NCBI GenBank assembly: GCA_964291625.2
Contig: OZ220089.1
Location: forward strand, 3,488,001-3,552,000
Direction of reading: 5' to 3'
Length of the DNA stretch: 64,000 bases
Source: Candidatus Latescibacterota bacterium
Lineage (GTDB): Bacteria; Latescibacterota; UBA2968; UBA8231
Shown: piece after piece, positions 1 to 64,000 of the stretch
Layout of the letters: each line of letters begins with the position of its first letter
Numbering within the stretch: position 1 is the stretch's first letter
The notes under the pieces: model-generated
What the model was told of the DNA's origin: nothing
Database searches by the model: none
What the model saw: only the letters and a program-made list of their open reading frames with translations
Made by a program: the position numbers and the translations under genes

Positions 1-411
1 GGTGTCCAGCAGCACGGGGTAGAGGCGGCGGATCCGGGCCTCGACGCCGTCCTCGGTCGTCTCTGCGGACGGACCGTCGTCCGGACCGTGGATGAAGACC
101 AGGCGGCCCCCCAGGTCAGGCAGCCCGGCGTCGAGCAGATTCGCCTTCAGGTCGTTGCAGTATTGGCAGGTGGTGGTGACGAAGACGAGAGCGGAAGTCC
201 GGCCCTTCAGGTCGGCCAGTTCCAACCCCGGCCCGGCGATCCCGGCCAGTTGGAAGTCGGGAGCGGGGGTGCCCCGGGGCAGTTGCTGCCACTGGCTGCG
301 CGGCAGCCGGTTCAGCAGGGAGCCCGGCGGACCGTCCACGGCGACCAGGGCCCCGGTCAGGGCGAGGGCCAGCAGGCCGCCGGCCAGGAGAGAGGGTCTG
401 TGCGCCGCCAT
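1..411 (-). CDS. TlpA/redoxin-family thioredoxin-fold protein (partial, runs off window start)
   Basis: Manual translation from ATG 411: MAAHRPSLLAGGLLALALTG...PAPDFQL...LVFVTTTCQYC; N-terminal hydrophobic anchor, PAPDF motif and CxxC; not in ORF track. Confidence 0.8.
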   Translation of the reverse strand, partial: MAAHRPSLLAGGLLALALTGALVAVDGPPGSLLNRLPRSQWQQLPRGTPAPDFQLAGIAGPGLELADLKGRTSALVFVTTTCQYCNDLKANLLDAGLPDLGGRLVFIHGPDDGPSAETTEDGVEARIRRLYPVLLDT

Positions 412-413
412 GC

Positions 414-977
414 TCAGTCCTGCCTCTCCGCAAGGGCGAGCACCTGCTCCAGGCCCTGGCTGCCCACCGCGCCCTTGCGCACCACGCCCTGCGGATCGAT
501 CAAGAGCACCGAGGGGTAGCCCGGCACGCCGTAGGCCTGGTTCACCTCCCAGCGGCGGTCGTGGCCGGCGACCGGGACCAGGCCGTGCGGGGCCAGCTTC
601 TCCTGAAGGACCGCCCGGTCGCCCGCGCCGACGACGATGACGGGGTATCGCTCGGAGACCCGGGCGAGGGCGGGGTAGGTGGCGTCGCAGGCCTGGCAGG
701 AGGCCTCTGCGAAGAACAGGAGCCATGATCGCCCCGCCGGCGCATCGTCCGAGGACACGGTGGGGCCCTGGAGGCCGTCGAGGGTGAAGGCGGGGGCGGG
801 CTGGCCGAGCAGGTGGGCAAAAGGCGGGGGCGTGATCCCGGGCGGGTAGCCGGTCTCGAGCCGGGCGGCCACGGCCACCAGGGAGGCCAGGAGGAGGCCC
901 GATCCCAGGGCCGCGCCGAAGACGCTCGGGGGGACGCTGTCGTTGCCAGCAGATCCTTGGTCCCGGGCTTCGTCCAT
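414..977 (-). CDS. TlpA/redoxin-family membrane-anchored thioredoxin-like protein
   Basis: ATG 977 with GGAG upstream; TM segment, PAPAFTL, CQAC motif, YGVPGYP cis-Pro loop, LIDPQG. Confidence 0.85.
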   Translation of the reverse strand: MDEARDQGSAGNDSVPPSVFGAALGSGLLLASLVAVAARLETGYPPGITPPPFAHLLGQPAPAFTLDGLQGPTVSSDDAPAGRSWLLFFAEASCQACDATYPALARVSERYPVIVVGAGDRAVLQEKLAPHGLVPVAGHDRRWEVNQAYGVPGYPSVLLIDPQGVVRKGAVGSQGLEQVLALAERQD

Positions 978-1166
978 GTTCAGTTCTCCAGGCTGATGGA
1001 GCCGGGGCGTCTGAAGCGGCCCTTGGCGGGACGTGCCTCCTTTCCCGCCTTTTGCCCGAGGAAGCGTGGAGTCCCCTGCTGTGGTGGGGCGACGGTCCAC
1101 TACGTCCTCGTCCGGGACAGGGCTTCGAAGCGGGGTTCTGAAGGCGGCATCATGCGTCGCGCACCT

Positions 1167-1283
1167 CGGGGCCCCAGGTCTATCGCACCGACGAGTTCGG
1201 GGCCGTGGTCGTGAGGGTAGAGAGGGGGGTGGGTCTCGCCCGGGGGGGATGGTGAGCGAGGACTGCGGGCCGTGAGTCTGGAC
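1167..1283 (+). pseudogene. Decayed copy of the comEC 3' end
   Basis: Aligns by eye with 57313-57430 (VYRTDEFGAVVVRV...MVSEDCGP* vs VYRTDECGAVVVRV...MVGEDCAP*), similarity continuing past the stop codon; frameshifted. Confidence 0.85.
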
Positions 1284-1327
1284 GCAGCCGTTGGTGGTGG
1301 TGTCGAGGATCGGGCCGCGCTCTGCCG

Positions 1328-2224
1328 CTACCTGAGGCTGGCCTTGATCCGCCCCCAGGAGGACGGCTCCACGGCGGAAACGTCGTCGTAGCTGGATGGA
1401 TCCTCTCCAGCCCCTACCAGCAGGCCGTCGACGAAGAAATCGGCGAAGCTGAAGACCCCAACCCTGTCGCTCAACCACTGAAGGTCTATGGGCCCCAATC
1501 CGTCACTGTACTCGGTGGCGTCGTTGTCGATCGTGTTGATGGCAAAGCCGATAACCTTCCCCGGATACAGTATCGAGGCTTTGGAGGCGGCCTCGTCGTC
1601 GTAGACGAGGTCGTCGAAGGGGGTCACCATCAGCTCGGTGACCGTCGTGGCGGGGGTGACGCCGAGCACCCCGCCACCGCCGGCGGCGTACGGCTCCCTC
1701 ACGGCCCACTCGCTGGCCCCGTCATAGGCCACGTGTCGGCCCTCCGCCGTCTCGGCGATCGCCAGCCAGTGCTGGGCCTGGCGGTTGTTCTGGGGCTTGG
1801 CCTCCCTTTCAAACAGGTAGCGTCCGCCGGAATGATCGCCGTCAACCATGAAGCTGAAAGAAGAGTCCCAGCGGTTCATCGCTGGGAACCCCCACTCGTT
1901 GACCTCTCCCGCATAGTTGTTGTGGTAGATGTCATCGAAGCGCTCCATGGCGACCCAGAGGGTACCGCTTCGCCGGTGCCAGCCCAGCCAGAAGCGGTTG
2001 TCGCAGTTTGTTGGATCGTAGGTAGAGTCCGGGTAGTAGAAGTCGGCGCCTGTCAGCGACGGCTCCCCGAGGATGTCGATCCAGTCTTCGACGCTGCCGT
2101 CGGTCAGGTCGATGCGGTCCAGATCCTCGTCGAGGAGCTCGTAGAAGGGGTAGATCTCCTCGCCGATGTGGCCGTGGGCGCTGGTGGCAAGAAGTGCTAG
2201 CAGGATCATAGGGGAAAGACGCAA
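1328..2224 (-). CDS. Secreted CBM9/DOMON-like protein with C-terminal SAVEPSSWGRIKA tag (paralog 1)
   Basis: TTG start with GGGAGGAG RBS; signal peptide ending AHG/H; IDLTDGSVEDW, WVAMERFDD, DGDHSGG and GKVIGF motifs; closest to 59339-60220. Confidence 0.85.
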   Translation of the reverse strand: MRLSPMILLALLATSAHGHIGEEIYPFYELLDEDLDRIDLTDGSVEDWIDILGEPSLTGADFYYPDSTYDPTNCDNRFWLGWHRRSGTLWVAMERFDDIYHNNYAGEVNEWGFPAMNRWDSSFSFMVDGDHSGGRYLFEREAKPQNNRQAQHWLAIAETAEGRHVAYDGASEWAVREPYAAGGGGVLGVTPATTVTELMVTPFDDLVYDDEAASKASILYPGKVIGFAINTIDNDATEYSDGLGPIDLQWLSDRVGVFSFADFFVDGLLVGAGEDPSSYDDVSAVEPSSWGRIKASLR

Positions 2225-2325
2225 GGTGCTCCTCCCATGGAAGGATGGTACCCGGCAACAACGAAGAAGAGGGGGGCGTTGTTCCAGAGCACACGGGATG
2301 TTTCTCGGGATCCCAAGAGGAAGGC

Positions 2326-3258
2326 TCAGGGGCGCACGGGGAGGGCGGCCTTGATACGCCCCCAGGAGGACGGCTCCACGGCGGAGACATCGTCGTAGCG
2401 GGAGGGGTCTTCCCCGGCGCCGACGAGCAGGCCGTCGACGAAGTGGCTGGAGAAACGGTTCACGGAGAGTTCCAAGGGCGTGAGCAGGTAGGCGGTGGAA
2501 GAGACAAAGGGAGGTTCCTCGTCAGCGTCGTAGAGCCAGAGATCGAAACCGATGGTCTTGCCCGGGTACAGCTCCGAGGCTTCGGAAACGCCCTCGTCGT
2601 TGTAGACGAGGGCGTCGAAGGGCGTCACCTTGACTTCGAAGACCCAGGTCGCCGGGGTGCGGCCGACGGCGCCGCCTCCGGCGGCTGCGTACGGGTCCTC
2701 CGTGAGCCACTCGCCGCTCCCGCTGAAGCGAACGAAGTGGTCCCCCGCCGGGTCGATCGGCATCCAGTACTTCTGGGCCTGGCGAAAGTTCAACAGATCC
2801 AACTCTTCCTCGGTATGGTCGCCGGCAGGGAACCTGCGATACCGACCACCGGAGTGATCTCCGTCAATGAAAAACTCCATGCAGGCGTCCCATGCCCAGC
2901 AGTAGTTTGCTGTTTCCTCTTCGTCTCCGAGGGCCCCTTCGTAGCGGTCATCGAAGGCCTCCACGGCGACCCAGATGGTACTGCTGTTCCCGTGCCAGGC
3001 GAGCCAGACGCGGACATCCAGGGTCGTGGGATCGCTGGGCCAGCTCTCCGAGCCCCTCCAGAAATCGGAGGTGACCAGGGACGGCTCCCCGATGACCTCG
3101 AGCCAGTCCTCGACGCTGCCGTCCGTCAGGTCGATCCGGTGCAGGTCTTCGTCGAGCAACTCGTAGAAGGGGTAGATCTCGTCGCCGACGTGGGCGTGGG
3201 TGATGCTGGAGGGAAGCAAGGCAAACAGCAACAGCGAGCGAATCGTTCTTGGTCGCAC
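2326..3258 (-). CDS. Secreted CBM9/DOMON-like protein with SAVEPSSWGRIKA tag (paralog 2, most divergent)
   Basis: GTG 3258 with AAGGAG RBS; signal peptide; same conserved motifs and tail as paralog 1. Confidence 0.85.
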   Translation of the reverse strand: MRPRTIRSLLLFALLPSSITHAHVGDEIYPFYELLDEDLHRIDLTDGSVEDWLEVIGEPSLVTSDFWRGSESWPSDPTTLDVRVWLAWHGNSSTIWVAVEAFDDRYEGALGDEEETANYCWAWDACMEFFIDGDHSGGRYRRFPAGDHTEEELDLLNFRQAQKYWMPIDPAGDHFVRFSGSGEWLTEDPYAAAGGGAVGRTPATWVFEVKVTPFDALVYNDEGVSEASELYPGKTIGFDLWLYDADEEPPFVSSTAYLLTPLELSVNRFSSHFVDGLLVGAGEDPSRYDDVSAVEPSSWGRIKAALPVRP

Positions 3259-3287
3259 AATGCTATCTCCTTCGTGAGAGAATGTGA

Positions 3288-3491
3288 CTACCGACCTCTG
3301 GGAGCAGGAAAGAGCCAACCCTCTCGGATCTCCTTCTCCATGAAGGACGGTAGGTCGCCTGGAACGGCAGCCCACTGACCCAAGGTAACATCTACACCGT
3401 CGCCTCGAAGGCGGGTAGCTAATCCGAGAACCCAGCATTTGTGGTGGTCACTATCCCATGAGTAAGAAACAAAGGCTCTTGGTGTCCTCAT
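3288..3491 (-). pseudogene. Truncated SEFIR/TIR-domain protein (N-terminal ~55 aa only)
   Basis: PRAFVSYSWDSDHHKCWVLGLATRLRGDGVDVTLGQW...PGDLPSFME matches the typical bacterial SEFIR/TIR start; ends after 67 aa. Confidence 0.75.
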
Positions 3492-3638
3492 CTCGTTGAT
3501 GGTCCTTACTGCTCGTGGGTGTGAATCGTGGTGTCATGTGAGCCCTGCGGGATGTAGCCCGAGGTTGCCTATTTCACCAAGCGTCCAAGGTCAAATGGGC
3601 GTGGGAACCCTTCGGTAGGATCCCATGGCTCCGCCCCC

Positions 3639-4724
3639 TCACCCCTCGCCGAACAGCTCCAGCTGGTCCTGCCCCTGCCGGCGGAACCGGTCCACCGCCA
3701 GTGCGGGCGCCGGCCGGTCCAGCCCGGCCTTCCTCTTGGCGATCCGGAAGAACCGGCTCACCAGCTCCGCCAGTTCCCCCTCGCCGCGCATGCGGTGGCC
3801 GTAGCGCGCGTCCGATAGCTGGCCCCCCCGCACCGCCTCGAGCCGGTGCACGACCTTGCTGGCGCGGTCGGGGTAGTGGCGCTCGAGCCAGTCCAGGAAC
3901 AGGGGGCGCACGGCCCCGGGCAGGCGCACCAGGATGTAGTGGGCCCAGCGCGCCCCCCGGGCCGCCGCCGCTTCCAGGATGGCGGGGGCCTCCGAGTCGT
4001 TGAGCCCCGGGATCAGAGGCGCCACGTTGACCCCCGCCGGCACCCCGGCCCGGGACAGCTCCTCGAACGCCTGCAGGCGCCGCTCCGGCCGCGAGGTGCG
4101 CGGCTCCATGGCCGCCGTGAGCCGGCGGTCGAGGCTGGTGATCGACAGGGTCACGTGAACCAGGTCGAGGGCCGCCATTCTCTCCAGGATGTCGAGGTCG
4201 CGCGTCACCAGGTGGTTCTTGGTGATCAGGCTCACGGGGTTGCGGAACCTGAGGAACACCTCCAGGCACCGCCGCGTGAGCTGCAGCCGCCGCTCCACCG
4301 GCTGGTAGCAGTCGGTGTTGCCCGACAGGGCCACCACTTGGGGCTGCCACGACCTCTTGCGCAGGGCCGCCTCCAGCAGCTCCGGGGCCTGCTCCTTGAC
4401 CAGGATCCTGGTCTCGAAGTCGAGCCCGGCCGAGAACCCCAGGTACTCGTGGGTCGGCCGAGCGTAGCAGTAGACGCAGCCGTGCTCGCAGCCCCGGTAG
4501 GGGTTGAGGCTGAAGCGGAAGCCCACGTCCGGCGAGTCGTTCTCGGCCAGGATGGAGCGGCTGGCGTCGATCAGGTAGCTGGTGGGGACACGCTCCTCGA
4601 AGCCCTCCTCGCCGGGCTCGGCCGGGTCGGGCTCCAGATACAGGGGCTCGAAGCGGTTGGGGGTGTTGAAGCCGGCGGCGCGGCCCCTCTTGCCGGGAGG
4701 CCGGGGCGCGGGTGGGTCGGGCAT
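3639..4724 (-). CDS. PA0069/Rv2578c-family (SplB-like) radical SAM DNA-repair protein
   Basis: NPYRGCEHGCVYCYAR (CxxxCxxC), NTDCYQP, MEPRTS, APLIPGLND, VRLP, C-terminal QLELF. Confidence 0.93.
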   Translation of the reverse strand: MPDPPAPRPPGKRGRAAGFNTPNRFEPLYLEPDPAEPGEEGFEERVPTSYLIDASRSILAENDSPDVGFRFSLNPYRGCEHGCVYCYARPTHEYLGFSAGLDFETRILVKEQAPELLEAALRKRSWQPQVVALSGNTDCYQPVERRLQLTRRCLEVFLRFRNPVSLITKNHLVTRDLDILERMAALDLVHVTLSITSLDRRLTAAMEPRTSRPERRLQAFEELSRAGVPAGVNVAPLIPGLNDSEAPAILEAAAARGARWAHYILVRLPGAVRPLFLDWLERHYPDRASKVVHRLEAVRGGQLSDARYGHRMRGEGELAELVSRFFRIAKRKAGLDRPAPALAVDRFRRQGQDQLELFGEG

Positions 4725-4759
4725 GGGGGCGGACTGCCTTTGTCGGGCACCGGAACAAG

Positions 4760-4801
4760 TGAATATATGTGCAGTATATATCCAAGGCCCGCCCGACGCA
4801 A
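4760..4801 (-). promoter_or_regulatory. Sigma70-type promoter TTGCGT-17-TATACT with overlapping palindromic operator TGCACATATATTCA (candidate SOS box)
   Basis: -35 at 4796-4801, -10 at 4773-4778, 14-bp imperfect palindrome at 4760-4773; AT-rich patch in GC-rich DNA. Confidence 0.65.
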
Positions 4802-4831
4802 CGCCCGGCCTTGGTCAACCCGGTACAGGCC

Positions 4832-5551
4832 TCACTCTTCTCTGCAAGTCTGCACAGGTCTCGTTGCGTTGTCCCTCAATGGCCAGGGAGCATACGGGAT
4901 CGGCAGCAGGGCCGAAGCCGACTCGTAACCCACGTCCGGGATGGTTGGCTCCAGGGCCCTTGCGCGAGCATGGGCCTCCAACGCCTTACGAGGCCGTCCA
5001 CTGCGGTTCAGCAAGCATCCCAGGCTCAAGTGACCGAGAATCCATGTCGAATCAGCCGCGACTGCCTGGAGGAGCATCCCCTCTGCTCGTTCCAGGTCAC
5101 CTGACTCCACGAGGTGATAGGCCAGGGCATACTGGACGAAGAAGTAGGAGGAGTCCTGGCTGCTGAACTGGGTACCGACATCGACCGCCTCCTCGAATCT
5201 CGACAGACGAAGCAGGGCGATTGCCTTGAAGCTCAGGACACGAGAGTCATGTGGTTTGATCTCCAGCGCCGCATCGAAGGAGGCGAGGGCCCCCTCGTAG
5301 TCGCCTTGGGTCCCCAAGGAATATCCTCGGTAGAAGTGAGAATCGGAGTCTCGCGGACGTAACTCGACAATCTTCTCGAAGTACTCGGCCGCTGCTTCGT
5401 AGTCACCATCCTGATAGGCCTCGCTGGCAGGACCCCAGTAGTCGAAGAGAGATGGCACGAGATACAGGTATCCGATGCAAAGGAGCATGCCGCCGGCATA
5501 GGCGCAGACCAATGTTGCTGTCACTTTCGGGCTGTATCGCGGCCTGCTCAT
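4832..5551 (-). CDS. Membrane-anchored TPR-repeat protein
   Basis: ATG 5551 overlaps upstream stop; N-terminal TM; repeats such as GDYEAAAEYFEKIVELRP and GDYEGALASFDAALEIKP. Confidence 0.8.
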   Translation of the reverse strand: MSRPRYSPKVTATLVCAYAGGMLLCIGYLYLVPSLFDYWGPASEAYQDGDYEAAAEYFEKIVELRPRDSDSHFYRGYSLGTQGDYEGALASFDAALEIKPHDSRVLSFKAIALLRLSRFEEAVDVGTQFSSQDSSYFFVQYALAYHLVESGDLERAEGMLLQAVAADSTWILGHLSLGCLLNRSGRPRKALEAHARARALEPTIPDVGYESASALLPIPYAPWPLRDNATRPVQTCREE

Positions 5552-6273
5552 GCGGGGGGGAGGTGTCTGAACTCGGTCAAGAGAATCTGGAGAGGGAGGC
5601 TTGAGAGGTTTGTGGTCCCGTGAGCAATGATGGGGAACGCCAGAGACCGGGTCCTCTCGTAGGAGAACGCAAAGACCCCTCCGGAGAGAAAGTGAAGGAA
5701 CGTGGTGTCCGTCCAGCCATGTGCAAGGGCGAACAGGGATGATGACAGGAGCACACTGGGGGCACAAGCGCAATGCCGCCTCAGCCAGGAGTAGAGAAGG
5801 CCTCGGAAGAAGAACTCCTCGAAGATGGGTGTTACCAGGACACCGTGGAGACACGTGGCGAGCAGATGTGCCGCGGTGGCCTCTCTGCTCAGGTGCCACA
5901 CATAGCTGTCGCCGCCAATGAATCCCAGATAGATCCCTGCCTTCATGGCTGTGAGGGTTACCCCACAGAGGGCGGCGGGAAGAACGAACTCCATGAAGCG
6001 GCAGGGTACCAGGCCGGTGACCTTCTCCACATTGCACTTGTACCGCCCCGCGCAGAAAACGCCGATCTCGACCATCAGGGCGAGGTAGGCGATATGCACC
6101 CATGCAAGTTTCGCTATCAGGAAATCCGTTGCGCGACTGGGATAGGCCGCATGCAGAGCCCGGAGTGCCTGTTCGAATCCGGCTACCTGGAGCAGCAAGA
6201 GGACGGCGCAGAGGACCAGGAAGCCGATCCCCCAGGGAACATCGAATCCCGGCTTCCGGCTGACGCCGGGCAC
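5548..6273 (-). CDS. CPBP (Abi/CAAX) family intramembrane glutamic protease
   Basis: PIFEEFFFRG, FALAH and AHGTTN motifs; multiple TM segments; start uncertain. Confidence 0.88.
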   Translation of the reverse strand: MPGVSRKPGFDVPWGIGFLVLCAVLLLLQVAGFEQALRALHAAYPSRATDFLIAKLAWVHIAYLALMVEIGVFCAGRYKCNVEKVTGLVPCRFMEFVLPAALCGVTLTAMKAGIYLGFIGGDSYVWHLSREATAAHLLATCLHGVLVTPIFEEFFFRGLLYSWLRRHCACAPSVLLSSSLFALAHGWTDTTFLHFLSGGVFAFSYERTRSLAFPIIAHGTTNLSSLPLQILLTEFRHLPPA

Positions 6274-6309
6274 CTTGCGGCGCTCCCCCGCCCCCGGGAG
6301 GGGGTGGGC

Positions 6310-6462
6310 TTACGGCTCTCTCCGCCGGGCGATCATGGCCCGGATCATGTCGGCCACGTCGCCGAACCCCCGCAGGGCGACGACGGCCACGGTGCCGAAG
6401 AAGAAGGCGCAGGCCAGCAAAAAGACGTAGCTCCAGATCTCGATCCAGGTGGCAGATTCCAT
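6310..6462 (-). CDS. Small 50-aa membrane protein downstream of the SSS transporter
   Basis: Manual translation MESATWIEIWSYVFLLACAFFFGTVAVVALRGFGDVADMIRAMIARRREP; starts 4 nt after SSS stop, GGAG RBS. Confidence 0.75.
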   Translation of the reverse strand: MESATWIEIWSYVFLLACAFFFGTVAVVALRGFGDVADMIRAMIARRREP

Positions 6463-6466
6463 CGGC

Positions 6467-8032
6467 TCACTCCATGTCGCTGAAGTCGATGTGGCGGGGC
6501 GGGTACTTCTTCTGCGTCAGCAGCGAGCCCACGATCATGCCCAGGCCCCCGAGGATCAGGCTCGAGAAGTTGGTCAGGTTCGAGTTCTCCACGAAGCCGC
6601 GCAGGGCCTCGGGCACCAGGTCGGGGAAGAAGCTCATGACCAGGAAGTTGAGAGGCCCGGTGGCGCCCAGGACCAGGGCGCAGTAGGCGCCGACGCGGTT
6701 GGCCTTCTTCCAGTAGAGGCCCAGGACCACGGTGCCCACGGTGCCGGCGAAGTAGATGGTGCCGGTGAGGTACATGAACTTCATCGCCGTCTCCGGCAGG
6801 CGGTCGATGAAGAAGATGCCGAACAGCGCCAGCAGCACGGCCAGGCAGATGATGATCGCCCGCGTCCAGTAGATCTCCTCGCGGCTGCTCAGCCCGCCCC
6901 AGGTGTCGTCGCCGGTGCGCTGCTGGTCGCTGCCGGCGCGCATCGCCTTGATCGGCGAGATGACGTCGCGCACGATGACGCCGCTCCAGGCCAGCAGGTA
7001 GGAGTCGTGGGTCGACATGAAGGCGGCGAACATGCCCGCCAACAGCAGCCCCGCGGCGCCGGCGGGCAGGATCTGGCCGAGCATCTCGGGCACCGCCGAC
7101 TGGCCGTCCTGGGCGTAGGCGCCGGCGTACGAGGGCAGCCGCGTCCAGGCGAAGGCGGCGGCCCCCCAGAACATGGGCACCAAGGCGCGGCCGGCCGAGG
7201 TCAGGCCCTGGATCCAGAAGATGCGCCGCGCCACGCGGGCGTCCTCGGTCGACAGGGGCCGCGACATCTCCGGCTGCCAGACGATGCCCACGAAGGAGAC
7301 GCACAGGAAGTAGATGATGAAGTACCAGCCGAAGGAGGGGTTGCCGATGGGGTCGAAGGCCGCGGCCCCCTTGTGCGTCTCCAGCGAGCTGACGATGGAG
7401 CTGAAGCCCAGGTCCGGGTGATTGAGGATGAAGAAGGTGCCGAGGAAGAAACCGAGGGTGAGCAGCACGAACTGGGCGAAGTCGGTGAGCACCACCGAGA
7501 CCATGCCGCCCATGAGGGTGTAGAACACGACGATGATCAGCAGGGCGATCATCACCGGGTTCGTCCAGCTCTCCGGCATGCCGGTGAAGCCGACGACGAA
7601 CTTGGAGCCGAGGATGGGGAAGAGGCTCATGTTGAGGGTGCCGGCCAGACCGAGGATGCAGCCGCCGAGGAGGCGCACGCCCCGCGAGTACTTGAGCTCG
7701 TACATCTCCGGCACCGTCATGATGCGCAGGTGCCGCAGCCGGCTCACGAGGAAGCCCGTCTTGCCGATGACGATGTGGGCGCCGGTGGCCATCACCCCGA
7801 GGATGAAGGGCGAGAAGCCGTTGACGAAGCCCTCCTCGGCGAAATACATGACCGTCACCAGGCCGAGGCCGGTGGAGACCATGGTGGCCACGGCCGTGTG
7901 GGTCTTCAGGCTGCGGCCGGCGACGAGGAAGTCGGAGATGCCCCGGATCGCCGAGCGCGCCAGCAGGCCGGCGGTGATCGTGCCGCCCACGTAGACGAGG
8001 ACGATCAGGAAGTCGAACCAGTGCAGATGCAT
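6467..8032 (-). CDS. Sodium:solute symporter (SSS) family transporter
   Basis: DFLVAGRSL, YTLMGGMVSVVLTDFAQ, AAFMST, LGLYWKKAN; many TM helices. Confidence 0.93.
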   Translation of the reverse strand: MHLHWFDFLIVLVYVGGTITAGLLARSAIRGISDFLVAGRSLKTHTAVATMVSTGLGLVTVMYFAEEGFVNGFSPFILGVMATGAHIVIGKTGFLVSRLRHLRIMTVPEMYELKYSRGVRLLGGCILGLAGTLNMSLFPILGSKFVVGFTGMPESWTNPVMIALLIIVVFYTLMGGMVSVVLTDFAQFVLLTLGFFLGTFFILNHPDLGFSSIVSSLETHKGAAAFDPIGNPSFGWYFIIYFLCVSFVGIVWQPEMSRPLSTEDARVARRIFWIQGLTSAGRALVPMFWGAAAFAWTRLPSYAGAYAQDGQSAVPEMLGQILPAGAAGLLLAGMFAAFMSTHDSYLLAWSGVIVRDVISPIKAMRAGSDQQRTGDDTWGGLSSREEIYWTRAIIICLAVLLALFGIFFIDRLPETAMKFMYLTGTIYFAGTVGTVVLGLYWKKANRVGAYCALVLGATGPLNFLVMSFFPDLVPEALRGFVENSNLTNFSSLILGGLGMIVGSLLTQKKYPPRHIDFSDME

Positions 8033-8266
8033 GTGAACAGGTGCTCCCGCGGATGAGGGGGGCGGGGAATATAGGCGATGATCGGGGGGCAGGGGGTGGC
8101 GGGCGGGTGCCGGGCGCCATGGGTCGGCCGTGCCCCCGGAGTTACCGGCACGGATGTTGCGTTGCGCAGGACTTCAGGTGCCCGGAGGATTCTTGACCCC
8201 AAGGAGGCAACCGTGTTCGTACCCGGTCGGAGCAAATCGCCAAGGCCCTATGGATCGGACAAGGCC

Positions 8267-8710
8267 ATGATCACCCAGGAGCAGCACGACAAGCTTCTCG
8301 CCGACGCATCCTCGCTCACACATGAGGGGGTAGTCGCACTTCTCCGGCGATCCGGCCTCGAAAGGATCGCTGTTCGCCTGGACTACCTCCGCCAAGTCGT
8401 TGACGAAGACCCTGAGCACTCCCCCCTGGAGATCGAATCCCTCCGTTCCCTGGCCACGTTTCTCGTTGTCGAACGGCAATTGCCTCATCCACAGATCTCG
8501 GCCGGGCCGGCTTGTCTTTTCTCCGCCCAGTGGAGCACTGCCTCCGGCGAGGCCATGGCGATGGAGTTCCTTGGTTCCGGGCTGATTCGGTTCGCGGTTC
8601 TGTCCAGTCCGGGTGCCCCGGAGGATCCGTGGAGTGTCAGCGGTACTCTGCCAAGGCATGAGGTCATGACGGCTGTCGAGCCATTCACCGTGCGGATGCA
8701 ACGGCGATGA
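8267..8710 (+). CDS. Hypothetical protein (accessory islet)
   Basis: 147-aa ORF from ATG 8267 with protein-like composition; no family recognised. Confidence 0.6.
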   Translation: MITQEQHDKLLADASSLTHEGVVALLRRSGLERIAVRLDYLRQVVDEDPEHSPLEIESLRSLATFLVVERQLPHPQISAGPACLFSAQWSTASGEAMAMEFLGSGLIRFAVLSSPGAPEDPWSVSGTLPRHEVMTAVEPFTVRMQRR

Positions 8711-8746
8711 GCGCGCTTCCCGACACGGATCACAGATACTACCCGG

Positions 8747-8843
8747 CTACCTCAGGGCGGCCTTGATCCTCGCCCGGGAGGACGGCTCCACCGCGGAGTT
8801 TTCGCCACCGTCATGGCGGGATGGATGCTCCTCCCTGGCGGCG
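8747..8843 (-). pseudogene. Orphan 3' tail of the SWGRIKA family
   Basis: Translates AAREEHPSRHDGGENSAVEPSSRARIKAALR*; nucleotide match to 57432-57520 including the TAGCCGG after the stop. Confidence 0.8.
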
Positions 8844-8863
8844 GAGCGGCGCGGAGGGACCGT

Positions 8864-10702
8864 CTACCGGTAGCGCTCCGCTTGGGTGTTGAACATCCGC
8901 GCGTAGCGGCCGTCCTCGGCCAGGAGCTGCTCGTGGCTCCCCTGCTCGACGAGCTCACCCTGATGGAGGACGAGGATCCGGTCGGCCATGCGCACCGTGG
9001 AGAAGCGGTGGGAGATGAAGATCGCCGTCCGGTCCGCCGTGAGCTCGGCGAAGCGCGAGAACACGTCCTGCTCGGCGAAGGCGTCGAGGGCGGCCGTGGG
9101 CTCGTCGAGAATGAGGATCTGCGCCTCCTTCATGAAGGCGCGGCTCAGGGCGATCTTCTGCCACTCGCCCCCGGACAGGTCGACGCCCTCTTCGAACTCC
9201 TTCCCCAGGACCGTGTCGTATCCCTTCGGCAGGCCGTCGATGAGGTCCCCGGCGCCGCCGTCGAGGGCGGCGCGCTCGATGCGGTCGGCATCGTCGAGGC
9301 GGTCCACCTGGCCGAAGCCGACGTTCTCCTTCGCCGGCAGGCCGTATCGCACGAAGTCCTGGAAGATCACCCCGATACGGCGGCGAAGCTCTTCCGGGTC
9401 GTATTCCCGGAGGTCCCGTCCATCGAGATGGACGGCGCCTTCCGTGGGGTCGTAGAACCGGGCCAGGAGCTTGATGAGGGTGGTCTTGCCGGCGCCGTTC
9501 TCCCCGACGATGGCGGCCGATCCGCCCGCCTCGATGGCGAAGGAGACGTTCCTCAGGACATCCCGGTCGGAGCCTGGATACCGGAAGGAGACGTTGCGGA
9601 ACTCGAGGCCCTGGGTCAGTCGCTCGGGGACCGGCACGGGCGAGGCGGGGGGCGGTGCCAGCGCCCCGCCGACGGAGCGGGGATCGAGATCGAGGAACCG
9701 GAAGAGGGTGCCGGCGAAGATCGTGTGCTCGTAGAACAGGCCGAGATTGCTGAATAGGCTGGAGAACCCCGACCGTCCCTGCTCGGCCGCCTGAAAGGCC
9801 AGGGCCACGGTGCCAAGGCTGATCTGGCCTCCCACGGCGCGCACCACGGCGTAGGCCCAGATGGACGCCGTCCCCACCATCGTCATCAGTCCCAGGAGGA
9901 AAGCGAAGCGTTCCTGGGCGAAGCGGAGGCGGATCGTCTCCTTTCCCCACGACCGCCAGAATCGGCCGAAGCGCTTCAGCAGTTCCTCGTGGAGCGCGAA
10001 GATGCGGATCTCCTTGACGGCCTCGCGAGAGCCGAGCAGCCCCGCCAGGTACTCGGCCATGCGCCGGTTGGCCGCCATGGCGCCCACCAGTGAGAAGCGC
10101 CTGCCGGCGTAGTGGCCGCCGACGATCACCTGCGGCGCCGAGGTAGCGAGCAGCACGATCGGCGCGGCCCAGTGGACCGAGAGCAGCAGGACCAGCATGG
10201 AGGCCAGCCCGGTCAGGGAGGAGGCGATGAGCAGGGACAGGACGGCGAGGTTGTGGGCGCGATAGGTCTCGCTCCCGGCCTTCTCCAACTCGTCGAAGAA
10301 GGCCGGGGTCTCGAAGAAGGCGATGTCGAGCCGGGCGGCCTTCCTCAGGATCAGGTTCTGGCTGTGGTTGCTGACATCGACCCCGACCTTCTCCTGCAAT
10401 CCGGTGGCCGCCGCCCCGCACAGGGACCCGAGGATCCAGACGCCGAAGACGCCGGCCACCGGCGTCAGCAGGCCGACCCAGTCCACCGGGGTATCCGCCG
10501 GACCAACCACGGCCCCGGCCACGTTGTCGATGACGATCTTGGTGATCCAGACCTGGGTCGCCGGGACCACGGCGCTGAGCATGTTCACCGCGACGGCCAG
10601 GACGCCGTAGAGCCCGGTCGCGTCCCAGATCAGGCGCAGGCACCGGGGGTAGTACCTGACTACCTGGGCTATCGAATCGGCCACGGCTTCAGTCGATGGC
10701 AC
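8864..10702 (-). CDS. ABC transporter, fused permease/ATP-binding (exporter type)
   Basis: N-terminal TMD; Walker A GENGAGKT, LSGGEWQ signature, ILDEPT, ISHR. Confidence 0.95.
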   Translation of the reverse strand: MPSTEAVADSIAQVVRYYPRCLRLIWDATGLYGVLAVAVNMLSAVVPATQVWITKIVIDNVAGAVVGPADTPVDWVGLLTPVAGVFGVWILGSLCGAAATGLQEKVGVDVSNHSQNLILRKAARLDIAFFETPAFFDELEKAGSETYRAHNLAVLSLLIASSLTGLASMLVLLLSVHWAAPIVLLATSAPQVIVGGHYAGRRFSLVGAMAANRRMAEYLAGLLGSREAVKEIRIFALHEELLKRFGRFWRSWGKETIRLRFAQERFAFLLGLMTMVGTASIWAYAVVRAVGGQISLGTVALAFQAAEQGRSGFSSLFSNLGLFYEHTIFAGTLFRFLDLDPRSVGGALAPPPASPVPVPERLTQGLEFRNVSFRYPGSDRDVLRNVSFAIEAGGSAAIVGENGAGKTTLIKLLARFYDPTEGAVHLDGRDLREYDPEELRRRIGVIFQDFVRYGLPAKENVGFGQVDRLDDADRIERAALDGGAGDLIDGLPKGYDTVLGKEFEEGVDLSGGEWQKIALSRAFMKEAQILILDEPTAALDAFAEQDVFSRFAELTADRTAIFISHRFSTVRMADRILVLHQGELVEQGSHEQLLAEDGRYARMFNTQAERYR

Positions 10703-11795
10703 CGCCGGCGATCCGGAGAGTCACGATCTCCACTTCGCGCACCTCGGCCTCGACCCCGAGGCCGTACTCCTCTTCCAGCACTCGCCGTGTCTCATCGAGA
10801 GATTCGAGGGGGAGCGTGAAGTCGTACTTCCCCTGCAGTGCAGTCTCGTTGAAGAAAGCTCCATCCGTGGATCTCTCGAGATACCGGACGAGTTGATCGA
10901 TGGTGATGTTCGAGCCTGTGAACTCTGACTGTGATGTCTGCGTGGACATGCCGCCGCCCAGGTCCGACATGTCCGTCATCCGCGGCTGACGGCAGGTCAG
11001 CTTCCAGCCTTCCCGCTCTTCCTGTGCGCGGTGAATCGTGATTCCGCCGAGGTCGCAGAGGACGTCCAGGGCTCTCCGCCTGGCGGCCTCCGGCTTCAGG
11101 GGGCTATTGCAGCGCAGCTCCACGTCCCACAGCTCCTCCGGCTCCTGTCCCTCGATCCGGAACCGGGAGCGGGGGTGGTCCAGCAGGTCGCGGATCACCT
11201 CCACCACCCGGCACCCGTGGTACTCGGCCTCGAACCGTCCGTCGCCGTTGCATGAGCCGTACTCCCTGCGGTCGGAAGCATTCCGGTCGATCCGCAGGAA
11301 GAAGGGAGCATCCTGGGCTTCCACGGCCACGGTCTCCGGCGCGGCGGCCGGCTCGGCCACCTCGGGGACCTGGTCCGTGCGCAGGAACGTCTCCAGCAGT
11401 TCCGCCGTGAAGAGATTGGGATGGCCGTGCCAGCGAAGCAGACCCTGGGCGTCGATGATGAGGGTGCGAGGGATGCTGCGTATTTCAAAGGCGTCGAAGG
11501 TCGCACGGTCTCGATCGACGGCGACCGAGCCCTCGATGGGCCGCTTCTGCAGGAAGCGCTCTATGGTGGGAGCGTCCTCCGGGCTCAGGGAGACGAACAG
11601 CGTCTCCGCATCTCCATAGGTGGAGGCGAGCTCGTTGAGGTGGGGGATGGCGCTGATGCAGGGCCCGCAGTGAGTCCCCCAGAACTCGAGGATCACGTTC
11701 CGGCCGGCAAAGGCGTCCTCGCCTGCCGGCTTCCCGGATACCCATTCACCCACCTCGATCGGCGGGGCCGGCTGGCCAACGGATGGAGTACTCAT
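10689..11795 (-). CDS. TlpA-like redoxin fused to a C-terminal TIGR03435-like domain
   Basis: EFWGTHCGPC, IRSIP cis-Pro; C-terminal NETALQGKYDFTL...EEEYGL resembles TIGR03435-type proteins (recognition by eye). Confidence 0.75.
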   Translation of the reverse strand: MSTPSVGQPAPPIEVGEWVSGKPAGEDAFAGRNVILEFWGTHCGPCISAIPHLNELASTYGDAETLFVSLSPEDAPTIERFLQKRPIEGSVAVDRDRATFDAFEIRSIPRTLIIDAQGLLRWHGHPNLFTAELLETFLRTDQVPEVAEPAAAPETVAVEAQDAPFFLRIDRNASDRREYGSCNGDGRFEAEYHGCRVVEVIRDLLDHPRSRFRIEGQEPEELWDVELRCNSPLKPEAARRRALDVLCDLGGITIHRAQEEREGWKLTCRQPRMTDMSDLGGGMSTQTSQSEFTGSNITIDQLVRYLERSTDGAFFNETALQGKYDFTLPLESLDETRRVLEEEYGLGVEAEVREVEIVTLRIAGGAID

Positions 11796-11904
11796 AGGGA
11801 ACTCCTTCGGGGAAAGGTGTTGCGAAGGTGCGTGGCGTACCTGGCGCCGAGGTCCTGAGGGCGAAGCTACCCGGGGGATCTCGACAGGGTCAAGCCTCCG
11901 GGTG

Positions 11905-12645
11905 TCAGCCCAGCAGCAGGTGGCTCCGCGGCTCCCAGCCGAGCAGGGCCCGGGCCTTGGATAGGTTGACCTGCTCCTGGTTCTCGTCGCCGGCGATGAA
12001 GAAGGCGTCGAAGCGGCCGCGGCCCTCGCGCACGAAGTCGAGGCCGGCCAGATAGGCCCGGGCCAGGTCCTCCTCGTCGGTGGGCACGACGCCGGCCACG
12101 GGCGGGCTGTTGCGGCGCTCGATGAACCGCTCCCGCGTCGACGGCCCGGTGATGCGGAAGACGGCCAGGTTCATCGCGAACTCGCGGGCGAAGTATCGGC
12201 AGATGCCCTCGGCCAGGCCCTTGGTGAGGCCGTAGACGTTGGGGCCGTCGAGGGGGACGTGGTCCTCGCCGGGGTACCAGTCGCGGCCGCGGTGGTGCTG
12301 GCTCATGGTGCCGGTGTGGATGCCGCAGTGGATGCCCAGGTCGTGGGCGGTGAGCAGCAGCAGGTGCAGGCCGAGGCAGTTGACGGTGTAGTTGTCGATG
12401 GCCAGTTGCGGCGTGTGGTCGCGGGTGAAGCCGCCCTGCCCGCCCTTCATGACCATGGTGATGAAGGTGTCCATGCCGTCCAGGGCGCGGCCCAGGGCCT
12501 CGGGATCGGCGATGGAGCCCTCGACGAAGTCGACGTCGCGGGCCGGCGGCGCCAGGTCGAGGACGCGCAGCTCGTGGACCCGTTGCAGGTAGGGCGTGAC
12601 GATGGTGCCCACGTGGCCGGAGCCGCCCACGAGCAGGACCTTCAC
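11905..12645 (-). CDS. NAD-dependent epimerase/dehydratase (uronate dehydrogenase-like extended SDR)
   Basis: GTG 12645 overlapping upstream stop; VLLVGGSGHVG Rossmann motif, YGLTK catalytic motif. Confidence 0.88.
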   Translation of the reverse strand: MKVLLVGGSGHVGTIVTPYLQRVHELRVLDLAPPARDVDFVEGSIADPEALGRALDGMDTFITMVMKGGQGGFTRDHTPQLAIDNYTVNCLGLHLLLLTAHDLGIHCGIHTGTMSQHHRGRDWYPGEDHVPLDGPNVYGLTKGLAEGICRYFAREFAMNLAVFRITGPSTRERFIERRNSPPVAGVVPTDEEDLARAYLAGLDFVREGRGRFDAFFIAGDENQEQVNLSKARALLGWEPRSHLLLG

Positions 12646-13769
12646 GAGGCCGGTCTCTTCCCCGTGAGGATCCGCTCCACCTTGTCGCAGGTGAAGTCGA
12701 TCTCCTCGTCGGTCATCTCGATGGCGTCGAGCCAGATGTAGCCCCGGTCGGTGTGGTGGGCGCGGACGACGACGGTGGGATCGCCCTCGGCCAGCGCTTC
12801 GGCGAGGGAGGCGGCCGTGTGCCCCGTGGTCCCGGGGTCGGGCGTCAGGCGCGCCCGCGAGAAGGGGCAGCCGTTGGCATCGGGATCGACGCCCAGGGCC
12901 AGTCCCGGCACCGGCTCCAGGCGGTCGAGGATGCGCCGCACCCGCCGGTCCTGCTCCGCCGTCCAGGCGTCCACGTCCTCGGCCTCGCGGTACTCCAGGC
13001 CGGCCATGGCGCCGACGATCGCCTCCTTGCCGGCCTTCATGGGGCGGCCGATGCCGCGGTTCTGCAGGTAGACGGCGTCCACCAGCTCCTGGCGCCCGGC
13101 GACGATGCCGCCGGTGGTGGCGCACAGGAACTTGTGGGCGCTGGTGATCACCAGGTCGGCGCCGGTGGCGATCAGGCCGCGCAGGCGCAGGTCCTGGGCG
13201 GCGCCGTCGACGATGACCGGCACGCCGTGCTCGTGGGCGAGGGCGACGACGCGGGCCAGCGGCACCCAGCCGAACTGCACCGTGTGGAAGGACTCGACGT
13301 GGAGCACGGCGGTCACGCCCTCGCCGGACAGCCCCTCTACAAGCTCTTCCTCGGTGCAGCGGTTGACCGAGCCCAGCTCCACGGGGCGGGCCCCGGCCAG
13401 CCGGATCGCCTGGGTCACCGGCTGGCCGTAGTTGACGCAGTGCCCCTTCTGGATCAGCACCCGGTCCTTCAGGCCGGTGGTGTCCGGCAGCTGCAGGACC
13501 TTGGGCAGGTCGGCGCCCGTCATCGAGGCGGCCACGCCGAGGGTGATGCCGGCGGCGCTGCAGGCGGTGACGCAGCCGCTCTCGGCGCCGGAGGAGGCGG
13601 CGATGGCGCGCCCGGCCGCGGCCTGCAGCTCGTCGAGGACGAAGAAGTGGCGCATCGACTCGGCCGCCTGCGCGGCGATCTCGGGCAGCACGATGGCGCC
13701 CCCCAGGTGGGTCATCTTGCCGCAGGCGTTGATCACGCGGCGCAGTCCGTACTTGCGGTGCAGCTCCAT
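12642..13769 (-). CDS. SelA-like PLP enzyme (DgaE/D-glucosaminate-6-phosphate ammonia-lyase-like)
   Basis: RRVINACGKMTHLGG, IVDGAA, TSAHK (PLP Lys), GIGRPMKAGKE; about 375 aa. Confidence 0.85.
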   Translation of the reverse strand: MELHRKYGLRRVINACGKMTHLGGAIVLPEIAAQAAESMRHFFVLDELQAAAGRAIAASSGAESGCVTACSAAGITLGVAASMTGADLPKVLQLPDTTGLKDRVLIQKGHCVNYGQPVTQAIRLAGARPVELGSVNRCTEEELVEGLSGEGVTAVLHVESFHTVQFGWVPLARVVALAHEHGVPVIVDGAAQDLRLRGLIATGADLVITSAHKFLCATTGGIVAGRQELVDAVYLQNRGIGRPMKAGKEAIVGAMAGLEYREAEDVDAWTAEQDRRVRRILDRLEPVPGLALGVDPDANGCPFSRARLTPDPGTTGHTAASLAEALAEGDPTVVVRAHHTDRGYIWLDAIEMTDEEIDFTCDKVERILTGKRPAS

Positions 13770-13945
13770 GCTCGCTCCGTGGTCTCTGGTGGGGGCCGGG
13801 AATGTAGCCGAGCGCCGCGGGCGCCCCAAACAGCCTGGAGCCGTGGGCGAGGGGTCCCCCGGCGCCGGGATCTGGCTTAACTTGGCGGCAGCACTGACGA
13901 CGGTCCGCCGCGCGGCGGCGGGCGTACCCAGCTTGCGAGGACTCG

Positions 13946-14971
13946 ATGACGAAGACCTTTTCCCAACGCAGGATCGGAAAGACCGACATCACCGTCACCG
14001 AGGTCGGTTTCGGCGGCGCCCACCTCGGGGAGCTGTTCGAGGGCGTGCCCGACGACCAGGCGCAGGCGACCCTGGCCGCGGCCTGGGAGGGCGGCATGCG
14101 CCTCTACGACACCGCCCCATACTACGGCCACGGTCTCTCCGAGCACCGCACGGGCGACTTCCTGCGGCGCCGGGAGCGCTCGCAGTACGTGCTCTCCACC
14201 AAGGTGGGCCGCGTCCTCAAGGCCGCCCGCGACCTGGAGCGCTTCGACCGCGGCGTCTGGACCGGCGCCCTGCCCTTCGAGTTCCACTACGACTACAGCT
14301 ACGACGGCATCATGCGCTCGTGGGAGGACAGCCTCCAGCGCCTGGGCCTGCCCTCCATCGACCTGCTGCTGGTGCACGACCTCGACAGCCTCGTGCACCC
14401 CACGGAGAAGCGGCTCTCGTCCCACGAGTCGCAGCTCTGCACCAGCGGCGCCCGGGCGCTGGAGGAACTGCGCCGCGACGGCCGCATCGGCGCCATCGGC
14501 GCCGGCATCAACGTCCGTCCGGCCATCCCGCGGCTGATCGACCTCGTCGATCTCGACTTCTTCATCGTCGCCATGCCCTACACCCTGCTCGACCAGGACG
14601 TGCTCGACGAGGAGTTCCCCCTCTGCCAGGAGCGCGGCGTGAGCGTCGTCATCGGCGCCCCCTTCGCCTCCGGGATCCTGGTCACCGGTCCGAAGGAGGG
14701 AGCCGCGTACGCCTACGGGCCGGCGCCGCCCGGGATCCTCGACAAGGCGCGGCGCATCCAGGCGGTCTGCGGGCGCCACGAGGTGCCCCTGCCGGCGGCG
14801 GCGATCCAGTTCCCTCTCGCCCATCCGCTGGTCTCGGCGGTGATTCCCGGGGCCGTGCATCCCGGGCAGGTGCAGGCCAACCTGGACTCGTGGAGCCGCC
14901 CGATACCGGCGGACCTGTGGGCGGAGCTGAAGGCGGAGGGCCTGATCCGGGCGGACGCGCCGACGCCGTGA
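13946..14971 (+). CDS. Aldo/keto reductase (D-threo-aldose 1-dehydrogenase-like)
   Basis: YDTAPYYGHGLSE, LSTKVGR, DYSYDG, LLVHD, PFASGIL. Confidence 0.92.
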   Translation: MTKTFSQRRIGKTDITVTEVGFGGAHLGELFEGVPDDQAQATLAAAWEGGMRLYDTAPYYGHGLSEHRTGDFLRRRERSQYVLSTKVGRVLKAARDLERFDRGVWTGALPFEFHYDYSYDGIMRSWEDSLQRLGLPSIDLLLVHDLDSLVHPTEKRLSSHESQLCTSGARALEELRRDGRIGAIGAGINVRPAIPRLIDLVDLDFFIVAMPYTLLDQDVLDEEFPLCQERGVSVVIGAPFASGILVTGPKEGAAYAYGPAPPGILDKARRIQAVCGRHEVPLPAAAIQFPLAHPLVSAVIPGAVHPGQVQANLDSWSRPIPADLWAELKAEGLIRADAPTP

Positions 14972-14981
14972 GCCGGACGGC

Positions 14982-15575
14982 TCAGCCGGCGGCGTAGAAC
15001 GCGATCAGCAGGACCACCCAGACGACCTCGAGGAAGTGCCAGTAGGTGGCGGCGCTGCGCACCGCCGGCAGGTGCTCCAGGCCGAGTCGGTCCATGGCGG
15101 CGCGCACCGCCAGCATCCCCAGCAGACCCAGGCCCGCCGCCACGTGGACGGCGTGGATGAGGACGAGGGCGAAGGCGAGGCCCTCCAGGCCGATGAAGGC
15201 GCCCGTCGACAGGGACAGCTCGTGCCGGGCCAGGAGGGAGGCCATGCCCAGGACCTGGGCGAGGGTGAAGAGCAGGCCGAGGCCGAAGCCGACGCGCACC
15301 CAGCGGCCGACTTCGAGGAGCCGGGCCCGCCGGGCGTGGCGGGCGGCCCCCTCGACGGCCAGGCCCGAGAGCAGCAGCAGCAGGGTCGAGAGCCACAGGG
15401 CCGGGGGCAGGGAGAGGTCGCTCCCGGAGGGACGCGACTGGTGGCTGAAGGCGAAGATCGCCAGCCCCGCGGCGAAGAACACGGACAGGGAGACGAGGAC
15501 CAGAACGAGGCCGAGGCGGCGCACGGAGACCGGGTCGGGCAGGGGAGCCCGGGAGGGGGGGCCGGAGGGATCCAT
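14982..15575 (-). CDS. Cytochrome c oxidase subunit III-like membrane protein
   Basis: STLLLLLSG, IHAVHV, YWHFLEVVWVVL motifs. Confidence 0.85.
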   Translation of the reverse strand: MDPSGPPSRAPLPDPVSVRRLGLVLVLVSLSVFFAAGLAIFAFSHQSRPSGSDLSLPPALWLSTLLLLLSGLAVEGAARHARRARLLEVGRWVRVGFGLGLLFTLAQVLGMASLLARHELSLSTGAFIGLEGLAFALVLIHAVHVAAGLGLLGMLAVRAAMDRLGLEHLPAVRSAATYWHFLEVVWVVLLIAFYAAG

Positions 15576-15674
15576 GGGCGCACTCTACGAAGGCGGGCAT
15601 CCATGCTCAAGGCCGGGCCGGCCGGCTTCCGGCGCCGGTTGCCGGGGCCCGGCAGCGGCTCCACCTTCCACCCC

Positions 15675-16928
15675 ATGGACGATCCCGCGGCTCCCGGACC
15701 GCCGCCGACCCTGTGCATCGACGCCACCCGCCCCGCCGCCGGCTGGCGCCTCTGGGGCATGAGCCTCGTGGAGCGCCATCTGCGCGAGGGCCGCCGCCGC
15801 GGCCTCGACCGCGCCGTCGTCTGCGTGACCGCCGGGACCGCCGGCTCCGCCGGCCGCTTCCGCCCCGACCTGGACCGCCTGCATCCACAGGAGCGCCGAC
15901 TCGTGGAGGTGGCCGGCGGCCGGGAGGCCCGCCGCTGGCTGGCGGAGCACATCGAGGGCGCGGTCCTGTTCCTGGAGGGCGACGCCGTCGCCGACGGCCG
16001 GATCCTCGACCATCTGCTGGCCGCCGGCCCCGGCTGCGTGGTCCGCGGCGAGGGCGCCGGCGCCGCCCACCTGCCCTCGGCGGCTCCTCTGGGCGAGGCG
16101 GCGGGCGACGGCGCCTGGGAGCCGGAGCCGGGAGGGGCCCTGCGCGCCGTGGAGGCCGGGGACCTCGACCGCTATGTCCCGGAGCTGCGGCTCACCATGC
16201 CGCCCTTCCTGATCCGCCTGAACGATCCGCGGCAACTGCGGGAGATCGACCGGCTGATGTTCCACCGCACCTTCAAGGGCGTCATCGACGTCGTCGCCCG
16301 CTACGGCTACTACCACCTCGTGCGTTTCCTCACCCGGGGCCTGGGCCGGACGACGGTCTCCCCGAACCTGCTGACCCTGCTCTCCGTCGTCGGCATCTGG
16401 GCGGCGATCCCCTGCTTCGCCGCCGGGCAGCTGGGGGCCGGCGTCCTGTGCGCCTGGGCCGGCGTCCTCCTCGACTCGGTGGACGGCAAGCTCGCCCGCC
16501 TCACCGTCAACCTGAGCGACCGCATGGGCGGCTTCGAGCACGCCGCCGCCATCCCGGGCCTCGGGCTGTGGTTCCTCGCCCTCGGGTGGCACCTGACCGG
16601 GGGCCGGCTGCTGACCCCGTCGCCGGCCGCCCTGGCCTGCTGGACGCTGGTGGCCGCCTTCCTCCTCGACAAGCTCTCCACCGGCGGCTTCAAGGCCCTC
16701 TTCGGCCGCGAGCTGTTCGACGCCCGGCCCTTCGACGCCGCCTTCCACCTGGTCGCCGCCCGCCGCAACGTCCACCTGGTGATTCTCACGCTCGGCACCG
16801 CCCTCGGGGCGGCGGAAGCCGCCTTCCAGGTCATGGCCTGGGCCATGGCGGCGACCCTGGCGGTCCACGCCGCCCGCTTCGCCTGGATCGCCGCCGCCGG
16901 CGGCCGGGAGCCGGGTCCCCATGCCTGA
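15675..16928 (+). CDS. CDP-alcohol phosphatidyltransferase family protein with degenerate N-terminal nucleotidyltransferase-like domain
   Basis: SPNLLT, LDSVDGKLARL motif; N-terminal LWGMSLVERHLR; start may be 15603. Confidence 0.82.
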   Translation: MDDPAAPGPPPTLCIDATRPAAGWRLWGMSLVERHLREGRRRGLDRAVVCVTAGTAGSAGRFRPDLDRLHPQERRLVEVAGGREARRWLAEHIEGAVLFLEGDAVADGRILDHLLAAGPGCVVRGEGAGAAHLPSAAPLGEAAGDGAWEPEPGGALRAVEAGDLDRYVPELRLTMPPFLIRLNDPRQLREIDRLMFHRTFKGVIDVVARYGYYHLVRFLTRGLGRTTVSPNLLTLLSVVGIWAAIPCFAAGQLGAGVLCAWAGVLLDSVDGKLARLTVNLSDRMGGFEHAAAIPGLGLWFLALGWHLTGGRLLTPSPAALACWTLVAAFLLDKLSTGGFKALFGRELFDARPFDAAFHLVAARRNVHLVILTLGTALGAAEAAFQVMAWAMAATLAVHAARFAWIAAAGGREPGPHA

Positions 16929-18087
16929 CCGGCCGGCGCCCCGGGTGCTCCTCTTCGGCACGCGCTTCCCGCCCGAGGCGGCGGGGACGGCGGCCTACGC
17001 GCGCGGCCTGGGCCTGGGGCTGGCATCGCAGGGGGTGGAGGTCCACGTGCTGACCATGGGACCCGCCGTGGCCGACGACGGCCTGCCCTTTCCGGTGCGG
17101 CGGCTGCGGCCGGCGGCCGGCGTCCTGCACCGCTATGGCCGCTGCCTGGGCGCCCTCCGCCGGGAGCTGGAGCGGCTGCGGCCCGACTGCCTGTGGACGA
17201 CCAACGGCATGGGCACGCGCGTGGCGGGTCTGCTCTCGCACCTGCCCTGCCCGCTGATCACCAGCGCCCGCGGCAGCGACCTGCGCACGCGCCTGCCGGG
17301 GAGGGGTCCCTGGCGGCGCCTGGAGAGCCTGGCCCTGCGCCGGGCCTACCGGCGCTCGGCGGGGGTCGCCGCCGCCAGCCGCGGCATGGCGCGCCTCGCC
17401 GCCTCCCGGGGGGTGGAGGAAGACCGCCTCTTCGTCAGCTATCCAGCCTTCGACTTCGCCTGGTCCGCGGGGGACGCCGGGGAGCCGCGAGGCCTCGGGG
17501 CCCCGGCGTCGGTGCTCACCGTCGCCCGGCTGACGCGGCAGAAGCGGGTCGACGTGGTCCTGCGCGCCGTGGCCGCCGCCGCCGCGAGGGTGCCGGGCCT
17601 GAGCTGCACGGTGGTCGGCGACGGCCCCGAGCGGGGCCGCCTCGAGCGCCTCTGCGGGGAGCTGGGCCTGGCCCGCCGCGTCCTCTTCGTCGGCGCCCTG
17701 CGCCCGCGCTCGGCGCCGCTGCGGGCCGAGTACGGGCGCGCCTCGGTCTTCGCCCTCACCAGCGTCGAGGAGGGCCTGGGCAACGCCTACATCGAGGCCG
17801 GGGCCTTCGGCCTGCCGAGCATCGGCGTCGACGGCGGCGGGACCCCGGAGGTGGTGGTCCACGGGCGCACGGGGTGGCTGGTGCCGGCCGACGATCCCGC
17901 GGCCACGGCGGAGGGCCTCCTCCGCCTGCTCTCGGACCACGAGGCGCGGCGCCGCATGGGACGCGAGGCCCGCCTGCGGGTGGAGGCCGAGTTCAGCGTC
18001 GAGGCCCTGGGCCGGCGCTCGGCCGAGGTGGTGCGCGCCGTCATCGCCGACCGGCGCCTGCCGCCCGAGGACGGGGCCGCCGAGTGA
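16921..18087 (+). CDS. Glycosyltransferase family 4
   Basis: VARLTRQKRVD, VVGDGPER, EEGLGNAYIEA, GGTPEVV. Confidence 0.93.
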   Translation: MPDRPAPRVLLFGTRFPPEAAGTAAYARGLGLGLASQGVEVHVLTMGPAVADDGLPFPVRRLRPAAGVLHRYGRCLGALRRELERLRPDCLWTTNGMGTRVAGLLSHLPCPLITSARGSDLRTRLPGRGPWRRLESLALRRAYRRSAGVAAASRGMARLAASRGVEEDRLFVSYPAFDFAWSAGDAGEPRGLGAPASVLTVARLTRQKRVDVVLRAVAAAAARVPGLSCTVVGDGPERGRLERLCGELGLARRVLFVGALRPRSAPLRAEYGRASVFALTSVEEGLGNAYIEAGAFGLPSIGVDGGGTPEVVVHGRTGWLVPADDPAATAEGLLRLLSDHEARRRMGREARLRVEAEFSVEALGRRSAEVVRAVIADRRLPPEDGAAE

Positions 18088-18130
18088 GTCCGGGAGGGCC
18101 GGTTCGCCGGGGACCGGGGCCAGGGGGCCG

Positions 18131-19687
18131 ATGACGGCCGGCCCGGACCCGGTGGTCTCCGGCCCGGAGCCGTCCCGCGGCGACGAAGACGATCTGCGCG
18201 ACCTCGCCGGCGGCGCCCTGGTGGTGCTCGCCGGCAAGGCGGCGCGCCTGTCGCGCGGCGCCTTCCTGTGGGTGATCACCCTCCTCTGCGGCCTCGAGGT
18301 GGTGGGCCTCTACTCCATGGCCTGGGCCGTCTGCTCCACCCTCAACACCCTGGCCCGCTTCGGGCTGCAGCGCGGCGTCGTCTACCGGGTCACCGCCGCC
18401 CGCGCCTCGGGCGACCGGCGCCGGGAGAGCGCCGCCATCGCCGCCGGCCTGCTGGTGGCCGCCATCGCCGGGGTCGCCGTCGCCGCCGCCGTGACCCTGC
18501 TCGCCGACCGCATCGCCGCCTTCTACGACAAGCCCGTGGCCGGGGTCCTGCGGATCATGGCCTGGACCGCTCCCTGCCTGGCCCTGGGGTGCGTCCTCAC
18601 CGCCGCCACCCGGGCCCTGCGCATCATGCGCTACGAGGTCTACGTCCGCTCCGTGGCCGGGCCTCTCATCCTCTTCGCCGGGGGCACCGCCGTCGGCCTC
18701 GCCGGCCTCGGGCTCACGGCGATCGCCTGGGTGCAGCTGGCCATGGCCGCCGGCACCCTGCTGCTGGCGGCCTGGTATTTCCGGCGCCACTTCTCCCTCC
18801 TCGCGGCGGCGGGGGCGGCGGCCGGGAGACCGCCGCTGGGGCCCCTGACCCGCTTCTGCGTGCCCGTCACTCTCACCGACCTCCTCTACTCCCTGCTCGC
18901 GCAGCTCGACGTGCTCATGCTCGCCAAGTACGTCGATCCCTGGGTGGTGGCCGTCTACGTCCTCGCCCGCCGGGCGGCGAGCATCGTCCTCAAGGCGCCA
19001 CAGGCCTTCGACGCCATCTTCAGCCCCGTGGTCAGCGATCTCTCCCTCCGGCGCCGGGAGGCGGCCCTGGGGGACCGGTTCGCCACCGTGGCCCGCTGGA
19101 TCCTCACCGTGAACCTGCCGCTGGCCGGCTGCCTGCTGCTGCTGGGAGACCCGTTGCTGTCGCTGCTGGCCGCGGGGGGCCTCGACCTGGCCGGCCTGAC
19201 CCTGGCCCTGCGGGTGCTGGTGGTGCTGTGCATGGGCATGACCGTGCACAGCGTCTTCGCCGTCGCCGAGCCGCTGCTGGCCATGTCCGGGCGGCCGGGG
19301 CTCAACCTCCTCAACAACGGCCTGTGGCTGGCCCTGAACTTCGGCCTCAACCTGTGGCTGATCGAGGTCTGGGGCGCCCTCGGCGCGGCCCTGGGCGCCG
19401 CCGCGTCGATGCTCCTGGTCAACCTCTGGCGCCTCGGGCAGCTCTACGTGGTGCGCGGCATCTGGCCCCTGCGCCGCAGCCTCCTCAAGCCGCTGCTCGC
19501 CGCCGCGGCCGCCGCCGGAGCGGCGGCCTGGGTGCCGGGCGCCGCCGGGCCCGCCCTGGGGGCCGTGGCGGCGGCGGCGGTCTTCCTGCTGGTGTACGGG
19601 ATCGTGCTGGTCGCCCTGCGCCTCGAGAGCGAGGACCGCGCCCTGCTGGAGCGGGTGCGGCGCCGGGCGGCGGGGGGCCGCGGCTAG
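18131..19687 (+). CDS. Polysaccharide flippase (Wzx/MOP superfamily)
   Basis: About 14 TM; GLYSMA, QLDVLML, VAVYVLA, NLWLI..WGALGAA. Confidence 0.88.
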   Translation: MTAGPDPVVSGPEPSRGDEDDLRDLAGGALVVLAGKAARLSRGAFLWVITLLCGLEVVGLYSMAWAVCSTLNTLARFGLQRGVVYRVTAARASGDRRRESAAIAAGLLVAAIAGVAVAAAVTLLADRIAAFYDKPVAGVLRIMAWTAPCLALGCVLTAATRALRIMRYEVYVRSVAGPLILFAGGTAVGLAGLGLTAIAWVQLAMAAGTLLLAAWYFRRHFSLLAAAGAAAGRPPLGPLTRFCVPVTLTDLLYSLLAQLDVLMLAKYVDPWVVAVYVLARRAASIVLKAPQAFDAIFSPVVSDLSLRRREAALGDRFATVARWILTVNLPLAGCLLLLGDPLLSLLAAGGLDLAGLTLALRVLVVLCMGMTVHSVFAVAEPLLAMSGRPGLNLLNNGLWLALNFGLNLWLIEVWGALGAALGAAASMLLVNLWRLGQLYVVRGIWPLRRSLLKPLLAAAAAAGAAAWVPGAAGPALGAVAAAAVFLLVYGIVLVALRLESEDRALLERVRRRAAGGRG

Positions 19688-20766
19688 AGCAGCGAGTCGG
19701 CGGCGGCCTCGAAGCGGGTCATCTGGCCGCGCAGGTACTCGTAGTGCTCGCCGTCCTCCGGCTCGAGCTGGAGGCAGCGGCGCATCAGGGCGATCGCCTG
19801 AGCGGTCCGCCCCCGCCGGAAGAGGACCTCCGCGTAGGTGTCGAGGTAGACGACGTTGTCGGCGTCGCTCTTGACCGCGCGCAGGGACAGCTCCTGGGCG
19901 CGGTCGAGGCGCAGGCCCGCCTCGGCATACGTCCAGGCCAGGTTGTTGAGCACCAGGGGCGAGGGACGGCTCCGGGCGGCCGCCTTCTCGTAGTACTCGA
20001 TCGCCTGCTCCCGGAGGCCCGACTCGTAGTAGATCCCGGCGATGCTCGAAGCCGTCCGCTCCATGTCGTCGGCGTTGTCGAGGGCGCGGGCGAAGTGCCG
20101 GTGGGCGCGCTCCGGCTCCCCGGCCCGCAGGCGGCTCTCGCCGGCGCCCAGCAGCAGCAGGGGGTCGTCGGGATCGAGGCCGAGGCCGCTCTCCAGCACC
20201 CGGGCGGCATCGCCGGTGCGGTCCTCGTCGAGGTAGAGGCGGCTCAGCTCGTAGTGGGCGAAGGTGCGCGCGGGCCGGGGGGACGTCGAATCGGCGCTCT
20301 CCACCACCTCCTGGAGCCGGCGGAGCGCCTCTTCCCGGTCGCCGGCGGCGCCATGGGCCCAACCCAGGTTCAGGCGCAGCAGCCAGTGGCCGGGCCGGGC
20401 CTCTTCGAGCCGCTGCAGGGCCTCGAGGGCGAGGGCCTCCTGGCCCGACCCGGCGGTCAGGTCACGCAGGGCCCCGTAGAGGCGGGCGTCGTCCGGGTCG
20501 AGGCCCAGGGCGTGCTCGAGGGCGGCCACGGCCTCGTGGCGGGCGCCCAGGCCGGCGTGGGCGATGGCGGCGAGGAAGTGGGGCCGCGGGTCCCGGGGAC
20601 TCTCGCGCGCGGCCCGGCGGGCCGAGACGAGGGCGCGCTCGTGCAGGCCGCGCTCGGCGAACCACTTGGCCAGCTCGCCGTGGGGGACCGCGGGCATGCC
20701 GCAGTGGCTCTGTACCACGAAGACGGCGGCGGCGGCGCCGGCCCAGAGCTGCGGCGGAGGGCCCAT
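19684..20766 (-). CDS. TPR-repeat protein
   Basis: Multiple TPR units, e.g. VLNNLAWTYAE...YLDTYAEVLF. Confidence 0.85.
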   Translation of the reverse strand: MGPPPQLWAGAAAAVFVVQSHCGMPAVPHGELAKWFAERGLHERALVSARRAARESPRDPRPHFLAAIAHAGLGARHEAVAALEHALGLDPDDARLYGALRDLTAGSGQEALALEALQRLEEARPGHWLLRLNLGWAHGAAGDREEALRRLQEVVESADSTSPRPARTFAHYELSRLYLDEDRTGDAARVLESGLGLDPDDPLLLLGAGESRLRAGEPERAHRHFARALDNADDMERTASSIAGIYYESGLREQAIEYYEKAAARSRPSPLVLNNLAWTYAEAGLRLDRAQELSLRAVKSDADNVVYLDTYAEVLFRRGRTAQAIALMRRCLQLEPEDGEHYEYLRGQMTRFEAAADSLL

Positions 20767-20770
20767 GCGG

Positions 20771-21982
20771 TCAGTACTCGTGGCGGCAGGCGTAGATGTG
20801 CAGCATCAGGCCCACGGCGAAACAGTTGGTCAGCAGCGAGGAGCCGCCGTAGCTGAGGAAGGGCAGGGGCAGGCCGGTGATCGGCATGACGCCGATGGTC
20901 ATGCCCACGTTGACGAAGACGTGGAAGGTGAGCATCGAGGCCAGGCCCACGGCCAGCAGGCTGGAGAACCGGCTGTTGGCCAGGGTGGCGATTTGCAGGC
21001 AGCGGCAGATGATGATGAGGAAGAGGACGAGGATGGCGGCGCCGCCGAGGAAACCGAACTCCTCGCCGATGACGGAGAAGATGAAATCCGTGTGGGCCAC
21101 CGGCAGGAACTCGTAGTTGGTCTGCGTGCCCTGCAGGAACCCCCGGCCCGTGGGCCCCCCCGAACCGATGGCGATCTTCGACTGGATGATGTTCCAGCCG
21201 GCTCCCAGGGGGTCGCTCTCGGGGTCGAGGAAGGTGAGGATTCGGGCCTTCTGGTAGTCGTGGAGGAGGTTGGTCCACAGGGCGGTGGCCAGCCCCGCGG
21301 ACAGGTTGACGAAGAGCATGGTGAAGGTCATCCACAGCCGCGCGAGCTGGACCTGGATGACGACCGAGCTGGCGATGATGTAGAGGGCGAAGATGACCGG
21401 CGCCCGGCTCTGCCACAGGGGTTCGAAGGAGAAGAACACGCTCAGGGCCGGGGCCAGGAGGAAGAAGATGTACAGGGGCCTCACCCCCGCCCAGTAGAGC
21501 ATCGGCACGAAGGCGGCCCCGTAGGAGACGGCCGTGCCCAGGTCCGGCTGATGGCGCACCAGGAGCATGGGCAGGGCCGGCAGGAGCAGGGCATGGGCGA
21601 TCGCCCGGGGCCGTCCGGCCTGCTCGGAGGATCGATCCGCGAGGAACCGGGCCAGGGCCAGGATGACGCCGATCTTGGCGAACTCCGACGGCTGCATTCG
21701 CAGCGGGCCCAGGGCCAGCCAGCGGGCCGGCTCGCCGGAGCCCCAGACCAGCACCAGGAGCAGGCTCACGACGCCGGCGGCGTACACCGGGTAGGCGATC
21801 TCGTAGAAGGCCGTGGTGGGCACGTAGGCCACGGCCAGGGCCGCGGCCAGGGCGACGATGGCGACCACGGCCTGATGGCGCCACAGTCCGGAGCCGGCGG
21901 CGCTGTAGATCATGGTGACGCCGCAGGCGATGATGGCGGCCGCGGCGAGGACCAGAACCAGGTCGAACTCACGGGCCCTCAC
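20771..21982 (-). CDS. rodA: Rod shape-determining protein RodA (SEDS glycosyltransferase)
   Basis: QPSEFAK, QPDLGTA, QSKIAIGSGG, HTDFIF, GLPLPFLSYGGSS; GTG 21982; downstream of PBP2. Confidence 0.95.
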   Translation of the reverse strand: MRAREFDLVLVLAAAAIIACGVTMIYSAAGSGLWRHQAVVAIVALAAALAVAYVPTTAFYEIAYPVYAAGVVSLLLVLVWGSGEPARWLALGPLRMQPSEFAKIGVILALARFLADRSSEQAGRPRAIAHALLLPALPMLLVRHQPDLGTAVSYGAAFVPMLYWAGVRPLYIFFLLAPALSVFFSFEPLWQSRAPVIFALYIIASSVVIQVQLARLWMTFTMLFVNLSAGLATALWTNLLHDYQKARILTFLDPESDPLGAGWNIIQSKIAIGSGGPTGRGFLQGTQTNYEFLPVAHTDFIFSVIGEEFGFLGGAAILVLFLIIICRCLQIATLANSRFSSLLAVGLASMLTFHVFVNVGMTIGVMPITGLPLPFLSYGGSSLLTNCFAVGLMLHIYACRHEY

Positions 21983-23742
21983 GCTCCCCCTTCCCCTTCC
22001 CCTTCCGCGGCGGGAGCCGCCGCCATGGAGCCCTTGTCGACGCGGCCGGCCAGCCACGCCTCGAGGACGGCGCGCACCACCGGCGCGGCCACGGCGCCGC
22101 CGCCGCCGCCGCCTTCGACGACGGCGACGACGGCGATCTCGGGGCGATGGTACGGAGCGAAGGCGACGAACCAGGCGTCGTCGTCCCGGTTCGGGCCCTG
22201 GGCGGTCCCCGACTTGCCGGCGATCGCCAGGCCCTCGATCCGGGCTCTGCGGCCGGTGCCGCGGTCTCCGTGGACGACGCGGTGCATGGCGCGCCGCACG
22301 ATGCCGAGGGTCGAGGCCGAGAGGCCCTCGATCCGCCGGGCCGGCGGCGGCCGGCCGTGCAGGTGCGGGGTGACGAGATGACCGCCGTTGGCGAAGGCGG
22401 CCACGTAGCGGGCCACCTGCAGCGGCGTCACCAGGGTCTCCCCCTGCCCGATGACCAGGTTCATCAGGTACCCCAGGGCCCAGCCCTGACGGTCGGCGTA
22501 GAACTGGCGGTCGGGGAGCTGGCCGGAGACCTCGCCCGGGTTGAGGTCGATGCCGGTGGGGGAGCCGAGGCCGAGGCGCCGTCCGTAGTCGTGCCAGGCG
22601 TCGATCCCCAGGAGCTGGCCGAGGTGGTAGAAGTAGATGTTGCAGGAGGTCTCCATCGCCTCCAGGAGGCCGAGCTCGCCGTGCCCCCGGCGGCTGGCAC
22701 AGCGGAAGACGACATTGCCCATCGACATCGACCCGTAGCACCGGGGGAAGGTGGACAGGGTATCGGTGAGACCTCTCTCCAGCGCCGCCGCGGCGGCGAC
22801 CATCTTCAGGGTCGATCCGGGCGGATAGCGTCCGCGGATGGCGCGGTTGAGGAGGGGCCGGGCCGGGTCGCGCATCAGCCGCACGCGCTCGGCCTGGGCC
22901 CCGAAGGAGACGAAGGCGTTGGGGTCGAAGGAGGGGTGGCTCACCAGGGCCCGCACCGCCCCGGTGCGCACGTCGAGGGCGACGACGCTGCCGGCCAGCG
23001 AATCGGGCATCGCCTGCACCGCCGCCCGGTGCAGGTCCAGGTCCACCGTCAGCCGCAGGGAGCCGCCCGGCTGCGCCGGCCGCTCGCGGTCGGGGAAGGG
23101 GTGCTCGTTCTGGGTGCGCTGCTCGGCATCGACCTCGATGTAGGCCACCCCGTCCAGCCCTCGCAGGCTGGCCTCGAAGTCGCGCTCCAGCCCGGTCTTG
23201 CCGACGTAGTCTCCGGCCGCGTAGTGCGGTCCTCCACCCAGTTCCGACTCCTGCAGCTCACCCATGTAGCCGACCACGTGCGCCGTCAGGGGGCCGTGGG
23301 GATAGAGCCGCTGCGGCTCGATCTGCACCTGCAGGGCCCAGTCCTCGCTCAGGCGCTCCTCGACGATGGCCACGGTGCGGAAGTCGACGTCCCGTTTCAG
23401 GCGCAGCGTGCGCCGGCCGCGGTCGTAGCGAAGGGGGTGGCCGACGGCCTCCTCGAGAGCGGCGACGGCCATGGAGTCCACGGCGCGACGCCCCCGGGTC
23501 AGGAGGATGCCGTACGAGGCGCGGTCGCGCGCCAGGATCTCGCCGTCCCGGTCGAGGATCAGCCCCCGGGGCGCCTTCAGGCGCTTGCGGGCGATGCGGT
23601 TGTCCTCCGCGGCCTGGGCGTAGCCGGCGCCCTCCAGGATCTGCAGGTGGAACAGGCGCAGCAGGAGGATGGCGAAGAGCACGGCCACCAGGACCATCAG
23701 GCGGGTCCTGCGGAAGAAGCCCTCGAGGGCCTCGGGGTCCAT
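21979..23742 (-). CDS. mrdA: Penicillin-binding protein 2
   Basis: APRGLILDRDG, PGSTLK (SxxK), SCN, GKSGTA; between mreD and rodA. Confidence 0.95.
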   Translation of the reverse strand: MDPEALEGFFRRTRLMVLVAVLFAILLLRLFHLQILEGAGYAQAAEDNRIARKRLKAPRGLILDRDGEILARDRASYGILLTRGRRAVDSMAVAALEEAVGHPLRYDRGRRTLRLKRDVDFRTVAIVEERLSEDWALQVQIEPQRLYPHGPLTAHVVGYMGELQESELGGGPHYAAGDYVGKTGLERDFEASLRGLDGVAYIEVDAEQRTQNEHPFPDRERPAQPGGSLRLTVDLDLHRAAVQAMPDSLAGSVVALDVRTGAVRALVSHPSFDPNAFVSFGAQAERVRLMRDPARPLLNRAIRGRYPPGSTLKMVAAAAALERGLTDTLSTFPRCYGSMSMGNVVFRCASRRGHGELGLLEAMETSCNIYFYHLGQLLGIDAWHDYGRRLGLGSPTGIDLNPGEVSGQLPDRQFYADRQGWALGYLMNLVIGQGETLVTPLQVARYVAAFANGGHLVTPHLHGRPPPARRIEGLSASTLGIVRRAMHRVVHGDRGTGRRARIEGLAIAGKSGTAQGPNRDDDAWFVAFAPYHRPEIAVVAVVEGGGGGGAVAAPVVRAVLEAWLAGRVDKGSMAAAPAAEGEGEGGA

Positions 23743-23748
23743 GGCGGG

Positions 23749-24234
23749 CTAGTGGGCGATCACCCGTCGGCGCAGGCGGATCGCCAGGGCGGCGATCAGA
23801 CCGATGACACCGGTGTAGAGGGCGCGCCCGAGGCCGAAGCGGTACATCATGCCGGGCACCTCCTCGAAGGAGGTGGAGCTGGCGCCGACGTAGTAGATGA
23901 GATCGTGGACGAGCACGGCGGCCACGAGCACGCCCACCTGCACCTGGACGGTGTCGGCCAGCAGGCTGTCGCGGGCGGCTCCGACGCCGAACCCCACGAG
24001 CGACTTGGCCAGGGCGTTCAGGCCCAGGTCCGGGGGGGAGTAGGCATCCTGGCAGAGGCCGGCCAGGAAACCCAGGACCGTCGCCTCCAGGTGGCCCGAC
24101 ATGAGGGCGATGAAGACGACCGCCGTGAGCACGAGATCGGGCAGGATCCCGGCGATCTGCAGGTGGTGGATCCAGGTGGACTGGAGGACGAAGGCCAGGG
24201 CGAGGAAGAGGACGTGGCGCGCAACGGCGAGCAT
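23749..24234 (-). CDS. mreD: Rod shape-determining protein MreD
   Basis: 161-aa hydrophobic protein, PDLVL, GFLAGLCQD, GLNAL; directly upstream of mrdA. Confidence 0.88.
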   Translation of the reverse strand: MLAVARHVLFLALAFVLQSTWIHHLQIAGILPDLVLTAVVFIALMSGHLEATVLGFLAGLCQDAYSPPDLGLNALAKSLVGFGVGAARDSLLADTVQVQVGVLVAAVLVHDLIYYVGASSTSFEEVPGMMYRFGLGRALYTGVIGLIAALAIRLRRRVIAH

Positions 24235-26237
24235 CAGGGCCCCTCGGCCGCCTCGCCGACGGGGATGTGCAGCTCCATGCCGATGAGCAGGGACGACGAC
24301 AGGCTCAGGTTGTTCTGGCGGGCGATATCGGCGACGTCGACGCCGAAGCGGCGGGCGATGCCGTAGAGCGTGTCCCCCCCCACCACGGTGTAGGAGCCGC
24401 CCCCCGCCGAGGCGGCGTCGGCCAGGTACAGGCTCTGCCCCGGCCGGATGACGTCGTCGGCGAGCCCGTTCCACGAACGGAGGTCGGCCACCGTCACCTG
24501 GTGAGTCCGCGAGATCGACCACAGCGACTCGCCCTGGCGGACGGTGTGCACGCGGCGGCCGGCGCGGACCGCCGGGGCGGGGGCATCGCCTCCGGCGGGC
24601 GCTGGCTGGCGGGTCACCAGCGCGCCGCGGCCCACCTTGAGCCTCTGCCCCGGCTGCAGGAGGTTGTCGGCAAGCCCGTTCCAGGCGCGCAGGTCTTCCA
24701 CGCGGACGCCGTAGCGCCGGCCGATCGACCACAGCGACTCGCCGGAGCGGACGGTGTGCACCGCGCCCCCCTCCGGCGCCGGGCCCGGGCCCGGGATGGC
24801 GGCCCCCCTCACGATCGGGACCACCAGGGTCCGGCCGGGATGGATGAGGGCGCGCCCGGAAAGCCCGTTGGCCTCGGCCAGCCGCCGGTGGTCGACCCCG
24901 AAGGCGCGGGCGATGCTCCAGAGATTGTCGCCTTGGCGGACCGTGTACCTCGCGACCCCCCGCTTCTCCGACTTGGGCAGCCGCGCGAGGGCGGCCAGGA
25001 AGTCGTCGCCGCGGCCCTCGGGCACCTTGAGCAGGTAGCCGCTCTCGGGCCAGGGGGGGGTGAAGAGGCTGCGCAGCTCCGGATTGAGGTTGCGCAGGAG
25101 GCTCACCGACACGCCGAGGAGCCGGGCGGCGGTGTGCAGATCGATCAGCTCTCGCAGCCGGACGTGTTCCCAGAGGATGGGCGGATCCGGCTCGACCGGC
25201 TCGAAGCCGAAGCGCTGCGGGTCCTTGGAGATGACCGCCGCGGCCATGATCAGGGGCACGTAGTTGCGGGTCTCCCGGGGCAGGGGGAGCTGCCAGAAGT
25301 CGGTCGTGCCCGCCCGCTGGATGGCCCGGCTCACCCGGCCGCGGCCGGAGTTGTAGGCGGCCGCCGCCAGTCGCCAGTCGCCGAACTCGGCGTACAGGCC
25401 CTTCAGGTGCTGGACGGCGGCGCGCGTGGATTTCACCGGGTCGCGGCGCTCGTCGACCCAGCTGTCGATCACCAGCCCCTCGAGGCGGCCGGTCTGCCGG
25501 ATGAACTGCCACAGGCCGGAGGCGTGGGCCCGCGAGTAGGCCCGCGGGTTGAAGCCGCTCTCGATCATGGACAGGTAGAACAGGTCCTCGGGCAGCCCTT
25601 CCTCGCGCAGGATGGGCAGGATCAGGTCGCGGTAGCGCCCCGCCCGCCGGGTCCAGGTCTGCCAGGTCTCGCGGGCGCGGGTCTGGAAGAAGTGGATGCT
25701 GGCGGCGACGCGGTCGTTGGCGTCGATGGGGAAGTCGCATCGGGGGGCCATCTGGTGGATGCGTACGACGGGGACGGCGTCCTCCGGCAGCTCCTCCAGG
25801 ATCTCGTCGGCCAGCTCGGACAGCACGAGGGACAGGGGGCTGTCGGGGGAGAGGTGCTCGACGAAGGGCAGGACCTTCAGGTAGGCGCGCCCGAGGTCGG
25901 CGGCCAGGGCGTCGACCTCGGCCTGGCCGTCGCGCTCGCCGAGCTCGTCGAGGATGGGGCTGCCGTCGACCAGGGCCAGCGTATAGTAGGCCTGGTCCAG
26001 CTCCTCGCGGGCCCGGTCGTGGCGCTCGGACCGGAGCTCGTCGAGGGCGCGCAGCCAGCGCCAGCGGGCCTCGCGCAGGGCGGCGTCGAACTCGGGCTCG
26101 CGGGAGGGATCGACCTCGACGGCGGGGGGGCCGGGCGCGGGGGCGGCCTCGGGGGCCGGCTGCCCGGGCGCCTGGAGGCTGGCGCAGGCGGTCCACTGGA
26201 CCGCGGCGGCGGCGATGACGGCGGACAGGACCCTCAA
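24234..26237 (-). CDS. mltD: MltD-like lytic transglycosylase with four LysM domains
   Basis: IESGFNPRAYSRAHASGLWQF, AAYNSG, LPRETRNYVP; four TVxxGD/ESL LysM repeats; TTG 26237 overlaps upstream stop. Confidence 0.9.
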   Translation of the reverse strand: MRVLSAVIAAAAVQWTACASLQAPGQPAPEAAPAPGPPAVEVDPSREPEFDAALREARWRWLRALDELRSERHDRAREELDQAYYTLALVDGSPILDELGERDGQAEVDALAADLGRAYLKVLPFVEHLSPDSPLSLVLSELADEILEELPEDAVPVVRIHQMAPRCDFPIDANDRVAASIHFFQTRARETWQTWTRRAGRYRDLILPILREEGLPEDLFYLSMIESGFNPRAYSRAHASGLWQFIRQTGRLEGLVIDSWVDERRDPVKSTRAAVQHLKGLYAEFGDWRLAAAAYNSGRGRVSRAIQRAGTTDFWQLPLPRETRNYVPLIMAAAVISKDPQRFGFEPVEPDPPILWEHVRLRELIDLHTAARLLGVSVSLLRNLNPELRSLFTPPWPESGYLLKVPEGRGDDFLAALARLPKSEKRGVARYTVRQGDNLWSIARAFGVDHRRLAEANGLSGRALIHPGRTLVVPIVRGAAIPGPGPAPEGGAVHTVRSGESLWSIGRRYGVRVEDLRAWNGLADNLLQPGQRLKVGRGALVTRQPAPAGGDAPAPAVRAGRRVHTVRQGESLWSISRTHQVTVADLRSWNGLADDVIRPGQSLYLADAASAGGGSYTVVGGDTLYGIARRFGVDVADIARQNNLSLSSSLLIGMELHIPVGEAAEGP

Positions 26238-27055
26238 GGCCGCTCCTCCGCCGGGATGACGATCTCCGCCTGGATCCGGGTGGCGCTGGGGTAACCCAGC
26301 CGGCGGCAGCGGTCGGCGAACTGCTGCGCCGCCGCGGAGGTGCGGAAGCTGCCGGCCAGGATCTTGTACCACGGCTCCTCGAAGCGGATGTCCAGGTCCT
26401 GGCGCTCGAGCCGGGCCGCGGCCCGGTCGCGCAGGCCGCGGGCGTCCTCGTGGCGCTTGTGCTGGGCGATCAGGACCCGCCATCCCTGGAGGCGCACCAT
26501 CTCGGGCGGCGGCTCCTCGGTGGCGGCGGGGGCCTCGACCTCCTTCGCCTCGGGAGCTTCGACCTCGTCGAGTTCCTCGGGCGCGGCGGACGGCGGCGCC
26601 TCGGCCTCGGGGGCCGCGGCGGTGCTGTCGGCGACGACGAAGGCCTGGGAGAAGTCCCTGCCCAGGGCGGCCAGCTCCCGGCGCAGGCGGTCGGCCCCGG
26701 CGCGGTCGGCGAAGCGGCCGGCGACCACCGAGTGGAGCCCTCCGTGGGGGACGACGTCGACGGCCAGCCCCAGGCGGCTTCCGAGGCCGGCGGCGATCTC
26801 CCGCGCCGCCTCCTCCCGGCTCAGGCTGATGACCTGCACGCGCCAGGCCGTCCCCAGCGAGTCGGAGGCCCCCCCGGGGGTGGCCGCGGCGGGCCGGGGC
26901 AGCAGCTCCGGCGGTGCGAACCGCGGCTGGATGAGGACGAGGTCCTCGCGGTACCGGGCCGGATCGAAGTCGTCGCGAAACTGCGAGGCGGCCGGGTGGG
27001 CCAGGGCGGCGATGGTCAGGCCGCCGAGGAAGGCGACCGCCCGGGTGCGCGCCAT
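26234..27055 (-). CDS. Secreted protein with two SPOR domains
   Basis: Signal peptide; WRVQVISLS...GRFADR and GWRVLI...YKILAGSF...GYP SPOR-like repeats with an acidic linker. Confidence 0.8.
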   Translation of the reverse strand: MARTRAVAFLGGLTIAALAHPAASQFRDDFDPARYREDLVLIQPRFAPPELLPRPAAATPGGASDSLGTAWRVQVISLSREEAAREIAAGLGSRLGLAVDVVPHGGLHSVVAGRFADRAGADRLRRELAALGRDFSQAFVVADSTAAAPEAEAPPSAAPEELDEVEAPEAKEVEAPAATEEPPPEMVRLQGWRVLIAQHKRHEDARGLRDRAAARLERQDLDIRFEEPWYKILAGSFRTSAAAQQFADRCRRLGYPSATRIQAEIVIPAEERP

Positions 27056-27057
27056 CC

Positions 27058-28115
<1,058 letters not shown>

Positions 28116-28119
<4 letters not shown>

Positions 28120-28523
28120 CCGCGGCCCTCCTCCGTCACCACGGCGTCCCCCGCGGCCGGCTGCTCCTCCTCCCAGCCGTCGGGCAGGCGCGTCGCCGGG
28201 GCGTCGCCCCACAGGCGTTCGAGCCCGTAGAACTCGCGCGCCTCCCGGCCGAAGATGTGGACGACCACGTCGACGAAGTCGACGAGGACCCAGCGCAGGG
28301 ACTGGCGGCCCTCGACGTGCCACGGCCGGTGCCCCTGTCGGCGCAGCTGGTCCACGAGGTCGTCGGTCAGGGACCGGATGTGGGGCTCGGAGGTGCCAGA
28401 GCAGAGGACGAAGTAGTCGGCGGTGTCGCTGATGCCGCGCAGGTCGATGACCACCAGGTCGAGGGCCTTCCTGTCGCGCAGGGTCTCGAGGATGGGCTCC
28501 AGCAGGGGGTCGGCGGCGGTCAA
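28116..28523 (-). CDS. rsfS: Ribosomal silencing factor RsfS (Iojap)
   Basis: DYFVLCSG, WVLVDFVDVVVHIF, REFYGLERLW. Confidence 0.95.
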
Positions 28524-28990
28524 TTCGACGCCCCGGAGGCGGAGTCGAACAGCCCCAGGCGACGGTAGTCGCGGCCGACGACGACGGTGATCGCCTCGAG
28601 CCGGTAGCCGTCGTCGCTGAGCTGCTGGATGGCTTCGGGAATCCCGAGGAGGTGGGCGACGTGGCGCGCCTTCTCGAGGTCGCCGTTGCGGTCGATGACG
28701 ACGGACTCGACGAAGTCGAAGCTGGAGGCGTTGCCCTCGTGGATGACGTCGAGTCCGAGGGACCGGGCCTTGTCGGTCATCCGCGCCGCCACCAGGGAGG
28801 CACCGCAGCCGTTGAGGACGGCCAACTGGAAGTCGTCCAGGGGGACGGGGGGGGAAACCTCGGCGGGCGGGGCCTGCGGCTGCGGCTGGGGCGCCGGGGC
28901 GTCCGGGGCCTGCGCCCGGGGCCAGAACTGGACTGCCAGCAGCGCCGTGCACGCCGCGCCCGCCAGCAGACAGAGGGCCTTCTCCTGCAC
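28520..28990 (-). CDS. LytR C-terminal domain protein
   Basis: TM, Pro-rich linker, VLNGCG...GNA...VVVGRDY; common neighbour of rsfS; start uncertain. Confidence 0.85.
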   Translation of the reverse strand: MQEKALCLLAGAACTALLAVQFWPRAQAPDAPAPQPQPQAPPAEVSPPVPLDDFQLAVLNGCGASLVAARMTDKARSLGLDVIHEGNASSFDFVESVVIDRNGDLEKARHVAHLLGIPEAIQQLSDDGYRLEAITVVVGRDYRRLGLFDSASGASN

Positions 28991-29094
28991 GTTCGGAAGC
29001 GGAATCCCGGTTAGCCCGAAAGGGGCGAGGAGGCCGCGAGCGACCGGAGGCCGGTCCGGGGGCGCACGCGAACCCCCCCCAACCTCCAATGACA

Positions 29095-29124
29095 ATTATG
29101 CCACCGGGAGCCGCCGGAAGTCAA
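29095..29124 (-). promoter_or_regulatory. Sigma70-type promoter TTGACT-18-CATAAT for the LytR_C-rsfS-...-rodA operon
   Basis: -35 at 29119-29124, TG-extended -10 at 29095-29100. Confidence 0.6.
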
Positions 29125-29143
29125 AGGGCGGCGAACAGCCGGC

Positions 29144-29296
29144 TCAGGCCGGAAGCAGCTCCATGCCGATGCGCGCCAGCAGGTAGGCCGCGGAGGCCGC
29201 CGTGAGAGCGCGGGCGACGCGGTCCACCGGGGCGGACGGCACCGAGACGAACCGCAACCGGGGCTGGATGACGATGTGCAGGGCAATGCTGAACAT
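29144..29296 (-). CDS. Small 50-aa hydrophobic protein, probably leaderless
   Basis: MFSIALHIVIQPRLRFVSVPSAPVDRVARALTAASAAYLLARIGMELLPA*; 47 of 50 codons end in G/C; ATG 6 nt after a -10 box; below ORF-track cutoff. Confidence 0.7.
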   Translation of the reverse strand: MFSIALHIVIQPRLRFVSVPSAPVDRVARALTAASAAYLLARIGMELLPA

Positions 29297-29331
29297 GCGT
29301 ATAGGTTACTGAACATCGTTGCAGGTGTCAA
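29290..29331 (-). promoter_or_regulatory. Promoter TTGACA-17-TAACCT with two tandem TGAAC-N4-KTRYA operators (candidate SOS boxes)
   Basis: -35 at 29326-29331, -10 at 29303-29308; boxes TGAACATGCGTATA 29290-29303 and TGAACATCGTTGCA 29310-29323 (+ strand). Confidence 0.65.
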
Positions 29332-29343
29332 GAGCGATCTCCT

Positions 29344-32064
29344 TCAGAACAGACCCGAGTACTTGAAGGTGAGGATGTAGTCGCGGGTGCCCTCGCGCCG
29401 GGCCCTGGGACGGGAGTCGTAGATGTCCCAGGCGAAGCCGAAGAGAAAGCGGTCCTTGTAGAGGGACAGGGCCAGCCCGAGGGAGACGGCGATGGAGTTG
29501 TCCGTGGAGAGCGCCTCCAGAACGTTGCCGATGGCGGTGAGGTGGACGCCGGATACGGCGGGGTGCTCGGCGTTGTGCCAGCCCGCGAAGGCGATGCCCG
29601 GCAGACCGATGAGCCGCTCCGTCTTGCCCTTCACGAGGCGGCCCTCTTCGTCGGTGCGGTCGCGCCCCGGGCGGATGGCGAGGAAGGAGACCAGGGGCTT
29701 GGCCTCGAAGGCCCACTTCCAGCCGCCGGACTCCAGGATCTGGGAGATCGACTGCTCCGGCCCTCCGGCGTGGCTCCGGGTGGTGAGCCGCAGGCGCACC
29801 CGTTTGATGCCGGTGTCGGTCAGGCGGAGGTTGAGGTCCTCCACGTGGACGCTGTCCTCGCTGTCGGCGTAGATCTGCACCCGGGCCTGCCGGGGACCGC
29901 CCTTGGGGTCGTAGTTCTCGTCGAGCTGGACCCACTCCACGTCGACCCGGCGCCCCACCAGGGCCTGCCGCAGGGTGTCGGGAAGGTCGATCCGCATGTC
30001 GATCCGGGTGCCGTCGCGCACCACCAGGGGCGTGGGGGTCCAGGGCACCTCCAGCGGCCGGGCTCCGGACTTGCCCGTGGCCAGCACGGAGACGATGGAC
30101 GCCAGGTCGACGACGCCCAGGGCCCCCCGTCCGCGGATCTTGATGGGCTGCGCCTTGTCGCGCACGTCGTTGCTGATCAGCAGGATCTGGCCGAAGCGCT
30201 CCCCCAGGGCCTCCGGGGAGAAGTGGATGTTCAGGGTCGTCGACTCCCCGGGGTCGAGGGAGAAGGCCGAGGGCTCCACGCGGGCCTCGCCGGTGAGGGC
30301 GCTGGCCTCCACCTGCAGGGCGGTGTCGCCGGAGTTGGTCGCCACCAGCGGCCGCTGGTCGCTCTCGCCGATGACGACGTGTCCGAAGTCGAGCACTCCG
30401 GACGGATGCAGCTCGATCTCGGCGGCGACGCCGGTGCCGGTGAGCAGCACCTCGAGGTTGGCGGCGCCGCCCTCCCAGAAGCCCTCGAGGCGCAGGGTGC
30501 CGCTCACGGGCCCGCGCGCCGAGGGCGCGAAGGTGACGCGCACCGGCAGCGAGCCCAGGCCGTTGCCGGGCAGCCGGTGTGCCCCCCCGTCGGGAGAGAC
30601 CTGCGTGAAGATGGTGAAGTCGTCGCTCGTGGAGTGGATGCGGCCGATGGAGAAGTCGGCGTTGCCGCCGTTGGTCAGCTCGATGATGCCGCTGCCGGAT
30701 TCGCCCACGGGAACCCGGCCGAAGTCGAAGGCCGTCGGCTTGAGCTGCAGAAAGCGGCCCGTCCCCTGCAGCTGCATCCGGCGGCGGCCGGCCTCGGTGT
30801 GGACCGACAGGGCGCCCTCGCGCAGGCCGACCTCCCGGGGGCGGAAGACCAGCTCCACGCGGCCGCTCTCCCCGGGGTTGAGCAGGAGCGTGCCGGTCTC
30901 CAGGTCGAACTCGGGGCCGCTGCCCTCCTCCAGCTCGAGGCGCACCAGGAAGGGGGTGCCGCCCCGGTTCCACATGAGCAGCGGCAACCGCGCCGGCTTG
31001 CCCAGGGGCACGCTGCCGAAGTCGATGGGAGAGCGGTCGAGGAGCTCCACGTGCGGCGGGCCGACCTGCCCCATGCCGGTGAGGGGGACCTCGAGGCGGC
31101 GGCGCTGCGGATCGTTGCTGGTCAGCAGGAGGGCGGCGCTGTCCGGCCCCTCGTAGCGCGGCCGGAAGCGGACTGCGACATCGCGCCGGGCCCCCGGCCC
31201 GAGCCGCAGGGGCGACTCTCCGCCCACCTCGAAGGCCTCGTCGGCCAGTTGCAGGGAGAGATCGAGATCGCCCCGACCCTGGTTGATCAGGGTGAGTCGG
31301 CGGCGGGAGGCCGCCCCCATCTCGACGGTCTCGAAGTCGATCCCCACCTCGGGCAGGGGGGAGACCGCCAGCCGCGGGGCCAGTCCCTCGCCGGCGAGGG
31401 GAACGGTCATGGCGGGCAGGTCCGCGGAGTGCACGTGCAGGCGGCCCCGGAAGGTCCCGTCGCCGGACGGGTTGAAGAGCACGCCGACCTCCGTGCGCGA
31501 GCCCGGCGCCAGAGGGCGGTCCGGGGCGCCCGCGAGCGAGAACGGCCCCGACGCGGGCTCGATGGAGAGGCTGTCGACGACCAGCTCCACGCCGCCGGGG
31601 TTCATCAGCTCCAGGGAGCGGCGCACGACCCGCCCCACCGGGGCCGGCCCGGCGTCGATCCCGGCCTCGGGGCCGGGACGCAGGCGCAGCCGCGGCCGCT
31701 CGACGGAAGCGGCGAGCCCGACGCGGGCCTGCTCGCTGCCGAAGAGCTCCCCGGTCTGCAGGGAGAGCTCGCCGGCGTGGGATCCGGTGTCAGCGGCGCT
31801 GAACTCGACGGTCAGGGAGCGGGTGGCGGCGGCCGGCAGATGGAGGGTGTCGGCGGCGACGGAGAATCCCTCGCCCTCGACCCGCAGATCGACCTCCAGG
31901 TCGTCGGCGCCGGTGTTGCGCACCGAGACCTCGAGGCGGCTGGTGCGGCCGGGCTTGAGGGCCCCGAAGTCGAGGCTGTCGGGCTGGACCTGGAGCGGCT
32001 GCGCGCCCAGCCCCGATGGGGGGAGCCACAGGGCGCCGGCGGCGAGGAGAAGGACGGCGCGCAT
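29344..32064 (-). CDS. Secreted protein with six ASH/choice-of-anchor-D Ig-like repeats and a beta-rich C-terminus
   Basis: ATG 32064, signal peptide; six repeats of (L/I)DFG...N(T/S/Q/R/P/G)G...F.P...G; ends YILTFKYSGLF. Confidence 0.8.
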   Translation of the reverse strand: MRAVLLLAAGALWLPPSGLGAQPLQVQPDSLDFGALKPGRTSRLEVSVRNTGADDLEVDLRVEGEGFSVAADTLHLPAAATRSLTVEFSAADTGSHAGELSLQTGELFGSEQARVGLAASVERPRLRLRPGPEAGIDAGPAPVGRVVRRSLELMNPGGVELVVDSLSIEPASGPFSLAGAPDRPLAPGSRTEVGVLFNPSGDGTFRGRLHVHSADLPAMTVPLAGEGLAPRLAVSPLPEVGIDFETVEMGAASRRRLTLINQGRGDLDLSLQLADEAFEVGGESPLRLGPGARRDVAVRFRPRYEGPDSAALLLTSNDPQRRRLEVPLTGMGQVGPPHVELLDRSPIDFGSVPLGKPARLPLLMWNRGGTPFLVRLELEEGSGPEFDLETGTLLLNPGESGRVELVFRPREVGLREGALSVHTEAGRRRMQLQGTGRFLQLKPTAFDFGRVPVGESGSGIIELTNGGNADFSIGRIHSTSDDFTIFTQVSPDGGAHRLPGNGLGSLPVRVTFAPSARGPVSGTLRLEGFWEGGAANLEVLLTGTGVAAEIELHPSGVLDFGHVVIGESDQRPLVATNSGDTALQVEASALTGEARVEPSAFSLDPGESTTLNIHFSPEALGERFGQILLISNDVRDKAQPIKIRGRGALGVVDLASIVSVLATGKSGARPLEVPWTPTPLVVRDGTRIDMRIDLPDTLRQALVGRRVDVEWVQLDENYDPKGGPRQARVQIYADSEDSVHVEDLNLRLTDTGIKRVRLRLTTRSHAGGPEQSISQILESGGWKWAFEAKPLVSFLAIRPGRDRTDEEGRLVKGKTERLIGLPGIAFAGWHNAEHPAVSGVHLTAIGNVLEALSTDNSIAVSLGLALSLYKDRFLFGFAWDIYDSRPRARREGTRDYILTFKYSGLF

Positions 32065-32191
32065 AAAAAAGAAAGAGCGACCAACCCACCAGAATGCCGG
32101 AAGAAACGTTGTCGAAGTTCCACATTCAAGAAGAGTGGAAAACTTCCAGCGGGGCAAACTGTGATGTGAGTTCAGGTCACTCTTTGCCCGC

Positions 32192-32220
32192 AAGGTAGAG
32201 GCGGAGGCTGTGGAAGTCAA
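32192..32220 (-). promoter_or_regulatory. Sigma70-type promoter TTGACT-17-TACCTT followed by a structured 5' leader
   Basis: -35 at 32215-32220, -10 at 32192-32197. Confidence 0.55.
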
Positions 32221-32233
32221 GCGCGGGGCCTCC

Positions 32234-33421
32234 TCAGCCGCGGTCCTGCAGGATGGGGTCCAGGCCGCGGACCAGGCGGTCCATTCCTTCCTCGACGGTG
32301 TGCGGCTCCAGGGCGCCGTAGGCGATGCGGATGCAGCAGGAGTCGGTCAGTCCGAAGCCGCTCCCGGGGATGACGGCGACACCGTGCTCGCGCACCAGCC
32401 GCTCGACGACGCCCATCGACGGCAGCCGCGTCTCCAGGCGCGCCAGCAGGTAGAAGGCGCCGTTGGCCTCGGGCACCACGCACCGGGGCTCCAGCTCGCT
32501 CAACCGCTCCAGGCACATGGCGCGCACGCGGTCGAGGCCGTCGACGTAACCACGGAACCAGGCCGGCCCGGCGCGCAGGGCCCCCGCCGCCGCCAGCTGC
32601 GAGACCACGGGGGGGCAGATCAGGATCGTGTCCTGGCTCTTCTGCAGCCCCCGGATCAGCCGCCGCGGGGCCACGGCGTAGCCGACGCGCCAGTTGGCCA
32701 GTCCGTACGACTTGGAGAAGGAGAACAGGGAGAGCGTGTGGCCGGCGCTGCCGGGGAGAGAGCCCGGCGACAGGTGGCCGGCGCCGTAGGTGAAGTGCTC
32801 GTAGGCCTCGTCGCTGACGTGGTAGATGCCGCGGCGGCGGCACAGGTCGTTGACCGCGGCCAGGGCCCCCGGGTCGTAGACCACCCCGGCCGGGTTGTTC
32901 GGCGAGATGGTGACGACCATGCGCGTGCGGCCGGTGACGGCGGCCTCCACGGCGTCGACGCGAAGGCCGTAGCGCTCGTCGGTGGGCACCTCCACGGCGC
33001 GGCAGTTGGCCATGGCGATGGCCATCTCGTGATTGAAGTAGAACGGCGACATGACCACCACCTCGTCGCCCGGGTCGCAGGCGCACAGCACCATGTGGTA
33101 GAAGGCCATGTTGCTGCCGGCGGTGACGAACAGCACCTGCTCGGCGTCGTCGACGTCGATGCCGTTCTCGGCGGACAGCTTGAGGCGCAGGCCCTCGTGC
33201 AGCTCGGGGATCCCGGCGGCGTCGCGGTAGTGGTGCTCCGCCGCATCGCCGCCGAAGGCGGCCACCGCCTCGAGAGCCTCGGGGGGCGGGCCGTAGTGCA
33301 CGACCCCCTGCCCGAGGGAGATCGTCCCCGGGTTCTGGCGGATGAGGGCGGCCACGTCGGGGATGACGGGCGCCTGCACCGCCTCCATGCGCGCCGACAG
33401 CGGGGCGGGGGGCTCAGCCAC
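32234..33421 (-). CDS. Class I/II PLP-dependent aminotransferase
   Basis: ISLGQG, SPNNPAG, SDEAY, FSFSKSYGLANWRVGY, GAFY. Confidence 0.95.
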   Translation of the reverse strand: MAEPPAPLSARMEAVQAPVIPDVAALIRQNPGTISLGQGVVHYGPPPEALEAVAAFGGDAAEHHYRDAAGIPELHEGLRLKLSAENGIDVDDAEQVLFVTAGSNMAFYHMVLCACDPGDEVVVMSPFYFNHEMAIAMANCRAVEVPTDERYGLRVDAVEAAVTGRTRMVVTISPNNPAGVVYDPGALAAVNDLCRRRGIYHVSDEAYEHFTYGAGHLSPGSLPGSAGHTLSLFSFSKSYGLANWRVGYAVAPRRLIRGLQKSQDTILICPPVVSQLAAAGALRAGPAWFRGYVDGLDRVRAMCLERLSELEPRCVVPEANGAFYLLARLETRLPSMGVVERLVREHGVAVIPGSGFGLTDSCCIRIAYGALEPHTVEEGMDRLVRGLDPILQDRG

Positions 33422-34328
33422 GAAGGACCGCCTGCAGGCGGTCGTGGAGCCGGTCGAGCTCGCGGCGGGTCTCGTCGTCGAGGTGGAAGGCCAGCGGCCC
33501 CCGGTGCACCTGGTTCGGGAACAGGCCCTGGCGGTGCATCAGGTAGCGCTCGGTGACGATGTAGCCGTCGAGGCCGCCCTGCATCTGCAGGGTGGCGATG
33601 GCGCAGACCGGCAGGTAGACCTCGTAGGCGCGCTCCCAGTCGCCGGCCTCGCAGGCCCTCCACAGGGCGACGAGGCCGTCGAGCAGCTCGACGCCGGGAA
33701 TGGTGCCGGCCACGCCCCTGCGATAGGAATCGATGAGCAGCACGCCGCCGCTGCCCTCGAAGATCGCCGCGCGGCCTCCGGTGAGGTCGCGCAGGCCGGA
33801 GATGCGCGGCCCCAGGGGCGCGGCCTCCGGCTTGAACAGCACCCGTTCGCCGTGGCGGCGGAACAGCCCGGCCTGGAACTCCAGGCTCATGGGACGGCCC
33901 ACGTACCCCGAGGCGTCCTGGACGAGGACCGGCAGCGAGACCTCCTCCAGCAGGGACTCGAAGTACTCCGCCAGCTGCGGCTCGGCCAGCCCCTGCGACA
34001 GGGGCGGCATGGCCATCAGGGCGCCGGCGCCGCCGTCCTCCGCGGCGCGGGCGAAGCGGCGGGCCTGCACGGTGCTCTCGGCGCCGACGCTGATCACCAC
34101 CGGCCCGCGGCCCTCGGCGAACCCGGCGAGGCGGCCCGGGATCTCCTCGCGCTCGGCGGCGGTCAGGCGCAGGGTGTCGGAGACCAGCCCCAGGCACAGG
34201 CCGTCGGCGCCGGTCTCGAAGAGGTGGTCCACCTGCCGGTGCAGGGTGTCGTAGTCGATCCCGAGATCCTCGCGGTAGGGCATGTGCACGACGGGCAGCA
34301 CCCCGCGGATCTCCTGCTCACGGCTCAT
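33414..34328 (-). CDS. Dihydrodipicolinate synthase family aldolase/lyase
   Basis: RGVLPVVHMPY, GLVSD, LVQDAS, LFKPE (Schiff-base Lys). Confidence 0.88.
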   Translation of the reverse strand: MSREQEIRGVLPVVHMPYREDLGIDYDTLHRQVDHLFETGADGLCLGLVSDTLRLTAAEREEIPGRLAGFAEGRGPVVISVGAESTVQARRFARAAEDGGAGALMAMPPLSQGLAEPQLAEYFESLLEEVSLPVLVQDASGYVGRPMSLEFQAGLFRRHGERVLFKPEAAPLGPRISGLRDLTGGRAAIFEGSGGVLLIDSYRRGVAGTIPGVELLDGLVALWRACEAGDWERAYEVYLPVCAIATLQMQGGLDGYIVTERYLMHRQGLFPNQVHRGPLAFHLDDETRRELDRLHDRLQAVLRG

Positions 34329-35182
34329 TCGTCGCTCTCCCGGCCGCCGCGGCGGCGCACCCGCAGCAGCAGGTCTCGCAGGTGGGGCGCGGCGGCGGCC
34401 ATGTAGACAGGGAACTTGCGGCTGCGGTCGTAGGTCGGCTCGCGGCCGTCGCCGAGAAAGCAGCAGGCGCCGGCTTCCTCGGCGATCAGGGAGGGTGGTC
34501 CCACGTCGTAGACCTCGACCTGCCGCGTGAGGTAGGCGGCGAGGTCGCCCTCGGCGAGCCGGGTCAGCACGAGGGCGGCCCCCATGGGGTAGTCGAGGGG
34601 CTCCAGATGCTCCCGGGCGGCGGCCCGGTAGCGCCGCGCCTTGGTGGAGACGAAGGCCTTCTTCGTGCGCGGCCTCTCCGGCAGACGCAGCGGCTTCGGG
34701 GCCCCCGTCCCGACCTGGACCCAGGCGCCGCGGCCGCGCACCGCGGTGAACAGCTTGTCCTCCGTGGGGCGGGCGACGGCGGCGGCGATCATGTACCCGG
34801 CGCGGGCCAGGCCGATGCAGATGTGGTACGGGGCGTCGCCGCGCTGGAAGTGGAGGGTGCCGTCGATGGGATCGAGGATGACCACCTCGTCGCCGCCGTT
34901 GCCGGCGAAGGCGCGGCGCATGGCGGTGCGCTCCTCGGCGATGCAGCGCACCCGGGGGAAGCGGGCGTGGACGGCGCCCAGGATGAGATCCTGAAAGGCG
35001 GAGTCGAGGACGGTGAGCGCCCCCGAGGCCTGCTGCGCTCGGGACCCGGTGAGAGAGGTGTCGGCCTTCTTGCCCACGTCGGCCACGGCGCCGTGGAAAG
35101 GCCGCGACGCGGCGGCGCACTGGCGGACCACGGGCAGGACCGCGTCCAGGAACCGCTGGGGCTGGATGGCCATTCCGATCAC
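34325..35182 (-). CDS. Inositol monophosphatase family protein
   Basis: IAEE, ILDPIDGT, YDVGPPSLIAEEAG; start may be 35173. Confidence 0.88.
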   Translation of the reverse strand: MIGMAIQPQRFLDAVLPVVRQCAAASRPFHGAVADVGKKADTSLTGSRAQQASGALTVLDSAFQDLILGAVHARFPRVRCIAEERTAMRRAFAGNGGDEVVILDPIDGTLHFQRGDAPYHICIGLARAGYMIAAAVARPTEDKLFTAVRGRGAWVQVGTGAPKPLRLPERPRTKKAFVSTKARRYRAAAREHLEPLDYPMGAALVLTRLAEGDLAAYLTRQVEVYDVGPPSLIAEEAGACCFLGDGREPTYDRSRKFPVYMAAAAPHLRDLLLRVRRRGGRESDE

Positions 35183-35207
35183 ATCCGGTCCGGCCGAGGG
35201 GCTCGCC

Positions 35208-37517
35208 TCAGCCGGCGGCCTCCGGCCAGCTCCGGGGCTGCAGGGCCTGCATCACCTTGTCCGGGCTCATGGGCAGCTCCGTCAGCCGTTCGCCGATGGC
35301 GTCGGCCACGGCGTTGGCGATCGCCGCCAGGGGCGGCACCAGCGGCACCTCGCCGACACCGCGGATGCCGTGGGGCGAGGCGGGGTTGGGCACCTCCACG
35401 AGGATCGTCTCCACCAGGGGCAGGTCGAGGGTGGTGGGCATCCGGTAGTCGAGGAAGGTGGGGTTGGCCATGGAGCCGTCCTCGTTGTAGAAGTAGCCCT
35501 CGGTGAGGGCCCAGCCGATCCCCTGGACGACGCCGCCCTGGATCTGGCCCTCCACGTAGCTCGGGTGGATGGCCTTGCCGACGTCCTGCACCGCGGTGTA
35601 GCGCAGGACCGCCACCTTGCCGGTCTCGGGGTCGACCTCGACATCGACGACGTGGGCGGCGAAGGCGCTGCCGGGGCCCGAGGCGTTGACGGCGCCCGCC
35701 CCCTCGATGGGACCGCCGGTCGAGCCCTGGTCGGCGGCGACCTCGGCGAAGGTGAGCTTCTTCGACGGGTCCGACTTGCAGACGAAGACGGCTCCCTCGC
35801 GCCACTCCACGTCGCCTTCGTCGACCTCCAGCTGCCGGGCGGCGCGCTCGCACATCTTCTGCTTGGTGTCCTCCGCCGCCAGGAAGCAGGCGTGGCCCGT
35901 GGCGTAGCAGACGCGGCTGCCCCCGGTGCCGTCGTGGTAGCCGATGGAGTCGGTGTCGACGACGGCGGGATTCACGTGGCCCACGTCGACCCCCAGGGCC
36001 TCGGCGACGATCATGGCCATGGCGGCCCGTGAGCCGCCGATGTCGGCGGAGCCTTCCTCCAGGCTGACCATGCCGTCGGTGTGGACGTGGATGTTGGCCG
36101 ACGACTGGCCGCCGCCGTTGAACCAGAAGCCTCCGGCCACCCCGCGTCCGGTGAAGGGGCCCTCGGGCTTGGGGCTGCGGTAGTGCTCGGACTCGAGGGC
36201 GGCGGTGACCGTCTCCTCGCAGCCGATGCGGTTGTAGACCGTGCCGTCGGCGCGGCGGGTGCCCTCGCGGGAGGAGTTCTTCAGGCGCAGCTCGAGGGGA
36301 TCCATGCCGATGAGCCCGGCCAGCTCGTCGAGGATCGACTCCGAGGCGTGGGCGGCGTTGGGGGCGCCCGGGGCCCGGTAGGCGGTGGACTTGGGTTTGT
36401 TGAGGACCACGTCGAGGGCGTCGATGCGCACGTTGGGGATGTCGTACGGCGCGAAGATGCACGAGGCGCCGGCGCCGACGGCCGAGCCGGGGAAGGCGCC
36501 GGCCTCGTAGGCCATCCACGCCTCGGCGGCGGTCAGGGTGCCGTCGCGGCGGACGCCCATCTTGCAGCGGACGACGCCGCCGGGCGCGGGCCCCGACCCC
36601 TCGAAGACCTCGGCCCGGGACATGGTCATCTTCACCGGCCGTCCGGTCTTGTGGGACATGACCGCCGCCGCCGGCTCCATGTAGATGGGGAACTTGCCGC
36701 CGAAGCCGCCGCCGATCTCGCAGGGGATGACCTTCACCTTGCCGATGGGCACGTGCAGGACCTCGGCCACCTGGGAACGGATCTGGAAGGGGCCCTGGGT
36801 GCTGACCCAGACGGTGATCGAGCCGTCCTGCTTCCACAGGACGGTGGTGTTGTGGGGCTCGATGTAGCCTTGGTGCACGGTGGCGGTGCGGAACTCGCGC
36901 TCGACGATCTCGTCGGCCTCGGCGAAGCCGGCCTCCACGTCCCCCAGCTCCTGGCGGTTGTGGGAGGCGATGTTGCTGCTGCGGTCGGTGCTCTCCCCCA
37001 AAAGGCGGGTGGTGCGGTTCTCGTCCAGCAGCGGCGCGTCTTCCTTCATCGCCTCGAGGATATCGACCACCGCCAGCAGAGGCTCGTAGTCGACCTCGAT
37101 CAGCTCGAGGGCTTCCTCGGCGATGTGGGGGCTGGTGGCGGCCACGGCGGCCACCGCATGTCCCTTGTAGAGCACCTTGCCCGAGGCCAGGGAGTTGGAG
37201 GCGACCTCGCGGATGTTGACCAGGGTCTCGCCGATGTCGGAGAGCTTGTCGACGGTCTCCACCAGGTCGTCGGCGGTGGCCACGGCGCGCACGCCTTCCA
37301 GCTGCAGGGCCCGCGAGGTGTCGATGCCGCGGATGCGGGCGTGGGCGTGGGGCGAGCGCAGCATCTTGCCGTAGAGGACGTCGGCGGGGCGCACGTCGGC
37401 GCCGTACACGGCGCGGCCGGTGACCTTGTCCTCCCCGTCGTGGCGGATCGGGCGGGTGCCGATGACCCGGAACTTGCCGCCGCTGGTGTATTCGGGGTAC
37501 GCAGGGTTGGTGGACAT
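35208..37517 (-). CDS. Xanthine dehydrogenase/aldehyde oxidase family molybdopterin-binding large subunit
   Basis: KVTGRAVY, LRSPHAHA, IGGGFGGK, AYRAPG, EGQIQGG, RGVGE; ATG 37517 with AGGAG RBS. Confidence 0.95.
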   Translation of the reverse strand: MSTNPAYPEYTSGGKFRVIGTRPIRHDGEDKVTGRAVYGADVRPADVLYGKMLRSPHAHARIRGIDTSRALQLEGVRAVATADDLVETVDKLSDIGETLVNIREVASNSLASGKVLYKGHAVAAVAATSPHIAEEALELIEVDYEPLLAVVDILEAMKEDAPLLDENRTTRLLGESTDRSSNIASHNRQELGDVEAGFAEADEIVEREFRTATVHQGYIEPHNTTVLWKQDGSITVWVSTQGPFQIRSQVAEVLHVPIGKVKVIPCEIGGGFGGKFPIYMEPAAAVMSHKTGRPVKMTMSRAEVFEGSGPAPGGVVRCKMGVRRDGTLTAAEAWMAYEAGAFPGSAVGAGASCIFAPYDIPNVRIDALDVVLNKPKSTAYRAPGAPNAAHASESILDELAGLIGMDPLELRLKNSSREGTRRADGTVYNRIGCEETVTAALESEHYRSPKPEGPFTGRGVAGGFWFNGGGQSSANIHVHTDGMVSLEEGSADIGGSRAAMAMIVAEALGVDVGHVNPAVVDTDSIGYHDGTGGSRVCYATGHACFLAAEDTKQKMCERAARQLEVDEGDVEWREGAVFVCKSDPSKKLTFAEVAADQGSTGGPIEGAGAVNASGPGSAFAAHVVDVEVDPETGKVAVLRYTAVQDVGKAIHPSYVEGQIQGGVVQGIGWALTEGYFYNEDGSMANPTFLDYRMPTTLDLPLVETILVEVPNPASPHGIRGVGEVPLVPPLAAIANAVADAIGERLTELPMSPDKVMQALQPRSWPEAAG

Positions 37518-37670
37518 CGTTCTCTCCTGGGAAGGGGCGCGGGAGGTGCCGCGCGAAGAGCGAGCTACGGTAGGCAGGCCCCGGATTCCTGTCAACGAGA
37601 GGGAGGGGGCGTGCACCGGAACCGGGAGGCCTGCTTGTTCCCGGCGGCCGAGGCGGTTTTCCTCAGAGCC

Positions 37671-38399
37671 ATGAACTGGGAGACGGCGCCGGTCCCTCCG
37701 GCCCTCGGCGCGGGCGAGGTCCACGTGTGGCGGGTCCACCTCGGGATCGCCGGCGCCTGCGGGGATCCCCCGGACGAGGCCGCCCTCGCCGCCGAGGAGC
37801 GGGAACGTGCCTCGAGCTATCCCGCCGGCGAGCCCCGGCGCCGCTTCCTGACCTCCCGCGCGAGACTGCGGTCCCTGCTGTCCGGCTACCTGGGCGCCGC
37901 CCCCCGCGAGGTCCGGCTGGCCTACGGGGAGCAGGGCAAGCCCTCCCTTCGCGAGCCGGCCGCGGACCTCACCTTCAACCTCTCCCACTCGGGGGACCTG
38001 CTGCTGCTGGCCTTCGGCCGCGGACGGGAGCTGGGCATCGACGTGGAGCGGACGGGGCGCGACGTGGCCTGGGAGCGGGTGGCGCGGCGGTTCTTCGAGA
38101 GGCGGGAGCTGGAGGCCCTGCGGAGCCTGCCCGCGGCGGAGCGCCGGGCCGCCTTCTTCCGCTGCTGGACCCGCAAGGAAGCGTTCGTGAAGGCCACCGG
38201 CCGCGGCGTCACCCAGGGCCTGCGGAGCTTCGCCGTCTCCCTGGACCCGGCCGCCGCCGCCCTGACCTGGATCCAGGGCGGGGACCCCGCCGACTGGGGC
38301 ATGGCCGATGTCGACGCCGGGCCGGGGCACGCCGCCGCCGTGTGCGCCGCCGGACGCGGCTGGTCGCTCCGCTGCTTCGAGCCGGCGCCGGCCAGCTAG
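37671..38399 (+). CDS. Sfp-type 4'-phosphopantetheinyl transferase
   Basis: GKP, FNLSHSG, LGIDVE, WTRKEAFVKATGRG. Confidence 0.93.
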   Translation: MNWETAPVPPALGAGEVHVWRVHLGIAGACGDPPDEAALAAEERERASSYPAGEPRRRFLTSRARLRSLLSGYLGAAPREVRLAYGEQGKPSLREPAADLTFNLSHSGDLLLLAFGRGRELGIDVERTGRDVAWERVARRFFERRELEALRSLPAAERRAAFFRCWTRKEAFVKATGRGVTQGLRSFAVSLDPAAAALTWIQGGDPADWGMADVDAGPGHAAAVCAAGRGWSLRCFEPAPAS

Positions 38400-39145
38400 A
38401 GCATCAGCACCCGGTGGACCCCGCGCAGGTCCATCTCGAACTCGATCTCCTCCACGGGGGGGCGCGTGTGGTGCCAGTGGATGCCCAGGCGCCGGGCGGG
38501 GCCGATGCGCTGGAGCAGGACCTCCTCGAGGAAGCCGTCCAGGGGATGGACGGTGTAGACGTTCACCTGGTCCACCAGGTCCCAGCCGGCGCCGAGCCCC
38601 TGCAGCCGCTGCTCCATCGCGTCCATGACGCACGCCGCCTTGTCGCGCATCCCGTCCCCGGAGGTGTCGCCGCGGCGGACGATGGCCGCTGCCTCCAGGG
38701 CGCTGCCGCGCAGCTCTCCGGCTCCCGCAACGACCAGCGACGGGGCGAGCCCGGCGGCGGCCGGAGCGGTATGGGAGAAGGCGAACATGCACGGCTCCCG
38801 GGGCGGCTCGTGGGACGGGGCCACGTTGGTGCGGGCCACCGGGTTGAGGCCGTCGATGAGCAGGTCCCACTCGGCGAGCAGGCGGCGGTACCCGTCGTTG
38901 AAGCGGATGAAGCCCTCGATGCTGTAGGGCTTCGGGCAGCGCAGCTGCACGCCGCACAGGGCCGACCGGTCGAGCCCCTCTTCGGCGAGGTGCGCCTCCA
39001 CGCGCTCGAAGCCGAGGCGCCAGGGCGGCTGGTCGCGCAGGATCACGTGGACGATCTCGAAACCCGGGTCGGCGATCACCCCCGAGGAGTAGGGATCGAT
39101 GCCTTTCAGGAAGTGGTAGTGGCCGGCCGGGTTGGGCAGCAGCAT
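38396..39145 (-). CDS. 2-amino-5-chloromuconate deaminase CnbZ-like (RidA-fold) protein
   Basis: YHFLKGIDPYSSGV, NPVARTNVAP, VVAGAGE, RPPVEEIEFEMDLRGV. Confidence 0.75.
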   Translation of the reverse strand: MLLPNPAGHYHFLKGIDPYSSGVIADPGFEIVHVILRDQPPWRLGFERVEAHLAEEGLDRSALCGVQLRCPKPYSIEGFIRFNDGYRRLLAEWDLLIDGLNPVARTNVAPSHEPPREPCMFAFSHTAPAAAGLAPSLVVAGAGELRGSALEAAAIVRRGDTSGDGMRDKAACVMDAMEQRLQGLGAGWDLVDQVNVYTVHPLDGFLEEVLLQRIGPARRLGIHWHHTRPPVEEIEFEMDLRGVHRVLML

Positions 39146-39293
39146 GGTCTGAGGACTCCGGATCGGGGTGCGAATCTCGAGGCGGTGCGAGAGAGTTGCC
39201 GAATCTATGGGAGGCCGAGGCGGCGGCTCAAGATCTCCCCCGGCCCTATATTCGCCCGCTTCGACGACCGTGACGTGAGGAGATGAGAGACCG

Positions 39294-40250
39294 ATGCCCT
39301 GGCGAATCCTGATGCAGTCGGACGTGGAACCCTACGAGACGGTCATGCGCCTGCTGGATGAGGCCGGCTGCGAGCTGGACTGGTGGCGCGAGCCCGAGCC
39401 GCCGCCCGGCGTCGATTACGGCGCCATCGAGGGCATCTACGTGTACAGTCACATGTGGGTGAGCAAGGAACTGATGGCCCGCTGCCCGAACCTGAAGATC
39501 GTCAGCAACTTCGGCGTCGGCTGCGACCACATCGACCTGGAGGGCGCCCGCTCCCTCGGCCTGCCGGTGGGCAACACCCCGGGCGTGCTCGACGCGGCCA
39601 CCGCCGACCTGACCTGGACCCTGCTGCTGGCGGCGGCGCGCAACGCCATCCGCGGCGACCACTTCGCCCGCGGCCCGGAGTTCACCCACTACGACGCCGC
39701 GATCCTCCTCGGCCAGCAGGTGACCGGGGCCGCCCTCGGCATCGTCGGCCTCGGCCGCATCGGCTACCAGGTCGCCCGGCGGGCGGCGGGCTTCGACATG
39801 GAGATCCTCTACCACAACCGCAACCGCAACGAGCGCGCCGAGCGGGAGCTGGGCGCCCGCTACCTGTCCCTCGACGAGCTGCTGGAGCAGTCCGACTTCG
39901 TCACCCTCAACTGCCCCCTCACGGAGGAGACCCGCGGCCTCATCGGCTCCCGCGAGATCGGGCTCATGAAGCCGACGGCGGTCCTCGTCAACGCCGCCCG
40001 GGGCCCGGTCTGGGACCAGGAGGCGGTCCTCGAGGCCCTGCGCGCCGGGCACCTGCACGCCGCCGCCACCGACGTGACCGACCCGGAGCCGCTGCCGCGC
40101 GACCATCCCCTGCTGGCGCAGGAGAACCTGGTGATCTTCCCGCACCTGGGGTCGGCCACCCGCCAGACCCGGGACGCCATGTCGACCATGTCCGTGGACA
40201 ACCTGGTGGCGGGGCTCGAAGGGCGGGAGGTGCCTTACCGGATCGCGTAG
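39294..40250 (+). CDS. D-isomer specific 2-hydroxyacid dehydrogenase (glyoxylate/hydroxypyruvate reductase-like)
   Basis: NTPGVL, GIVGLGRIG, VNAARG, DVTDPEP, PHLGSAT. Confidence 0.95.
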   Translation: MPWRILMQSDVEPYETVMRLLDEAGCELDWWREPEPPPGVDYGAIEGIYVYSHMWVSKELMARCPNLKIVSNFGVGCDHIDLEGARSLGLPVGNTPGVLDAATADLTWTLLLAAARNAIRGDHFARGPEFTHYDAAILLGQQVTGAALGIVGLGRIGYQVARRAAGFDMEILYHNRNRNERAERELGARYLSLDELLEQSDFVTLNCPLTEETRGLIGSREIGLMKPTAVLVNAARGPVWDQEAVLEALRAGHLHAAATDVTDPEPLPRDHPLLAQENLVIFPHLGSATRQTRDAMSTMSVDNLVAGLEGREVPYRIA

Positions 40251-40300
40251 CTTGGTACCGAATCATTGAGATCTTACTGAGTCGGGAGGCTAATCGGCCA

Positions 40301-40822
40301 ATGAGCCCAAGAAGAAGGAAACCGAACCCGAGCTTCATGCGGCCTCTGCAGCCTGATGCAGTCTTGGGTGCAATCGTCGGGCATGAACCCATGCCACGAA
40401 CCGAGGTTGTAGTACGGCTCTGGTCATACATTAAAGTGAATAGGCTCCAGGACAGTCGGAACAAACGGATGGTAAAGGCTGATAGAAAGCTCGGACCGCT
40501 GTTCGGTGGAAAGAGCGAAGTCAGCATGTTTGAAGTGACGCGACTCGTGTCGTTGCACCTGCGTGCCCTCTCGCATGCAGAACAGCAAGTCTACGATGCT
40601 GCTGGAGAGAAGCGAGAGCTATCTCGATCATATCGCCTATTGGGCTGTTCGCCAGACGCTTCAGATGACGACCTGAGGCAACGCTATCGTGACTTGTGCC
40701 GACAGTATCATCCCGATCGTGTAAGTTCTCTGGGACCTGAGCTAGTCGAGCTCGCAACCGAGAAATTCCAGGAGATCCAATATGCCTACGACCTTGTCTT
40801 GTCAGACCGACAGGATGGGTGA
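40301..40822 (+). CDS. SWIB/MDM2 domain fused to a C-terminal DjlA-type J-domain
   Basis: FMRPLQP...PRTEVVVRLWSYIKVNRLQDSRNKR (SWIB) followed by YRLLG...YHPDRV...KFQEIQYAYD (J-domain, HPD); GGAGG RBS; lower GC. Confidence 0.85.
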   Translation: MSPRRRKPNPSFMRPLQPDAVLGAIVGHEPMPRTEVVVRLWSYIKVNRLQDSRNKRMVKADRKLGPLFGGKSEVSMFEVTRLVSLHLRALSHAEQQVYDAAGEKRELSRSYRLLGCSPDASDDDLRQRYRDLCRQYHPDRVSSLGPELVELATEKFQEIQYAYDLVLSDRQDG

Positions 40823-40920
40823 GGCTTTGGCCGGTGCCTCTATGGCTGAACAGGTCCATGGGACACAGCTATGCACAGTGTGCGCGAATGTGAATGATGC
40901 TCTGCTACGGATATCGGGGG

Positions 40921-41661
40921 ATGGTCAAGGTGGTGGCTTTGCACGATGATGCACTGAGATTGGCAGAACTTGATCGACAGGTAGTTCAAGCTATCGTCGA
41001 TGGACATATTGAAAGTTTGTTTTCTGTGCTGGAGGCGTACCTGGAACTGAAGGCAAGTCTTCAGCAGCGACTTCTGGATGAATCGGCTATATCGGTTCAA
41101 GATGCAGAAGCGCGGGAGGTTCTTCGCAAAATTGGCGGAAACGATGGTTTTCGGTCGGACGAAATTGTCGAGCGAATCAAGGCCCGTACGGGCGAGGACT
41201 TGGCGGCTGAGGGATTCGAGGACGCGGACCTTGAGAGGTTGGGCTCCGATCTATTCTACTCCTGGTATAGTCACGAAGAGTACGTGAGAGCACTTCGCGA
41301 GTTGCGACCGCTGATCTTGGGATGCAACACCTCGGAAAGCGTAATCCGACTGGTAGAGCAGATCAAGCGGTGCTATGCCTTTCAGCAATATGACGCAGCG
41401 TTCGGATTGTGCCGGACTGTACTTGAGGCAAGTATTCGAGACATATGCGTTCGGCAAGGACTATTCCCTAACCGGAAGGAAAGCGCCGTACTCTACGATA
41501 AGATCTACTGGTGGAAGTTGCGCAACGTCGTGTCCTCTGGACACCTCAATGAGACCTTAGAAGATCTGTTCGGGCGCCTCTCCAAGGTGTTGCACGCGCG
41601 GAGAACGGTAGGGGCCAACGAGGCCCGTGAAGTCTTCGAGGAGACAGTATTTGGTTATTGA
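40921..41661 (+). CDS. Hypothetical protein with C-terminal DUF4145/HEPN-like domain
   Basis: AAFGLCRTVLE and RLSKVLH (Rx5H); lower GC; start uncertain; possible +1 indel near 41652 (alternative end VIEKLYEFHNLR*). Confidence 0.6.
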   Translation: MVKVVALHDDALRLAELDRQVVQAIVDGHIESLFSVLEAYLELKASLQQRLLDESAISVQDAEAREVLRKIGGNDGFRSDEIVERIKARTGEDLAAEGFEDADLERLGSDLFYSWYSHEEYVRALRELRPLILGCNTSESVIRLVEQIKRCYAFQQYDAAFGLCRTVLEASIRDICVRQGLFPNRKESAVLYDKIYWWKLRNVVSSGHLNETLEDLFGRLSKVLHARRTVGANEAREVFEETVFGY

Positions 41662-41743
41662 GAAGCTCTACGAATTCCACAACCTCCGATGAGTTTGGAT
41701 CAATCCCAAATGAGCCCACCCACATCAGTGAGCAAACATTAGA

Positions 41744-42685
41744 ATGCCAGAGAACGCCCACTACGACGTCCTGATCATCGGTTCCGGCCCGGCCGGGTTC
41801 ACCGCCGCCGTGTACGCGGCGCGGGCGGACCTGGCGCCGCTGGTGCTGGAAGGCATGCAGCCCGGCGGGCAGCTGACGATCACCACCGACGTGGAGAACT
41901 ACCCCGGCTTCCCCGAGGGGATCATGGGGCCCGAGATGATGGACAAGTTCCGCGAGCAGGCCCAGCGGTTCGGCGCCACCACTCTCTTCCGGACCGCCAC
42001 CGAGGTCGACCTCTCCAAGCGCCCCTTCGCGGTGAAGGCCGAGGACCGGAGCTTCACCGCCGATGCGGTGATCATCGCCACGGGCGCCTCGGCGCGGCTC
42101 CTCGGCATCGAGTCGGAGACCCGGCTCATGGGCCACGGCGTGTCGGCATGCGCCACCTGCGACGGCTTCTTCTTCCGCGACAAGGAACTGGTCGTGGTCG
42201 GCGGCGGCGACTCGGCCATGGAGGAGGCCACCTTCCTGACCAAGTTCGCCACGCGGGTGAGCATCGTGCACCGGCGCGCCGAGTTCCGGGCCTCGAGGAT
42301 CATGCTCCACCGGGCCGAGGAGAACGAGAAGATCGACTTCGTCACGCCGGCCGTGGTGGAGGAGATCCTGTCACCCGACGGCGAGCTGGAGGTCAGCGGC
42401 GTGCGCCTGAGCAATCCGGAGACAGGCGAGACCTGGGAGCACCCGTGCCAGGGGGTGTTCATGGCCATCGGCCACATACCGAACACCCAGCTCTTCGAGG
42501 GCGTCCTCGAGATGGACGAGAACGGCTACCTGAGCACGGCCCCCGACTCGACGCGGACCAACGTCGAAGGCGTATTCGCCTGCGGCGACGCCCAGGACCA
42601 CGTCTACCGGCAGGCGGTGACCGCCGCCGGCACGGGATGCATGGCCGCCATCGAGGCCGAGCGCTGGCTGGGGGAGCGGAGCTGA
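41744..42685 (+). CDS. trxB: Thioredoxin-disulfide reductase
   Basis: [40 protein letters not shown]. Confidence 0.97.
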
Positions 42686-42710
42686 GCGGCTGAAAGCCCG
42701 GCCGCAGCTC

Positions 42711-44150
42711 CTACAGCGCCGCGAACACCTCGCGCCCGCGGCGGAAGAGGTCGCGCACTTCCTCGCGCTGACCGTCCGTGTCGTAACGGCCCACCGAATC
42801 GATCCAGCGCAGAGACTCGTCGATCGAGTCGAGGAAGAAGCGGGCGTCCCCGGGGCGCGCTTCGGACGGCCTTCCGCAGGTGAAGTAGGTGGGACTGGTG
42901 TGGGCGTAGACGGCCTGGTCGAAGCTGTCCCGGGCGTCCCCCCACAGGCGGGCGGCCACCCAGCCATCGCGCTCGGCGGCGACCTCGCAGCGCACCGTGC
43001 CGGCCCTCTCGCCCTCGGGGAACCCCTGGCGGTGGACGACGGCGCCGTCCACCACGACCTCGGCGGCCACCACCGGGTAGTGGGAGGCGAAGGTGACCTC
43101 CACCTCCAGGCGGCCGCCGCTGTCGAGGAGCAGGGTGGAGCCGAGGCCGGCGCCGTTGACGGTCATGTCGAGGGCGGGGCCGTTGGTGACGTAGGTGCGC
43201 CCCTGCTTCATGCCGTCGATCCACGCGGCGTAGGAGAACTCCTCCTCCACCTGCACGTAGACGCGGTTGTTGGAGCAGACGAACCAGTCGGTCCCCGTCG
43301 ACGCCGGCAGCTTCATCCCGCAGTTGAGGAGCTTGTACCAGAGGTCGTACTCCGGGTCCATCCAGAAGGGGTCGAAGAGGTTGAAGGCGTCGAGCTTGCC
43401 GAGGGCGGCGGCCACGGGGGCCTCCATGCCGCGGCCGTTGTGGCACCAGATGACCAGGCCGCCCTGGTCGCGGGCGTCGTCGCAGCAGAAGCACAGGGGC
43501 GGGTAGTCGGGGTCGAACTGGGCGGTGAGGATGTGGCCGCGGCTCACCGGCTGCACGAGGTTGCGGATGTTGAGGAACATGACGTGGCCGTAGCCGAAAC
43601 CCCAGGGCGACTTCTCCCCGTAGTGGCGGTTCTCCTCGCCGATGTCGAGGACGTGATGGGCGGTGGTGAACTCGTTCATCACGCCGATGGGGTACTTGTT
43701 GCTCGCGTACGGAAGCTGGCGCCGGTCGAGGACGGAGACGCAGGTGACGTTGTAGCCCTCCACCGAGCAGTCGACGCCGAGGCGCTCGTCGGGGCGCGTC
43801 TCCTTCTCGTCGTAGTGGATGTGGGTGTTGCCGGGGTACCAGTTCGAGGCCTGCGGATGGTGCCAGCGCTCCAGGGAGACCTCCACCTCGGCGACGCCGG
43901 CCTCGGGCGTCTCCACGGTGACGCGGCGGGGCCGGTACTCGGTGCCGCGCTCGACGAGGACGTCGGTGCGCCCGCGGCCGACGTTCACCTCGAACTGGCC
44001 GTCGGCGAAGAAGAAGGGAGTGCCGGGGCCGCGCTTCAGCAGCGCTCCGGCGGGGTGGTGGAAGCCGCCCGTCGGTCCGAGGACGTGGACCTTGGCGTCG
44101 ATGGGCTCGTTGGTGGCGGCGTCGACGATGGTGCCGTGGAGTGTGGCCAT
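42711..44150 (-). CDS. CehA/McbA-family (PHP-like) metallohydrolase
   Basis: ERGTEY, GNTHIH, IWCHNG, STGTD, YVTNGP, AHTSP; ATG 44150. Confidence 0.8.
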   Translation of the reverse strand: MATLHGTIVDAATNEPIDAKVHVLGPTGGFHHPAGALLKRGPGTPFFFADGQFEVNVGRGRTDVLVERGTEYRPRRVTVETPEAGVAEVEVSLERWHHPQASNWYPGNTHIHYDEKETRPDERLGVDCSVEGYNVTCVSVLDRRQLPYASNKYPIGVMNEFTTAHHVLDIGEENRHYGEKSPWGFGYGHVMFLNIRNLVQPVSRGHILTAQFDPDYPPLCFCCDDARDQGGLVIWCHNGRGMEAPVAAALGKLDAFNLFDPFWMDPEYDLWYKLLNCGMKLPASTGTDWFVCSNNRVYVQVEEEFSYAAWIDGMKQGRTYVTNGPALDMTVNGAGLGSTLLLDSGGRLEVEVTFASHYPVVAAEVVVDGAVVHRQGFPEGERAGTVRCEVAAERDGWVAARLWGDARDSFDQAVYAHTSPTYFTCGRPSEARPGDARFFLDSIDESLRWIDSVGRYDTDGQREEVRDLFRRGREVFAAL

Positions 44151-45262
44151 CAGTTCAGCTCGTAGCTCTCGTAAGGGCGTTCGCAGGGGTTGCCGCGGCT
44201 CAGGTGCATGCGCCCGGCGCCGGCCTCGACGACGAGGGACCAGACGCTGGTCCAGTACCCGGTGACCGGGTCGTCGTTGGCGTGGCGGCAGATCGAGCGC
44301 GGGTGGTCCTGGTGGTCGCTGAGGATCTCCTGCAGCCGCTGACGGGTCACCGGCCGGGGGCAGGCGGCCAGCAGCTCGTCGACGCGGCACAGGCGGGGGC
44401 CGGACTCGATGAGCTCGGGGAAGTCGCGGTTGATCGGCGCCAGGTCGGGATGCACGCAGTGGTTGGTGTGGGTCACGACGCCGTCGCCGTCGTCGTCGCG
44501 CAGGACGTGCACGTTGTCGACCGTGACCTCCAGGTCGGCCGGCCCTTCCGGCGTCGACAGCAGGATGTTGGCGGGGATGGCGCGCCGGGCCCGGGAGACG
44601 GCGTCCACCGCCTCTTCCAGGGAGCGGGCCTCGTAGATGCCGCGCACGGTGAAGTAGTGGGGCACCCCGTAGCGGCGGGCCGGGGCCGGCAGGGTGTTCA
44701 TGCAGACGCCGATGCCGGCCTCGCTCACGCCGAGGTAGGCGATCAGCCCCGCCTGGGTGACACTCATGAAGGCCGGGGCGTCGTCGGGCCGGCGGGTCAG
44801 CACGACGGTGAAGGGGTCGAGGGCCGGGTCGTTGTCCCAGTTCTGTCCGGCCACGCCTCCGTCGCCGGTGATCTCGGCGCTCAGGGCGAAGGCGGTGCAC
44901 CCGGAGTCGGCGGGCGCCATGCCGCGGCCCCGGCCCGAGTCCGGCTGCAGCTGGTTGCGGATCTGCAGCAGCATCAGCGCCTCCACGGAGACGCCGCAGG
45001 CCCGGCTCATGCCCTCCAGCTCGGCCAGCATGTGGGGCGCGTACCCGCGCGCGTCGTCGACGCAGCGCCTCGCCACCTCCAGGGCGCGCTCCCGGGAGAC
45101 GTCCACGCTCAGGCGCACGCGCTCCAGGGCGATGGCGTCGAAGCCGCGGATCTCCTCGCCCAGGGCCTCGCCGATCTGCTCGCCCATGGCCGCCGGCGAG
45201 CCGGCTACGGTGAGCTCGGGGTAACGGGTGGCCGCCGCGGCGGCCGGTGCGGTCGCGGTCAT
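44150..45262 (-). CDS. Peptidase C45 family autoproteolytic acyltransferase/hydrolase
   Basis: GCTAF nucleophile, GQNWD, HTNH, SICRH, GNPC; ATG 45262. Confidence 0.9.
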   Translation of the reverse strand: MTATAPAAAAATRYPELTVAGSPAAMGEQIGEALGEEIRGFDAIALERVRLSVDVSRERALEVARRCVDDARGYAPHMLAELEGMSRACGVSVEALMLLQIRNQLQPDSGRGRGMAPADSGCTAFALSAEITGDGGVAGQNWDNDPALDPFTVVLTRRPDDAPAFMSVTQAGLIAYLGVSEAGIGVCMNTLPAPARRYGVPHYFTVRGIYEARSLEEAVDAVSRARRAIPANILLSTPEGPADLEVTVDNVHVLRDDDGDGVVTHTNHCVHPDLAPINRDFPELIESGPRLCRVDELLAACPRPVTRQRLQEILSDHQDHPRSICRHANDDPVTGYWTSVWSLVVEAGAGRMHLSRGNPCERPYESYELN

Positions 45263-46251
45263 CTCTCCTCCCTCACTTGCAGGATCACCTTGCCCAGGTT
45301 CTCGTTGCGCTCCAGCACGGCGTGGGCCGCCCCGGCCTCCTCGATCGGCATGACCCGGTCGATGACGGGCTCGAGGCGGCCGTCGACCAGGGCGCCGAGG
45401 AAGCGGGTCCGGAAGCGGCTGATGATGTGGTCCTTCTCCTCCACCGGCCGGGCCCGCAGCAGCGAGCCGACGATGCGCAGCCGCTTCCGCAGGACCAGCG
45501 ACAGGTCGATCTCCGCGCGGGAGCCGCCGAGGAGGGAGAGCACCACCAGGCGCCCCTTGAGGCCCAGGCTCTCGATGTTGTCCGCCAGGTGGCTGGCGCC
45601 GGCCACGTCGAGGATCACGTCCACGCCGCCCTCCGACGTGCCCAGGTGTTCGGCGACGGCCTCGTGGAAGCCGTTCCGGTAGTCGACGGCCAGCTCGGCG
45701 CCGAGGCGGCGGCAGAGATCCCGCTTGGCCTCGGTCCCGGCGGTGGCCAGCACCCGGCAGCCCTGGTGGCGGGCCAACTGGATGGCGGCGGTGCCGACGC
45801 CGCTGGCGCCGCCGTGGACGAGGACCGTCTCCCCGGACTGCAGGCCCGCCTCCTCGAAGAGGTTCAGCCAGGCGGTGAGGAAGACCTCGGGGACCGCCGC
45901 CCCGCGGGCGAAGTCCCAGTCGTCCGGCATGGGGATCAGCAGGCGCTCGTCGACCGCCGCGCGCTCGGCGTAGCCGCCGCCGGCCAGCAGGGCGCAGACG
46001 CGGTCTCCCGGACGGACCCGCGAGACCTCGTCGCCGGCCTCGGCCACGACGCCGGCCAGCTCCAGGCCGAGGGTCTCGGGCGCCCCCGGCGGCGGCGGGT
46101 AGCCGCCGGCCCGCTGCAGCAGGTCGGCGCGGTTGACGGCGGTGGCGTGGACCTCGACCAGGACCTCCCGCGGCCCGATCTCCGGGTCCGGCACCTCCAC
46201 CCAGCGGAGGGGGCGGCCCGGGGTTTCCGCATCGACGGCGATCGCCTTCAT
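45259..46251 (-). CDS. NAD(P)H-quinone oxidoreductase (zeta-crystallin/PIG3 family)
   Basis: VNRADLLQRAGGYPPPPGA, LVHGGASGVG, GKVIL. Confidence 0.93.
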   Translation of the reverse strand: MKAIAVDAETPGRPLRWVEVPDPEIGPREVLVEVHATAVNRADLLQRAGGYPPPPGAPETLGLELAGVVAEAGDEVSRVRPGDRVCALLAGGGYAERAAVDERLLIPMPDDWDFARGAAVPEVFLTAWLNLFEEAGLQSGETVLVHGGASGVGTAAIQLARHQGCRVLATAGTEAKRDLCRRLGAELAVDYRNGFHEAVAEHLGTSEGGVDVILDVAGASHLADNIESLGLKGRLVVLSLLGGSRAEIDLSLVLRKRLRIVGSLLRARPVEEKDHIISRFRTRFLGALVDGRLEPVIDRVMPIEEAGAAHAVLERNENLGKVILQVREER

Positions 46252-46307
46252 TGGGCCAAAGGTCGGCCTTCCGATCCCGCCGCGGCAAACCCGCGGCCTT
46301 CCCCTGC

Positions 46308-47363
46308 ATGACCGGCACCCGTCACATATCCCCGCGTTCGGCCCACGCCTTCTGCGTCGACGTCCTCGGCCGGCTCGGCGTCCCCGCCGGGGAGGCCCGG
46401 GTCTGCGCCGAGACCCTGGTGGAGGCGAGCCTGCGCGGCGTCGACAGCCACGGGATCAGCCTCCTGGGGACCTTCGCCGAGCGCATCCACTCGGGGCAGA
46501 TGCGGCCCGGCCGCAGGCCCCTGGTGCGCCGCGAGGGGGCGGCCACGGCCCTCGTCGACGGCCAGCACGGCCTCGGTCCACCCCTGGCGCGGTGGGCCGT
46601 GGCCAAGGCCCGGGAGAAAGCCGGAGAGACCGGCCTCGGGGCGGTGGCCCTGGGGGACGCCAACTACGTGGGAGCCTTGGCGACCTACGTGGAGGCCCCG
46701 GCCCGCGCCGGCCTGCTGACCGTCGCCGCGGCCAACTCGACGCCGAGGGTGGCCCCACACGGCGGCCGTGAGGGGCTGCACGGCACCAACCCCATGGCCT
46801 GGGCCTCTCCCGCCGCCGCCGGCGAGCCCCTGGTCTTCGACGCCGCCACCGGCCATTCGGCGGCCAAGGTGACCCAGGCCGCCGAGGAGGGGAGGCCGCT
46901 GGCCCCCGGCATCGGCCTGGACCCCGACGGCCGGCCGACGACCGACCCGGCGGCGGCGAGGGCCGGCACCCTGCTGCCCGTGGGCGGTGCTCTCGGCTAC
47001 GGCTTCGGACTGCTGGTGGACCTGCTGACGGGGGGGCTGGCGGGCGGCCCCTGCGGCCGCCAGGTGCCCCCGGTGACCGAGCTGGACGGGCCGTACGGCT
47101 GCAGCTTCTTCGTCCTCGTCGTCGATCCGGCGTCCTTCGGCGGGGGCCTCGCCGAGGCGGCGCGGCGACTCGCCGCCGACGCCCGCGCCACGACTCCGGC
47201 GGAGGGCGCCGGCCCGGTCCGGGTGCCCGGCGACCGGGCCCGCCAGATGCGAGAGCAACGGCTGGCCGGCGGCATTCCCATCGGCGCCGGGCGCTGGCAG
47301 GCTCTGACCCGACGCCTGCGGGCCAGCGGCGTCGACCCCGTGCCAGAGGTTCGGCGGGACTGA
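46308..47363 (+). CDS. Ldh_2 family oxidoreductase (malate/L-sulfolactate dehydrogenase-like)
   Basis: RGVDSHG, DGQHGLG, GTNP, VRVPG. Confidence 0.9.
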   Translation: MTGTRHISPRSAHAFCVDVLGRLGVPAGEARVCAETLVEASLRGVDSHGISLLGTFAERIHSGQMRPGRRPLVRREGAATALVDGQHGLGPPLARWAVAKAREKAGETGLGAVALGDANYVGALATYVEAPARAGLLTVAAANSTPRVAPHGGREGLHGTNPMAWASPAAAGEPLVFDAATGHSAAKVTQAAEEGRPLAPGIGLDPDGRPTTDPAAARAGTLLPVGGALGYGFGLLVDLLTGGLAGGPCGRQVPPVTELDGPYGCSFFVLVVDPASFGGGLAEAARRLAADARATTPAEGAGPVRVPGDRARQMREQRLAGGIPIGAGRWQALTRRLRASGVDPVPEVRRD

Positions 47364-47438
47364 ATACCTTGCCGGGCCCCGCCGCAGGGGGTATATATCA
47401 GGAACGTTGCTTCGGTCCCCCTTCGCGGACGGTCAGGC

Positions 47439-47816
47439 TTGGCGCAAGGCAGTGCTCAGGTCCAGGGAGTCCTCGTCAAGATCCTCGGCGAGGAGTACCG
47501 CATCGCGGGCGATCCCGAGCAGGTACAGGAGGTCGCCGCCTACGTCGACGCCCGGATGAAGGAGATCGCCGAGAGGCACACCGGCATGGGGCAGCGGCAG
47601 GTGGCGATCCTGGCGTCCATGCAGATCGCCGCGGAGCTCTTCAAGCTGGTGGCCGACCGCAAGGCCTTCACCGACCGGGCCCGCGACAGCGTCGAGCGCC
47701 TGATCCACCTGGTGGAGAACCGGGGCGAGATCGCCGGCGACGAGGCTGTCGCCGAGCCGCCGCGGAACCAGCGCCTCAGCGACAAGCCCGTCCGTCTCCC
47801 GACCACGCGTTCCTGA
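47439..47816 (+). CDS. zapA: Cell division protein ZapA
   Basis: VKILGEEYRI, VAAYVDARMKEI, VAILASMQIAAEL. Confidence 0.88.
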   Translation: MAQGSAQVQGVLVKILGEEYRIAGDPEQVQEVAAYVDARMKEIAERHTGMGQRQVAILASMQIAAELFKLVADRKAFTDRARDSVERLIHLVENRGEIAGDEAVAEPPRNQRLSDKPVRLPTTRS

Positions 47817-47817
47817 A

Positions 47818-49185
47818 TCACCCCCCGGCGAGCAGACCCTCCGCCTCGTCGCACAACCTCGCCGCCTCTTCGGGGTCGGCGCTCTCCGCCATGACCCGCA
47901 CCACGGGCTCGGTGTTCGACGCCCGCAGGTGGACCCACGGACACTCGAGCCGGCCCCCGAGGTAGAGCTTGCCGCCGTCGGCGACGGGGTGGCGGTAGGC
48001 GCCGGGGTAGCGCCTGGCGAGCGAGGACAGGGCCCCTTCCATCCCCGCGGGGTCGGCGTCGACCCTGCGCTTCTCGATGTGATAGGCGGGCAGGGCGGCG
48101 GCCAGCCCGGTGAGCGAGGGGCCGCGTCCGGCCAGCGCCTCCAGGACGAGGGCCATCCCGACGGCGGCGTCGCGGCCGGGGTCGACCTCGGTGAGGATGA
48201 CGCCGCCGTTGCCCTCGCCGCCGATGACCGCGCCTTCGGAGATCATGGCGTCGACGACGTGGACCTCGCCGACAGGGGTGAGGATCACCGGACAGCCCGC
48301 CGCCTCGGCGGCGTCGCTCACCACCTGCGAGGTGGAGAGGGTGGTCACCACGGGGCCGCGCCGTCGCCGGGTCACCACCTGCACCGCCAGCGCCAGGGTG
48401 AGGTCCTCGCCGAGGGGTCTTCCGTCCTGGCCGACGAGGGCGACGCGGTCGGCGTCGGGATCGATGGCGAAGCCGGCGTGGCATCCGTGGTCGAGGACGG
48501 CGCGGCCGAGGTCGGCCAGGTTCGCGGCCACGGGCTCCGGGTCGTGGGCGAAGCGGCCGTCGGGCTCGGCGTGGATGAAGACGGCCTCGACGCCCAGGGC
48601 CTCGAGCAGGCGCGGCGCGAAGAGGGCCCCCGTGCCGTTGCAGGGATCGACGGCGGCGCGCAGGCCGGCTCGCCGTATGAGGTCGACGTCGACGACATCC
48701 AGGACCCGCTCGAGAAAGCGGTCCTCCACCTCTTCGCGGGTGACGCGCTGCAGCCGTCCTCCGGGGGCGCGCCGGCGGTCGCCGCGATGAAAGGCCGCCT
48801 CCACCCGGCGGGCGTCCCCGGCGTCGAGGAAGATGCCGTCCCCGCGGATCAGCTTGAGGCCGTTCCACTCCGCCGGATTGTGGCTGGCCGTGAGGATGAC
48901 GGCGCCGTCGGCCGGCAGCAGGAGGACCATCATCTTGGCGGCGGGCGTGGCGCAGACGCCGAGGTCGAGGACGGCGCACCCGGCCTCCTGCAGCTCCTCG
49001 GCGGCGGCTCGGGCGAAGTCCTCCCCCGAAGGGCGCGTGTCCCGCGCCAGGACGACCCGGGACCCCGGCGGCAGACGCGCGGCGAAGGCGGCGGCGAAGC
49101 GGCGCACCGTGTCGCCGGTGAGGGAGCCGCCGACGATGCCGCGGATGCCGGAGTGGCTGACCATGAGCGGGGGGTCCCGGCTCAC
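47818..49185 (-). CDS. Phosphoglucosamine/phosphomannomutase family phosphohexomutase
   Basis: SGIRG, TASHNP, DPDADR, GGEGNGG, RASNTEP. Confidence 0.93.
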   Translation of the reverse strand: MSRDPPLMVSHSGIRGIVGGSLTGDTVRRFAAAFAARLPPGSRVVLARDTRPSGEDFARAAAEELQEAGCAVLDLGVCATPAAKMMVLLLPADGAVILTASHNPAEWNGLKLIRGDGIFLDAGDARRVEAAFHRGDRRRAPGGRLQRVTREEVEDRFLERVLDVVDVDLIRRAGLRAAVDPCNGTGALFAPRLLEALGVEAVFIHAEPDGRFAHDPEPVAANLADLGRAVLDHGCHAGFAIDPDADRVALVGQDGRPLGEDLTLALAVQVVTRRRRGPVVTTLSTSQVVSDAAEAAGCPVILTPVGEVHVVDAMISEGAVIGGEGNGGVILTEVDPGRDAAVGMALVLEALAGRGPSLTGLAAALPAYHIEKRRVDADPAGMEGALSSLARRYPGAYRHPVADGGKLYLGGRLECPWVHLRASNTEPVVRVMAESADPEEAARLCDEAEGLLAGG

Positions 49186-49322
49186 GGGGTCCTCTCCGGG
49201 GGCGATGGTCGTGGGGCAGGGGGCATGGCGCCGAATAGTATGGGCCGCCCGCGGGCGGTTCCAAAGGGCGGGGAAAGCCGCTTGACACCCCTGCGGGCAC
49301 TCCTATCGTAGCGGCCCCTGCC

Positions 49323-50627
49323 ATGGGAACCACCGCGATGCGCCGCCTCCCTCTCCTCTGCCTGCTGGCCGCCCTGGGCGCATGCAGCCTGCCCTTCGGC
49401 CGGCCGGCCCGCCCCGCTCCCCCGGCGGCCCTGCGCGTCGACTTCGACAGTCTCAGCGCCAGCGCGCGGCTGGCCTGGGGCCGGCCTCCGGAGAAGGGAT
49501 TCCTGCGCTACGACGTGGAGCGCGCCGGCCGCCGCGGCTTCGAGGTGGTCGCCTCGGTCAGCGGCCACCGGGACACGGCCTGGGTCGACGAGGGGCTGCT
49601 GGCCGACCGCGGCTACCGCTACCGCGTGGCCGCCGTCTTCCGCGCCCGCGGGGACGAGGAGGAGCTGCGCCTCGAGAGCCCGGCGGTGCCGGGCGGCATC
49701 CACCGCCGCGTCGGCGGCTGGTCCCTGTCCGACGGCTTCCTGCCGACCCGGATCGTCCTCTCCGAGGAGGGGGTCCTCCATGTCCTCGGCGCCGGCCGGG
49801 GCTGGGTCGAGCGCTTCGACCGGGACGGCAAGCCCATGGGGCGCTGGCGCTACACCGATTCGCCCAACGCCTGCCTCGAGACGGCCACCCTCGATGCCGC
49901 GTCCGCGGCCTTCGACGCGGGCGGACACCTGTACGTCGTCTTCAACACTCACGTGGAGGGGGGGCCGCCGCAGCCGCGCTGGGCCAAGCTCGGCGCCGAC
50001 GGGGCGCGGCTGTGGACGCGGCCCCTGAGCACCGTCTTCGCGCGCCACATCACCGCCGACGGCGACCGCCTCTTCGTCGAGAGCGTCAGCCACCTGCAGG
50101 AGCTCGGTCCCGACGGCGAGCTCGTGGAGCACTACAGCGTCCCGCCGCTGATGGTGTCGAGCGTGCGCTTCCACGACGGCGCCTTCGCCGCCCTGGTGGA
50201 GCCCCTGGGCTACGACACCTCCGGCTGGCTGGCGCCGCGCCTCGTGGTCTACGGCTCGGTGGAGCGCAGCGAGGTGGGTCGCGTCACCGGCCGCGACCCG
50301 CTGTCGCCGGAGGACCGGGGCGCCGGCCTCCTCAACCGGCCCACGGACTTCACCCACGACACCGCCACCGACCGCGTCTTCGTGGTCAACGGCGGCCACG
50401 ACCGCATCGAGGTCTTCCGCGGCGGCGAGTACCTCACGAGGTGGGGCCGGGAGGGCGCCGACCCCTCCGCCTTCCGCTTCCGCGGCGAGGCCACGGTGCT
50501 CGCCGACGTGACCACGGGGGAGCGGGTGACCCGGGAGGTCGTGGCCGGCGGCATCGCCCGCGACCGCGACGGGTACATCTACGTGGCCGACACCTTCAAC
50601 AACCGGATCCAGAAGTTCGCTCCATGA
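49323..50627 (+). CDS. Lipoprotein with FN3-like domain and NHL/beta-propeller repeats
   Basis: Lipobox LGAC; YRYRVAAV; IYVADTFNNRIQKF; TTGACA promoter at 49282. Confidence 0.8.
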   Translation: MGTTAMRRLPLLCLLAALGACSLPFGRPARPAPPAALRVDFDSLSASARLAWGRPPEKGFLRYDVERAGRRGFEVVASVSGHRDTAWVDEGLLADRGYRYRVAAVFRARGDEEELRLESPAVPGGIHRRVGGWSLSDGFLPTRIVLSEEGVLHVLGAGRGWVERFDRDGKPMGRWRYTDSPNACLETATLDAASAAFDAGGHLYVVFNTHVEGGPPQPRWAKLGADGARLWTRPLSTVFARHITADGDRLFVESVSHLQELGPDGELVEHYSVPPLMVSSVRFHDGAFAALVEPLGYDTSGWLAPRLVVYGSVERSEVGRVTGRDPLSPEDRGAGLLNRPTDFTHDTATDRVFVVNGGHDRIEVFRGGEYLTRWGREGADPSAFRFRGEATVLADVTTGERVTREVVAGGIARDRDGYIYVADTFNNRIQKFAP

Positions 50628-51544
50628 GCCGGGCGATGGCCGCCGCCGTCGTCCTCTGCCTGGCGGCGTCGGCGGCGGCCAAGGAGGGCTACAACGTCTG
50701 GGCGAAGGAGCGCATCCGCTACCAGAAGGAGCGGGTGCAGAAGGACCCGTACAACCCCGAGCTGCGGGTGCTGCTGGCCAACGCCTACTTCGAGGACCAG
50801 AGCTACAACATGGCCGCCGGCCAACTGGAGGAGGCCCTGGAGCTGGAGCCGGGTTACGCCGAGGCGCACTGCAACCTCGGCGTCGTGCGCCACGCCCAGT
50901 CGCGCATCGCCGAGGCGGAGGAGCACTACCGGCGGGCCCTGGAGCAGGACTCGACCATGGTCGAGGCCCTGGCCGGGCTCGGCACCCTTCTGTGCGCCAC
51001 CGGCGAGCAGGGCGAGGGGATCGGCTACCTGGAGCGCACCCTGCGCCTCGACCCCGAGCGCGACGACGCCCGCTACAACCTCGGCGTCGCCTACCACCGG
51101 GTGCAGGACTACCGGCGCTCCATCTCCCATCTCGAGAGCCTCGTGGAGAGGCGGGCCGACCACCCCGGCGCCCGCCGGGCCCTGTCGCAGTCGTACTTCG
51201 CCCGCGGCCTGACCCTGCTGGAGGCCGGCCACCCGAGGCAGGCCATCGCCTTCTTCCACCGCTCCTTCGCCCTGCGGGAGCACGCCGACGTGATCTACGC
51301 CGAGGGCGTCGCCTACCTGCGCCTGGAGGACCTGGCCGCCGCCCGCAAGGCCTTCGCCGCCGCCGTGGGCCTCGACTCCCTGCACGTGCCGGCGATCCAC
51401 AACTTGGCGTACGTCCTCGATCGCAGCGGCCGGCCCGAGGAGGCGGAGCGCTGGTACCAGCTCGAGGCCCGGCTCACCCCCCAGCTCCACCGGATCGAGG
51501 CGGCGCGCAACGCCGAGTACGACGACAGCTATCTCTTCGAGTAG
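50624..51544 (+). CDS. Secreted TPR-repeat protein
   Basis: Signal peptide; AEAHCNLGV, ARYNLGVAY, AIHNLAYV repeats. Confidence 0.88.
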   Translation: MSRAMAAAVVLCLAASAAAKEGYNVWAKERIRYQKERVQKDPYNPELRVLLANAYFEDQSYNMAAGQLEEALELEPGYAEAHCNLGVVRHAQSRIAEAEEHYRRALEQDSTMVEALAGLGTLLCATGEQGEGIGYLERTLRLDPERDDARYNLGVAYHRVQDYRRSISHLESLVERRADHPGARRALSQSYFARGLTLLEAGHPRQAIAFFHRSFALREHADVIYAEGVAYLRLEDLAAARKAFAAAVGLDSLHVPAIHNLAYVLDRSGRPEEAERWYQLEARLTPQLHRIEAARNAEYDDSYLFE

Positions 51545-51549
51545 CCGCG

Positions 51550-51578
51550 TTGACTTCGAAGGCCCCCCTTCATAGCTT
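51550..51578 (+). promoter_or_regulatory. Sigma70-type promoter TTGACT-17-TAGCTT for infA-lysS
   Basis: -35 at 51550-51555, -10 at 51573-51578. Confidence 0.6.
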
Positions 51579-51724
51579 GTGTTGCTGCCTGACAAACCCA
51601 TGGCCGGGGACGCGCATGGATCTCTGACTGGCAATCGAAGTTGGCGGTTTCGGCGAGTGCTGCTCCGGTGACCGGAGATCCTGTTGGCGCTCGCCGTTTT
51701 TCGTTCTGACGCGAAAGAGAGCGT

Positions 51725-51943
51725 ATGCCCAAGGAAGAGGCGATCGAGGTCCAGGCGGTGGTCAAGGAGGCCCTGCCCAACGGCTTCTTCAAGGTGGAGA
51801 TGGAGAACGGTCACGAGGTCCTGGCCCACATCTCGGGCAAGATGCGGAAGTACTACATCCGCGTGCTGCCCGGGGACCAGGTCACCGTGGCCCTGTCGCC
51901 ATACGACCTGAGCCGGGGCCGCATCACCTTCCGCAACCGCTAA
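51725..51943 (+). CDS. infA: Translation initiation factor IF-1
   Basis: MPKEEAIEV...[18 protein letters not shown]...SPYDL.RGRITFR, 72 aa. Confidence 0.98.
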
Positions 51944-51956
51944 GCGGCGCCGGGTC

Positions 51957-53519
51957 ATGGCGCCGAGAGCCTGGCCCTTCGCCGAGGCCGAGCGCATCCT
52001 CGAGCGCCGGCCGCCGGACGGCGGGCGCCCCATCCTGTTCCAGACCGGGTACGGCCCCAGCGGCCTGCCCCACATCGGCACCTTCGCCGAGGTGGCGCGC
52101 ACCAGCTTCGTGCGCCGCGCCTTCGAGCACCTCACCGGCCGGCCCACGCGCCTGCAGGCGTTCTCCGACGACATGGACGGCCTGCGCAAGGTGCCGCAGA
52201 ACGTCCCCAACGGCGAGATCCTGGCCGCCCACCTGGGCCAGCCCCTGAGCGCCGTTCCCGACCCCTTCGGCTGCTGCGCCAGCTTCGCCGATCACAACAA
52301 CGGCCGGCTGCGGCGGTTCCTCGACGAGTACGGCTTCGACTACGAGTTCAAGAGCGCCGCCCGGGCCTACGGCGACGGCGAGTTCGACGAGGGCCTGGCC
52401 ATCCTGCTGGAGAGGGTGGACGAGGTCCTTCAGGTCATCCTGCCGACCCTGGGGCCGGAGCGCCGCAAGGGCTGGTCCCCCTTCCTGCCGATCTGCACCG
52501 GCTGCGGCTCGGTCAACGCCACGCGGGTCACGGGCTACCACCCGGAGCGGCGCGCCGTCTCCTTCGTATGCGACGGCGACGAACCGGCCGCCCGCGGCTG
52601 CGGGGAGCAGGGCGAGACGTCGGTCCTGGGGGGCCAGGCCAAGGTGGGGTGGAAGGTCGACTGGGCCCTGCGCTGGTTCACCTACGAGGTCGACTACGAG
52701 ATGTACGGCAAGGACCTCATCGATTCGGTGAAGGTCTCCAGCCGCATCGTGCGCATCATGGGCCGGCGGCCTCCGGCGGGGATGACCTTCGAGCTGTGGC
52801 TCGACGAGGAGGGGCGGCGCATCTCGAAGTCGGCGGGGCGTCCGGGGATGACGGTGGAGCACTGGCTCGACTTCGCCCCCATCGAGTCGCTGCTCTACCA
52901 CATCTACCAGAACCCCGGGCGGGCCAAGCGCCTGGTCTGGGAGATCGTGCCCCGGTGCGTGGACGACTACCTCGAGGGGCTGCGCCGGTGGCCGGGGCTG
53001 GACGAGGAGGGGCGCCTCGCCCACGCCCTGTGGCACATCTTCGACCGCGGCCGGGGCGTGCCCGCGTACTCCGGCAACGTCAGCTACAGCGTCGTCCTCA
53101 ACCTGATCTCCGCCCTCGGCAGCGACGACGAGGACCTGCTCAAGGAGTTCCTGCAGCGCTACGATCCGCAGGTCTCGGCCAGTCCCGGCGTCCTCGACGC
53201 TCTCGTGCACAAGGGCCTGGCCTACTACCGGGAGCAGGTCCTGCCCGGCAAGCGCTACCGCAGCCCCGACGACGACGAGCGCGCCCTGCTGTCGCGGGTC
53301 CGCGACCGCCTGGCCGCCTTCGGCAACGGCGACGAGCAGGCGCTGCAGGCGATCCCCTTCGACGTCGCCCGCGAGGCCGGCCGCGAGCCGAAGGAGCTGT
53401 TCCGCTGCTTCTACGAGGTCGTCCTCGGGCAGGAGCGGGGCCCGAGGTTCGGCACCCTGGTGGCGCTCCTCGGCAAGGAGCGGGTCCTGCAGATGCTCAG
53501 GGAGAAGACGGCCGCCTGA
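51957..53519 (+). CDS. lysS: Lysine--tRNA ligase, class I
   Basis: TGYGPSGLPHIGTF, DDMDGLRKVP, WKVDW, YGKD, RISKS, GPRFG. Confidence 0.95.
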   Translation: MAPRAWPFAEAERILERRPPDGGRPILFQTGYGPSGLPHIGTFAEVARTSFVRRAFEHLTGRPTRLQAFSDDMDGLRKVPQNVPNGEILAAHLGQPLSAVPDPFGCCASFADHNNGRLRRFLDEYGFDYEFKSAARAYGDGEFDEGLAILLERVDEVLQVILPTLGPERRKGWSPFLPICTGCGSVNATRVTGYHPERRAVSFVCDGDEPAARGCGEQGETSVLGGQAKVGWKVDWALRWFTYEVDYEMYGKDLIDSVKVSSRIVRIMGRRPPAGMTFELWLDEEGRRISKSAGRPGMTVEHWLDFAPIESLLYHIYQNPGRAKRLVWEIVPRCVDDYLEGLRRWPGLDEEGRLAHALWHIFDRGRGVPAYSGNVSYSVVLNLISALGSDDEDLLKEFLQRYDPQVSASPGVLDALVHKGLAYYREQVLPGKRYRSPDDDERALLSRVRDRLAAFGNGDEQALQAIPFDVAREAGREPKELFRCFYEVVLGQERGPRFGTLVALLGKERVLQMLREKTAA

Positions 53520-53525
53520 GGCGGC

Positions 53526-53825
53526 TCAGGGAAGCTCGATCTTCGGGCTCTCGCCGTCGGGCCGGTAGAGCAGCACGGTGCGCCCCAGGACCTGCACCAG
53601 GTGAGCCTCCGCGGCTTCGGCCAGCAGGCGCCCCCCCTCCTCGCGGCCGAGCTCGCACGATCTCTCCAGACGCGCCTTCACCAGCTCCGAGGTGTGGAAG
53701 GCCTCCTCCAGCGAGCGCCGCACCGGCTCGCTGAGGCCGGCGCGACCCACCGACACCTTGGGCCGCAGCCCGTGCCCGAGGGAGCGCAGGCGGCGCACCT
53801 GGGCGGGGGTCGGTTCCGCCGTCAT
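53526..53825 (-). CDS. yhbY: YhbY/CRM RNA-binding protein
   Basis: LRSLGHGLRP.V.VGRAG, ELVK, VQVLGRTVLLYR. Confidence 0.92.
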   Translation of the reverse strand: MTAEPTPAQVRRLRSLGHGLRPKVSVGRAGLSEPVRRSLEEAFHTSELVKARLERSCELGREEGGRLLAEAAEAHLVQVLGRTVLLYRPDGESPKIELP

Positions 53826-54220
53826 TCCACCGTGAAGGAGCCGCGGACCTCGCCGGGGCGGAGACGGCGGCCCACCATCCTCTTGAGGAACCCCTTCAGC
53901 AGCCGGCGCGTGCCCGGGACGAGGGCGGCGAAGCCGACGACGTCGGTGAGAAACCCGGGCGTCAGCAGCAGCAGTCCGCCCCCGAGGATCAGGGCCCCGT
54001 CGAAGATCTCGTCGCCGGGGAAGGAGCCGGCCCGCAGGGCCTCCTGAAGGCGCCAAAGGGCGCGCGTCCCCTGGGCCCGGGCAAGAAAGGCGCCGGCGGC
54101 CCCCGTGGCCAGGACCAGCGCCACCGTGGGCGTGACGCCGATGTGGGAGCCGATCTGTACGAGCAGGGCCAGCTCGATCACCGGCAGGAGGGCGAAGAGG
54201 AGGAACAAGCGGAAGAGCAT
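53822..54220 (-). CDS. fxsA: FxsA family membrane protein
   Basis: PVIEL, ARAQG, GGLLLLTPGFLTD.VG. Confidence 0.93.
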   Translation of the reverse strand: MLFRLFLLFALLPVIELALLVQIGSHIGVTPTVALVLATGAAGAFLARAQGTRALWRLQEALRAGSFPGDEIFDGALILGGGLLLLTPGFLTDVVGFAALVPGTRRLLKGFLKRMVGRRLRPGEVRGSFTVE

Positions 54221-54260
54221 GGTCCGCCAATATACCCGGGGGGGGAACGGGGTCGAGGCG
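54209..54260. repeat. 52-bp direct repeat, copy 1 (fxsA start and promoter)
   Basis: gcggaagagcatggtccgccaatatacccggggggggaacggggtcgaggcg; matches 54899-54950 with one mismatch. Confidence 0.97.
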
Positions 54261-54288
54261 GCGGCGCGGGCAAGCCCACCGCAGCGAG

Positions 54289-54786
54289 TCAGGGAGCGGA
54301 AGGGCCCAGGAGCACGTCGCGCAACTCCACCGCCAGAACCTTCCTCACCTCGTTCAGAGTGGTGCCTCGGTCGTAGGCGGTCTCTCTCATCTTCTGGAGA
54401 GTCTCCTCCGGGAACCGAGCGTCATCCTGGACGGACTCGAAGCATTGTTCCTGGATCTCGTACGGCGGCCGGTCCTGAATCTGCGGGGCCATCCCGGGCG
54501 CCGCTTCCCGGGCCCAGGCGCGGGCCCCGATGTCCTCGGAGATGGCCCGGCCCAGATCTGTCAATCGGAGTGGGCTTCCCCCGGATATGGTCGAGGAAGG
54601 CAGCTGGCGCAGCATCTCCTTGATGTCCCGGCGCATCTTCTGGATGTCCAGGCGAATCCCCTCGATGGCGTCGCCCACCGTGGCTCGGAAGGTGTTCATA
54701 CCGCCGATCCACAGACACAACTTGCAGAGCCCGCCGGTCGCGGCCACTCCTCCCACTACGTAGATCAAGGGATTGCCCCAGTCCAT
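54289..54786 (-). CDS. Hypothetical protein between the direct repeats
   Basis: ATG 54786 with AGGAG RBS; N-terminal TM, short coiled coil, SPLRLTDLG motif. Confidence 0.75.
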   Translation of the reverse strand: MDWGNPLIYVVGGVAATGGLCKLCLWIGGMNTFRATVGDAIEGIRLDIQKMRRDIKEMLRQLPSSTISGGSPLRLTDLGRAISEDIGARAWAREAAPGMAPQIQDRPPYEIQEQCFESVQDDARFPEETLQKMRETAYDRGTTLNEVRKVLAVELRDVLLGPSAP

Positions 54787-54898
54787 CGGACTCCTTCCTT
54801 CGCCGGTTACATCACCTTCGCGCCGCCAGGTGGCCCTCGTGAGGGGACGCCAGTCCCTTGGGCCCCCGGCCAACCAAGGCAATTGCCGTACCCGTCAG

Positions 54899-54950
54899 GC
54901 GGAAGAGCATGGTCCGCCAATATACCCGGGGGGTGAACGGGGTCGAGGCG
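54899..54950. repeat. 52-bp direct repeat, copy 2
   Basis: Identical to 54209-54260 except G>T at 54934; offset 690 bp. Confidence 0.97.
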
Positions 54951-54981
54951 AGCGGGCACGGCGATTGCGGTCCGCCTCCCC

Positions 54982-57421
54982 GTGCCCGCCCCGCCCGCCA
55001 GGAGACGCCCGGCCCTGTGGGTGGCCGCCGCCCTCGGCGCCGGGATCCTGACGGCCGACCAGCTCGCCCACGCGCCCTCCCTGTGGCTGGGCGCCGCCGC
55101 GGTCACGGGGGCGGCGGGCCTGGCGGGGTGCCTGACGGCGCGGGCCCCCCGCCTGACCTCGATCTGCCTGCTGGCGCTGGCCGCCTGCGCGGGAGGGTTC
55201 CGCTACCACCAGCACACACGGCTGTGGCCGCCGCACCACGTGTCCGGCTGCGAGAGCCTCGGCGAGCGCGGGGTCCTCGTGGGCCGGCTGGCAGGCGAGG
55301 CGGAGGAGAGCGCCGTCGAGGGGGAACGCCGGACGCGGCTCGTCCTGGAGGCCGAGGGCTGGGCACCCCGAGGAGGGCGACCCCCTCCATCTGACGGGAC
55401 GCGTGTGGGTGACCCTGCGCGGCTTCCGGCTTCCGGCCGGCGCCGGTGACCGCATCTGGCTGAAGACGCGCCTGAGGCGCCCCCAGCCGGCGCGCAACCC
55501 CGGGGCCTTCGACTTCCGCCGGTACCTCCACCTGCAGGGGGTGCACGCCTCGGCCTCCGCGTACCGGCGGGATCAACTGCAGCGCGTGGAGCCCCTGCCC
55601 GCCGCCTGGTGGCGCGAGAACGGCTGGTGCTGTCCCTTGCGGCGGCAGATGCGCGGCGCCCTCGAGGCCAACCTCTCCGGCCCTCCGGCGGGCCTGCTGC
55701 GGGGCATGCTGCTGGGGGAGAAGCACCGCATCCCCGCCGAGGTGGTGGACCGCTTCCGCCACACGGGGCTGGCCCACGCCCTGGTGATCAGCGGCCTCCA
55801 CGTCGGTCTCGTGGCCCTGTTCTTCTACACCGCCTTCCGGTTGGCCCGGGCCCCGCCGGGGGCCGCCTGCCTGGCCACAACCCTCGTCCTACTTCTCTAC
55901 GCGCTGGTCACCGACCTGCAGGCACCGGTGGTGCGCGCCTCGATCATGGCCGGGGTGGTGCTGGTGGGCCGCGCCATCGGACGCCGGGGCGAGGTCTACA
56001 ACTCCCTCGGCCTGGCGGCGGTCGTCATCCTCTGCCTGTGGCCGGCGAGCCTCCTCACCCTCTCCTTCCAGCTCTCCTTCGGCGCCACCCTCGCCATCGT
56101 CGCCCTCCACGGCCCTCTCATGTCGCTGTGGCCGCGGGCCTGGCGCGACGAGGACCACGCCCTGGGCAAGTGGGTGCTGGCGCCCCTGTGCGTCACCGTG
56201 GCGGCGCAACTGGGCACGGGACCCCTCATCGCCTGGCACTTCCAGCAGTTCGCGCCGGTCTCCCTGGCGGCCAACCTGGTCGTGGTGCCGCTCCTCGGGA
56301 TCGCCGTCTCCCTGGGGCTGCTGGCGGCTCTCACCGGGCCCTGGTGGCCCCTTGCAGGGGCCGTCTTCAACGGCGCCAACTACCTCGCCCTGAACGGTCT
56401 GATGGGCGCCGTGGACGCCTTCGCCGCTCTCCCCTTCGCCTCCCTGACGACACCGAAACCCTCGGCCCTCACCCTGGTCCTGGCGGCGTGGACCGCCGCT
56501 CTCCTCGCCTGGGGACCGGGGCGCCCCCGGGTGCGGGCGCTGCTGCTGATCACCCTGCTGGCGTGGGGCAATCTCCAGGTCTGGCCCCTGGTCCTGCGGG
56601 ACCGGGGGCTGGAGATCGTCTTCCTCGACGTGGGCCAGGGGGACGCCGCCTTCCTGCGCTTCCCCAACGGGCGCACGATGGTCATCGACGGCGGCCTCCG
56701 CAGCCGGCGTTCCGACTTCGGGGAGCGCGTCGTCGTCCCCTTCCTCAAGCATCGGGGAGTCACCCGGGTCGACGCGGTGGTCGCCTCCCATCCGCACTCC
56801 GACCACATCGGTGGGCTGGTGCACCTGCTGGAGCGGGTCGAGGTGGGCCACTTCCTCGACAGCGGCCAGGCCTACGACTCGTGGACGGCCCGCCGGCTGC
56901 GCCGGCTGATCGAGACGAGAGGGGTCGCCTACCACCGGGTCGCCGCCGGAGACAGCCTCGCCGGCCTCGGCGGCGTGGGCGCGGTGGTCCTGCACCCGAG
57001 GGCGGGATTCGTCGACGCCGTGGGCGGCTCTCCCCAAGGCCTGAACGACGGCTCGGTGGTGGTCCGCTTCGACTACGGGGAGACGCGGGTGCTGTTCACC
57101 GGCGACATCGAGGAGCCGTCGGAGCCGGCCCTGTTGGGGTGGGGGGAGGGCCTGCGTAGCGGCGTGCTGAAGGCGGCCCACCACGGGTCGCGCACCTCGT
57201 CGGGCCCGGCCTTCGTCGAGGCCGTGAGCCCGTCGGTCTGCGTCGTCTCCGTGGGCGCCTTCAACCGGTTCGGCCACCCGGCGCCGGGGGTGATGGCGCG
57301 GTTCCGGGAGGCCGGGGCCCGGGTCTACCGCACCGACGAGTGCGGGGCCGTGGTGGTGCGGGTGAGGAAGGAGGGTGGGGTCCTGGCGAGGGCGATGGTG
57401 GGAGAGGACTGTGCGCCGTGA
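54982..57421 (+). pseudogene. comEC: ComEC/Rec2 DNA uptake channel, split by a +1 frameshift near 55366-55369 (real or sequencing error)
   Basis: RNPGAFDF, ISGLHV, SFQLSF, DVGQGDA, HPHSDHIGG, KAAHHGS, YRTD; removing one C joins 54982-frame WAP to EEGDPLHLTGRVWVTLR. Confidence 0.9.
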
Positions 57422-57435
57422 GTCCGGCCGGCCGG

Positions 57436-58350
57436 CTACCTGAAGCTGGCCTTGATGCGCGCCCAGGAGGACGGCTCCACGGCGGAAACGTCGTCGTAGC
57501 GGGAAGGGTCTTCCCCGGCGCCGACGAGCAGGCCGTCGGAGAAGAGATCCGCGTTGATCATCTCTTGCCATTTGCCGGAGAGGGAAATCCTCACGTCGAC
57601 CGCTCCACTGCGATCATGGTCTCGCATGGACATCGAGAACCCGATGACCTTGCCGGGGTAGAGGTCGGAGGCCGTGGACGCCTCCTCGTCGTTGTAGATG
57701 AGGTCGTCGAAGGGAGTCAGCATGAACTCGGTGACCGAGGTCGCGGGACTCTCGCCGATGACCCCGCCCCCCGCCGCGGCATACGGCTCCCGGATCACCC
57801 AGTCGCTGGCGCCGTCGTAGTCCAGGATGTCGCCGTCGCCGGGCGCCTCGGCGATCGCCATCCACCGCTGCGCCTGACGGTGGTTCCACAGGACTTGGTC
57901 CGCTGTACACTCCTCGCAGTTGATCCCCAGCAGTTCGCCGTAGATCCCGCCGGTGTGGTCGCCGTCGACCATGAAGGCGATGCTGGAGTCCCAGCGGTGC
58001 ATCTCGTGGAGGCCGGCCCCGTCGTAGCGGTTGAGGTAGAGATCATCGAAGCGCTCCATAGCGACCCAGAGGGTACCGCTGCTCTCGTTCCAGGCGAGCC
58101 AGATGCGGAAGTCCAGGTTCGAGGGATCGTAGGCACCGAACAGCCAGAAGAAGTCGCTGGCCGTCAGGGAGGGGTCGCCGAGGACGTCGTACCAGTCCTC
58201 GACGCTGCCGTCGGTCAGGTCGATGCGGTCGAGATCTTCGTCGCGCAACTCGAAGAAGGGATAAATCTCGTCGCCCACGTGGGCGTAAGCGGCGGGGGGC
58301 GGGCCCAGGAGTGCGGCGAGGCCCAGCAGGGAGATGAGTCGAGTGTGCAT
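57436..58350 (-). CDS. Secreted CBM9/DOMON-like protein with SAVEPSSWARIKA tag (paralog 3)
   Basis: Signal peptide AYA/H; family motifs; CxxC loop (CEEC). Confidence 0.88.
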   Translation of the reverse strand: MHTRLISLLGLAALLGPPPAAYAHVGDEIYPFFELRDEDLDRIDLTDGSVEDWYDVLGDPSLTASDFFWLFGAYDPSNLDFRIWLAWNESSGTLWVAMERFDDLYLNRYDGAGLHEMHRWDSSIAFMVDGDHTGGIYGELLGINCEECTADQVLWNHRQAQRWMAIAEAPGDGDILDYDGASDWVIREPYAAAGGGVIGESPATSVTEFMLTPFDDLIYNDEEASTASDLYPGKVIGFSMSMRDHDRSGAVDVRISLSGKWQEMINADLFSDGLLVGAGEDPSRYDDVSAVEPSSWARIKASFR

Positions 58351-58368
58351 GGGGTGTTCCTGCTCAGG

Positions 58369-59283
58369 CTATTCCAGCGCGGCCTTGATCCGCCCCCAGG
58401 AGGACGGCTCGACGGCGGAAACGTCGTCGTAGCTGGATGGCTCCTCTCCGGCGCCGACGAGCAGGCCGTCGGAAAAGAGATCCGCGTTGATCATCACGCC
58501 CGACCAGCGGGTGAGCGCCACAATCACATCGAAGGCCTCACCGCCGTCATAGTCCCACATGGACATCGAGAATCCGATGACCTTGCCAGGGAACAGTTGA
58601 GAGGCCTCGGACCTTTCCTCGTCGTTGTAGATGAGATCGTCGAAGGGCGTCAACATGAACTCGGTGACCGAGGTCGCGGGGCTCTCGCCGATGACGCCGC
58701 CCCCCGCCGCGGCATAGGGCTCCCGGATCACCCAGTCGCTGGCGCCGTCGTAGTCGAGAATGTCGCCGCCGCCGGGGGCCTCGGCGATCGCCATCCACCG
58801 TTGCGCCTGGCGGTGGTTCCCCAGAACCTGCTCCGGTGTGCATTGCTCGCAGCCGATGCCGAGCAACTCCCCGTATTTCCCGGCGGTGTGGTCACCGTCG
58901 ACCATGAAAGCGATGCTGGAGTCCCAGGTCACCATCTCGTGGAGTCCGGCCCCGTCGTAGCGGTTGAGGTAGAGATCGTCGAAGCGCTCCATGGCGACCC
59001 AGAGGGTACCGCTACCCTGGTGCCAGGCGAGCCAGATGCGGAAGTCCAGGTCCGAGAGATCGTACGAATCGAAGAGCCAGAAGAAGTCGCTGGCCGTCAG
59101 GGAGGGCTCGCCGATGACCTCGAGCCAATCCTCGACGCTACCGTCGGTCAGGTCGATCTGGTCCAGATCTTCGTCGAGGAGCTCGTAGAAGGGGTAGATC
59201 TGGTGGCCGACGTGGGCGTGGGCGGAGCCGGCGAGACCCAGGAACTGGACCAAGGTCAGGAGAGCAACGAGCATCGTCGGCAT
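58369..59283 (-). CDS. Secreted CBM9/DOMON-like protein with SAVEPSSWGRIKA tag (paralog 4)
   Basis: ATG 59283 with AAGGAG RBS; signal peptide AHA/H; close paralog of 57436-58350; CEQC loop. Confidence 0.88.
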   Translation of the reverse strand: MPTMLVALLTLVQFLGLAGSAHAHVGHQIYPFYELLDEDLDQIDLTDGSVEDWLEVIGEPSLTASDFFWLFDSYDLSDLDFRIWLAWHQGSGTLWVAMERFDDLYLNRYDGAGLHEMVTWDSSIAFMVDGDHTAGKYGELLGIGCEQCTPEQVLGNHRQAQRWMAIAEAPGGGDILDYDGASDWVIREPYAAAGGGVIGESPATSVTEFMLTPFDDLIYNDEERSEASQLFPGKVIGFSMSMWDYDGGEAFDVIVALTRWSGVMINADLFSDGLLVGAGEEPSSYDDVSAVEPSSWGRIKAALE

Positions 59284-59338
59284 GGTGTATCTCCTTGGTG
59301 AAGCGGAGTCCCGCGAGTGGGTCTGCGCTCTCGACCGG

Positions 59339-60254
59339 CTACTTGAAACTGGCCTTGATCCGCCCCCAGGAGGACGGCACGACGGCGGAGACATCGTCGT
59401 AGCGGGAGGGGTCTTCTCCGGCGCCGAGGAGCAGGCCGTCGACGAAGAGATCGGCGAAGCGGACGGCCGCCCCCCTGTCGCCGAGCCACTGAAGGTCTGC
59501 CGGCCCCAATCCGTCGGCATACTCGGTGGCGTCGTTATCGATCGTGCTGATGGTGAAGCCGATGACCTTCCCCGGATACAGTACGGAGGCTTTCGAGGCG
59601 GCCTCGTCGTCGTAGACGAGGTCGTCGAAGGGGGTCACCTTCAGCTCGGTGACCGTGGTCACGGGGGTGGCGCCGAGCACGCCGCCCCCGGCCGCGGCGT
59701 ACGGCTCCCTCACGGCCCACTCGCTGGCGCCGTCATAGGCCACTTGTCCGCCCTCCGCCGTCTCGGCGATCGCCATCCAGTGCTGGGCCTGGCGGTTGTT
59801 CTGGAGCTTGGCCTCCTCACCGAACAGGTACCGGCCGCCAGAGTGATCGCCGTCGACCACGAAGCTGAAGTAGGAGTCCCAGCGGTTCATCGTGGAGAAT
59901 CCCGACTGGTCAATCTCCCCTGCATAGTTGTTGTGATAGATGTCATCGAAGCGTTCCATGGCGACCCAGAGGGTCCCGCTTCGTCGGTGCCAGCCAAGCC
60001 AGAAACGGTTGTCGCAGTTCGTTGGATCGTAGCTGGAGTACGGGTAGTAGAAGTCGGCGGCCGTCAGTGAGGGCTCACCGAGGACGTCGTGCCAGTCCTC
60101 GACGCTGCCGTCGGTCAGGTCAATGCGGTCGAGATCTTCGTCGAGAAGCTCGTAGAAGGGGTAGATCTCGTCGCCGATGTGGGCGTGGGCGCCGGGTGCG
60201 ATCGCCAGGACCGGCGCCATGGCCAGGGTCAGCAGGCCGATGGCAGGTCCGCAT
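59339..60254 (-). CDS. Secreted CBM9/DOMON-like protein with SAVVPSSWGRIKA tag (paralog 5; +1 indel in signal peptide)
   Basis: RBS-preceded ATG 60254 is one base out of frame with the ORF starting at 60220; close paralog of 1328-2224. Confidence 0.82.
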
Positions 60255-60342
60255 GGTACTTCCCTCCCTCATGAGTCGGGACTTCTCGAATGGATCCCAG
60301 TTGGGGGATGCCAGACACCCTCAGTGTGCGGGGAATACCCAC

Positions 60343-61521
60343 TCACCACCCACCCGCCTCCCCGCCGGCCGCATCCCGCCGCCGCTCCATCACGTAGATC
60401 CGCGGGTAGATGCCGCCGGTCTCGACGACGCGCACGTGGAGGCGGCGGAAGCGGCGGGCCGGGCGGTTGGCCTTGTCGATGAGGCCGCGCTTCCAGGCGA
60501 GGAAGACGAGGCGGCCTCCGGGGCGCAGCAGGTGGGCGGCCGCGTCGAGGAAGCGGGCGTAGAAGGCGGAGAAATTCATGCCGCGGCCGAGGCGCACGCC
60601 GAAGGGGGGGTTGGTGACGATGGCGTCGAAGCGGCCGGCGGGGTGGGCCTCGGGCAGGTCGGCCAGGTCGCGGCAGGCGAGGGCGACCCGTCCGGCCAGC
60701 CCCTCGGCCTCGAGGTTGATCCCGGCGCCCTCGACGGCGCGGGGGGAGTAGTCGCTGGCCTCGATCTCCAGCCCCGGGTGGAGGCGCGCCGCCTCGATGG
60801 GGATCGTGGCCGAGCCGCAGAAGGGGTCCAGGAGGCGCCCCCGCTCGACGCCGGCCAGGCGCAGCAGGGCGCAGGCGACGTTGGCCTTCAGGGCCGCCCC
60901 CGGGTTGTAGAGCCGCTGCTGCCGGCGGCTGAGGGGGTCCCTGGTGAGCTGCACGCTCACCAGGCAGCGCTGGCCGCGCACGTCGACGCGGACCTCGCGG
61001 TCGAAGCCGGTCAGGTCCACGGCCCGCCGGTAGCGCTCGAACAGGGCGGCGCCGGCGCGGCGCTGCACGTCGATGCTGGAGAAGGGGTGGTCGCCGCTGC
61101 GCCGGGTGGTGACGCGGAAGGAGGCGACGCCGTCCTCGCCGAGGGCGGGGACGCCGCGCTCGCTCAGCTGCGCGTGGATGTGGTCGAGGCCGGCCCCGGG
61201 GTCGGCGGGCAGGTCGAACCCGTACAGGGGATGCAGGACGTGGTGCACGGTGCCCAGGGCGAGGGCGGCCTCGGTGACCGCGTCGTCGACCCGCGGCAGC
61301 AGCACGAGGAGGTGTCCGCCGAAGCCCCAGGGCTTGAGCTGCAGGCGGACCTGCGGCGCCGCCAGGCCGAGGGGGGACAGGCGCTCGCACAGCTCCGCGG
61401 CGGCGAGGTCCTCGAGGCCGGGGTTGGTGGTGAACAGCAGGGCGTCGCCCTCCAGGCCCCGCTGAAGGGCCTCGTCGAGGCCGGCCTCGGGGGGCGGCAG
61501 GGGCGGGGGCTGGCGGGGCAT
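60343..61521 (-). CDS. THUMP-domain RNA methyltransferase (Trm14/TrmN/RlmL-like)
   Basis: SFRVT..R.G.H, LLDPFCGS, IVTNPPFG. Confidence 0.9.
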   Translation of the reverse strand: MPRQPPPLPPPEAGLDEALQRGLEGDALLFTTNPGLEDLAAAELCERLSPLGLAAPQVRLQLKPWGFGGHLLVLLPRVDDAVTEAALALGTVHHVLHPLYGFDLPADPGAGLDHIHAQLSERGVPALGEDGVASFRVTTRRSGDHPFSSIDVQRRAGAALFERYRRAVDLTGFDREVRVDVRGQRCLVSVQLTRDPLSRRQQRLYNPGAALKANVACALLRLAGVERGRLLDPFCGSATIPIEAARLHPGLEIEASDYSPRAVEGAGINLEAEGLAGRVALACRDLADLPEAHPAGRFDAIVTNPPFGVRLGRGMNFSAFYARFLDAAAHLLRPGGRLVFLAWKRGLIDKANRPARRFRRLHVRVVETGGIYPRIYVMERRRDAAGGEAGGW

Positions 61522-61543
61522 GGCGGGCGGTCGGAGACCCGTC

Positions 61544-62725
61544 TCAGGGGACGGCGGCGATGAGGGGCACGTACATCTCCTCCGCCGTCATCCCCGCGTG
61601 GCTGCCGCGGTGGACCGTCTTGCCGCGGCCGTAGTCGTAGAGCAGCTGCCGTCCCGGCCCGGCCAGGGCCAGCACGTCGCCGAGGCGGGAGCGGATGCCG
61701 TCGCAGGGGCCGCCGAACCAGCCCGCGGCGACGGCCTCGTCGGCCGGCAGCAGCGGTTCCGTCGCCTGGCGCAACCCCTCGTCCGAGAGGAGCCGCTCCG
61801 GGTCGGCGGCCTCGAGATAGAGGGCTCTCCGGCCGCCTCCCGGGGGGCGGCCCAGGGCTTCCAGCAGCGCTCCCTCCACCGGGAAGGCGAGGTCGGGATC
61901 GACGCGGGTCTGCCCGTGGTCGGCGGTGACGAGCAGGGTGCAGCCGTGCTCGCGGCAGAGGGCGTGCACCTTTCCCACCATCAGGTCGATGAACTCCATC
62001 TCCAGGCGGCAGGCTTCCGAGGGCTCGGCGCCGTCGGGCCCGTGGAGGTGGGAGAGGGTGTCGATGACGGGCCAGTAGAGGGAGTGGAAGGCGCGCCCCC
62101 CGGCCTCGTCGAGGGCCTGTCCCAGCAGGTGGCACAGGTGGGACAGGCTGCGGTGGCCCAGGAACCGCGCCCCCTCCTGGATCAGGTTGGTGAAGGGGGC
62201 GCCCTCGTAGGCGGCGTCGGTGATCAGCGTCGACGGCACGCCGGCCCGGGCGAGGCGCTCGTAGACCGTGGGCACGCGGCGCACGGCTTCCTCGGATAGA
62301 GGCTCGTCGTGCCCGAGGGGGCGGAGGGTGAGCATGTTGACCATCGACCCCTGCTCCTCCAGCCAGAGGGTGTGGCCGAGGACGCCGTGGACCGACGGCG
62401 GCTCCGCGGTGGCCAGGCTGTTGAGGGCGGCGCTGGTGGTGGAAGGGAAGATCGAGGTCAGCCGCCGCAGGCCGCCCGGGGTCTCCTCGGCGAGGCGGGT
62501 CAGGTGCGGGGCGCGGTCGCCGAGGACCGAGAGGAGGGAGGCGTGGCCGAGGGCGTCGATCACCAGCAGGACCACGCCGCCGCGGCCGCCGAGGGCCTCC
62601 GGGGGCAGCAGCTCCGGGCGCAGGGGCGGGGTGGGCGGCTCGGCGCCGAAGGCGTCCAGCACCGAGGCGGCGAGGTTGACGATGGAGCCGCCGCCGTAGT
62701 CGGGCGGGTGGAGCTTCCCGGTCAC
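61544..62725 (-). CDS. Alkaline phosphatase superfamily (nucleotide pyrophosphatase-like) protein
   Basis: LLVIDALG, SIFPSTT, DTLSH.HG, TADHG, GSHAG. Confidence 0.9.
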   Translation of the reverse strand: MTGKLHPPDYGGGSIVNLAASVLDAFGAEPPTPPLRPELLPPEALGGRGGVVLLVIDALGHASLLSVLGDRAPHLTRLAEETPGGLRRLTSIFPSTTSAALNSLATAEPPSVHGVLGHTLWLEEQGSMVNMLTLRPLGHDEPLSEEAVRRVPTVYERLARAGVPSTLITDAAYEGAPFTNLIQEGARFLGHRSLSHLCHLLGQALDEAGGRAFHSLYWPVIDTLSHLHGPDGAEPSEACRLEMEFIDLMVGKVHALCREHGCTLLVTADHGQTRVDPDLAFPVEGALLEALGRPPGGGRRALYLEAADPERLLSDEGLRQATEPLLPADEAVAAGWFGGPCDGIRSRLGDVLALAGPGRQLLYDYGRGKTVHRGSHAGMTAEEMYVPLIAAVP

Positions 62726-63342
62726 GAGGGGGTCCCGGCCAGCTCGATCCAGTAGCGCCGCTTGCGGATCTGGCCGCCGCCGCGGCCCTCGGCGCGGACG
62801 GTCCGGCGGTCCATGACCATGTCGGACTCGAAGAGGCCGCCGTTGGCCTCGATGATCCGCCGGCTGGCGACGTTGTCCTCGTCGCAGGTCACCAGCACCC
62901 GCTCGAGCCCCAGCTCCCGGCAGCGCTGAAGGGCCAGCCCCAGGATGCGGCGGCCGTACCCGCGCCGCCGATGCCCGGGCCGGATGCTGTAGCCCACGTG
63001 TCCCCCGTAGGTGATCAGGTATTCCGTCTTGAGGTCGGGCCGGATCGACGACTGTCCGAGGTAGAGGCCGCGGTCGACGAGCCAGTAGACCCGGTCCTGG
63101 TAGCCGCCGCGGTACAGGCCGGGAGGCTCTCCCAGGCGCCGCAGGTCGCGCAGGAAGGCCGGCAGGTCGCGGTCCAGCCGCCCCAGGTCGTAGCCCAGGC
63201 CGGCGGCGTAGGTGGAGTCGAGCCGGCCCTCGCCGGCGAACTCGGCGGCGCCTTCGAGGAAGCTGTCGCGAAAGCGTTCGGAGGGCTCGACGAGGCGGCA
63301 GGTGCCGGCGGCCTCGGCCGGGGCGGGGGGGATGGACGCCAT
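62722..63342 (-). CDS. GNAT family N-acetyltransferase
   Basis: GGHVGYSIRP..RRRGYG, VLVTCDEDNVASRRIIEANGG. Confidence 0.92.
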   Translation of the reverse strand: MASIPPAPAEAAGTCRLVEPSERFRDSFLEGAAEFAGEGRLDSTYAAGLGYDLGRLDRDLPAFLRDLRRLGEPPGLYRGGYQDRVYWLVDRGLYLGQSSIRPDLKTEYLITYGGHVGYSIRPGHRRRGYGRRILGLALQRCRELGLERVLVTCDEDNVASRRIIEANGGLFESDMVMDRRTVRAEGRGGGQIRKRRYWIELAGTPS

Positions 63343-63457
63343 GAGAGGACCCACGCCGGGCAATCTAGACCGCGCAACGGAGGGCGTGTCAACGCCGGCG
63401 GGGTGCGGTCCAGGCGGCCGATTTCCCCCGGGGCGGGGCGATCCCTATATAGTGGTC

Positions 63458-64000
63458 ATGGCGGAACGGGCACAGATCCCCCCGGCGACCGGGCTCTTCG
63501 CGGAACCGTGGTCGGCTGGCAAGGTCCGGCGGCTGCTGGCCATGTTCGGCCCCGCGGCGATCGTGGCCTCGGTCAGCATCGGCGCCGGCGAGACGATCGT
63601 CGTGGTGCGGGCCGGCGCCTGGGCCGGGTACGGGCTGCTGTGGCTGGTGCTGCTGTCGGCCGTGGTCAAGGGGGTCTTCGTCACCTACCTGATCGGCCGC
63701 TACACCGCCGTCAGCGGCGAGCTGATCGGCCACCGCCTGGTGCAGCTGCCCGGCCCCCGCGGCTGGTTCCTGCTGCTGCTGGTCGTCCTCGAGATGTCGT
63801 GCGCGCCCATGGCCTGGGTGGCGATCGCCAAGCCCTGCGGCAACCTCGTCCACTATCTCGCCGGACCGCCCGGTTCCTCCCCCGTCCTCTGGCAGAACGC
63901 GGGCACCTCCCTGTTCATCCTCCTGGCCCTCGCCCTGGGCCTGCGCCTCTCCTTCTCCCGCCTCGAGAAGCAGCAGCTCCTCATCTGCCTGATCCTGGTG
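63458..64000 (+). CDS. Nramp-like (APC superfamily) transporter, partial
   Basis: Manual translation MFGPAAIVASVSIGAGET...GYGLLWLVLLSAVVK...GRYTAVSGE; runs off window end. Confidence 0.8.
   Translation, partial: MAERAQIPPATGLFAEPWSAGKVRRLLAMFGPAAIVASVSIGAGETIVVVRAGAWAGYGLLWLVLLSAVVKGVFVTYLIGRYTAVSGELIGHRLVQLPGPRGWFLLLLVVLEMSCAPMAWVAIAKPCGNLVHYLAGPPGSSPVLWQNAGTSLFILLALALGLRLSFSRLEKQQLLICLILV

Follow-up and report, generated by a model that had tools for sequence, protein, structure and literature searches.

The question raised by this locus is whether a dispersed family of genes with constant ends and variable centres uses these ends to exchange binding cores, as the original prediction proposed, or whether the ends are held constant by function. 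The window, i.e., the whole analysed stretch of 64,000 nt from a Candidatus Latescibacterota genome, contains the following features:

1..1130, minus strand: two genes for TlpA/ResA-like proteins of thioredoxin fold (CxxC), immediately downstream of W1
1328..2224, minus strand: W1, CBM9-like paralog of subtype a, 298 aa, TTG start, signal peptide ending AHG|H
2326..3258, minus strand: W2, CBM9-like paralog of subtype b, 310 aa, GTG start
5548..6273, minus strand: CPBP/Rce1-like intramembrane protease gene, located in the region of the left array
8747..8800, minus strand: orphan tail, last 17 codons and stop of a lost paralog, with W replaced by R
57436..58350, minus strand: W3, CBM9-like paralog of subtype c, 304 aa (signal peptide 1-23, mature His24, CBM9 beta-sandwich about 28-276, acidic linker 277-287, tail 288-304)
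57436..57537, minus strand: C block of W3, residues 272-304 and stop, with the last beta-strand DGLLVG, the linker AGEDPSRYDD and the tail VSAVEPSSWARIKASFR
58150..58281, minus strand: N block of W3, residues 24-67, with the mature N-terminal His, the first beta-strand and the IDLTDGSVEDW hallmark
58369..59283, minus strand: W4, CBM9-like paralog of subtype c, 304 aa
59339..60220, minus strand: W5, CBM9-like paralog of subtype a, in-frame ORF

The five minus-strand paralogs and the orphan tail proved to be real, the ORFs being present and alignable over their whole length, with 56-83% amino acid identity of the other window paralogs to W1. The grouping proposed for them holds as well: nucleotide identity is 85.8% between W1 and W5 and 83.1% between W3 and W4, the latter located 18 nt upstream of W3, and W2 reaches at most 66% to the other four and has its closest same-genome copy outside the window. 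The N and C blocks are indeed the most conserved parts, but their description as near-identical at nucleotide level was overstated, as identities among the five window copies are 82-89% in the N block and 83-89% in the C block, compared to 57-88% in the core. In case of W5, the end formerly assigned at 60254 does coincide with an ATG (60254-60252) preceded by a GGAGG site, but translation from it would not be in frame with the remaining gene (916 nt), the in-frame ATG being situated at 60220. Judged from the reading frames, the signal-peptide region of W5 carries a frameshift or a base-call error.

Family members also occur beyond the window. Across the whole genome, 22 matches were obtained, including 11 at E <= 4e-60; these correspond to 11 close and about 11 distant copies, and four of the close copies adjoin the window on its left side. 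Each of the 11 close copies is full-length and has a start, a signal peptide, and a stop of its own, apart from the 5' frameshift in W5. Three relatives contain 8, 13, and 16 matches per genome, and the family occurs in 67 of 121 genomes of the phylum, and in 40 of 40 genomes of the taxonomic family to which this organism belongs. Cluster representatives number 2470 at E <= 1e-3 and 431 at E <= 1e-30 and are found mostly in Latescibacterota- and Gemmatimonadota-labelled records.

The predicted CBM9/DOMON-like fold and the presence of signal peptides were both borne out. An AF2 model of the mature W3 protein (pLDDT 91.9) aligned by VIA-align to TmCBM9-2 of Thermotoga maritima Xyn10A (1i82) with Z 18.6 and an rmsd of 2.5 A over 187 of 189 residues, and Foldseek matched CBM9 structures at E 5e-9. 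Lower VIA-align matches were obtained for 4jpq (Z 16.3), NxrC (Z 10.9), EBDH gamma (Z 10.1), and the CDH cytochrome (4QI6, Z 5.5). At sequence level, none of the five window copies matched CBM9_1 (PF06452), any other Pfam model, or any NCBIfam model at E <= 1, the family profile reached 1i82 among PDB sequences only at E 0.011, and CBM9_1 is carried by 13-37% of the members in related Atlas clusters.

With CBM9 modules (TmCBM9-2, 1I82/1I8U; CkCBM9.3, 7NWN/7NWO) the family shares the beta-sandwich and the motifs of the IDG..W start, the D.D.H loop, IGF..D.D, and the last strand. In contrast to these modules of xylanases, its members stand alone and are exported, contain about 65 additional loop residues, and possess a C-terminal tail in addition to the conserved His at the mature N-terminus. 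Furthermore, the Trp71/Trp175 clamp of TmCBM9-2 (numbering as in PMC8280721) does not appear to be conserved: among 130 stand-alone representatives, whose loops here are poorly alignable, 32 W, 12 F, and 9 Y residues occur in the Trp175 column and 9 W in the Trp71 column. A W at the first clamp position is kept in all five window copies. Sugar binding is thus a guess from the fold. The putative carbohydrate-binding protein BACUNI_03838 (4JPQ) belongs to the same fold class, as do the heme-binding DOMON/EB_dh modules (NxrC 7B04, EBDH gamma 2IVF, CDH cytochrome 4QI6), but the structural likeness to the latter is far below that to CBM9 and the family is without evident conserved heme ligands.

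In LPMOs, CopC, YcnI, and PmoB, the N-terminal His is a copper ligand. The proteins might be no lectins but periplasmic or surface proteins that bind copper or another metal through the mature His and the DGDH His in the manner of a histidine brace, or heme like DOMON/EB_dh modules, with the TlpA-like redoxins serving their maturation. His occupies the first mature position in 113 of the 130 representatives and the DGDH His is found in 119; the N-terminus is ordered in the model (pLDDT 91 for residues 1-10), and NxrC and EBDH gamma are structural neighbours. The apparent lack of a conserved CBM9 clamp and the two TlpA/ResA-like genes that follow W1 fit this reading too, these genes forming together with an A24-like peptidase gene a unit found twice left of the window. 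On the other hand, the first mature residue is Gln in 8 and another residue in 9 of the representatives, and the DGDH His may be structural, since DGDH aligns with DENNH of TmCBM9-2. Apart from this His, the invariant and near-invariant columns offer no Met/Lys/His pair for heme, and the match to CBM9 is far better than that to the heme-binding relatives (Z 18.6 versus 10-11). Taken together, we consider metal or cofactor binding unlikely.

The N block consists of the first strand and the IDG..W hallmark, beginning with the mature His, and the C block of the last strand, the linker, and the tail SAVE..SWGRIKA, with the tail Trp present in 126 and the tail Lys in 125 of the 130 representatives. 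According to the original prediction, these conserved ends permit recombination. That they are conserved for this purpose is not supported, because members in other organisms with at most 50% identity keep the same blocks and because unrelated proteins, 36 in this genome, share the tail. Nor is it supported that recombination keeps the ends alike. For pairs of different subtypes, pS within and between genomes (134 and 422 pairs) is 0.261 and 0.265 in the N block and 0.349 and 0.348 in the C block, and a comparison of this genome (G0) with the approximately 80% identical G1 likewise reveals ends that are no more alike within a genome. Since the ends are equally similar within and between genomes, concerted evolution is not indicated.

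Synonymous sites of the ends had been expected to be less diverged than those of the core. For the C block this does not apply, its values (0.13-0.53) tracking those of the core (0.04-0.53). For the N block it does in distant pairs, where synonymous divergence reaches a plateau at about half of that of the core (0.25-0.28 versus 0.43-0.53; dS 0.42 versus 0.88), which leaves room for old conversion or for selection at DNA or RNA level in this block. In a GENECONV-like run test on the ten close copies of this genome, 3 of 45 pairs pass Bonferroni correction, but no long tracts occur, the excess-identity tracts being at most 47 nt long and lying in the conserved blocks, in which clusters of slowly evolving positions may resemble conversion. 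As predicted, variation sits in the loops, with a pN/pS of 1.28 for loop 260-267; signal peptides show 0.84-1.05.

Within 15 aa of the stop, the tail motif was observed in 58 ORFs of the genome (69 ORFs at any position), compared to 4, 3, and 0 for scrambled motifs. Of these 58, 36 encode exported proteins unrelated to the family; Pfam assigned 5 of 20 non-family tail proteins to Cache, 1 to Temptin_C, and 1 to PD40, and left 11 without match. Cache orthologs in two other genera retain the tail, and a signal-peptide-like start was found in 17 of 20 gene-like tail ORFs versus 924 of 2826 others. The T9SS C-terminal domain (Por_Secre_tail/FlgD_ig), which occurs at 144 places in the genome and is absent from the five window copies according to Pfam, takes the place of the tail in 11 of 12 long homologs. 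Because unrelated exported proteins share the tail and the T9SS domain replaces it in long homologs, it is probably a sorting or anchoring tag.

As a short conserved element at the C-terminus of many unrelated exported proteins of a single genome, the tail resembles the T9SS C-terminal domain, with which it alternates on homologs, and the PEP-CTERM/exosortase, MYXO-CTERM, JDVT-CTERM, and Synerg-CTERM signals with their CPBP-type proteases. It differs from them by its length of only about 17 residues and by having neither an Ig-like domain nor a transmembrane helix; at most 14 residues follow the motif, where signals of the PEP-CTERM or MYXO-CTERM type have a helix and a basic cluster. No Pfam or NCBIfam model matched the tail (NCBIfam at E <= 0.1 for 17 other tail-bearing proteins) and no cognate enzyme was found. 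Tail genes do not adjoin T9SS-cargo genes preferentially (4 of 58 within 3 kb versus 5.5 expected at random positions), and a neighbouring radical SAM gene was rejected as tail-modifying enzyme, being a member of the widespread PA0069 family (E 9e-144). Literature searches returned only unrelated “warika” matches among the 20 listed for the tail strings, only unrelated papers for sorting signals or T9SS in these phyla, and only general mentions for Latescibacter, sponge, and CBM9 (PMC6081418, PMC12993501).

The CPBP/Rce1-like protease encoded in the left array region shows a weak, sub-threshold likeness to CTERM-sorting proteases and is given as a lead only. Scanning the window for Rfam families and tRNA genes gave no match.

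Whether or not they are conserved for this purpose, the ends are where recombination junctions fall, as had been suggested. Core subtypes a to g are each monophyletic (support 0.75-1.0), occur in two to four of the four genomes compared, and persist across genomes with flanks of approximately 80-95% identity. The two halves of the core agree on the subtype in 100% of 37 genes. The nearest neighbour shares the core subtype in 35% of cases for the signal peptide, 45% for the C block, and 69% for the N block (16% by chance), part of the discordance of the N and C blocks being due to insufficient signal in such short stretches. W2 and its G2 counterpart (G2_L057_5) differ at about 14 of 720 core bases and at 32 of 60 in the signal-peptide bin, their signal peptides belong to two different sequence families, and their tails differ as well; both assemblies have megabase contigs. 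G2 and G3 contain a tandem pair of genes, of which the 548k copy combines the core of the first with the tail of the second; G0 has one gene where its relatives have two. At the site of the orphan tail, which reads NSAVEPSSRARIKAALR-stop on the minus strand (8800-8747), G1 has a whole gene copy. Mosaic mismatch profiles were also observed inside the cores of other pairs, e.g., G3_L054_4 and G3_L068_8, with the reservation that G3 looks short-read assembled and may contain chimeric joins.

These cases bear on the idea that old duplicates simply diverged under purifying selection with no recombination between copies, the chimeras being due to fast signal peptides, noise of short blocks, or assembly errors. 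The pN/pS of signal peptides, the poorly resolved trees of the short, conserved blocks, and the possible short-read origin of G3 are compatible with it. The nearly identical cores of W2 and G2_L057_5 between different ends, the coincidence of the 548k fusion with one gene in place of two, the mosaics inside cores, and the relic opposite an entire G1 gene speak against it, and we regard such plain divergence as quite improbable. According to these comparisons, the copies do recombine at their ends, only occasionally and over evolutionary time, by ordinary unequal crossover or gene conversion.

Recombination of this kind is to be distinguished from rapid swapping of binding cores by means of the conserved ends, which would create a variable surface repertoire within a population. 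Cassette-based antigenic variation of this type is known from Neisseria pilE/pilS, Borrelia vlsE, and Anaplasma msp2. The resemblance lies in the variable centre, the conserved flanks, and the junctions located therein. Rapid swapping would fit the observations that each core forms one linkage unit around which 5' ends and tails reassort, that pN/pS of loop 260-267 exceeds 1, and that in one array slot G2 has a subtype b core between a W4-like signal peptide and a W3-like tail, whereas G0 has subtype c cores there. Contigs from other runs also join across the array (57400 to 60341 in X24, 57399 to 59335 in X2). The data of all four runs are assembled Logan contigs, which do not show minority variants and in which stretches without cover carry no information; numerous short “skip” joints between equivalent paralog positions, their sides measuring 20-30 nt, are untrustworthy.

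In contrast to the cassette systems, all copies here are complete genes, silent, promoterless, or truncated cassettes and a single expression site are lacking, and subtypes are stable between species. The 17-codon relic is the only fragment in the window, a Pfam scan of 36 window ORFs revealed neither a recombinase nor an invertase or reverse transcriptase, the inverted repeats are weak (70-89% complementary), and homogenisation within the genome was not observed. A programmed diversity-generating system is therefore not supported, and we judge rapid cassette shuffling to be very improbable.

We favour, with a probability of roughly 0.7 for the explanation as a whole, a birth-and-death family of complete CBM9-like genes with ends under purifying selection and occasional recombination, and no programmed cassette system. 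Each gene would encode a separately translatable, exported single-domain protein of about 300 aa with a divergent CBM9 beta-sandwich, composed of a Sec-type signal peptide, the N block started by His, subtype-variable loops, and the acidic linker and tail of the C block. Purifying selection would keep the ends constant, the N block as part of the fold core and the tail as a C-terminal tag common to unrelated exported proteins, most likely acting as a sorting, retention, or docking signal in place of the T9SS domain. Tandem or segmental duplication and deletion would expand and shrink the family, and crossovers and conversion tracts would end in the conserved blocks because these are the longest high-identity stretches. 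Over evolutionary time, signal peptides and tails would thereby have been re-paired with other cores, leaving relics behind. The proteins would probably bind extracellular ligands, by fold glycans, and the subtypes may differ in ligand.

Birth-and-death multigene families with unequal crossing-over in tandem arrays are a general concept. Copy-number differences, chimeras, relics, and trans-specific subtypes are alike in both cases, nothing essential differs, and this is the category that the evidence fits. The striking “cassette repertoire” thus gives way to a testable and mostly ordinary picture.

Two elements are absent from the libraries searched. One is a very large family of exported, stand-alone proteins with a CBM9 fold whose mature N-terminus has a conserved His, the other a short C-terminal tag that dozens of unrelated exported proteins have in common and that alternates with the T9SS C-terminal domain. 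Should the N-terminal His bind metal, the proteins may be something other than lectins. Should the tag be a sorting signal, an unknown pathway of export or anchoring would be indicated for phyla that are uncultured and little studied. A further-reaching proposal, which we hold to be doubtful, is that the tail is an undescribed sorting or attachment signal of Latescibacterota and allied phyla displaying His-started CBM9-like binders, Cache, and beta-propeller proteins on or near the surface, and that the N and C blocks are recombination handles as well, by which cores are re-slotted between arrays and strains. If true, members of a population would differ in what they bind in their host or environment.

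Five minus-strand reading frames encoding CBM9-like paralogs (W1 to W5) were found where the original prediction had placed them, and they align from end to end. The loci comprise a left array, a right array and an orphan C-terminal tail:

1328-2224, minus strand, W1, left array
2326-3258, minus strand, W2, left array
8747-8800, minus strand, orphan tail, lone C-terminal relic
57436-58350, minus strand, W3, right array
58369-59283, minus strand, W4, right array
59339-60220, minus strand, W5, right array

The other four paralogs share 56, 61, 61, and 83% of amino acids with W1, and the proposed groupings hold at the nucleotide level (W1 and W5, 85.8%; W3 and W4, 83.1%; W2, at most 66% to the other four). 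The orphan tail is genuine and reads NSAVEPSSRARIKAALR followed by a stop from 8800 to 8747. An ATG behind a good Shine-Dalgarno site (GGAGG) is present at 60254, the end originally assigned to W5, but its frame differs from that of the gene body. The sole in-frame ATG is situated at 60220, with a pre-sequence of just 13 residues to the cleavage site. Either the signal-peptide region (60220-60254) has undergone a (recent) frameshift, or the assembly has a base-call error there. Neighbouring paralogs are separated by gaps of 18, 55, and 101 nt, and these short distances suggest that they are co-transcribed.

A genome-wide paralog count, proposed as a check in the original prediction, gave 11 close and about 11 distant copies. 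In the genome of the window (G0; 5.9 Mb, 69.5% G+C, window at G000:C1:3488001-3552000), a search with W3 returned 22 matches; for 11, E is <= 4e-60. These close copies are the five of the window, four located just left of it (3471k, 3481k, 3482k, 3485k), and single copies at 548k and 578k. The distant copies are 24-33% identical, and one is frameshifted. This member (G000:C1:176508-177550, outside the window) is broken near its 3' end, carries the tail in another frame and adjoins an intact member. Across the three related genomes (collectively G1 to G3), the match counts are 8, 13, and 16. Related loci come from two assemblies titled "Candidatus Latescibacterota bacterium" and one titled "Gemmatimonadaceae bacterium". 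In a survey of the phylum at E <= 1e-20, considering the best 19 of up to 199 first-look candidates per genome, a match occurred in 67 of 121 genomes, including 40 of 40 of the window's own taxonomic family and 0 of 29 of the sister family. A profile of 19 copies matched 2470 cluster representatives among 1.84 billion proteins at E <= 1e-3, and 431 at E <= 1e-30.

Pfam and NCBIfam gave two chance-level matches to W1-W5 at E <= 1 and nothing else. AlphaFold2 modelled full-length W3 with a pLDDT of 80 and the mature protein (134 sequences) with a pLDDT of 91.9 and a pTM of 0.89; in the latter model, pLDDT is about 91 over the first ten residues and 47-67 over the last 20. The top Foldseek matches are the CBM9 structures 7nwo, 7nwn, and 1i82 (E 5e-9). 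With VIA-align, 1i82 is the best of 48,161 chains (Z 18.6, rmsd 2.5 A, 187/189 residues), followed by 4jpq (Z 16.3), NxrC (Z 10.9), and EBDH gamma (Z 10.1), before values fall to 7.7. Look-alike clusters in the Atlas carry CBM9_1 in 13-37% of their members, most commonly from Latescibacterota, Gemmatimonadota, and Poribacteria. From these model-based comparisons, the earlier CBM9/DOMON guess is right at the level of the fold. When the profile is aligned to the 1i82 sequence (E 0.011), four parts match: the WLAW...FDD strands, the VDGDH loop (IDENNH in 1i82), IGF..D.D, and the last strand FVDGLL (FGNLRL in 1i82).

Each paralog consists of a conserved start (N block), a variable core and a conserved end (C block). 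The N block runs from the mature N-terminus through the first strand into the IDLTDGSVEDW hallmark, and the C block comprises the last sandwich strand (DGLLVG), an acidic linker and the 17-residue tail (SAVE..SWGRIKA). Among W1-W5, both ends (N block 82-89%, C block 83-89% identity) are clearly more conserved than the core (57-88%), but the near-identity claimed for them at the nucleotide level was not observed. Both blocks are conserved far outside this genome. Among 130 stand-alone representatives, one per cluster at 50% identity, the first mature position is His in 113 and Gln in 8, the DGDH His occurs in 119, the tail Trp in 126 and the tail Lys in 125. The ends are kept by function.

The original prediction regarded the family as a candidate repertoire of binding cores shuffled as cassettes between constant ends. 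Besides 11 genes of G0, 33 full-length genes of the three related genomes (13, 8, and 12) were collected. After removal of one gene whose tail is frameshifted, a core tree of the remaining 43 resolves seven subtypes (a to g), all of them monophyletic (support 0.75-1.0) and each represented in two, three or all four of the genomes. Later tests used 37 genes of six subtypes, leaving out the four divergent subtype e genes, two outliers and the frameshifted one.

Between subtypes, dS for ten close G0 copies (37 pairs) rises from 0.42 (N block) through 0.62 (C block) to 0.88 (core). A cleaner measure, applied to 820 pairs of 41 genes from four genomes, considers codon differences solely at identical amino acids. 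By this measure the C block follows the core (0.13, 0.14, 0.26, 0.27, 0.33, 0.41, and 0.53 versus 0.04, 0.07, 0.17, 0.25, 0.35, 0.43, and 0.53), and the N block initially rises with the core before reaching a plateau of 0.18-0.28. Ends as diverged as the core at synonymous sites were named in the original prediction as an outcome that would refute it; the C block shows this outcome, the N block only half so. Homogenisation of the ends within genomes was not found among the 37 genes of the four genomes, and the same equality holds for G0 versus G1, two genomes that share only about 80% identity in the flanks.

Table. pS of different-subtype pairs within genomes (134 pairs) and between genomes (422 pairs)
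N block: within 0.261, between 0.265
C block: within 0.349, between 0.348
Core: within 0.446, between 0.446

A GENECONV-type check for conversion, restricted to G0, gave excess-identity tracts of at most 47 nt, situated in the conserved blocks. No truncated or silent cassettes were seen among the 11 close copies, all of which possess their own start, signal peptide, and stop.

Recombination between copies is evident at the ends. For either half of the core, the nearest neighbour is without exception of the same subtype (100% each, 37 genes; distance correlation 0.85). Agreement with the core subtype amounts to 69% for the N block, 45% for the C block plus tail, and 35% for the 22-codon signal-peptide region, compared to 16% on average and 0.40-0.43 at most with shuffled labels. 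W2 and the G2 gene G2_L057_5, which occupies the slot held in G0 by W4 and W3, differ in the core by 0-5 mismatches per 60 bases over approximately 240 codons (roughly 14/720). Outside the core, the signal-peptide bin contains 32/60 and the last two bins 6 and 10 mismatches; the two signal peptides come from separate sequence families, and the tails are unlike as well (AALPVRP versus ASFR). The 548k locus has one gene in G0 and two in G2 and G3. Its G0 copy is almost identical to the first gene of the G3 tandem pair until about codon 300 and closer to the second thereafter (1-3 versus 5-6 mismatches per bin), an unequal-crossover footprint. At the orphan-tail site, a whole gene is present in G1. 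Identical and diverged stretches also alternate inside some cores, e.g., in two subtype f genes of G3.

Two contigs of metagenome run X24 join the right-array flanks from 57400 to 60341, ComEC side to methyltransferase side, with 20 other letters and no paralog between. One contig of run X2 joins 57399 to 59335 and keeps the W5 position alone. Judged from these contigs, relatives are without all or most of the right array. The runs holding pieces of 56800-60800 are mostly labelled sponge metagenome. When G3 (loci L023, L033, L048) is compared with G000:C1:3486000-3549000 of G0, the A24-like gene and the ComEC flank of G3 enclose just one array, of ten genes; the approximately 50-kb segment parting the two arrays of G0 sits elsewhere on the same contig. 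Unless this short-read contig is misjoined, a large rearrangement between the arrays is suggested. Outside the window, a 234-aa ORF (G000:C1:3484407-3485111) resembles the PA0069-type radical SAM gene (window 3639-4724) at its start and the A24-like peptidase gene at its end, and has the appearance of a chimera left behind by segmental rearrangement between arrays.

Owing to their conservation, the end blocks are the places in which homologous exchange between copies starts and stops. Over the time separating the genomes, such exchange has brought cores together with other 5' ends and tails, caused gene fusions and losses, and altered the occupancy of slots by subtypes. No recombinase, invertase, or reverse transcriptase was detected by Pfam in the 36 ORFs of the window, its inverted repeats are weak, and Rfam and tRNA scans of it were empty. 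Nothing in the compared assembled genomes and contigs indicates a dedicated or rapid switching mechanism. Of the cassette-shuffled repertoire, recombination between copies at the ends remains, but as ordinary recombination in a multigene family, and the overall process is birth-and-death evolution of a tandem family. Elsewhere in the window, a minus-strand gene (29344-32220) encodes a 958-aa protein with HYDIN/ASH/Cep192-type Ig-like domains (Pfam E 1e-46); proteins with such domains are often termed eukaryote-like.

Within subtypes (110 pairs), most of the protein has a pN/pS of 0.15-0.55, with peaks in loop 140-155 (0.7-0.9), in 236-267 (0.7-1.3) and in the signal peptide (0.84-1.05). Loop 252-267 aligns to the TmCBM9-2 loop bearing Trp175, which according to PMC8280721 forms the sugar clamp together with Trp71. 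Due to the lack of conservation of both aligned columns across the family, canonical CBM9 sugar binding is uncertain. Different subtypes may well have different ligands. A metal-binding role is a live alternative, favoured by the N-terminal His, conserved and well ordered in the model, by the DGDH His, and by paired TlpA/ResA-like redoxin genes downstream of W1. Two such genes and a gene for an A24-family (prepilin-peptidase-like) membrane protein form a unit that occurs twice:

G000:C1:3472921-3475105, redoxin/A24-like unit
G000:C1:3486787-3489100, redoxin/A24-like unit, reaching window 1-1130

Each unit is followed by a CBM9-like paralog, with the same neighbours in related genomes. A CxxC pair (NCEEC, NCEQC, YCEHC, NCHDC) is found in a variable loop of subtypes c and d only, e.g., at residues 144-148 of W3, and may be tied to the adjacent thiol:disulfide oxidoreductase genes.

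The tail is a tag and not a feature of the family. Of 69 occurrences of its motif [ST]W[GA]x[IVLM]K in a six-frame translation of the genome, 58 are situated within 15 residues of a stop; scrambled versions give 4, 3, and 0. Only 22 of the 58 tail-bearing ORFs match the CBM9-like family profile; the other 36 do not. Twenty of the latter were scanned and include five secreted Cache proteins, one Temptin_C protein and one with PD40 repeats, two with sub-threshold matches alone and 11 without any. Cache orthologs from a genome of the same genus and from a second genus carry the motif at their ends, as seen in 5 of 6 matches, of which two are overlapping readings of a single gene; it is missing from the match in a more distant family. 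A crude test assigns a signal-peptide-like start to 17 of 20 gene-like tail ORFs, versus 924 of 2826 other gene-like ORFs.

Among the best 150 family matches, the tail is present in 115 of 130 stand-alone proteins versus 1 of 14 longer ones, and in 11 of 12 long homologs scanned it is replaced by a terminal FlgD_ig or Por_Secre_tail, the C-terminal sorting domains of the type IX secretion system (T9SS). With 144 FlgD_ig and 19 Por_Secre_tail matches in its genome, the organism appears to possess a T9SS-type cargo of well over a hundred proteins in addition to the 58 tail-bearing ORFs. No Pfam or NCBIfam model spans the tail, and literature searches on it found nothing. We infer that it serves as a signal for sorting, retention or docking. 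A CPBP/Rce1-like intramembrane protease gene (5548-6273, minus strand) weakly matches MrtJ/MrtS-type CTERM-sorting proteases below threshold (43 bits, cut-off 75) and is at most a candidate for a tail-processing enzyme.

Besides ordinary recombination, the most novel remainder is a C-terminal tag without prior description, together with a very large family of CBM9-fold proteins that begin with His and lack annotation.

Follow-up and report, generated by a model that had tools for sequence, protein, structure and literature searches.

Small gene and its predicted leaderless promoter

The window, that is the whole 64-kb stretch of DNA analysed, contains a small gene on its minus strand. It is flanked by the gene of a 958-aa choice-of-anchor-D protein and by a LytR_C-domain gene. 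The main features of the locus, in the direction of reading, are as follows.

29326–29331, minus strand: -35 hexamer TTGACA of the putative promoter P1, invariant in 5/5 aligned sequences
29303–29308, minus strand: -10 hexamer TAACCT of P1, 6 nt before the ATG
29144–29296 (stop included), minus strand: 50-codon ORF, recognised by its GC3 and its conservation, whose small product has a hydrophobic helix at the C terminus
29095–29124, minus strand: promoter P2 of the LytR_C operon, TTGACT-18-CATAAT with TG before the -10, called by the scanner and conserved
28520–28990, minus strand: LytR_C-domain gene, the first after the small ORF (Pfam LytR_C, E 8e-10)

The ORF ends with a stop codon at 29146–29144 and has G or C at 35/50, 25/50, and 47/50 of its first, second, and third codon positions. 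In the confident genes of the window these fractions are 0.58–0.84, 0.42–0.62, and 0.86–0.99. The strong coding bias named in the original prediction is thus present, with a GC3 pattern like that of real genes in a window of 71 % GC. Only three ORFs of the window shorter than 80 aa pass a codon-position GC filter, namely the small ORF, infA (IF-1), and a 50-aa ORF beside a symporter.

The syntenic DNA comparison comprises the window and four close loci, obtained by an alignment-based search of genome contigs. The relatives carry the labels Gemmatimonadaceae or Candidatus Latescibacterota, and the locus is found in two near-complete genomes, CBDCSU010000006.1 (2.6-Mb contig) and OZ252098.1 (5.5-Mb contig). 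Promoter, frame, and length are kept in all four loci, and the ORF is free of indels, which begin directly after the stop codon. The NG86 omega values of the ORF are 0.39, 0.31, and 0.56, compared with 0.08–0.64 for six neighbouring genes. An MtnA fragment in the wrong frame, which serves as an accidental negative control, gives 1.46–2.75. Each ORF pair has 3–6 synonymous and 3–9 non-synonymous substitutions, which is thin evidence of selection.

A non-coding origin, either as a small RNA or as a 5′ leader with a frame open by chance in GC-rich DNA, is extremely unlikely. Open frames are cheap at this GC content (29 ORFs of at least 30 aa in 5 kb), and a 50-codon frame is by itself uninformative. 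The pN/pS contrast among frames is also weak, with 0.53 in the ORF frame, 0.50 in one antisense frame, and 0.70 in frame +1, so that the ORF frame does not stand out as the best. In contrast, the gene-like codon-position GC singles out the strand and frame of the ORF, and protein-level conservation reaches relatives of 31–77 aa that have the C-terminal core alone in common. Deletions are in frame, as in the family members P0008 and P0021 with a deletion of two residues, and indels lie only past the stop. A structured RNA was rejected, as the fold shows nothing unusual (z -0.67) and Rfam gives no match in the region or in the window. The window has no tRNAs. Its coding pattern and its conservation mark the ORF as a genuine, conserved gene.

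The promoter TTGACA-17-TAACCT with the ATG 6 nt downstream is present as first described (minus strand, 29331–29294). The 17-nt spacer occupies 29325–29309, and the gap ATACGC (29302–29297) separates the -10 from the ATG (29296–29294). Hexamers, spacer, and gap are kept in 5/5 sequences (the window and four relatives). The -10 varies to TAATCT in L001 and to TAACAT in L003 and L004, while its T1, A2, A3, and T6 are invariant. This conservation weighs little because all four DNA relatives are close, with a dS of 0.07–0.18 for the ORF. The consensus promoter scanner does not call P1 in the window because TAACCT agrees with TATAAT at only 3/6 positions; P1 is called in the two relatives that have TAACAT, L003 and L004.

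The arrangement TAACCT-ATACGC-ATG is that of a leaderless gene, with the -10 ending 6 nt before the start codon, inside the range of 5–8 nt for such genes, and no SD-like tetramer. SD-like tetramers occur at 8/32 gene starts of the window. The geometry TTGNNN-17-TANNNT-6-ATG has one other match in the window, at a COX3-like gene (14982–15575). A separate promoter and a leaderless geometry are thus supported for the small ORF by its upstream sequence.

Candidate LexA operators at P1

Two sites overlap the core promoter and are candidate LexA operators.

29309–29324, minus strand: box 2, CTGCAACGATGTTCAG, in the 17-nt spacer, an exact match to CTRHAMNNNNGTTCAG
29288–29304, minus strand: box 1, CTATACGCATGTTCAGC, covering the end of the -10, the predicted start, and the first codons

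The positions agree with the original prediction, in which one box lies in the spacer and the other starts at the last T of the -10. Box 1 begins at 29303, the last T of TAACCT, and extends over the start. The pattern first proposed for the boxes, TGAACNNNNKTRYA, matches only 29290–29303 and 29310–29323 in the whole window. Its expectation is 0.11, and two or more matches occur in 0/100 shuffles, figures that belong to a pattern composed after the sites were seen. The four close relatives have box 2 with 0–1 mismatch to CTRHAMNNNNGTTCAG.

The motif tested here is the experimentally defined LexA box of Myxococcus xanthus, CTRHAMRYBYGTTCAGS, as given in PMC9705874, with the half-sites CTRHAM-N4-GTTCAG; it may not be that of the host. 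Box 1 has one mismatch in 17 positions and is the sole match in the window at ≤1 mismatch, against 0.04 expected, with a match in 4/100 shuffles. Both boxes agree with all 12 half-site positions. The exact half-site pattern has two matches in 64 kb, both at P1, against 0.01 expected, and two matches were seen in 0/100 shuffles. When the 48 % GC promoter stretch alone is shuffled, at least one match is obtained in 22/200000 cases and at least two in 1/200000. The spacer of box 2 deviates from RYBY at three of four positions. These counts support the conclusion that the boxes are far from chance with respect to an independent, experimentally defined LexA motif.

Looser searches of the whole window give no enrichment: TGAACN4GTTCA at ≤2 mismatches has 9 matches (8.3 expected), TGNACN4GTNCA at ≤1 mismatch has 12 (12.5 expected), and the full M. 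xanthus consensus at ≤3 mismatches has 13 (14.9 expected). The half-site pattern at ≤2 mismatches has 21 matches in the window, compared with 13.7 expected, and 6/100 shuffles reach 21.

A comparison gene of SOS type lies elsewhere in the window.

3639–4724, minus strand: PA0069-family radical-SAM ('photolyase-like') gene (NCBIfam NF033668, 478.8 bits, cutoff 360)
4759–4774, minus strand: related palindromic box CTGCACATATATTCAC before this gene, beginning where a TATACT -10 ends

The family of this gene fits the SOS-type role given to it. It is SOS-controlled in Pseudomonas aeruginosa, where PA0069 is reported among 15 SOS genes, and LexA-bound in Mycobacterium tuberculosis, where a LexA ChIP peak is reported for Rv2578c/Rv2579. 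The same register had been claimed for the boxes of both genes. It is indeed equal, as the radical-SAM box begins at the last T (4773) of TTGCGT-17-TATACT just as box 1 does in P1. The site at 4760–4773 (TGAATATATGTGCA) does not fit the pattern TGAACNNNNKTRYA and is a looser relative. It has two mismatches against the half-site pattern and one mismatch per strand against TNNANNNATGTTCA. The promoter TTGCGT-17-TATACT is weak and was not called by the consensus scanner. Taken alone, the radical-SAM box is not above background because sites with two mismatches are as frequent as stated above. Two other readings were dropped: an NrdR box for this AT-rich palindrome, as the centre and half-sites do not align by eye, and a Deinococcus-type RDRM, which was judged by its motif only.

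A rather unlikely alternative is a real small-protein gene outside the SOS response, expressed under another condition. The 8-mer CTGAACAT occurs twice at a spacing of 20 nt, once in each box, and these elements could be bound by another regulator or represent a local duplication free of any repressor. An exact direct repeat is compatible with duplication, and the first codons constrain part of box 1. Its conservation could stem from coding, because the ATG-TTC-A of the conserved Met-Phe-Ser/Thr makes up half of the box. The lack of enrichment of the looser motif versions in the window and the two mismatches of the radical-SAM site also agree with this alternative. On the other hand, the degenerate left halves of both boxes fit CTRHAM independently of the repeated 8-mer, and two exact half-site matches are as rare in local and window shuffles as given above. 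The position and orientation of the boxes moreover mirror the lexA promoter of M. xanthus as represented in a gel-shift oligonucleotide, in which the box directly follows TTGACT as box 2 follows the -35 (PMC9705874).

Like the M. xanthus operator, the P1 boxes are imperfectly palindromic, have a single strong GTTCAG half, and lie in the core promoter, whereas the relatives of the window belong to another phylum (Gemmatimonadaceae/Candidatus Latescibacterota). The use of a Myxococcus-type box by the source organism is an assumption. No LexA motif was found in the published literature for Gemmatimonadetes/Gemmatimonadota or Latescibacterota, and a term search of a paper on Bacteroidetes LexA (PMC8565304) gave no mention of related phyla. 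Neither lexA nor recA is present in the window, and its ORFs contain no LexA or S24 domain. LexA control is nevertheless considered likely because of the exact half-site matches, the cover of the core promoter, and the weaker copy at the PA0069-family gene, and the balance leans towards a LexA of the lineage that binds the boxes and controls the small gene. The gene is probably switched on by DNA damage, since its promoter is covered by two LexA-like sites.

Protein family and predicted membrane helix

The product of the ORF founds an unnamed family of 31–77 aa. Conservation centres on a hydrophobic helix at the C terminus, (A/V)DRxARxLT....YLxVRIGMGLL, with A28, T32, Y38, L39, R42, G44, and L47 invariant. 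The homologues comprise 7 clusters, all of 50 aa, with 74–94 % identity, and a wider set of 14 database clusters of 48–50 aa with 67–94 % identity; a profile search brings the family to 41 proteins. The N-terminal 18 residues are conserved in the long forms, with conservative changes, and many members consist of little more than a core of about 31–34 aa. Codon 19 of the small ORF may serve as an internal start. Homologues of the same length are present without a name in NCBI-derived protein sets. Searches of Pfam, NCBIfam, PHROGs, and PDB sequences gave no meaningful match for the family. Profile matches to repeat proteins of 574–1442 aa (P0009–P0011, P0015) were set aside as repeat look-alikes, because these long proteins match the PSAPVDRVARAL stretch only, several times each (as read in P0010). 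An origin from a mobile element was rejected, as plasmid and phage collections have no match to the small protein.

The protein of the window has a GRAVY of 0.90 and a net charge of +3. Its best 19-residue Kyte-Doolittle window is 1.32, which is under the usual 1.6. In 11/12 members the best window is the C-terminal helix, and 7/12 reach at least 1.6. The helix has a low hydrophobic moment (0.08–0.21 in 12 members), holds the invariant Arg, and is followed by at most two residues. The two hydrophobic segments of the original prediction, one at each terminus, are not found; hydrophobicity is moderate, and there is instead a borderline tail-anchored C-terminal helix. The most likely form is a tail-anchored inner-membrane protein with a cytoplasmic N terminus, and its insertion into the membrane is rated somewhat probable.

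TisB and DinQ of E. coli are SOS-induced type I toxins, very small hydrophobic peptides under LexA control, with mRNAs that have a long regulated leader. A membrane-damaging peptide of this type, causing dormancy or depolarisation and not targeting the division or elongation machinery, is very unlikely at this locus. The protein is small, hydrophobic, and positively charged, its core is short in many members, and the presence of two operators hints at a cost of leaky expression. However, no member fits Pfam TisB or another toxin family at E up to 10; 11/12 members have no Pfam family at all, and one has DUF3693 at 0.12. The regulation of TisB and DinQ relies on leaders and antisense RNAs, whereas the opposite strand has no promoter-like site for an antisense RNA between 28000 and 30000. 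A long structured 5′ leader is likewise absent, because the mRNA would be leaderless, and the fold energy of the region is ordinary. Plasmid or phage copies, as noted, were not found.

Operon context, proposed regulation, and known inhibitors

The LytR_C gene probably starts with the GTG at 28990, where conservation without frame-breaking indels begins. It is followed by RsfS, an IF-2B/MtnA-type gene, SPOR, LysM-SLT, and then MreD, PBP2, and RodA, and all genes from the small ORF to RodA are co-oriented. The small ORF was originally placed directly upstream of an elongasome operon in the same orientation. The orientation is correct, but five genes and P2 intervene. P2 sits 20 nt past the stop codon of the ORF and is called by the scanner in the window, L003, and L004; the stretch between the stop and P2 carries indels, while P2 itself is conserved.

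It is highly improbable that P1 is mainly a damage-inducible upstream promoter of the envelope operon (LytR_C, RsfS, ..., MreD, PBP2, RodA), with the ORF as a first, possibly regulatory, cistron. Co-orientation is compatible with this, and no terminator-like site was seen that would separate the ORF from the operon, be it in the window, L003, or L004. In contrast, P2 is a conserved promoter of the operon itself, and the sharply conserved C-terminal core in 41 proteins argues for a function of the small protein itself.

The analysis shows that the gene exists and is conserved, how its promoter is arranged, and that its boxes agree statistically with an established LexA motif. A LexA-repressed leaderless unit for a damage-induced, tail-anchored small protein is the best overall explanation of these data, with roughly even odds. 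The locus would be transcribed as a unit of its own and kept under tight repression. Its sigma-70-type promoter, in which a strong -35 is combined with a weak -10, would start transcription at or beside the A of the ATG and give a leaderless mRNA. This would be translated into a 50-residue protein, in which the conserved C-terminal hydrophobic helix follows a basic DRxAR motif. Two predicted LexA-type operators, in the same orientation and 20 bp apart from centre to centre, would fill the -35/-10 spacer and cover the end of the -10 with the start site. Bound repressor would block RNA polymerase twice because of these positions. Upon DNA damage, LexA would be cleaved and the small protein made. 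Transcription may run on into the LytR_C-RsfS-...-MreD-PBP2-RodA cluster because no terminator was seen.

The cell-division inhibitor of the original prediction, a product that slows envelope growth or division during repair in the manner of SidA, YneA, and SosA, is unlikely and rests on analogy. A still bolder proposal appears quite doubtful: a LexA-controlled, leaderless micro-protein that founds a new tail-anchored family in the Gemmatimonadota/Latescibacterota lineage and acts as the damage checkpoint effector of these bacteria by binding a SEDS-bPBP synthase (FtsW-FtsI or RodA-PBP2) through the Arg/Gly helix. If it were true, an FCB-related lineage would use a Myxococcus-type LexA operator.

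Small membrane proteins that are induced by SOS and stall division have come to light in one lineage after another, as reported for SidA, YneA, SosA, ChiZ, and, most recently, DdrR. Such inhibitors cannot be found by homology because they share no sequence. To our knowledge, nothing is known of them in uncultured phyla. The locus is thus a concrete candidate and a first hint at the LexA operator of the lineage. If the regulation holds, the 41-member family opens a route to the damage checkpoints of a major soil phylum, or to the dormancy that damage induces there, and if it does not, an ordinary conserved micro-protein remains.

SidA of Caulobacter crescentus is described as an SOS-induced small inner-membrane division inhibitor whose targets are late division proteins, above all FtsW (PMC6851548, PMC9578287). 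Like SidA, the small protein is restricted to its lineage, predicted to be membrane-anchored, probably LexA-controlled, and encoded away from lexA. Unlike SidA, it has its helix at the extreme C terminus, with an invariant Arg.

The Gram-positive SOS division inhibitors YneA, SosA, ChiZ, and DivS are described as LexA-repressed proteins with one membrane segment and poor conservation between lineages (PMC6851548), and YneA acts on FtsW, as reported in PMC13396833. Their genes are reported to adjoin lexA in divergent orientation, which is not the case for the small gene, as lexA is absent from the 64-kb window. YneA and ChiZ have a LysM domain according to PMC6851548, and the protein of the window has none. 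SosA has 77 aa (PMC6851548). The four proteins are described as having the membrane segment at the N terminus and the C-terminal part outside the cell, whereas the helix of the window protein is C-terminal.

A conserved small gene with a promoter of leaderless geometry

The 50-codon frame at 29296-29144 (minus strand) is a conserved gene with a conserved promoter (P1) that is placed for a leaderless transcript. The promoter, small ORF and boxes of the original prediction are confirmed, and the minus strand reads GGAGATCGCTC-TTGACA-CCTGCAACGATGTTCAG-TAACCT-ATACGC-ATG. Upstream, the gene for a choice-of-anchor-D/Ig-like repeat protein of 958 aa stops just 12 nt short of the P1 -35.

Features of the locus (genes from LytR_C to RodA lie downstream of the small ORF) and a second promoter of leaderless type
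29331-29326, minus: P1 -35 hexamer TTGACA
29325-29309, minus: P1 spacer, 17 nt
29308-29303, minus: P1 -10 hexamer TAACCT
29296-29294, minus: start codon ATG of the small ORF
29146-29144, minus: stop codon of the small ORF
29124-29095, minus: second promoter P2, TTGACT-18-CATAAT, TG before the -10; conserved and called by the scanner in the window, L003 and L004
28520-28990, minus: LytR_C-domain gene
inside ORF 28116-28952, minus: RsfS
inside ORF 27058-28323, minus: IF-2B/MtnA-type gene
about 26234-27100, minus: SPOR-domain gene
24234-26483, minus: four LysM domains and SLT transglycosylase
about 23752-24240, minus: MreD
21979-23742, minus: PBP2
20774-21982, minus: RodA
15576-15610, minus: promoter TTGAGC-17-TAGAGT-6-ATG of the COX3-like gene 14982-15575

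At the 71 % GC of the window, an open 50-codon frame is uninformative, and 29 ORFs of at least 30 aa overlap one 5-kb stretch, so the gene status of the small ORF needs other evidence. G or C occupies 35, 25 and 47 of its 50 first, second and third codon positions, while confident window genes have GC1, GC2 and GC3 of 0.58-0.84, 0.42-0.62 and 0.86-0.99; GC1 above GC2 selects the minus strand over the shadow frame. A composition filter (GC3 > 0.85, GC1 > GC2 + 0.05) on every window ORF of at least 40 codons retains, below 80 aa, only the small ORF, infA (IF-1, Pfam eIF-1a) and a 50-aa ORF at 6310-6462 (minus; codon-position GC 0.55/0.47/0.90). The last lies immediately 3' of a sodium:solute symporter gene and has no match in a Pfam search.

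A genome scan matched 30 stretches, and the four confirmed (loci L001-L004) are all syntenic with the window. These near-identical loci bear conflicting taxon labels, Gemmatimonadaceae for L001 and L002 and Candidatus Latescibacterota for L003 and L004, and most of the named RodA homologues carry the label Latescibacterota, which leaves the phylum uncertain. The small ORF contains no indel in any of the five sequences (window and relatives). In the alignment, a 10-13-nt insertion lies a few bases 3' of the stop, and conservation resumes at P2. Nei-Gojobori omega for the small ORF is 0.39, 0.31 and 0.56, from just 3/3, 5/4 and 6/9 changes (synonymous/non-synonymous). The range over six neighbouring genes is 0.08-0.64, and a fragment read out of frame by accident has 1.46-2.75. 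When 10 non-independent pairs are added up, its frame has a pN/pS of 0.53; the values are 0.70 and 1.91 for the two remaining sense frames and 0.98, 0.50 and 1.83 for the antisense frames, which makes for weak frame controls. A structured-RNA reading was set aside, as Rfam searches of the region and the whole window gave no match and the RNA fold is ordinary (z -0.67). The small ORF is very probably a translated gene.

The P1 hexamers, 17-nt spacer and 6-nt gap to the ATG are kept in 5/5 sequences, with -10 variation confined to positions 4 and 5 (TAACCT, TAATCT, TAACAT). In the window P1 escapes a consensus promoter scanner, since TAACCT agrees with TATAAT at only 3/6 positions; the scanner calls P1 in L003 and L004 at 10/12 positions (2 sites per 2 kb, 0.1 expected). 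The leaderless pattern TTGNNN-16..18-TANNNT-4..9-start codon, followed by an ORF of gene-like composition, occurs at two places in the window, the small ORF and the COX3-like gene, each with 17 nt of spacer, a gap of 6 nt and ATG. The geometry at the COX3-like gene suggests that leaderless mRNAs are in use in this organism. SD-like tetramers are found at only 8/32 window gene starts, and the absence of one is thus no argument against translation of the small ORF.

P2 is located 20 nt past the small ORF stop. Conservation of the LytR_C frame begins only at GTG 28990; this codon rather than TTG 29095 is probably the start of the gene, which would leave about 100 nt of leader, with indels in relatives. 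Because three scans (window region, L003, L004) found no terminator-like site, P1 transcripts may run on into the LytR_C operon; the operon is independent of P1. Elsewhere in the window, a low-GC stretch at 40000-42000 (0.57-0.58 vs 0.71) holds a gene at about 40340-40819 (plus) for a 160-aa SWIB/MDM2 and DnaJ domain fusion.

Two boxes over the core promoter

Two co-oriented sites, 20 nt apart start to start, cover the P1 core promoter and match a known LexA motif far above chance. Box 1 lies at the -10 end and start site, and box 2 starts one base past the -35, in the spacer. The pattern originally proposed, TGAAC-N4-KTRYA, matches these two boxes only (2 vs 0.11 expected), though it was fitted to them, and the radical-SAM box at 4760-4773 falls outside it. 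Generic palindromes are not enriched in the window.

The informative test is an experimentally defined motif from another organism, the M. xanthus SOS box CTRHAMRYBYGTTCAGS. This imperfect palindrome appears in Table 5 of PMC2248561, and PMC9705874 reports gel shifts on lexA, recA2, recN and pafBC sites. Box 1, CTATACGCATGTTCAGC in the direction of transcription, has 1/17 mismatch and is the sole window match at up to one mismatch (expected 0.04; 4/100 shuffles with a match). The half-site pattern CTRHAMNNNNGTTCAG, which is the motif minus spacer and last base, has two exact window matches, both in P1 (expected 0.01; two reached in 0/100 shuffles). Local shuffling of the 66-nt, 48 % GC promoter stretch gives at least one match in 22/200000 and at least two in 1/200000. 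At looser thresholds the signal vanishes, with 13 full-motif matches at up to three mismatches (14.9 expected) and 21 half-site matches at up to two (13.7 expected).

By these matches, the P1 boxes resemble a Myxococcus-type LexA operator, whose core is common to the Firmicutes CGAAC-N4-GTTCG type (Table 1 of PMC9578287; Table 5 of PMC2248561). On the lexA oligonucleotide from M. xanthus, TTGACT is immediately followed by the box (PMC9705874). With genomes this closely related (dS up to about 0.3), the 0-2 half-site mismatches that the boxes show in relatives are no proof of constraint; in addition, box 1 doubles in its right half as codons Met-Phe-Ser/Thr. An 11-nt inverted repeat, 91 % complementary and centred roughly on the start codon, joins box 2 (ACGATGTTCAG, 29309-29319) with ORF codons 6-9 (CTGCACATCGT, 29271-29281). 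In our comparison of aligned sequences, the pairing in relatives is just 8-9/11, with no consistent compensation.

The gene used for comparison (3639-4724, minus) belongs to the PA0069 family of radical-SAM proteins, with 478.8 bits to NF033668 (cutoff 360), and matches the Rv2578c family more weakly. PA0069 is cited among 15 SOS genes of P. aeruginosa (bioRxiv 10.1101/2022.03.14.484287, citing Cirz 2006), and Rv2578c/Rv2579 shows a ChIP-seq peak for LexA and is induced in a RecA-dependent manner (PMC3381160). Two sites lie upstream, each with two mismatches to the half-site pattern:
4774-4759, minus: palindrome CTGCACATATATTCAC
4842-4857, plus: CTGCAAGTCTGCACAG, about 70 nt upstream of the first, overlapping the final codons of TPR gene 4835-6103
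The palindrome begins at the final T of TATACT, the register of box 1 relative to its own -10, as was claimed. These sites are in keeping with LexA control and, taken by themselves, are not significant. LexA, RecA and S24-peptidase domains are absent among the 89 window ORFs run against Pfam. It is fairly probable that the lineage's LexA binds both P1 boxes and represses P1 until DNA damage.

The small protein and its relatives

The small protein has a GRAVY of 0.90 and a net charge of +3. Its C-terminal helix is the best 19-residue Kyte-Doolittle window in 11/12 members examined; the best window reaches at least 1.6 in 7/12 and only 1.32 in the window's own protein. The low hydrophobic moment of this segment (0.08-0.21) speaks for a membrane span and against an amphipathic helix. 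Basic residues precede the segment and at most two residues follow; the protein is likely tail-anchored with the N terminus inside, and its insertion into the inner membrane is rather to be expected. Arg42 and Gly44, invariant within the helix, are candidate contact residues.

Same-length homologues form 7 clusters, all exactly 50 aa and 74-94 % identical, some from NCBI-derived sets and without names. An HMM run exhaustively against 1.84 billion representatives gives 8 matches at E <=1e-3: one 48-aa relative, three proteins of 34-71 aa that are alike in the C-terminal half only, and four long repeat proteins. The long proteins (P0009, P0010, P0011, P0015; 574-1442 aa) were judged repeat look-alikes, the profile segment around PSAPVDRVARAL matching 4-8 times in each; in P0010 the matched unit is a repeat of ELPGAPVDQIAKAL type. 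A word search with the profile collected 41 proteins between 31 and 77 aa in length, 13 of which have exactly 34 aa. The family core, (A/V)DRxARxLT....YLxVRIGMGLL, is the extreme C terminus, and A28, T32, Y38, L39, R42, G44 and L47 are invariant in 42/42 aligned sequences. The N-terminal 18 residues are kept in 15 long forms with conservative exchanges (I/V, L/I/M), and two members (P0008, P0021) have an in-frame 2-residue deletion. One member carries a name, hypothetical protein of a Gemmatimonadota MAG; among the names of P0065, P0090 and P0155, two 34-aa members bear implausible JGI labels (OHCU decarboxylase, GT-A DUF2064). Pfam, NCBIfam, PHROG and PDB sequence searches gave no meaningful relative, plasmid and phage collections held no copy, and by these searches the protein is outside every described family.

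Codon 19 (29240-29242) is GTG in 5/5 DNA sequences, and 16 sequences flagged as long forms have V (8), M (5), a deletion (2) or E (1, the outlier P0026) there. GTG and ATG are both start codons, and an internal start at this codon would give a 32-aa product resembling the widespread 34-aa short members.

Possible role

The proposal of an SOS division inhibitor fares unevenly: its LexA-operator part is strengthened, and its division-inhibitor part is a guess. SOS-induced small membrane proteins slow division in Caulobacter, Bacillus and Staphylococcus (PMC9578287 and PMC6851548); by analogy, the small protein might slow division or wall growth, which is rather unlikely. Gram-positive SOS inhibitors adjoin lexA (PMC6851548), whereas the small ORF does not share that location, and its likely topology, with a C-terminal helix, is reversed relative to SosA. 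If the regulation holds, the small protein joins an established functional class, and does so in a phylum for which the literature searched gave no description of an SOS response or LexA motif. The double operator argues that unscheduled expression is costly, which is compatible with an inhibitor and equally with a TisB-like toxin, a still less probable reading; the alternative is that the protein is something else entirely.
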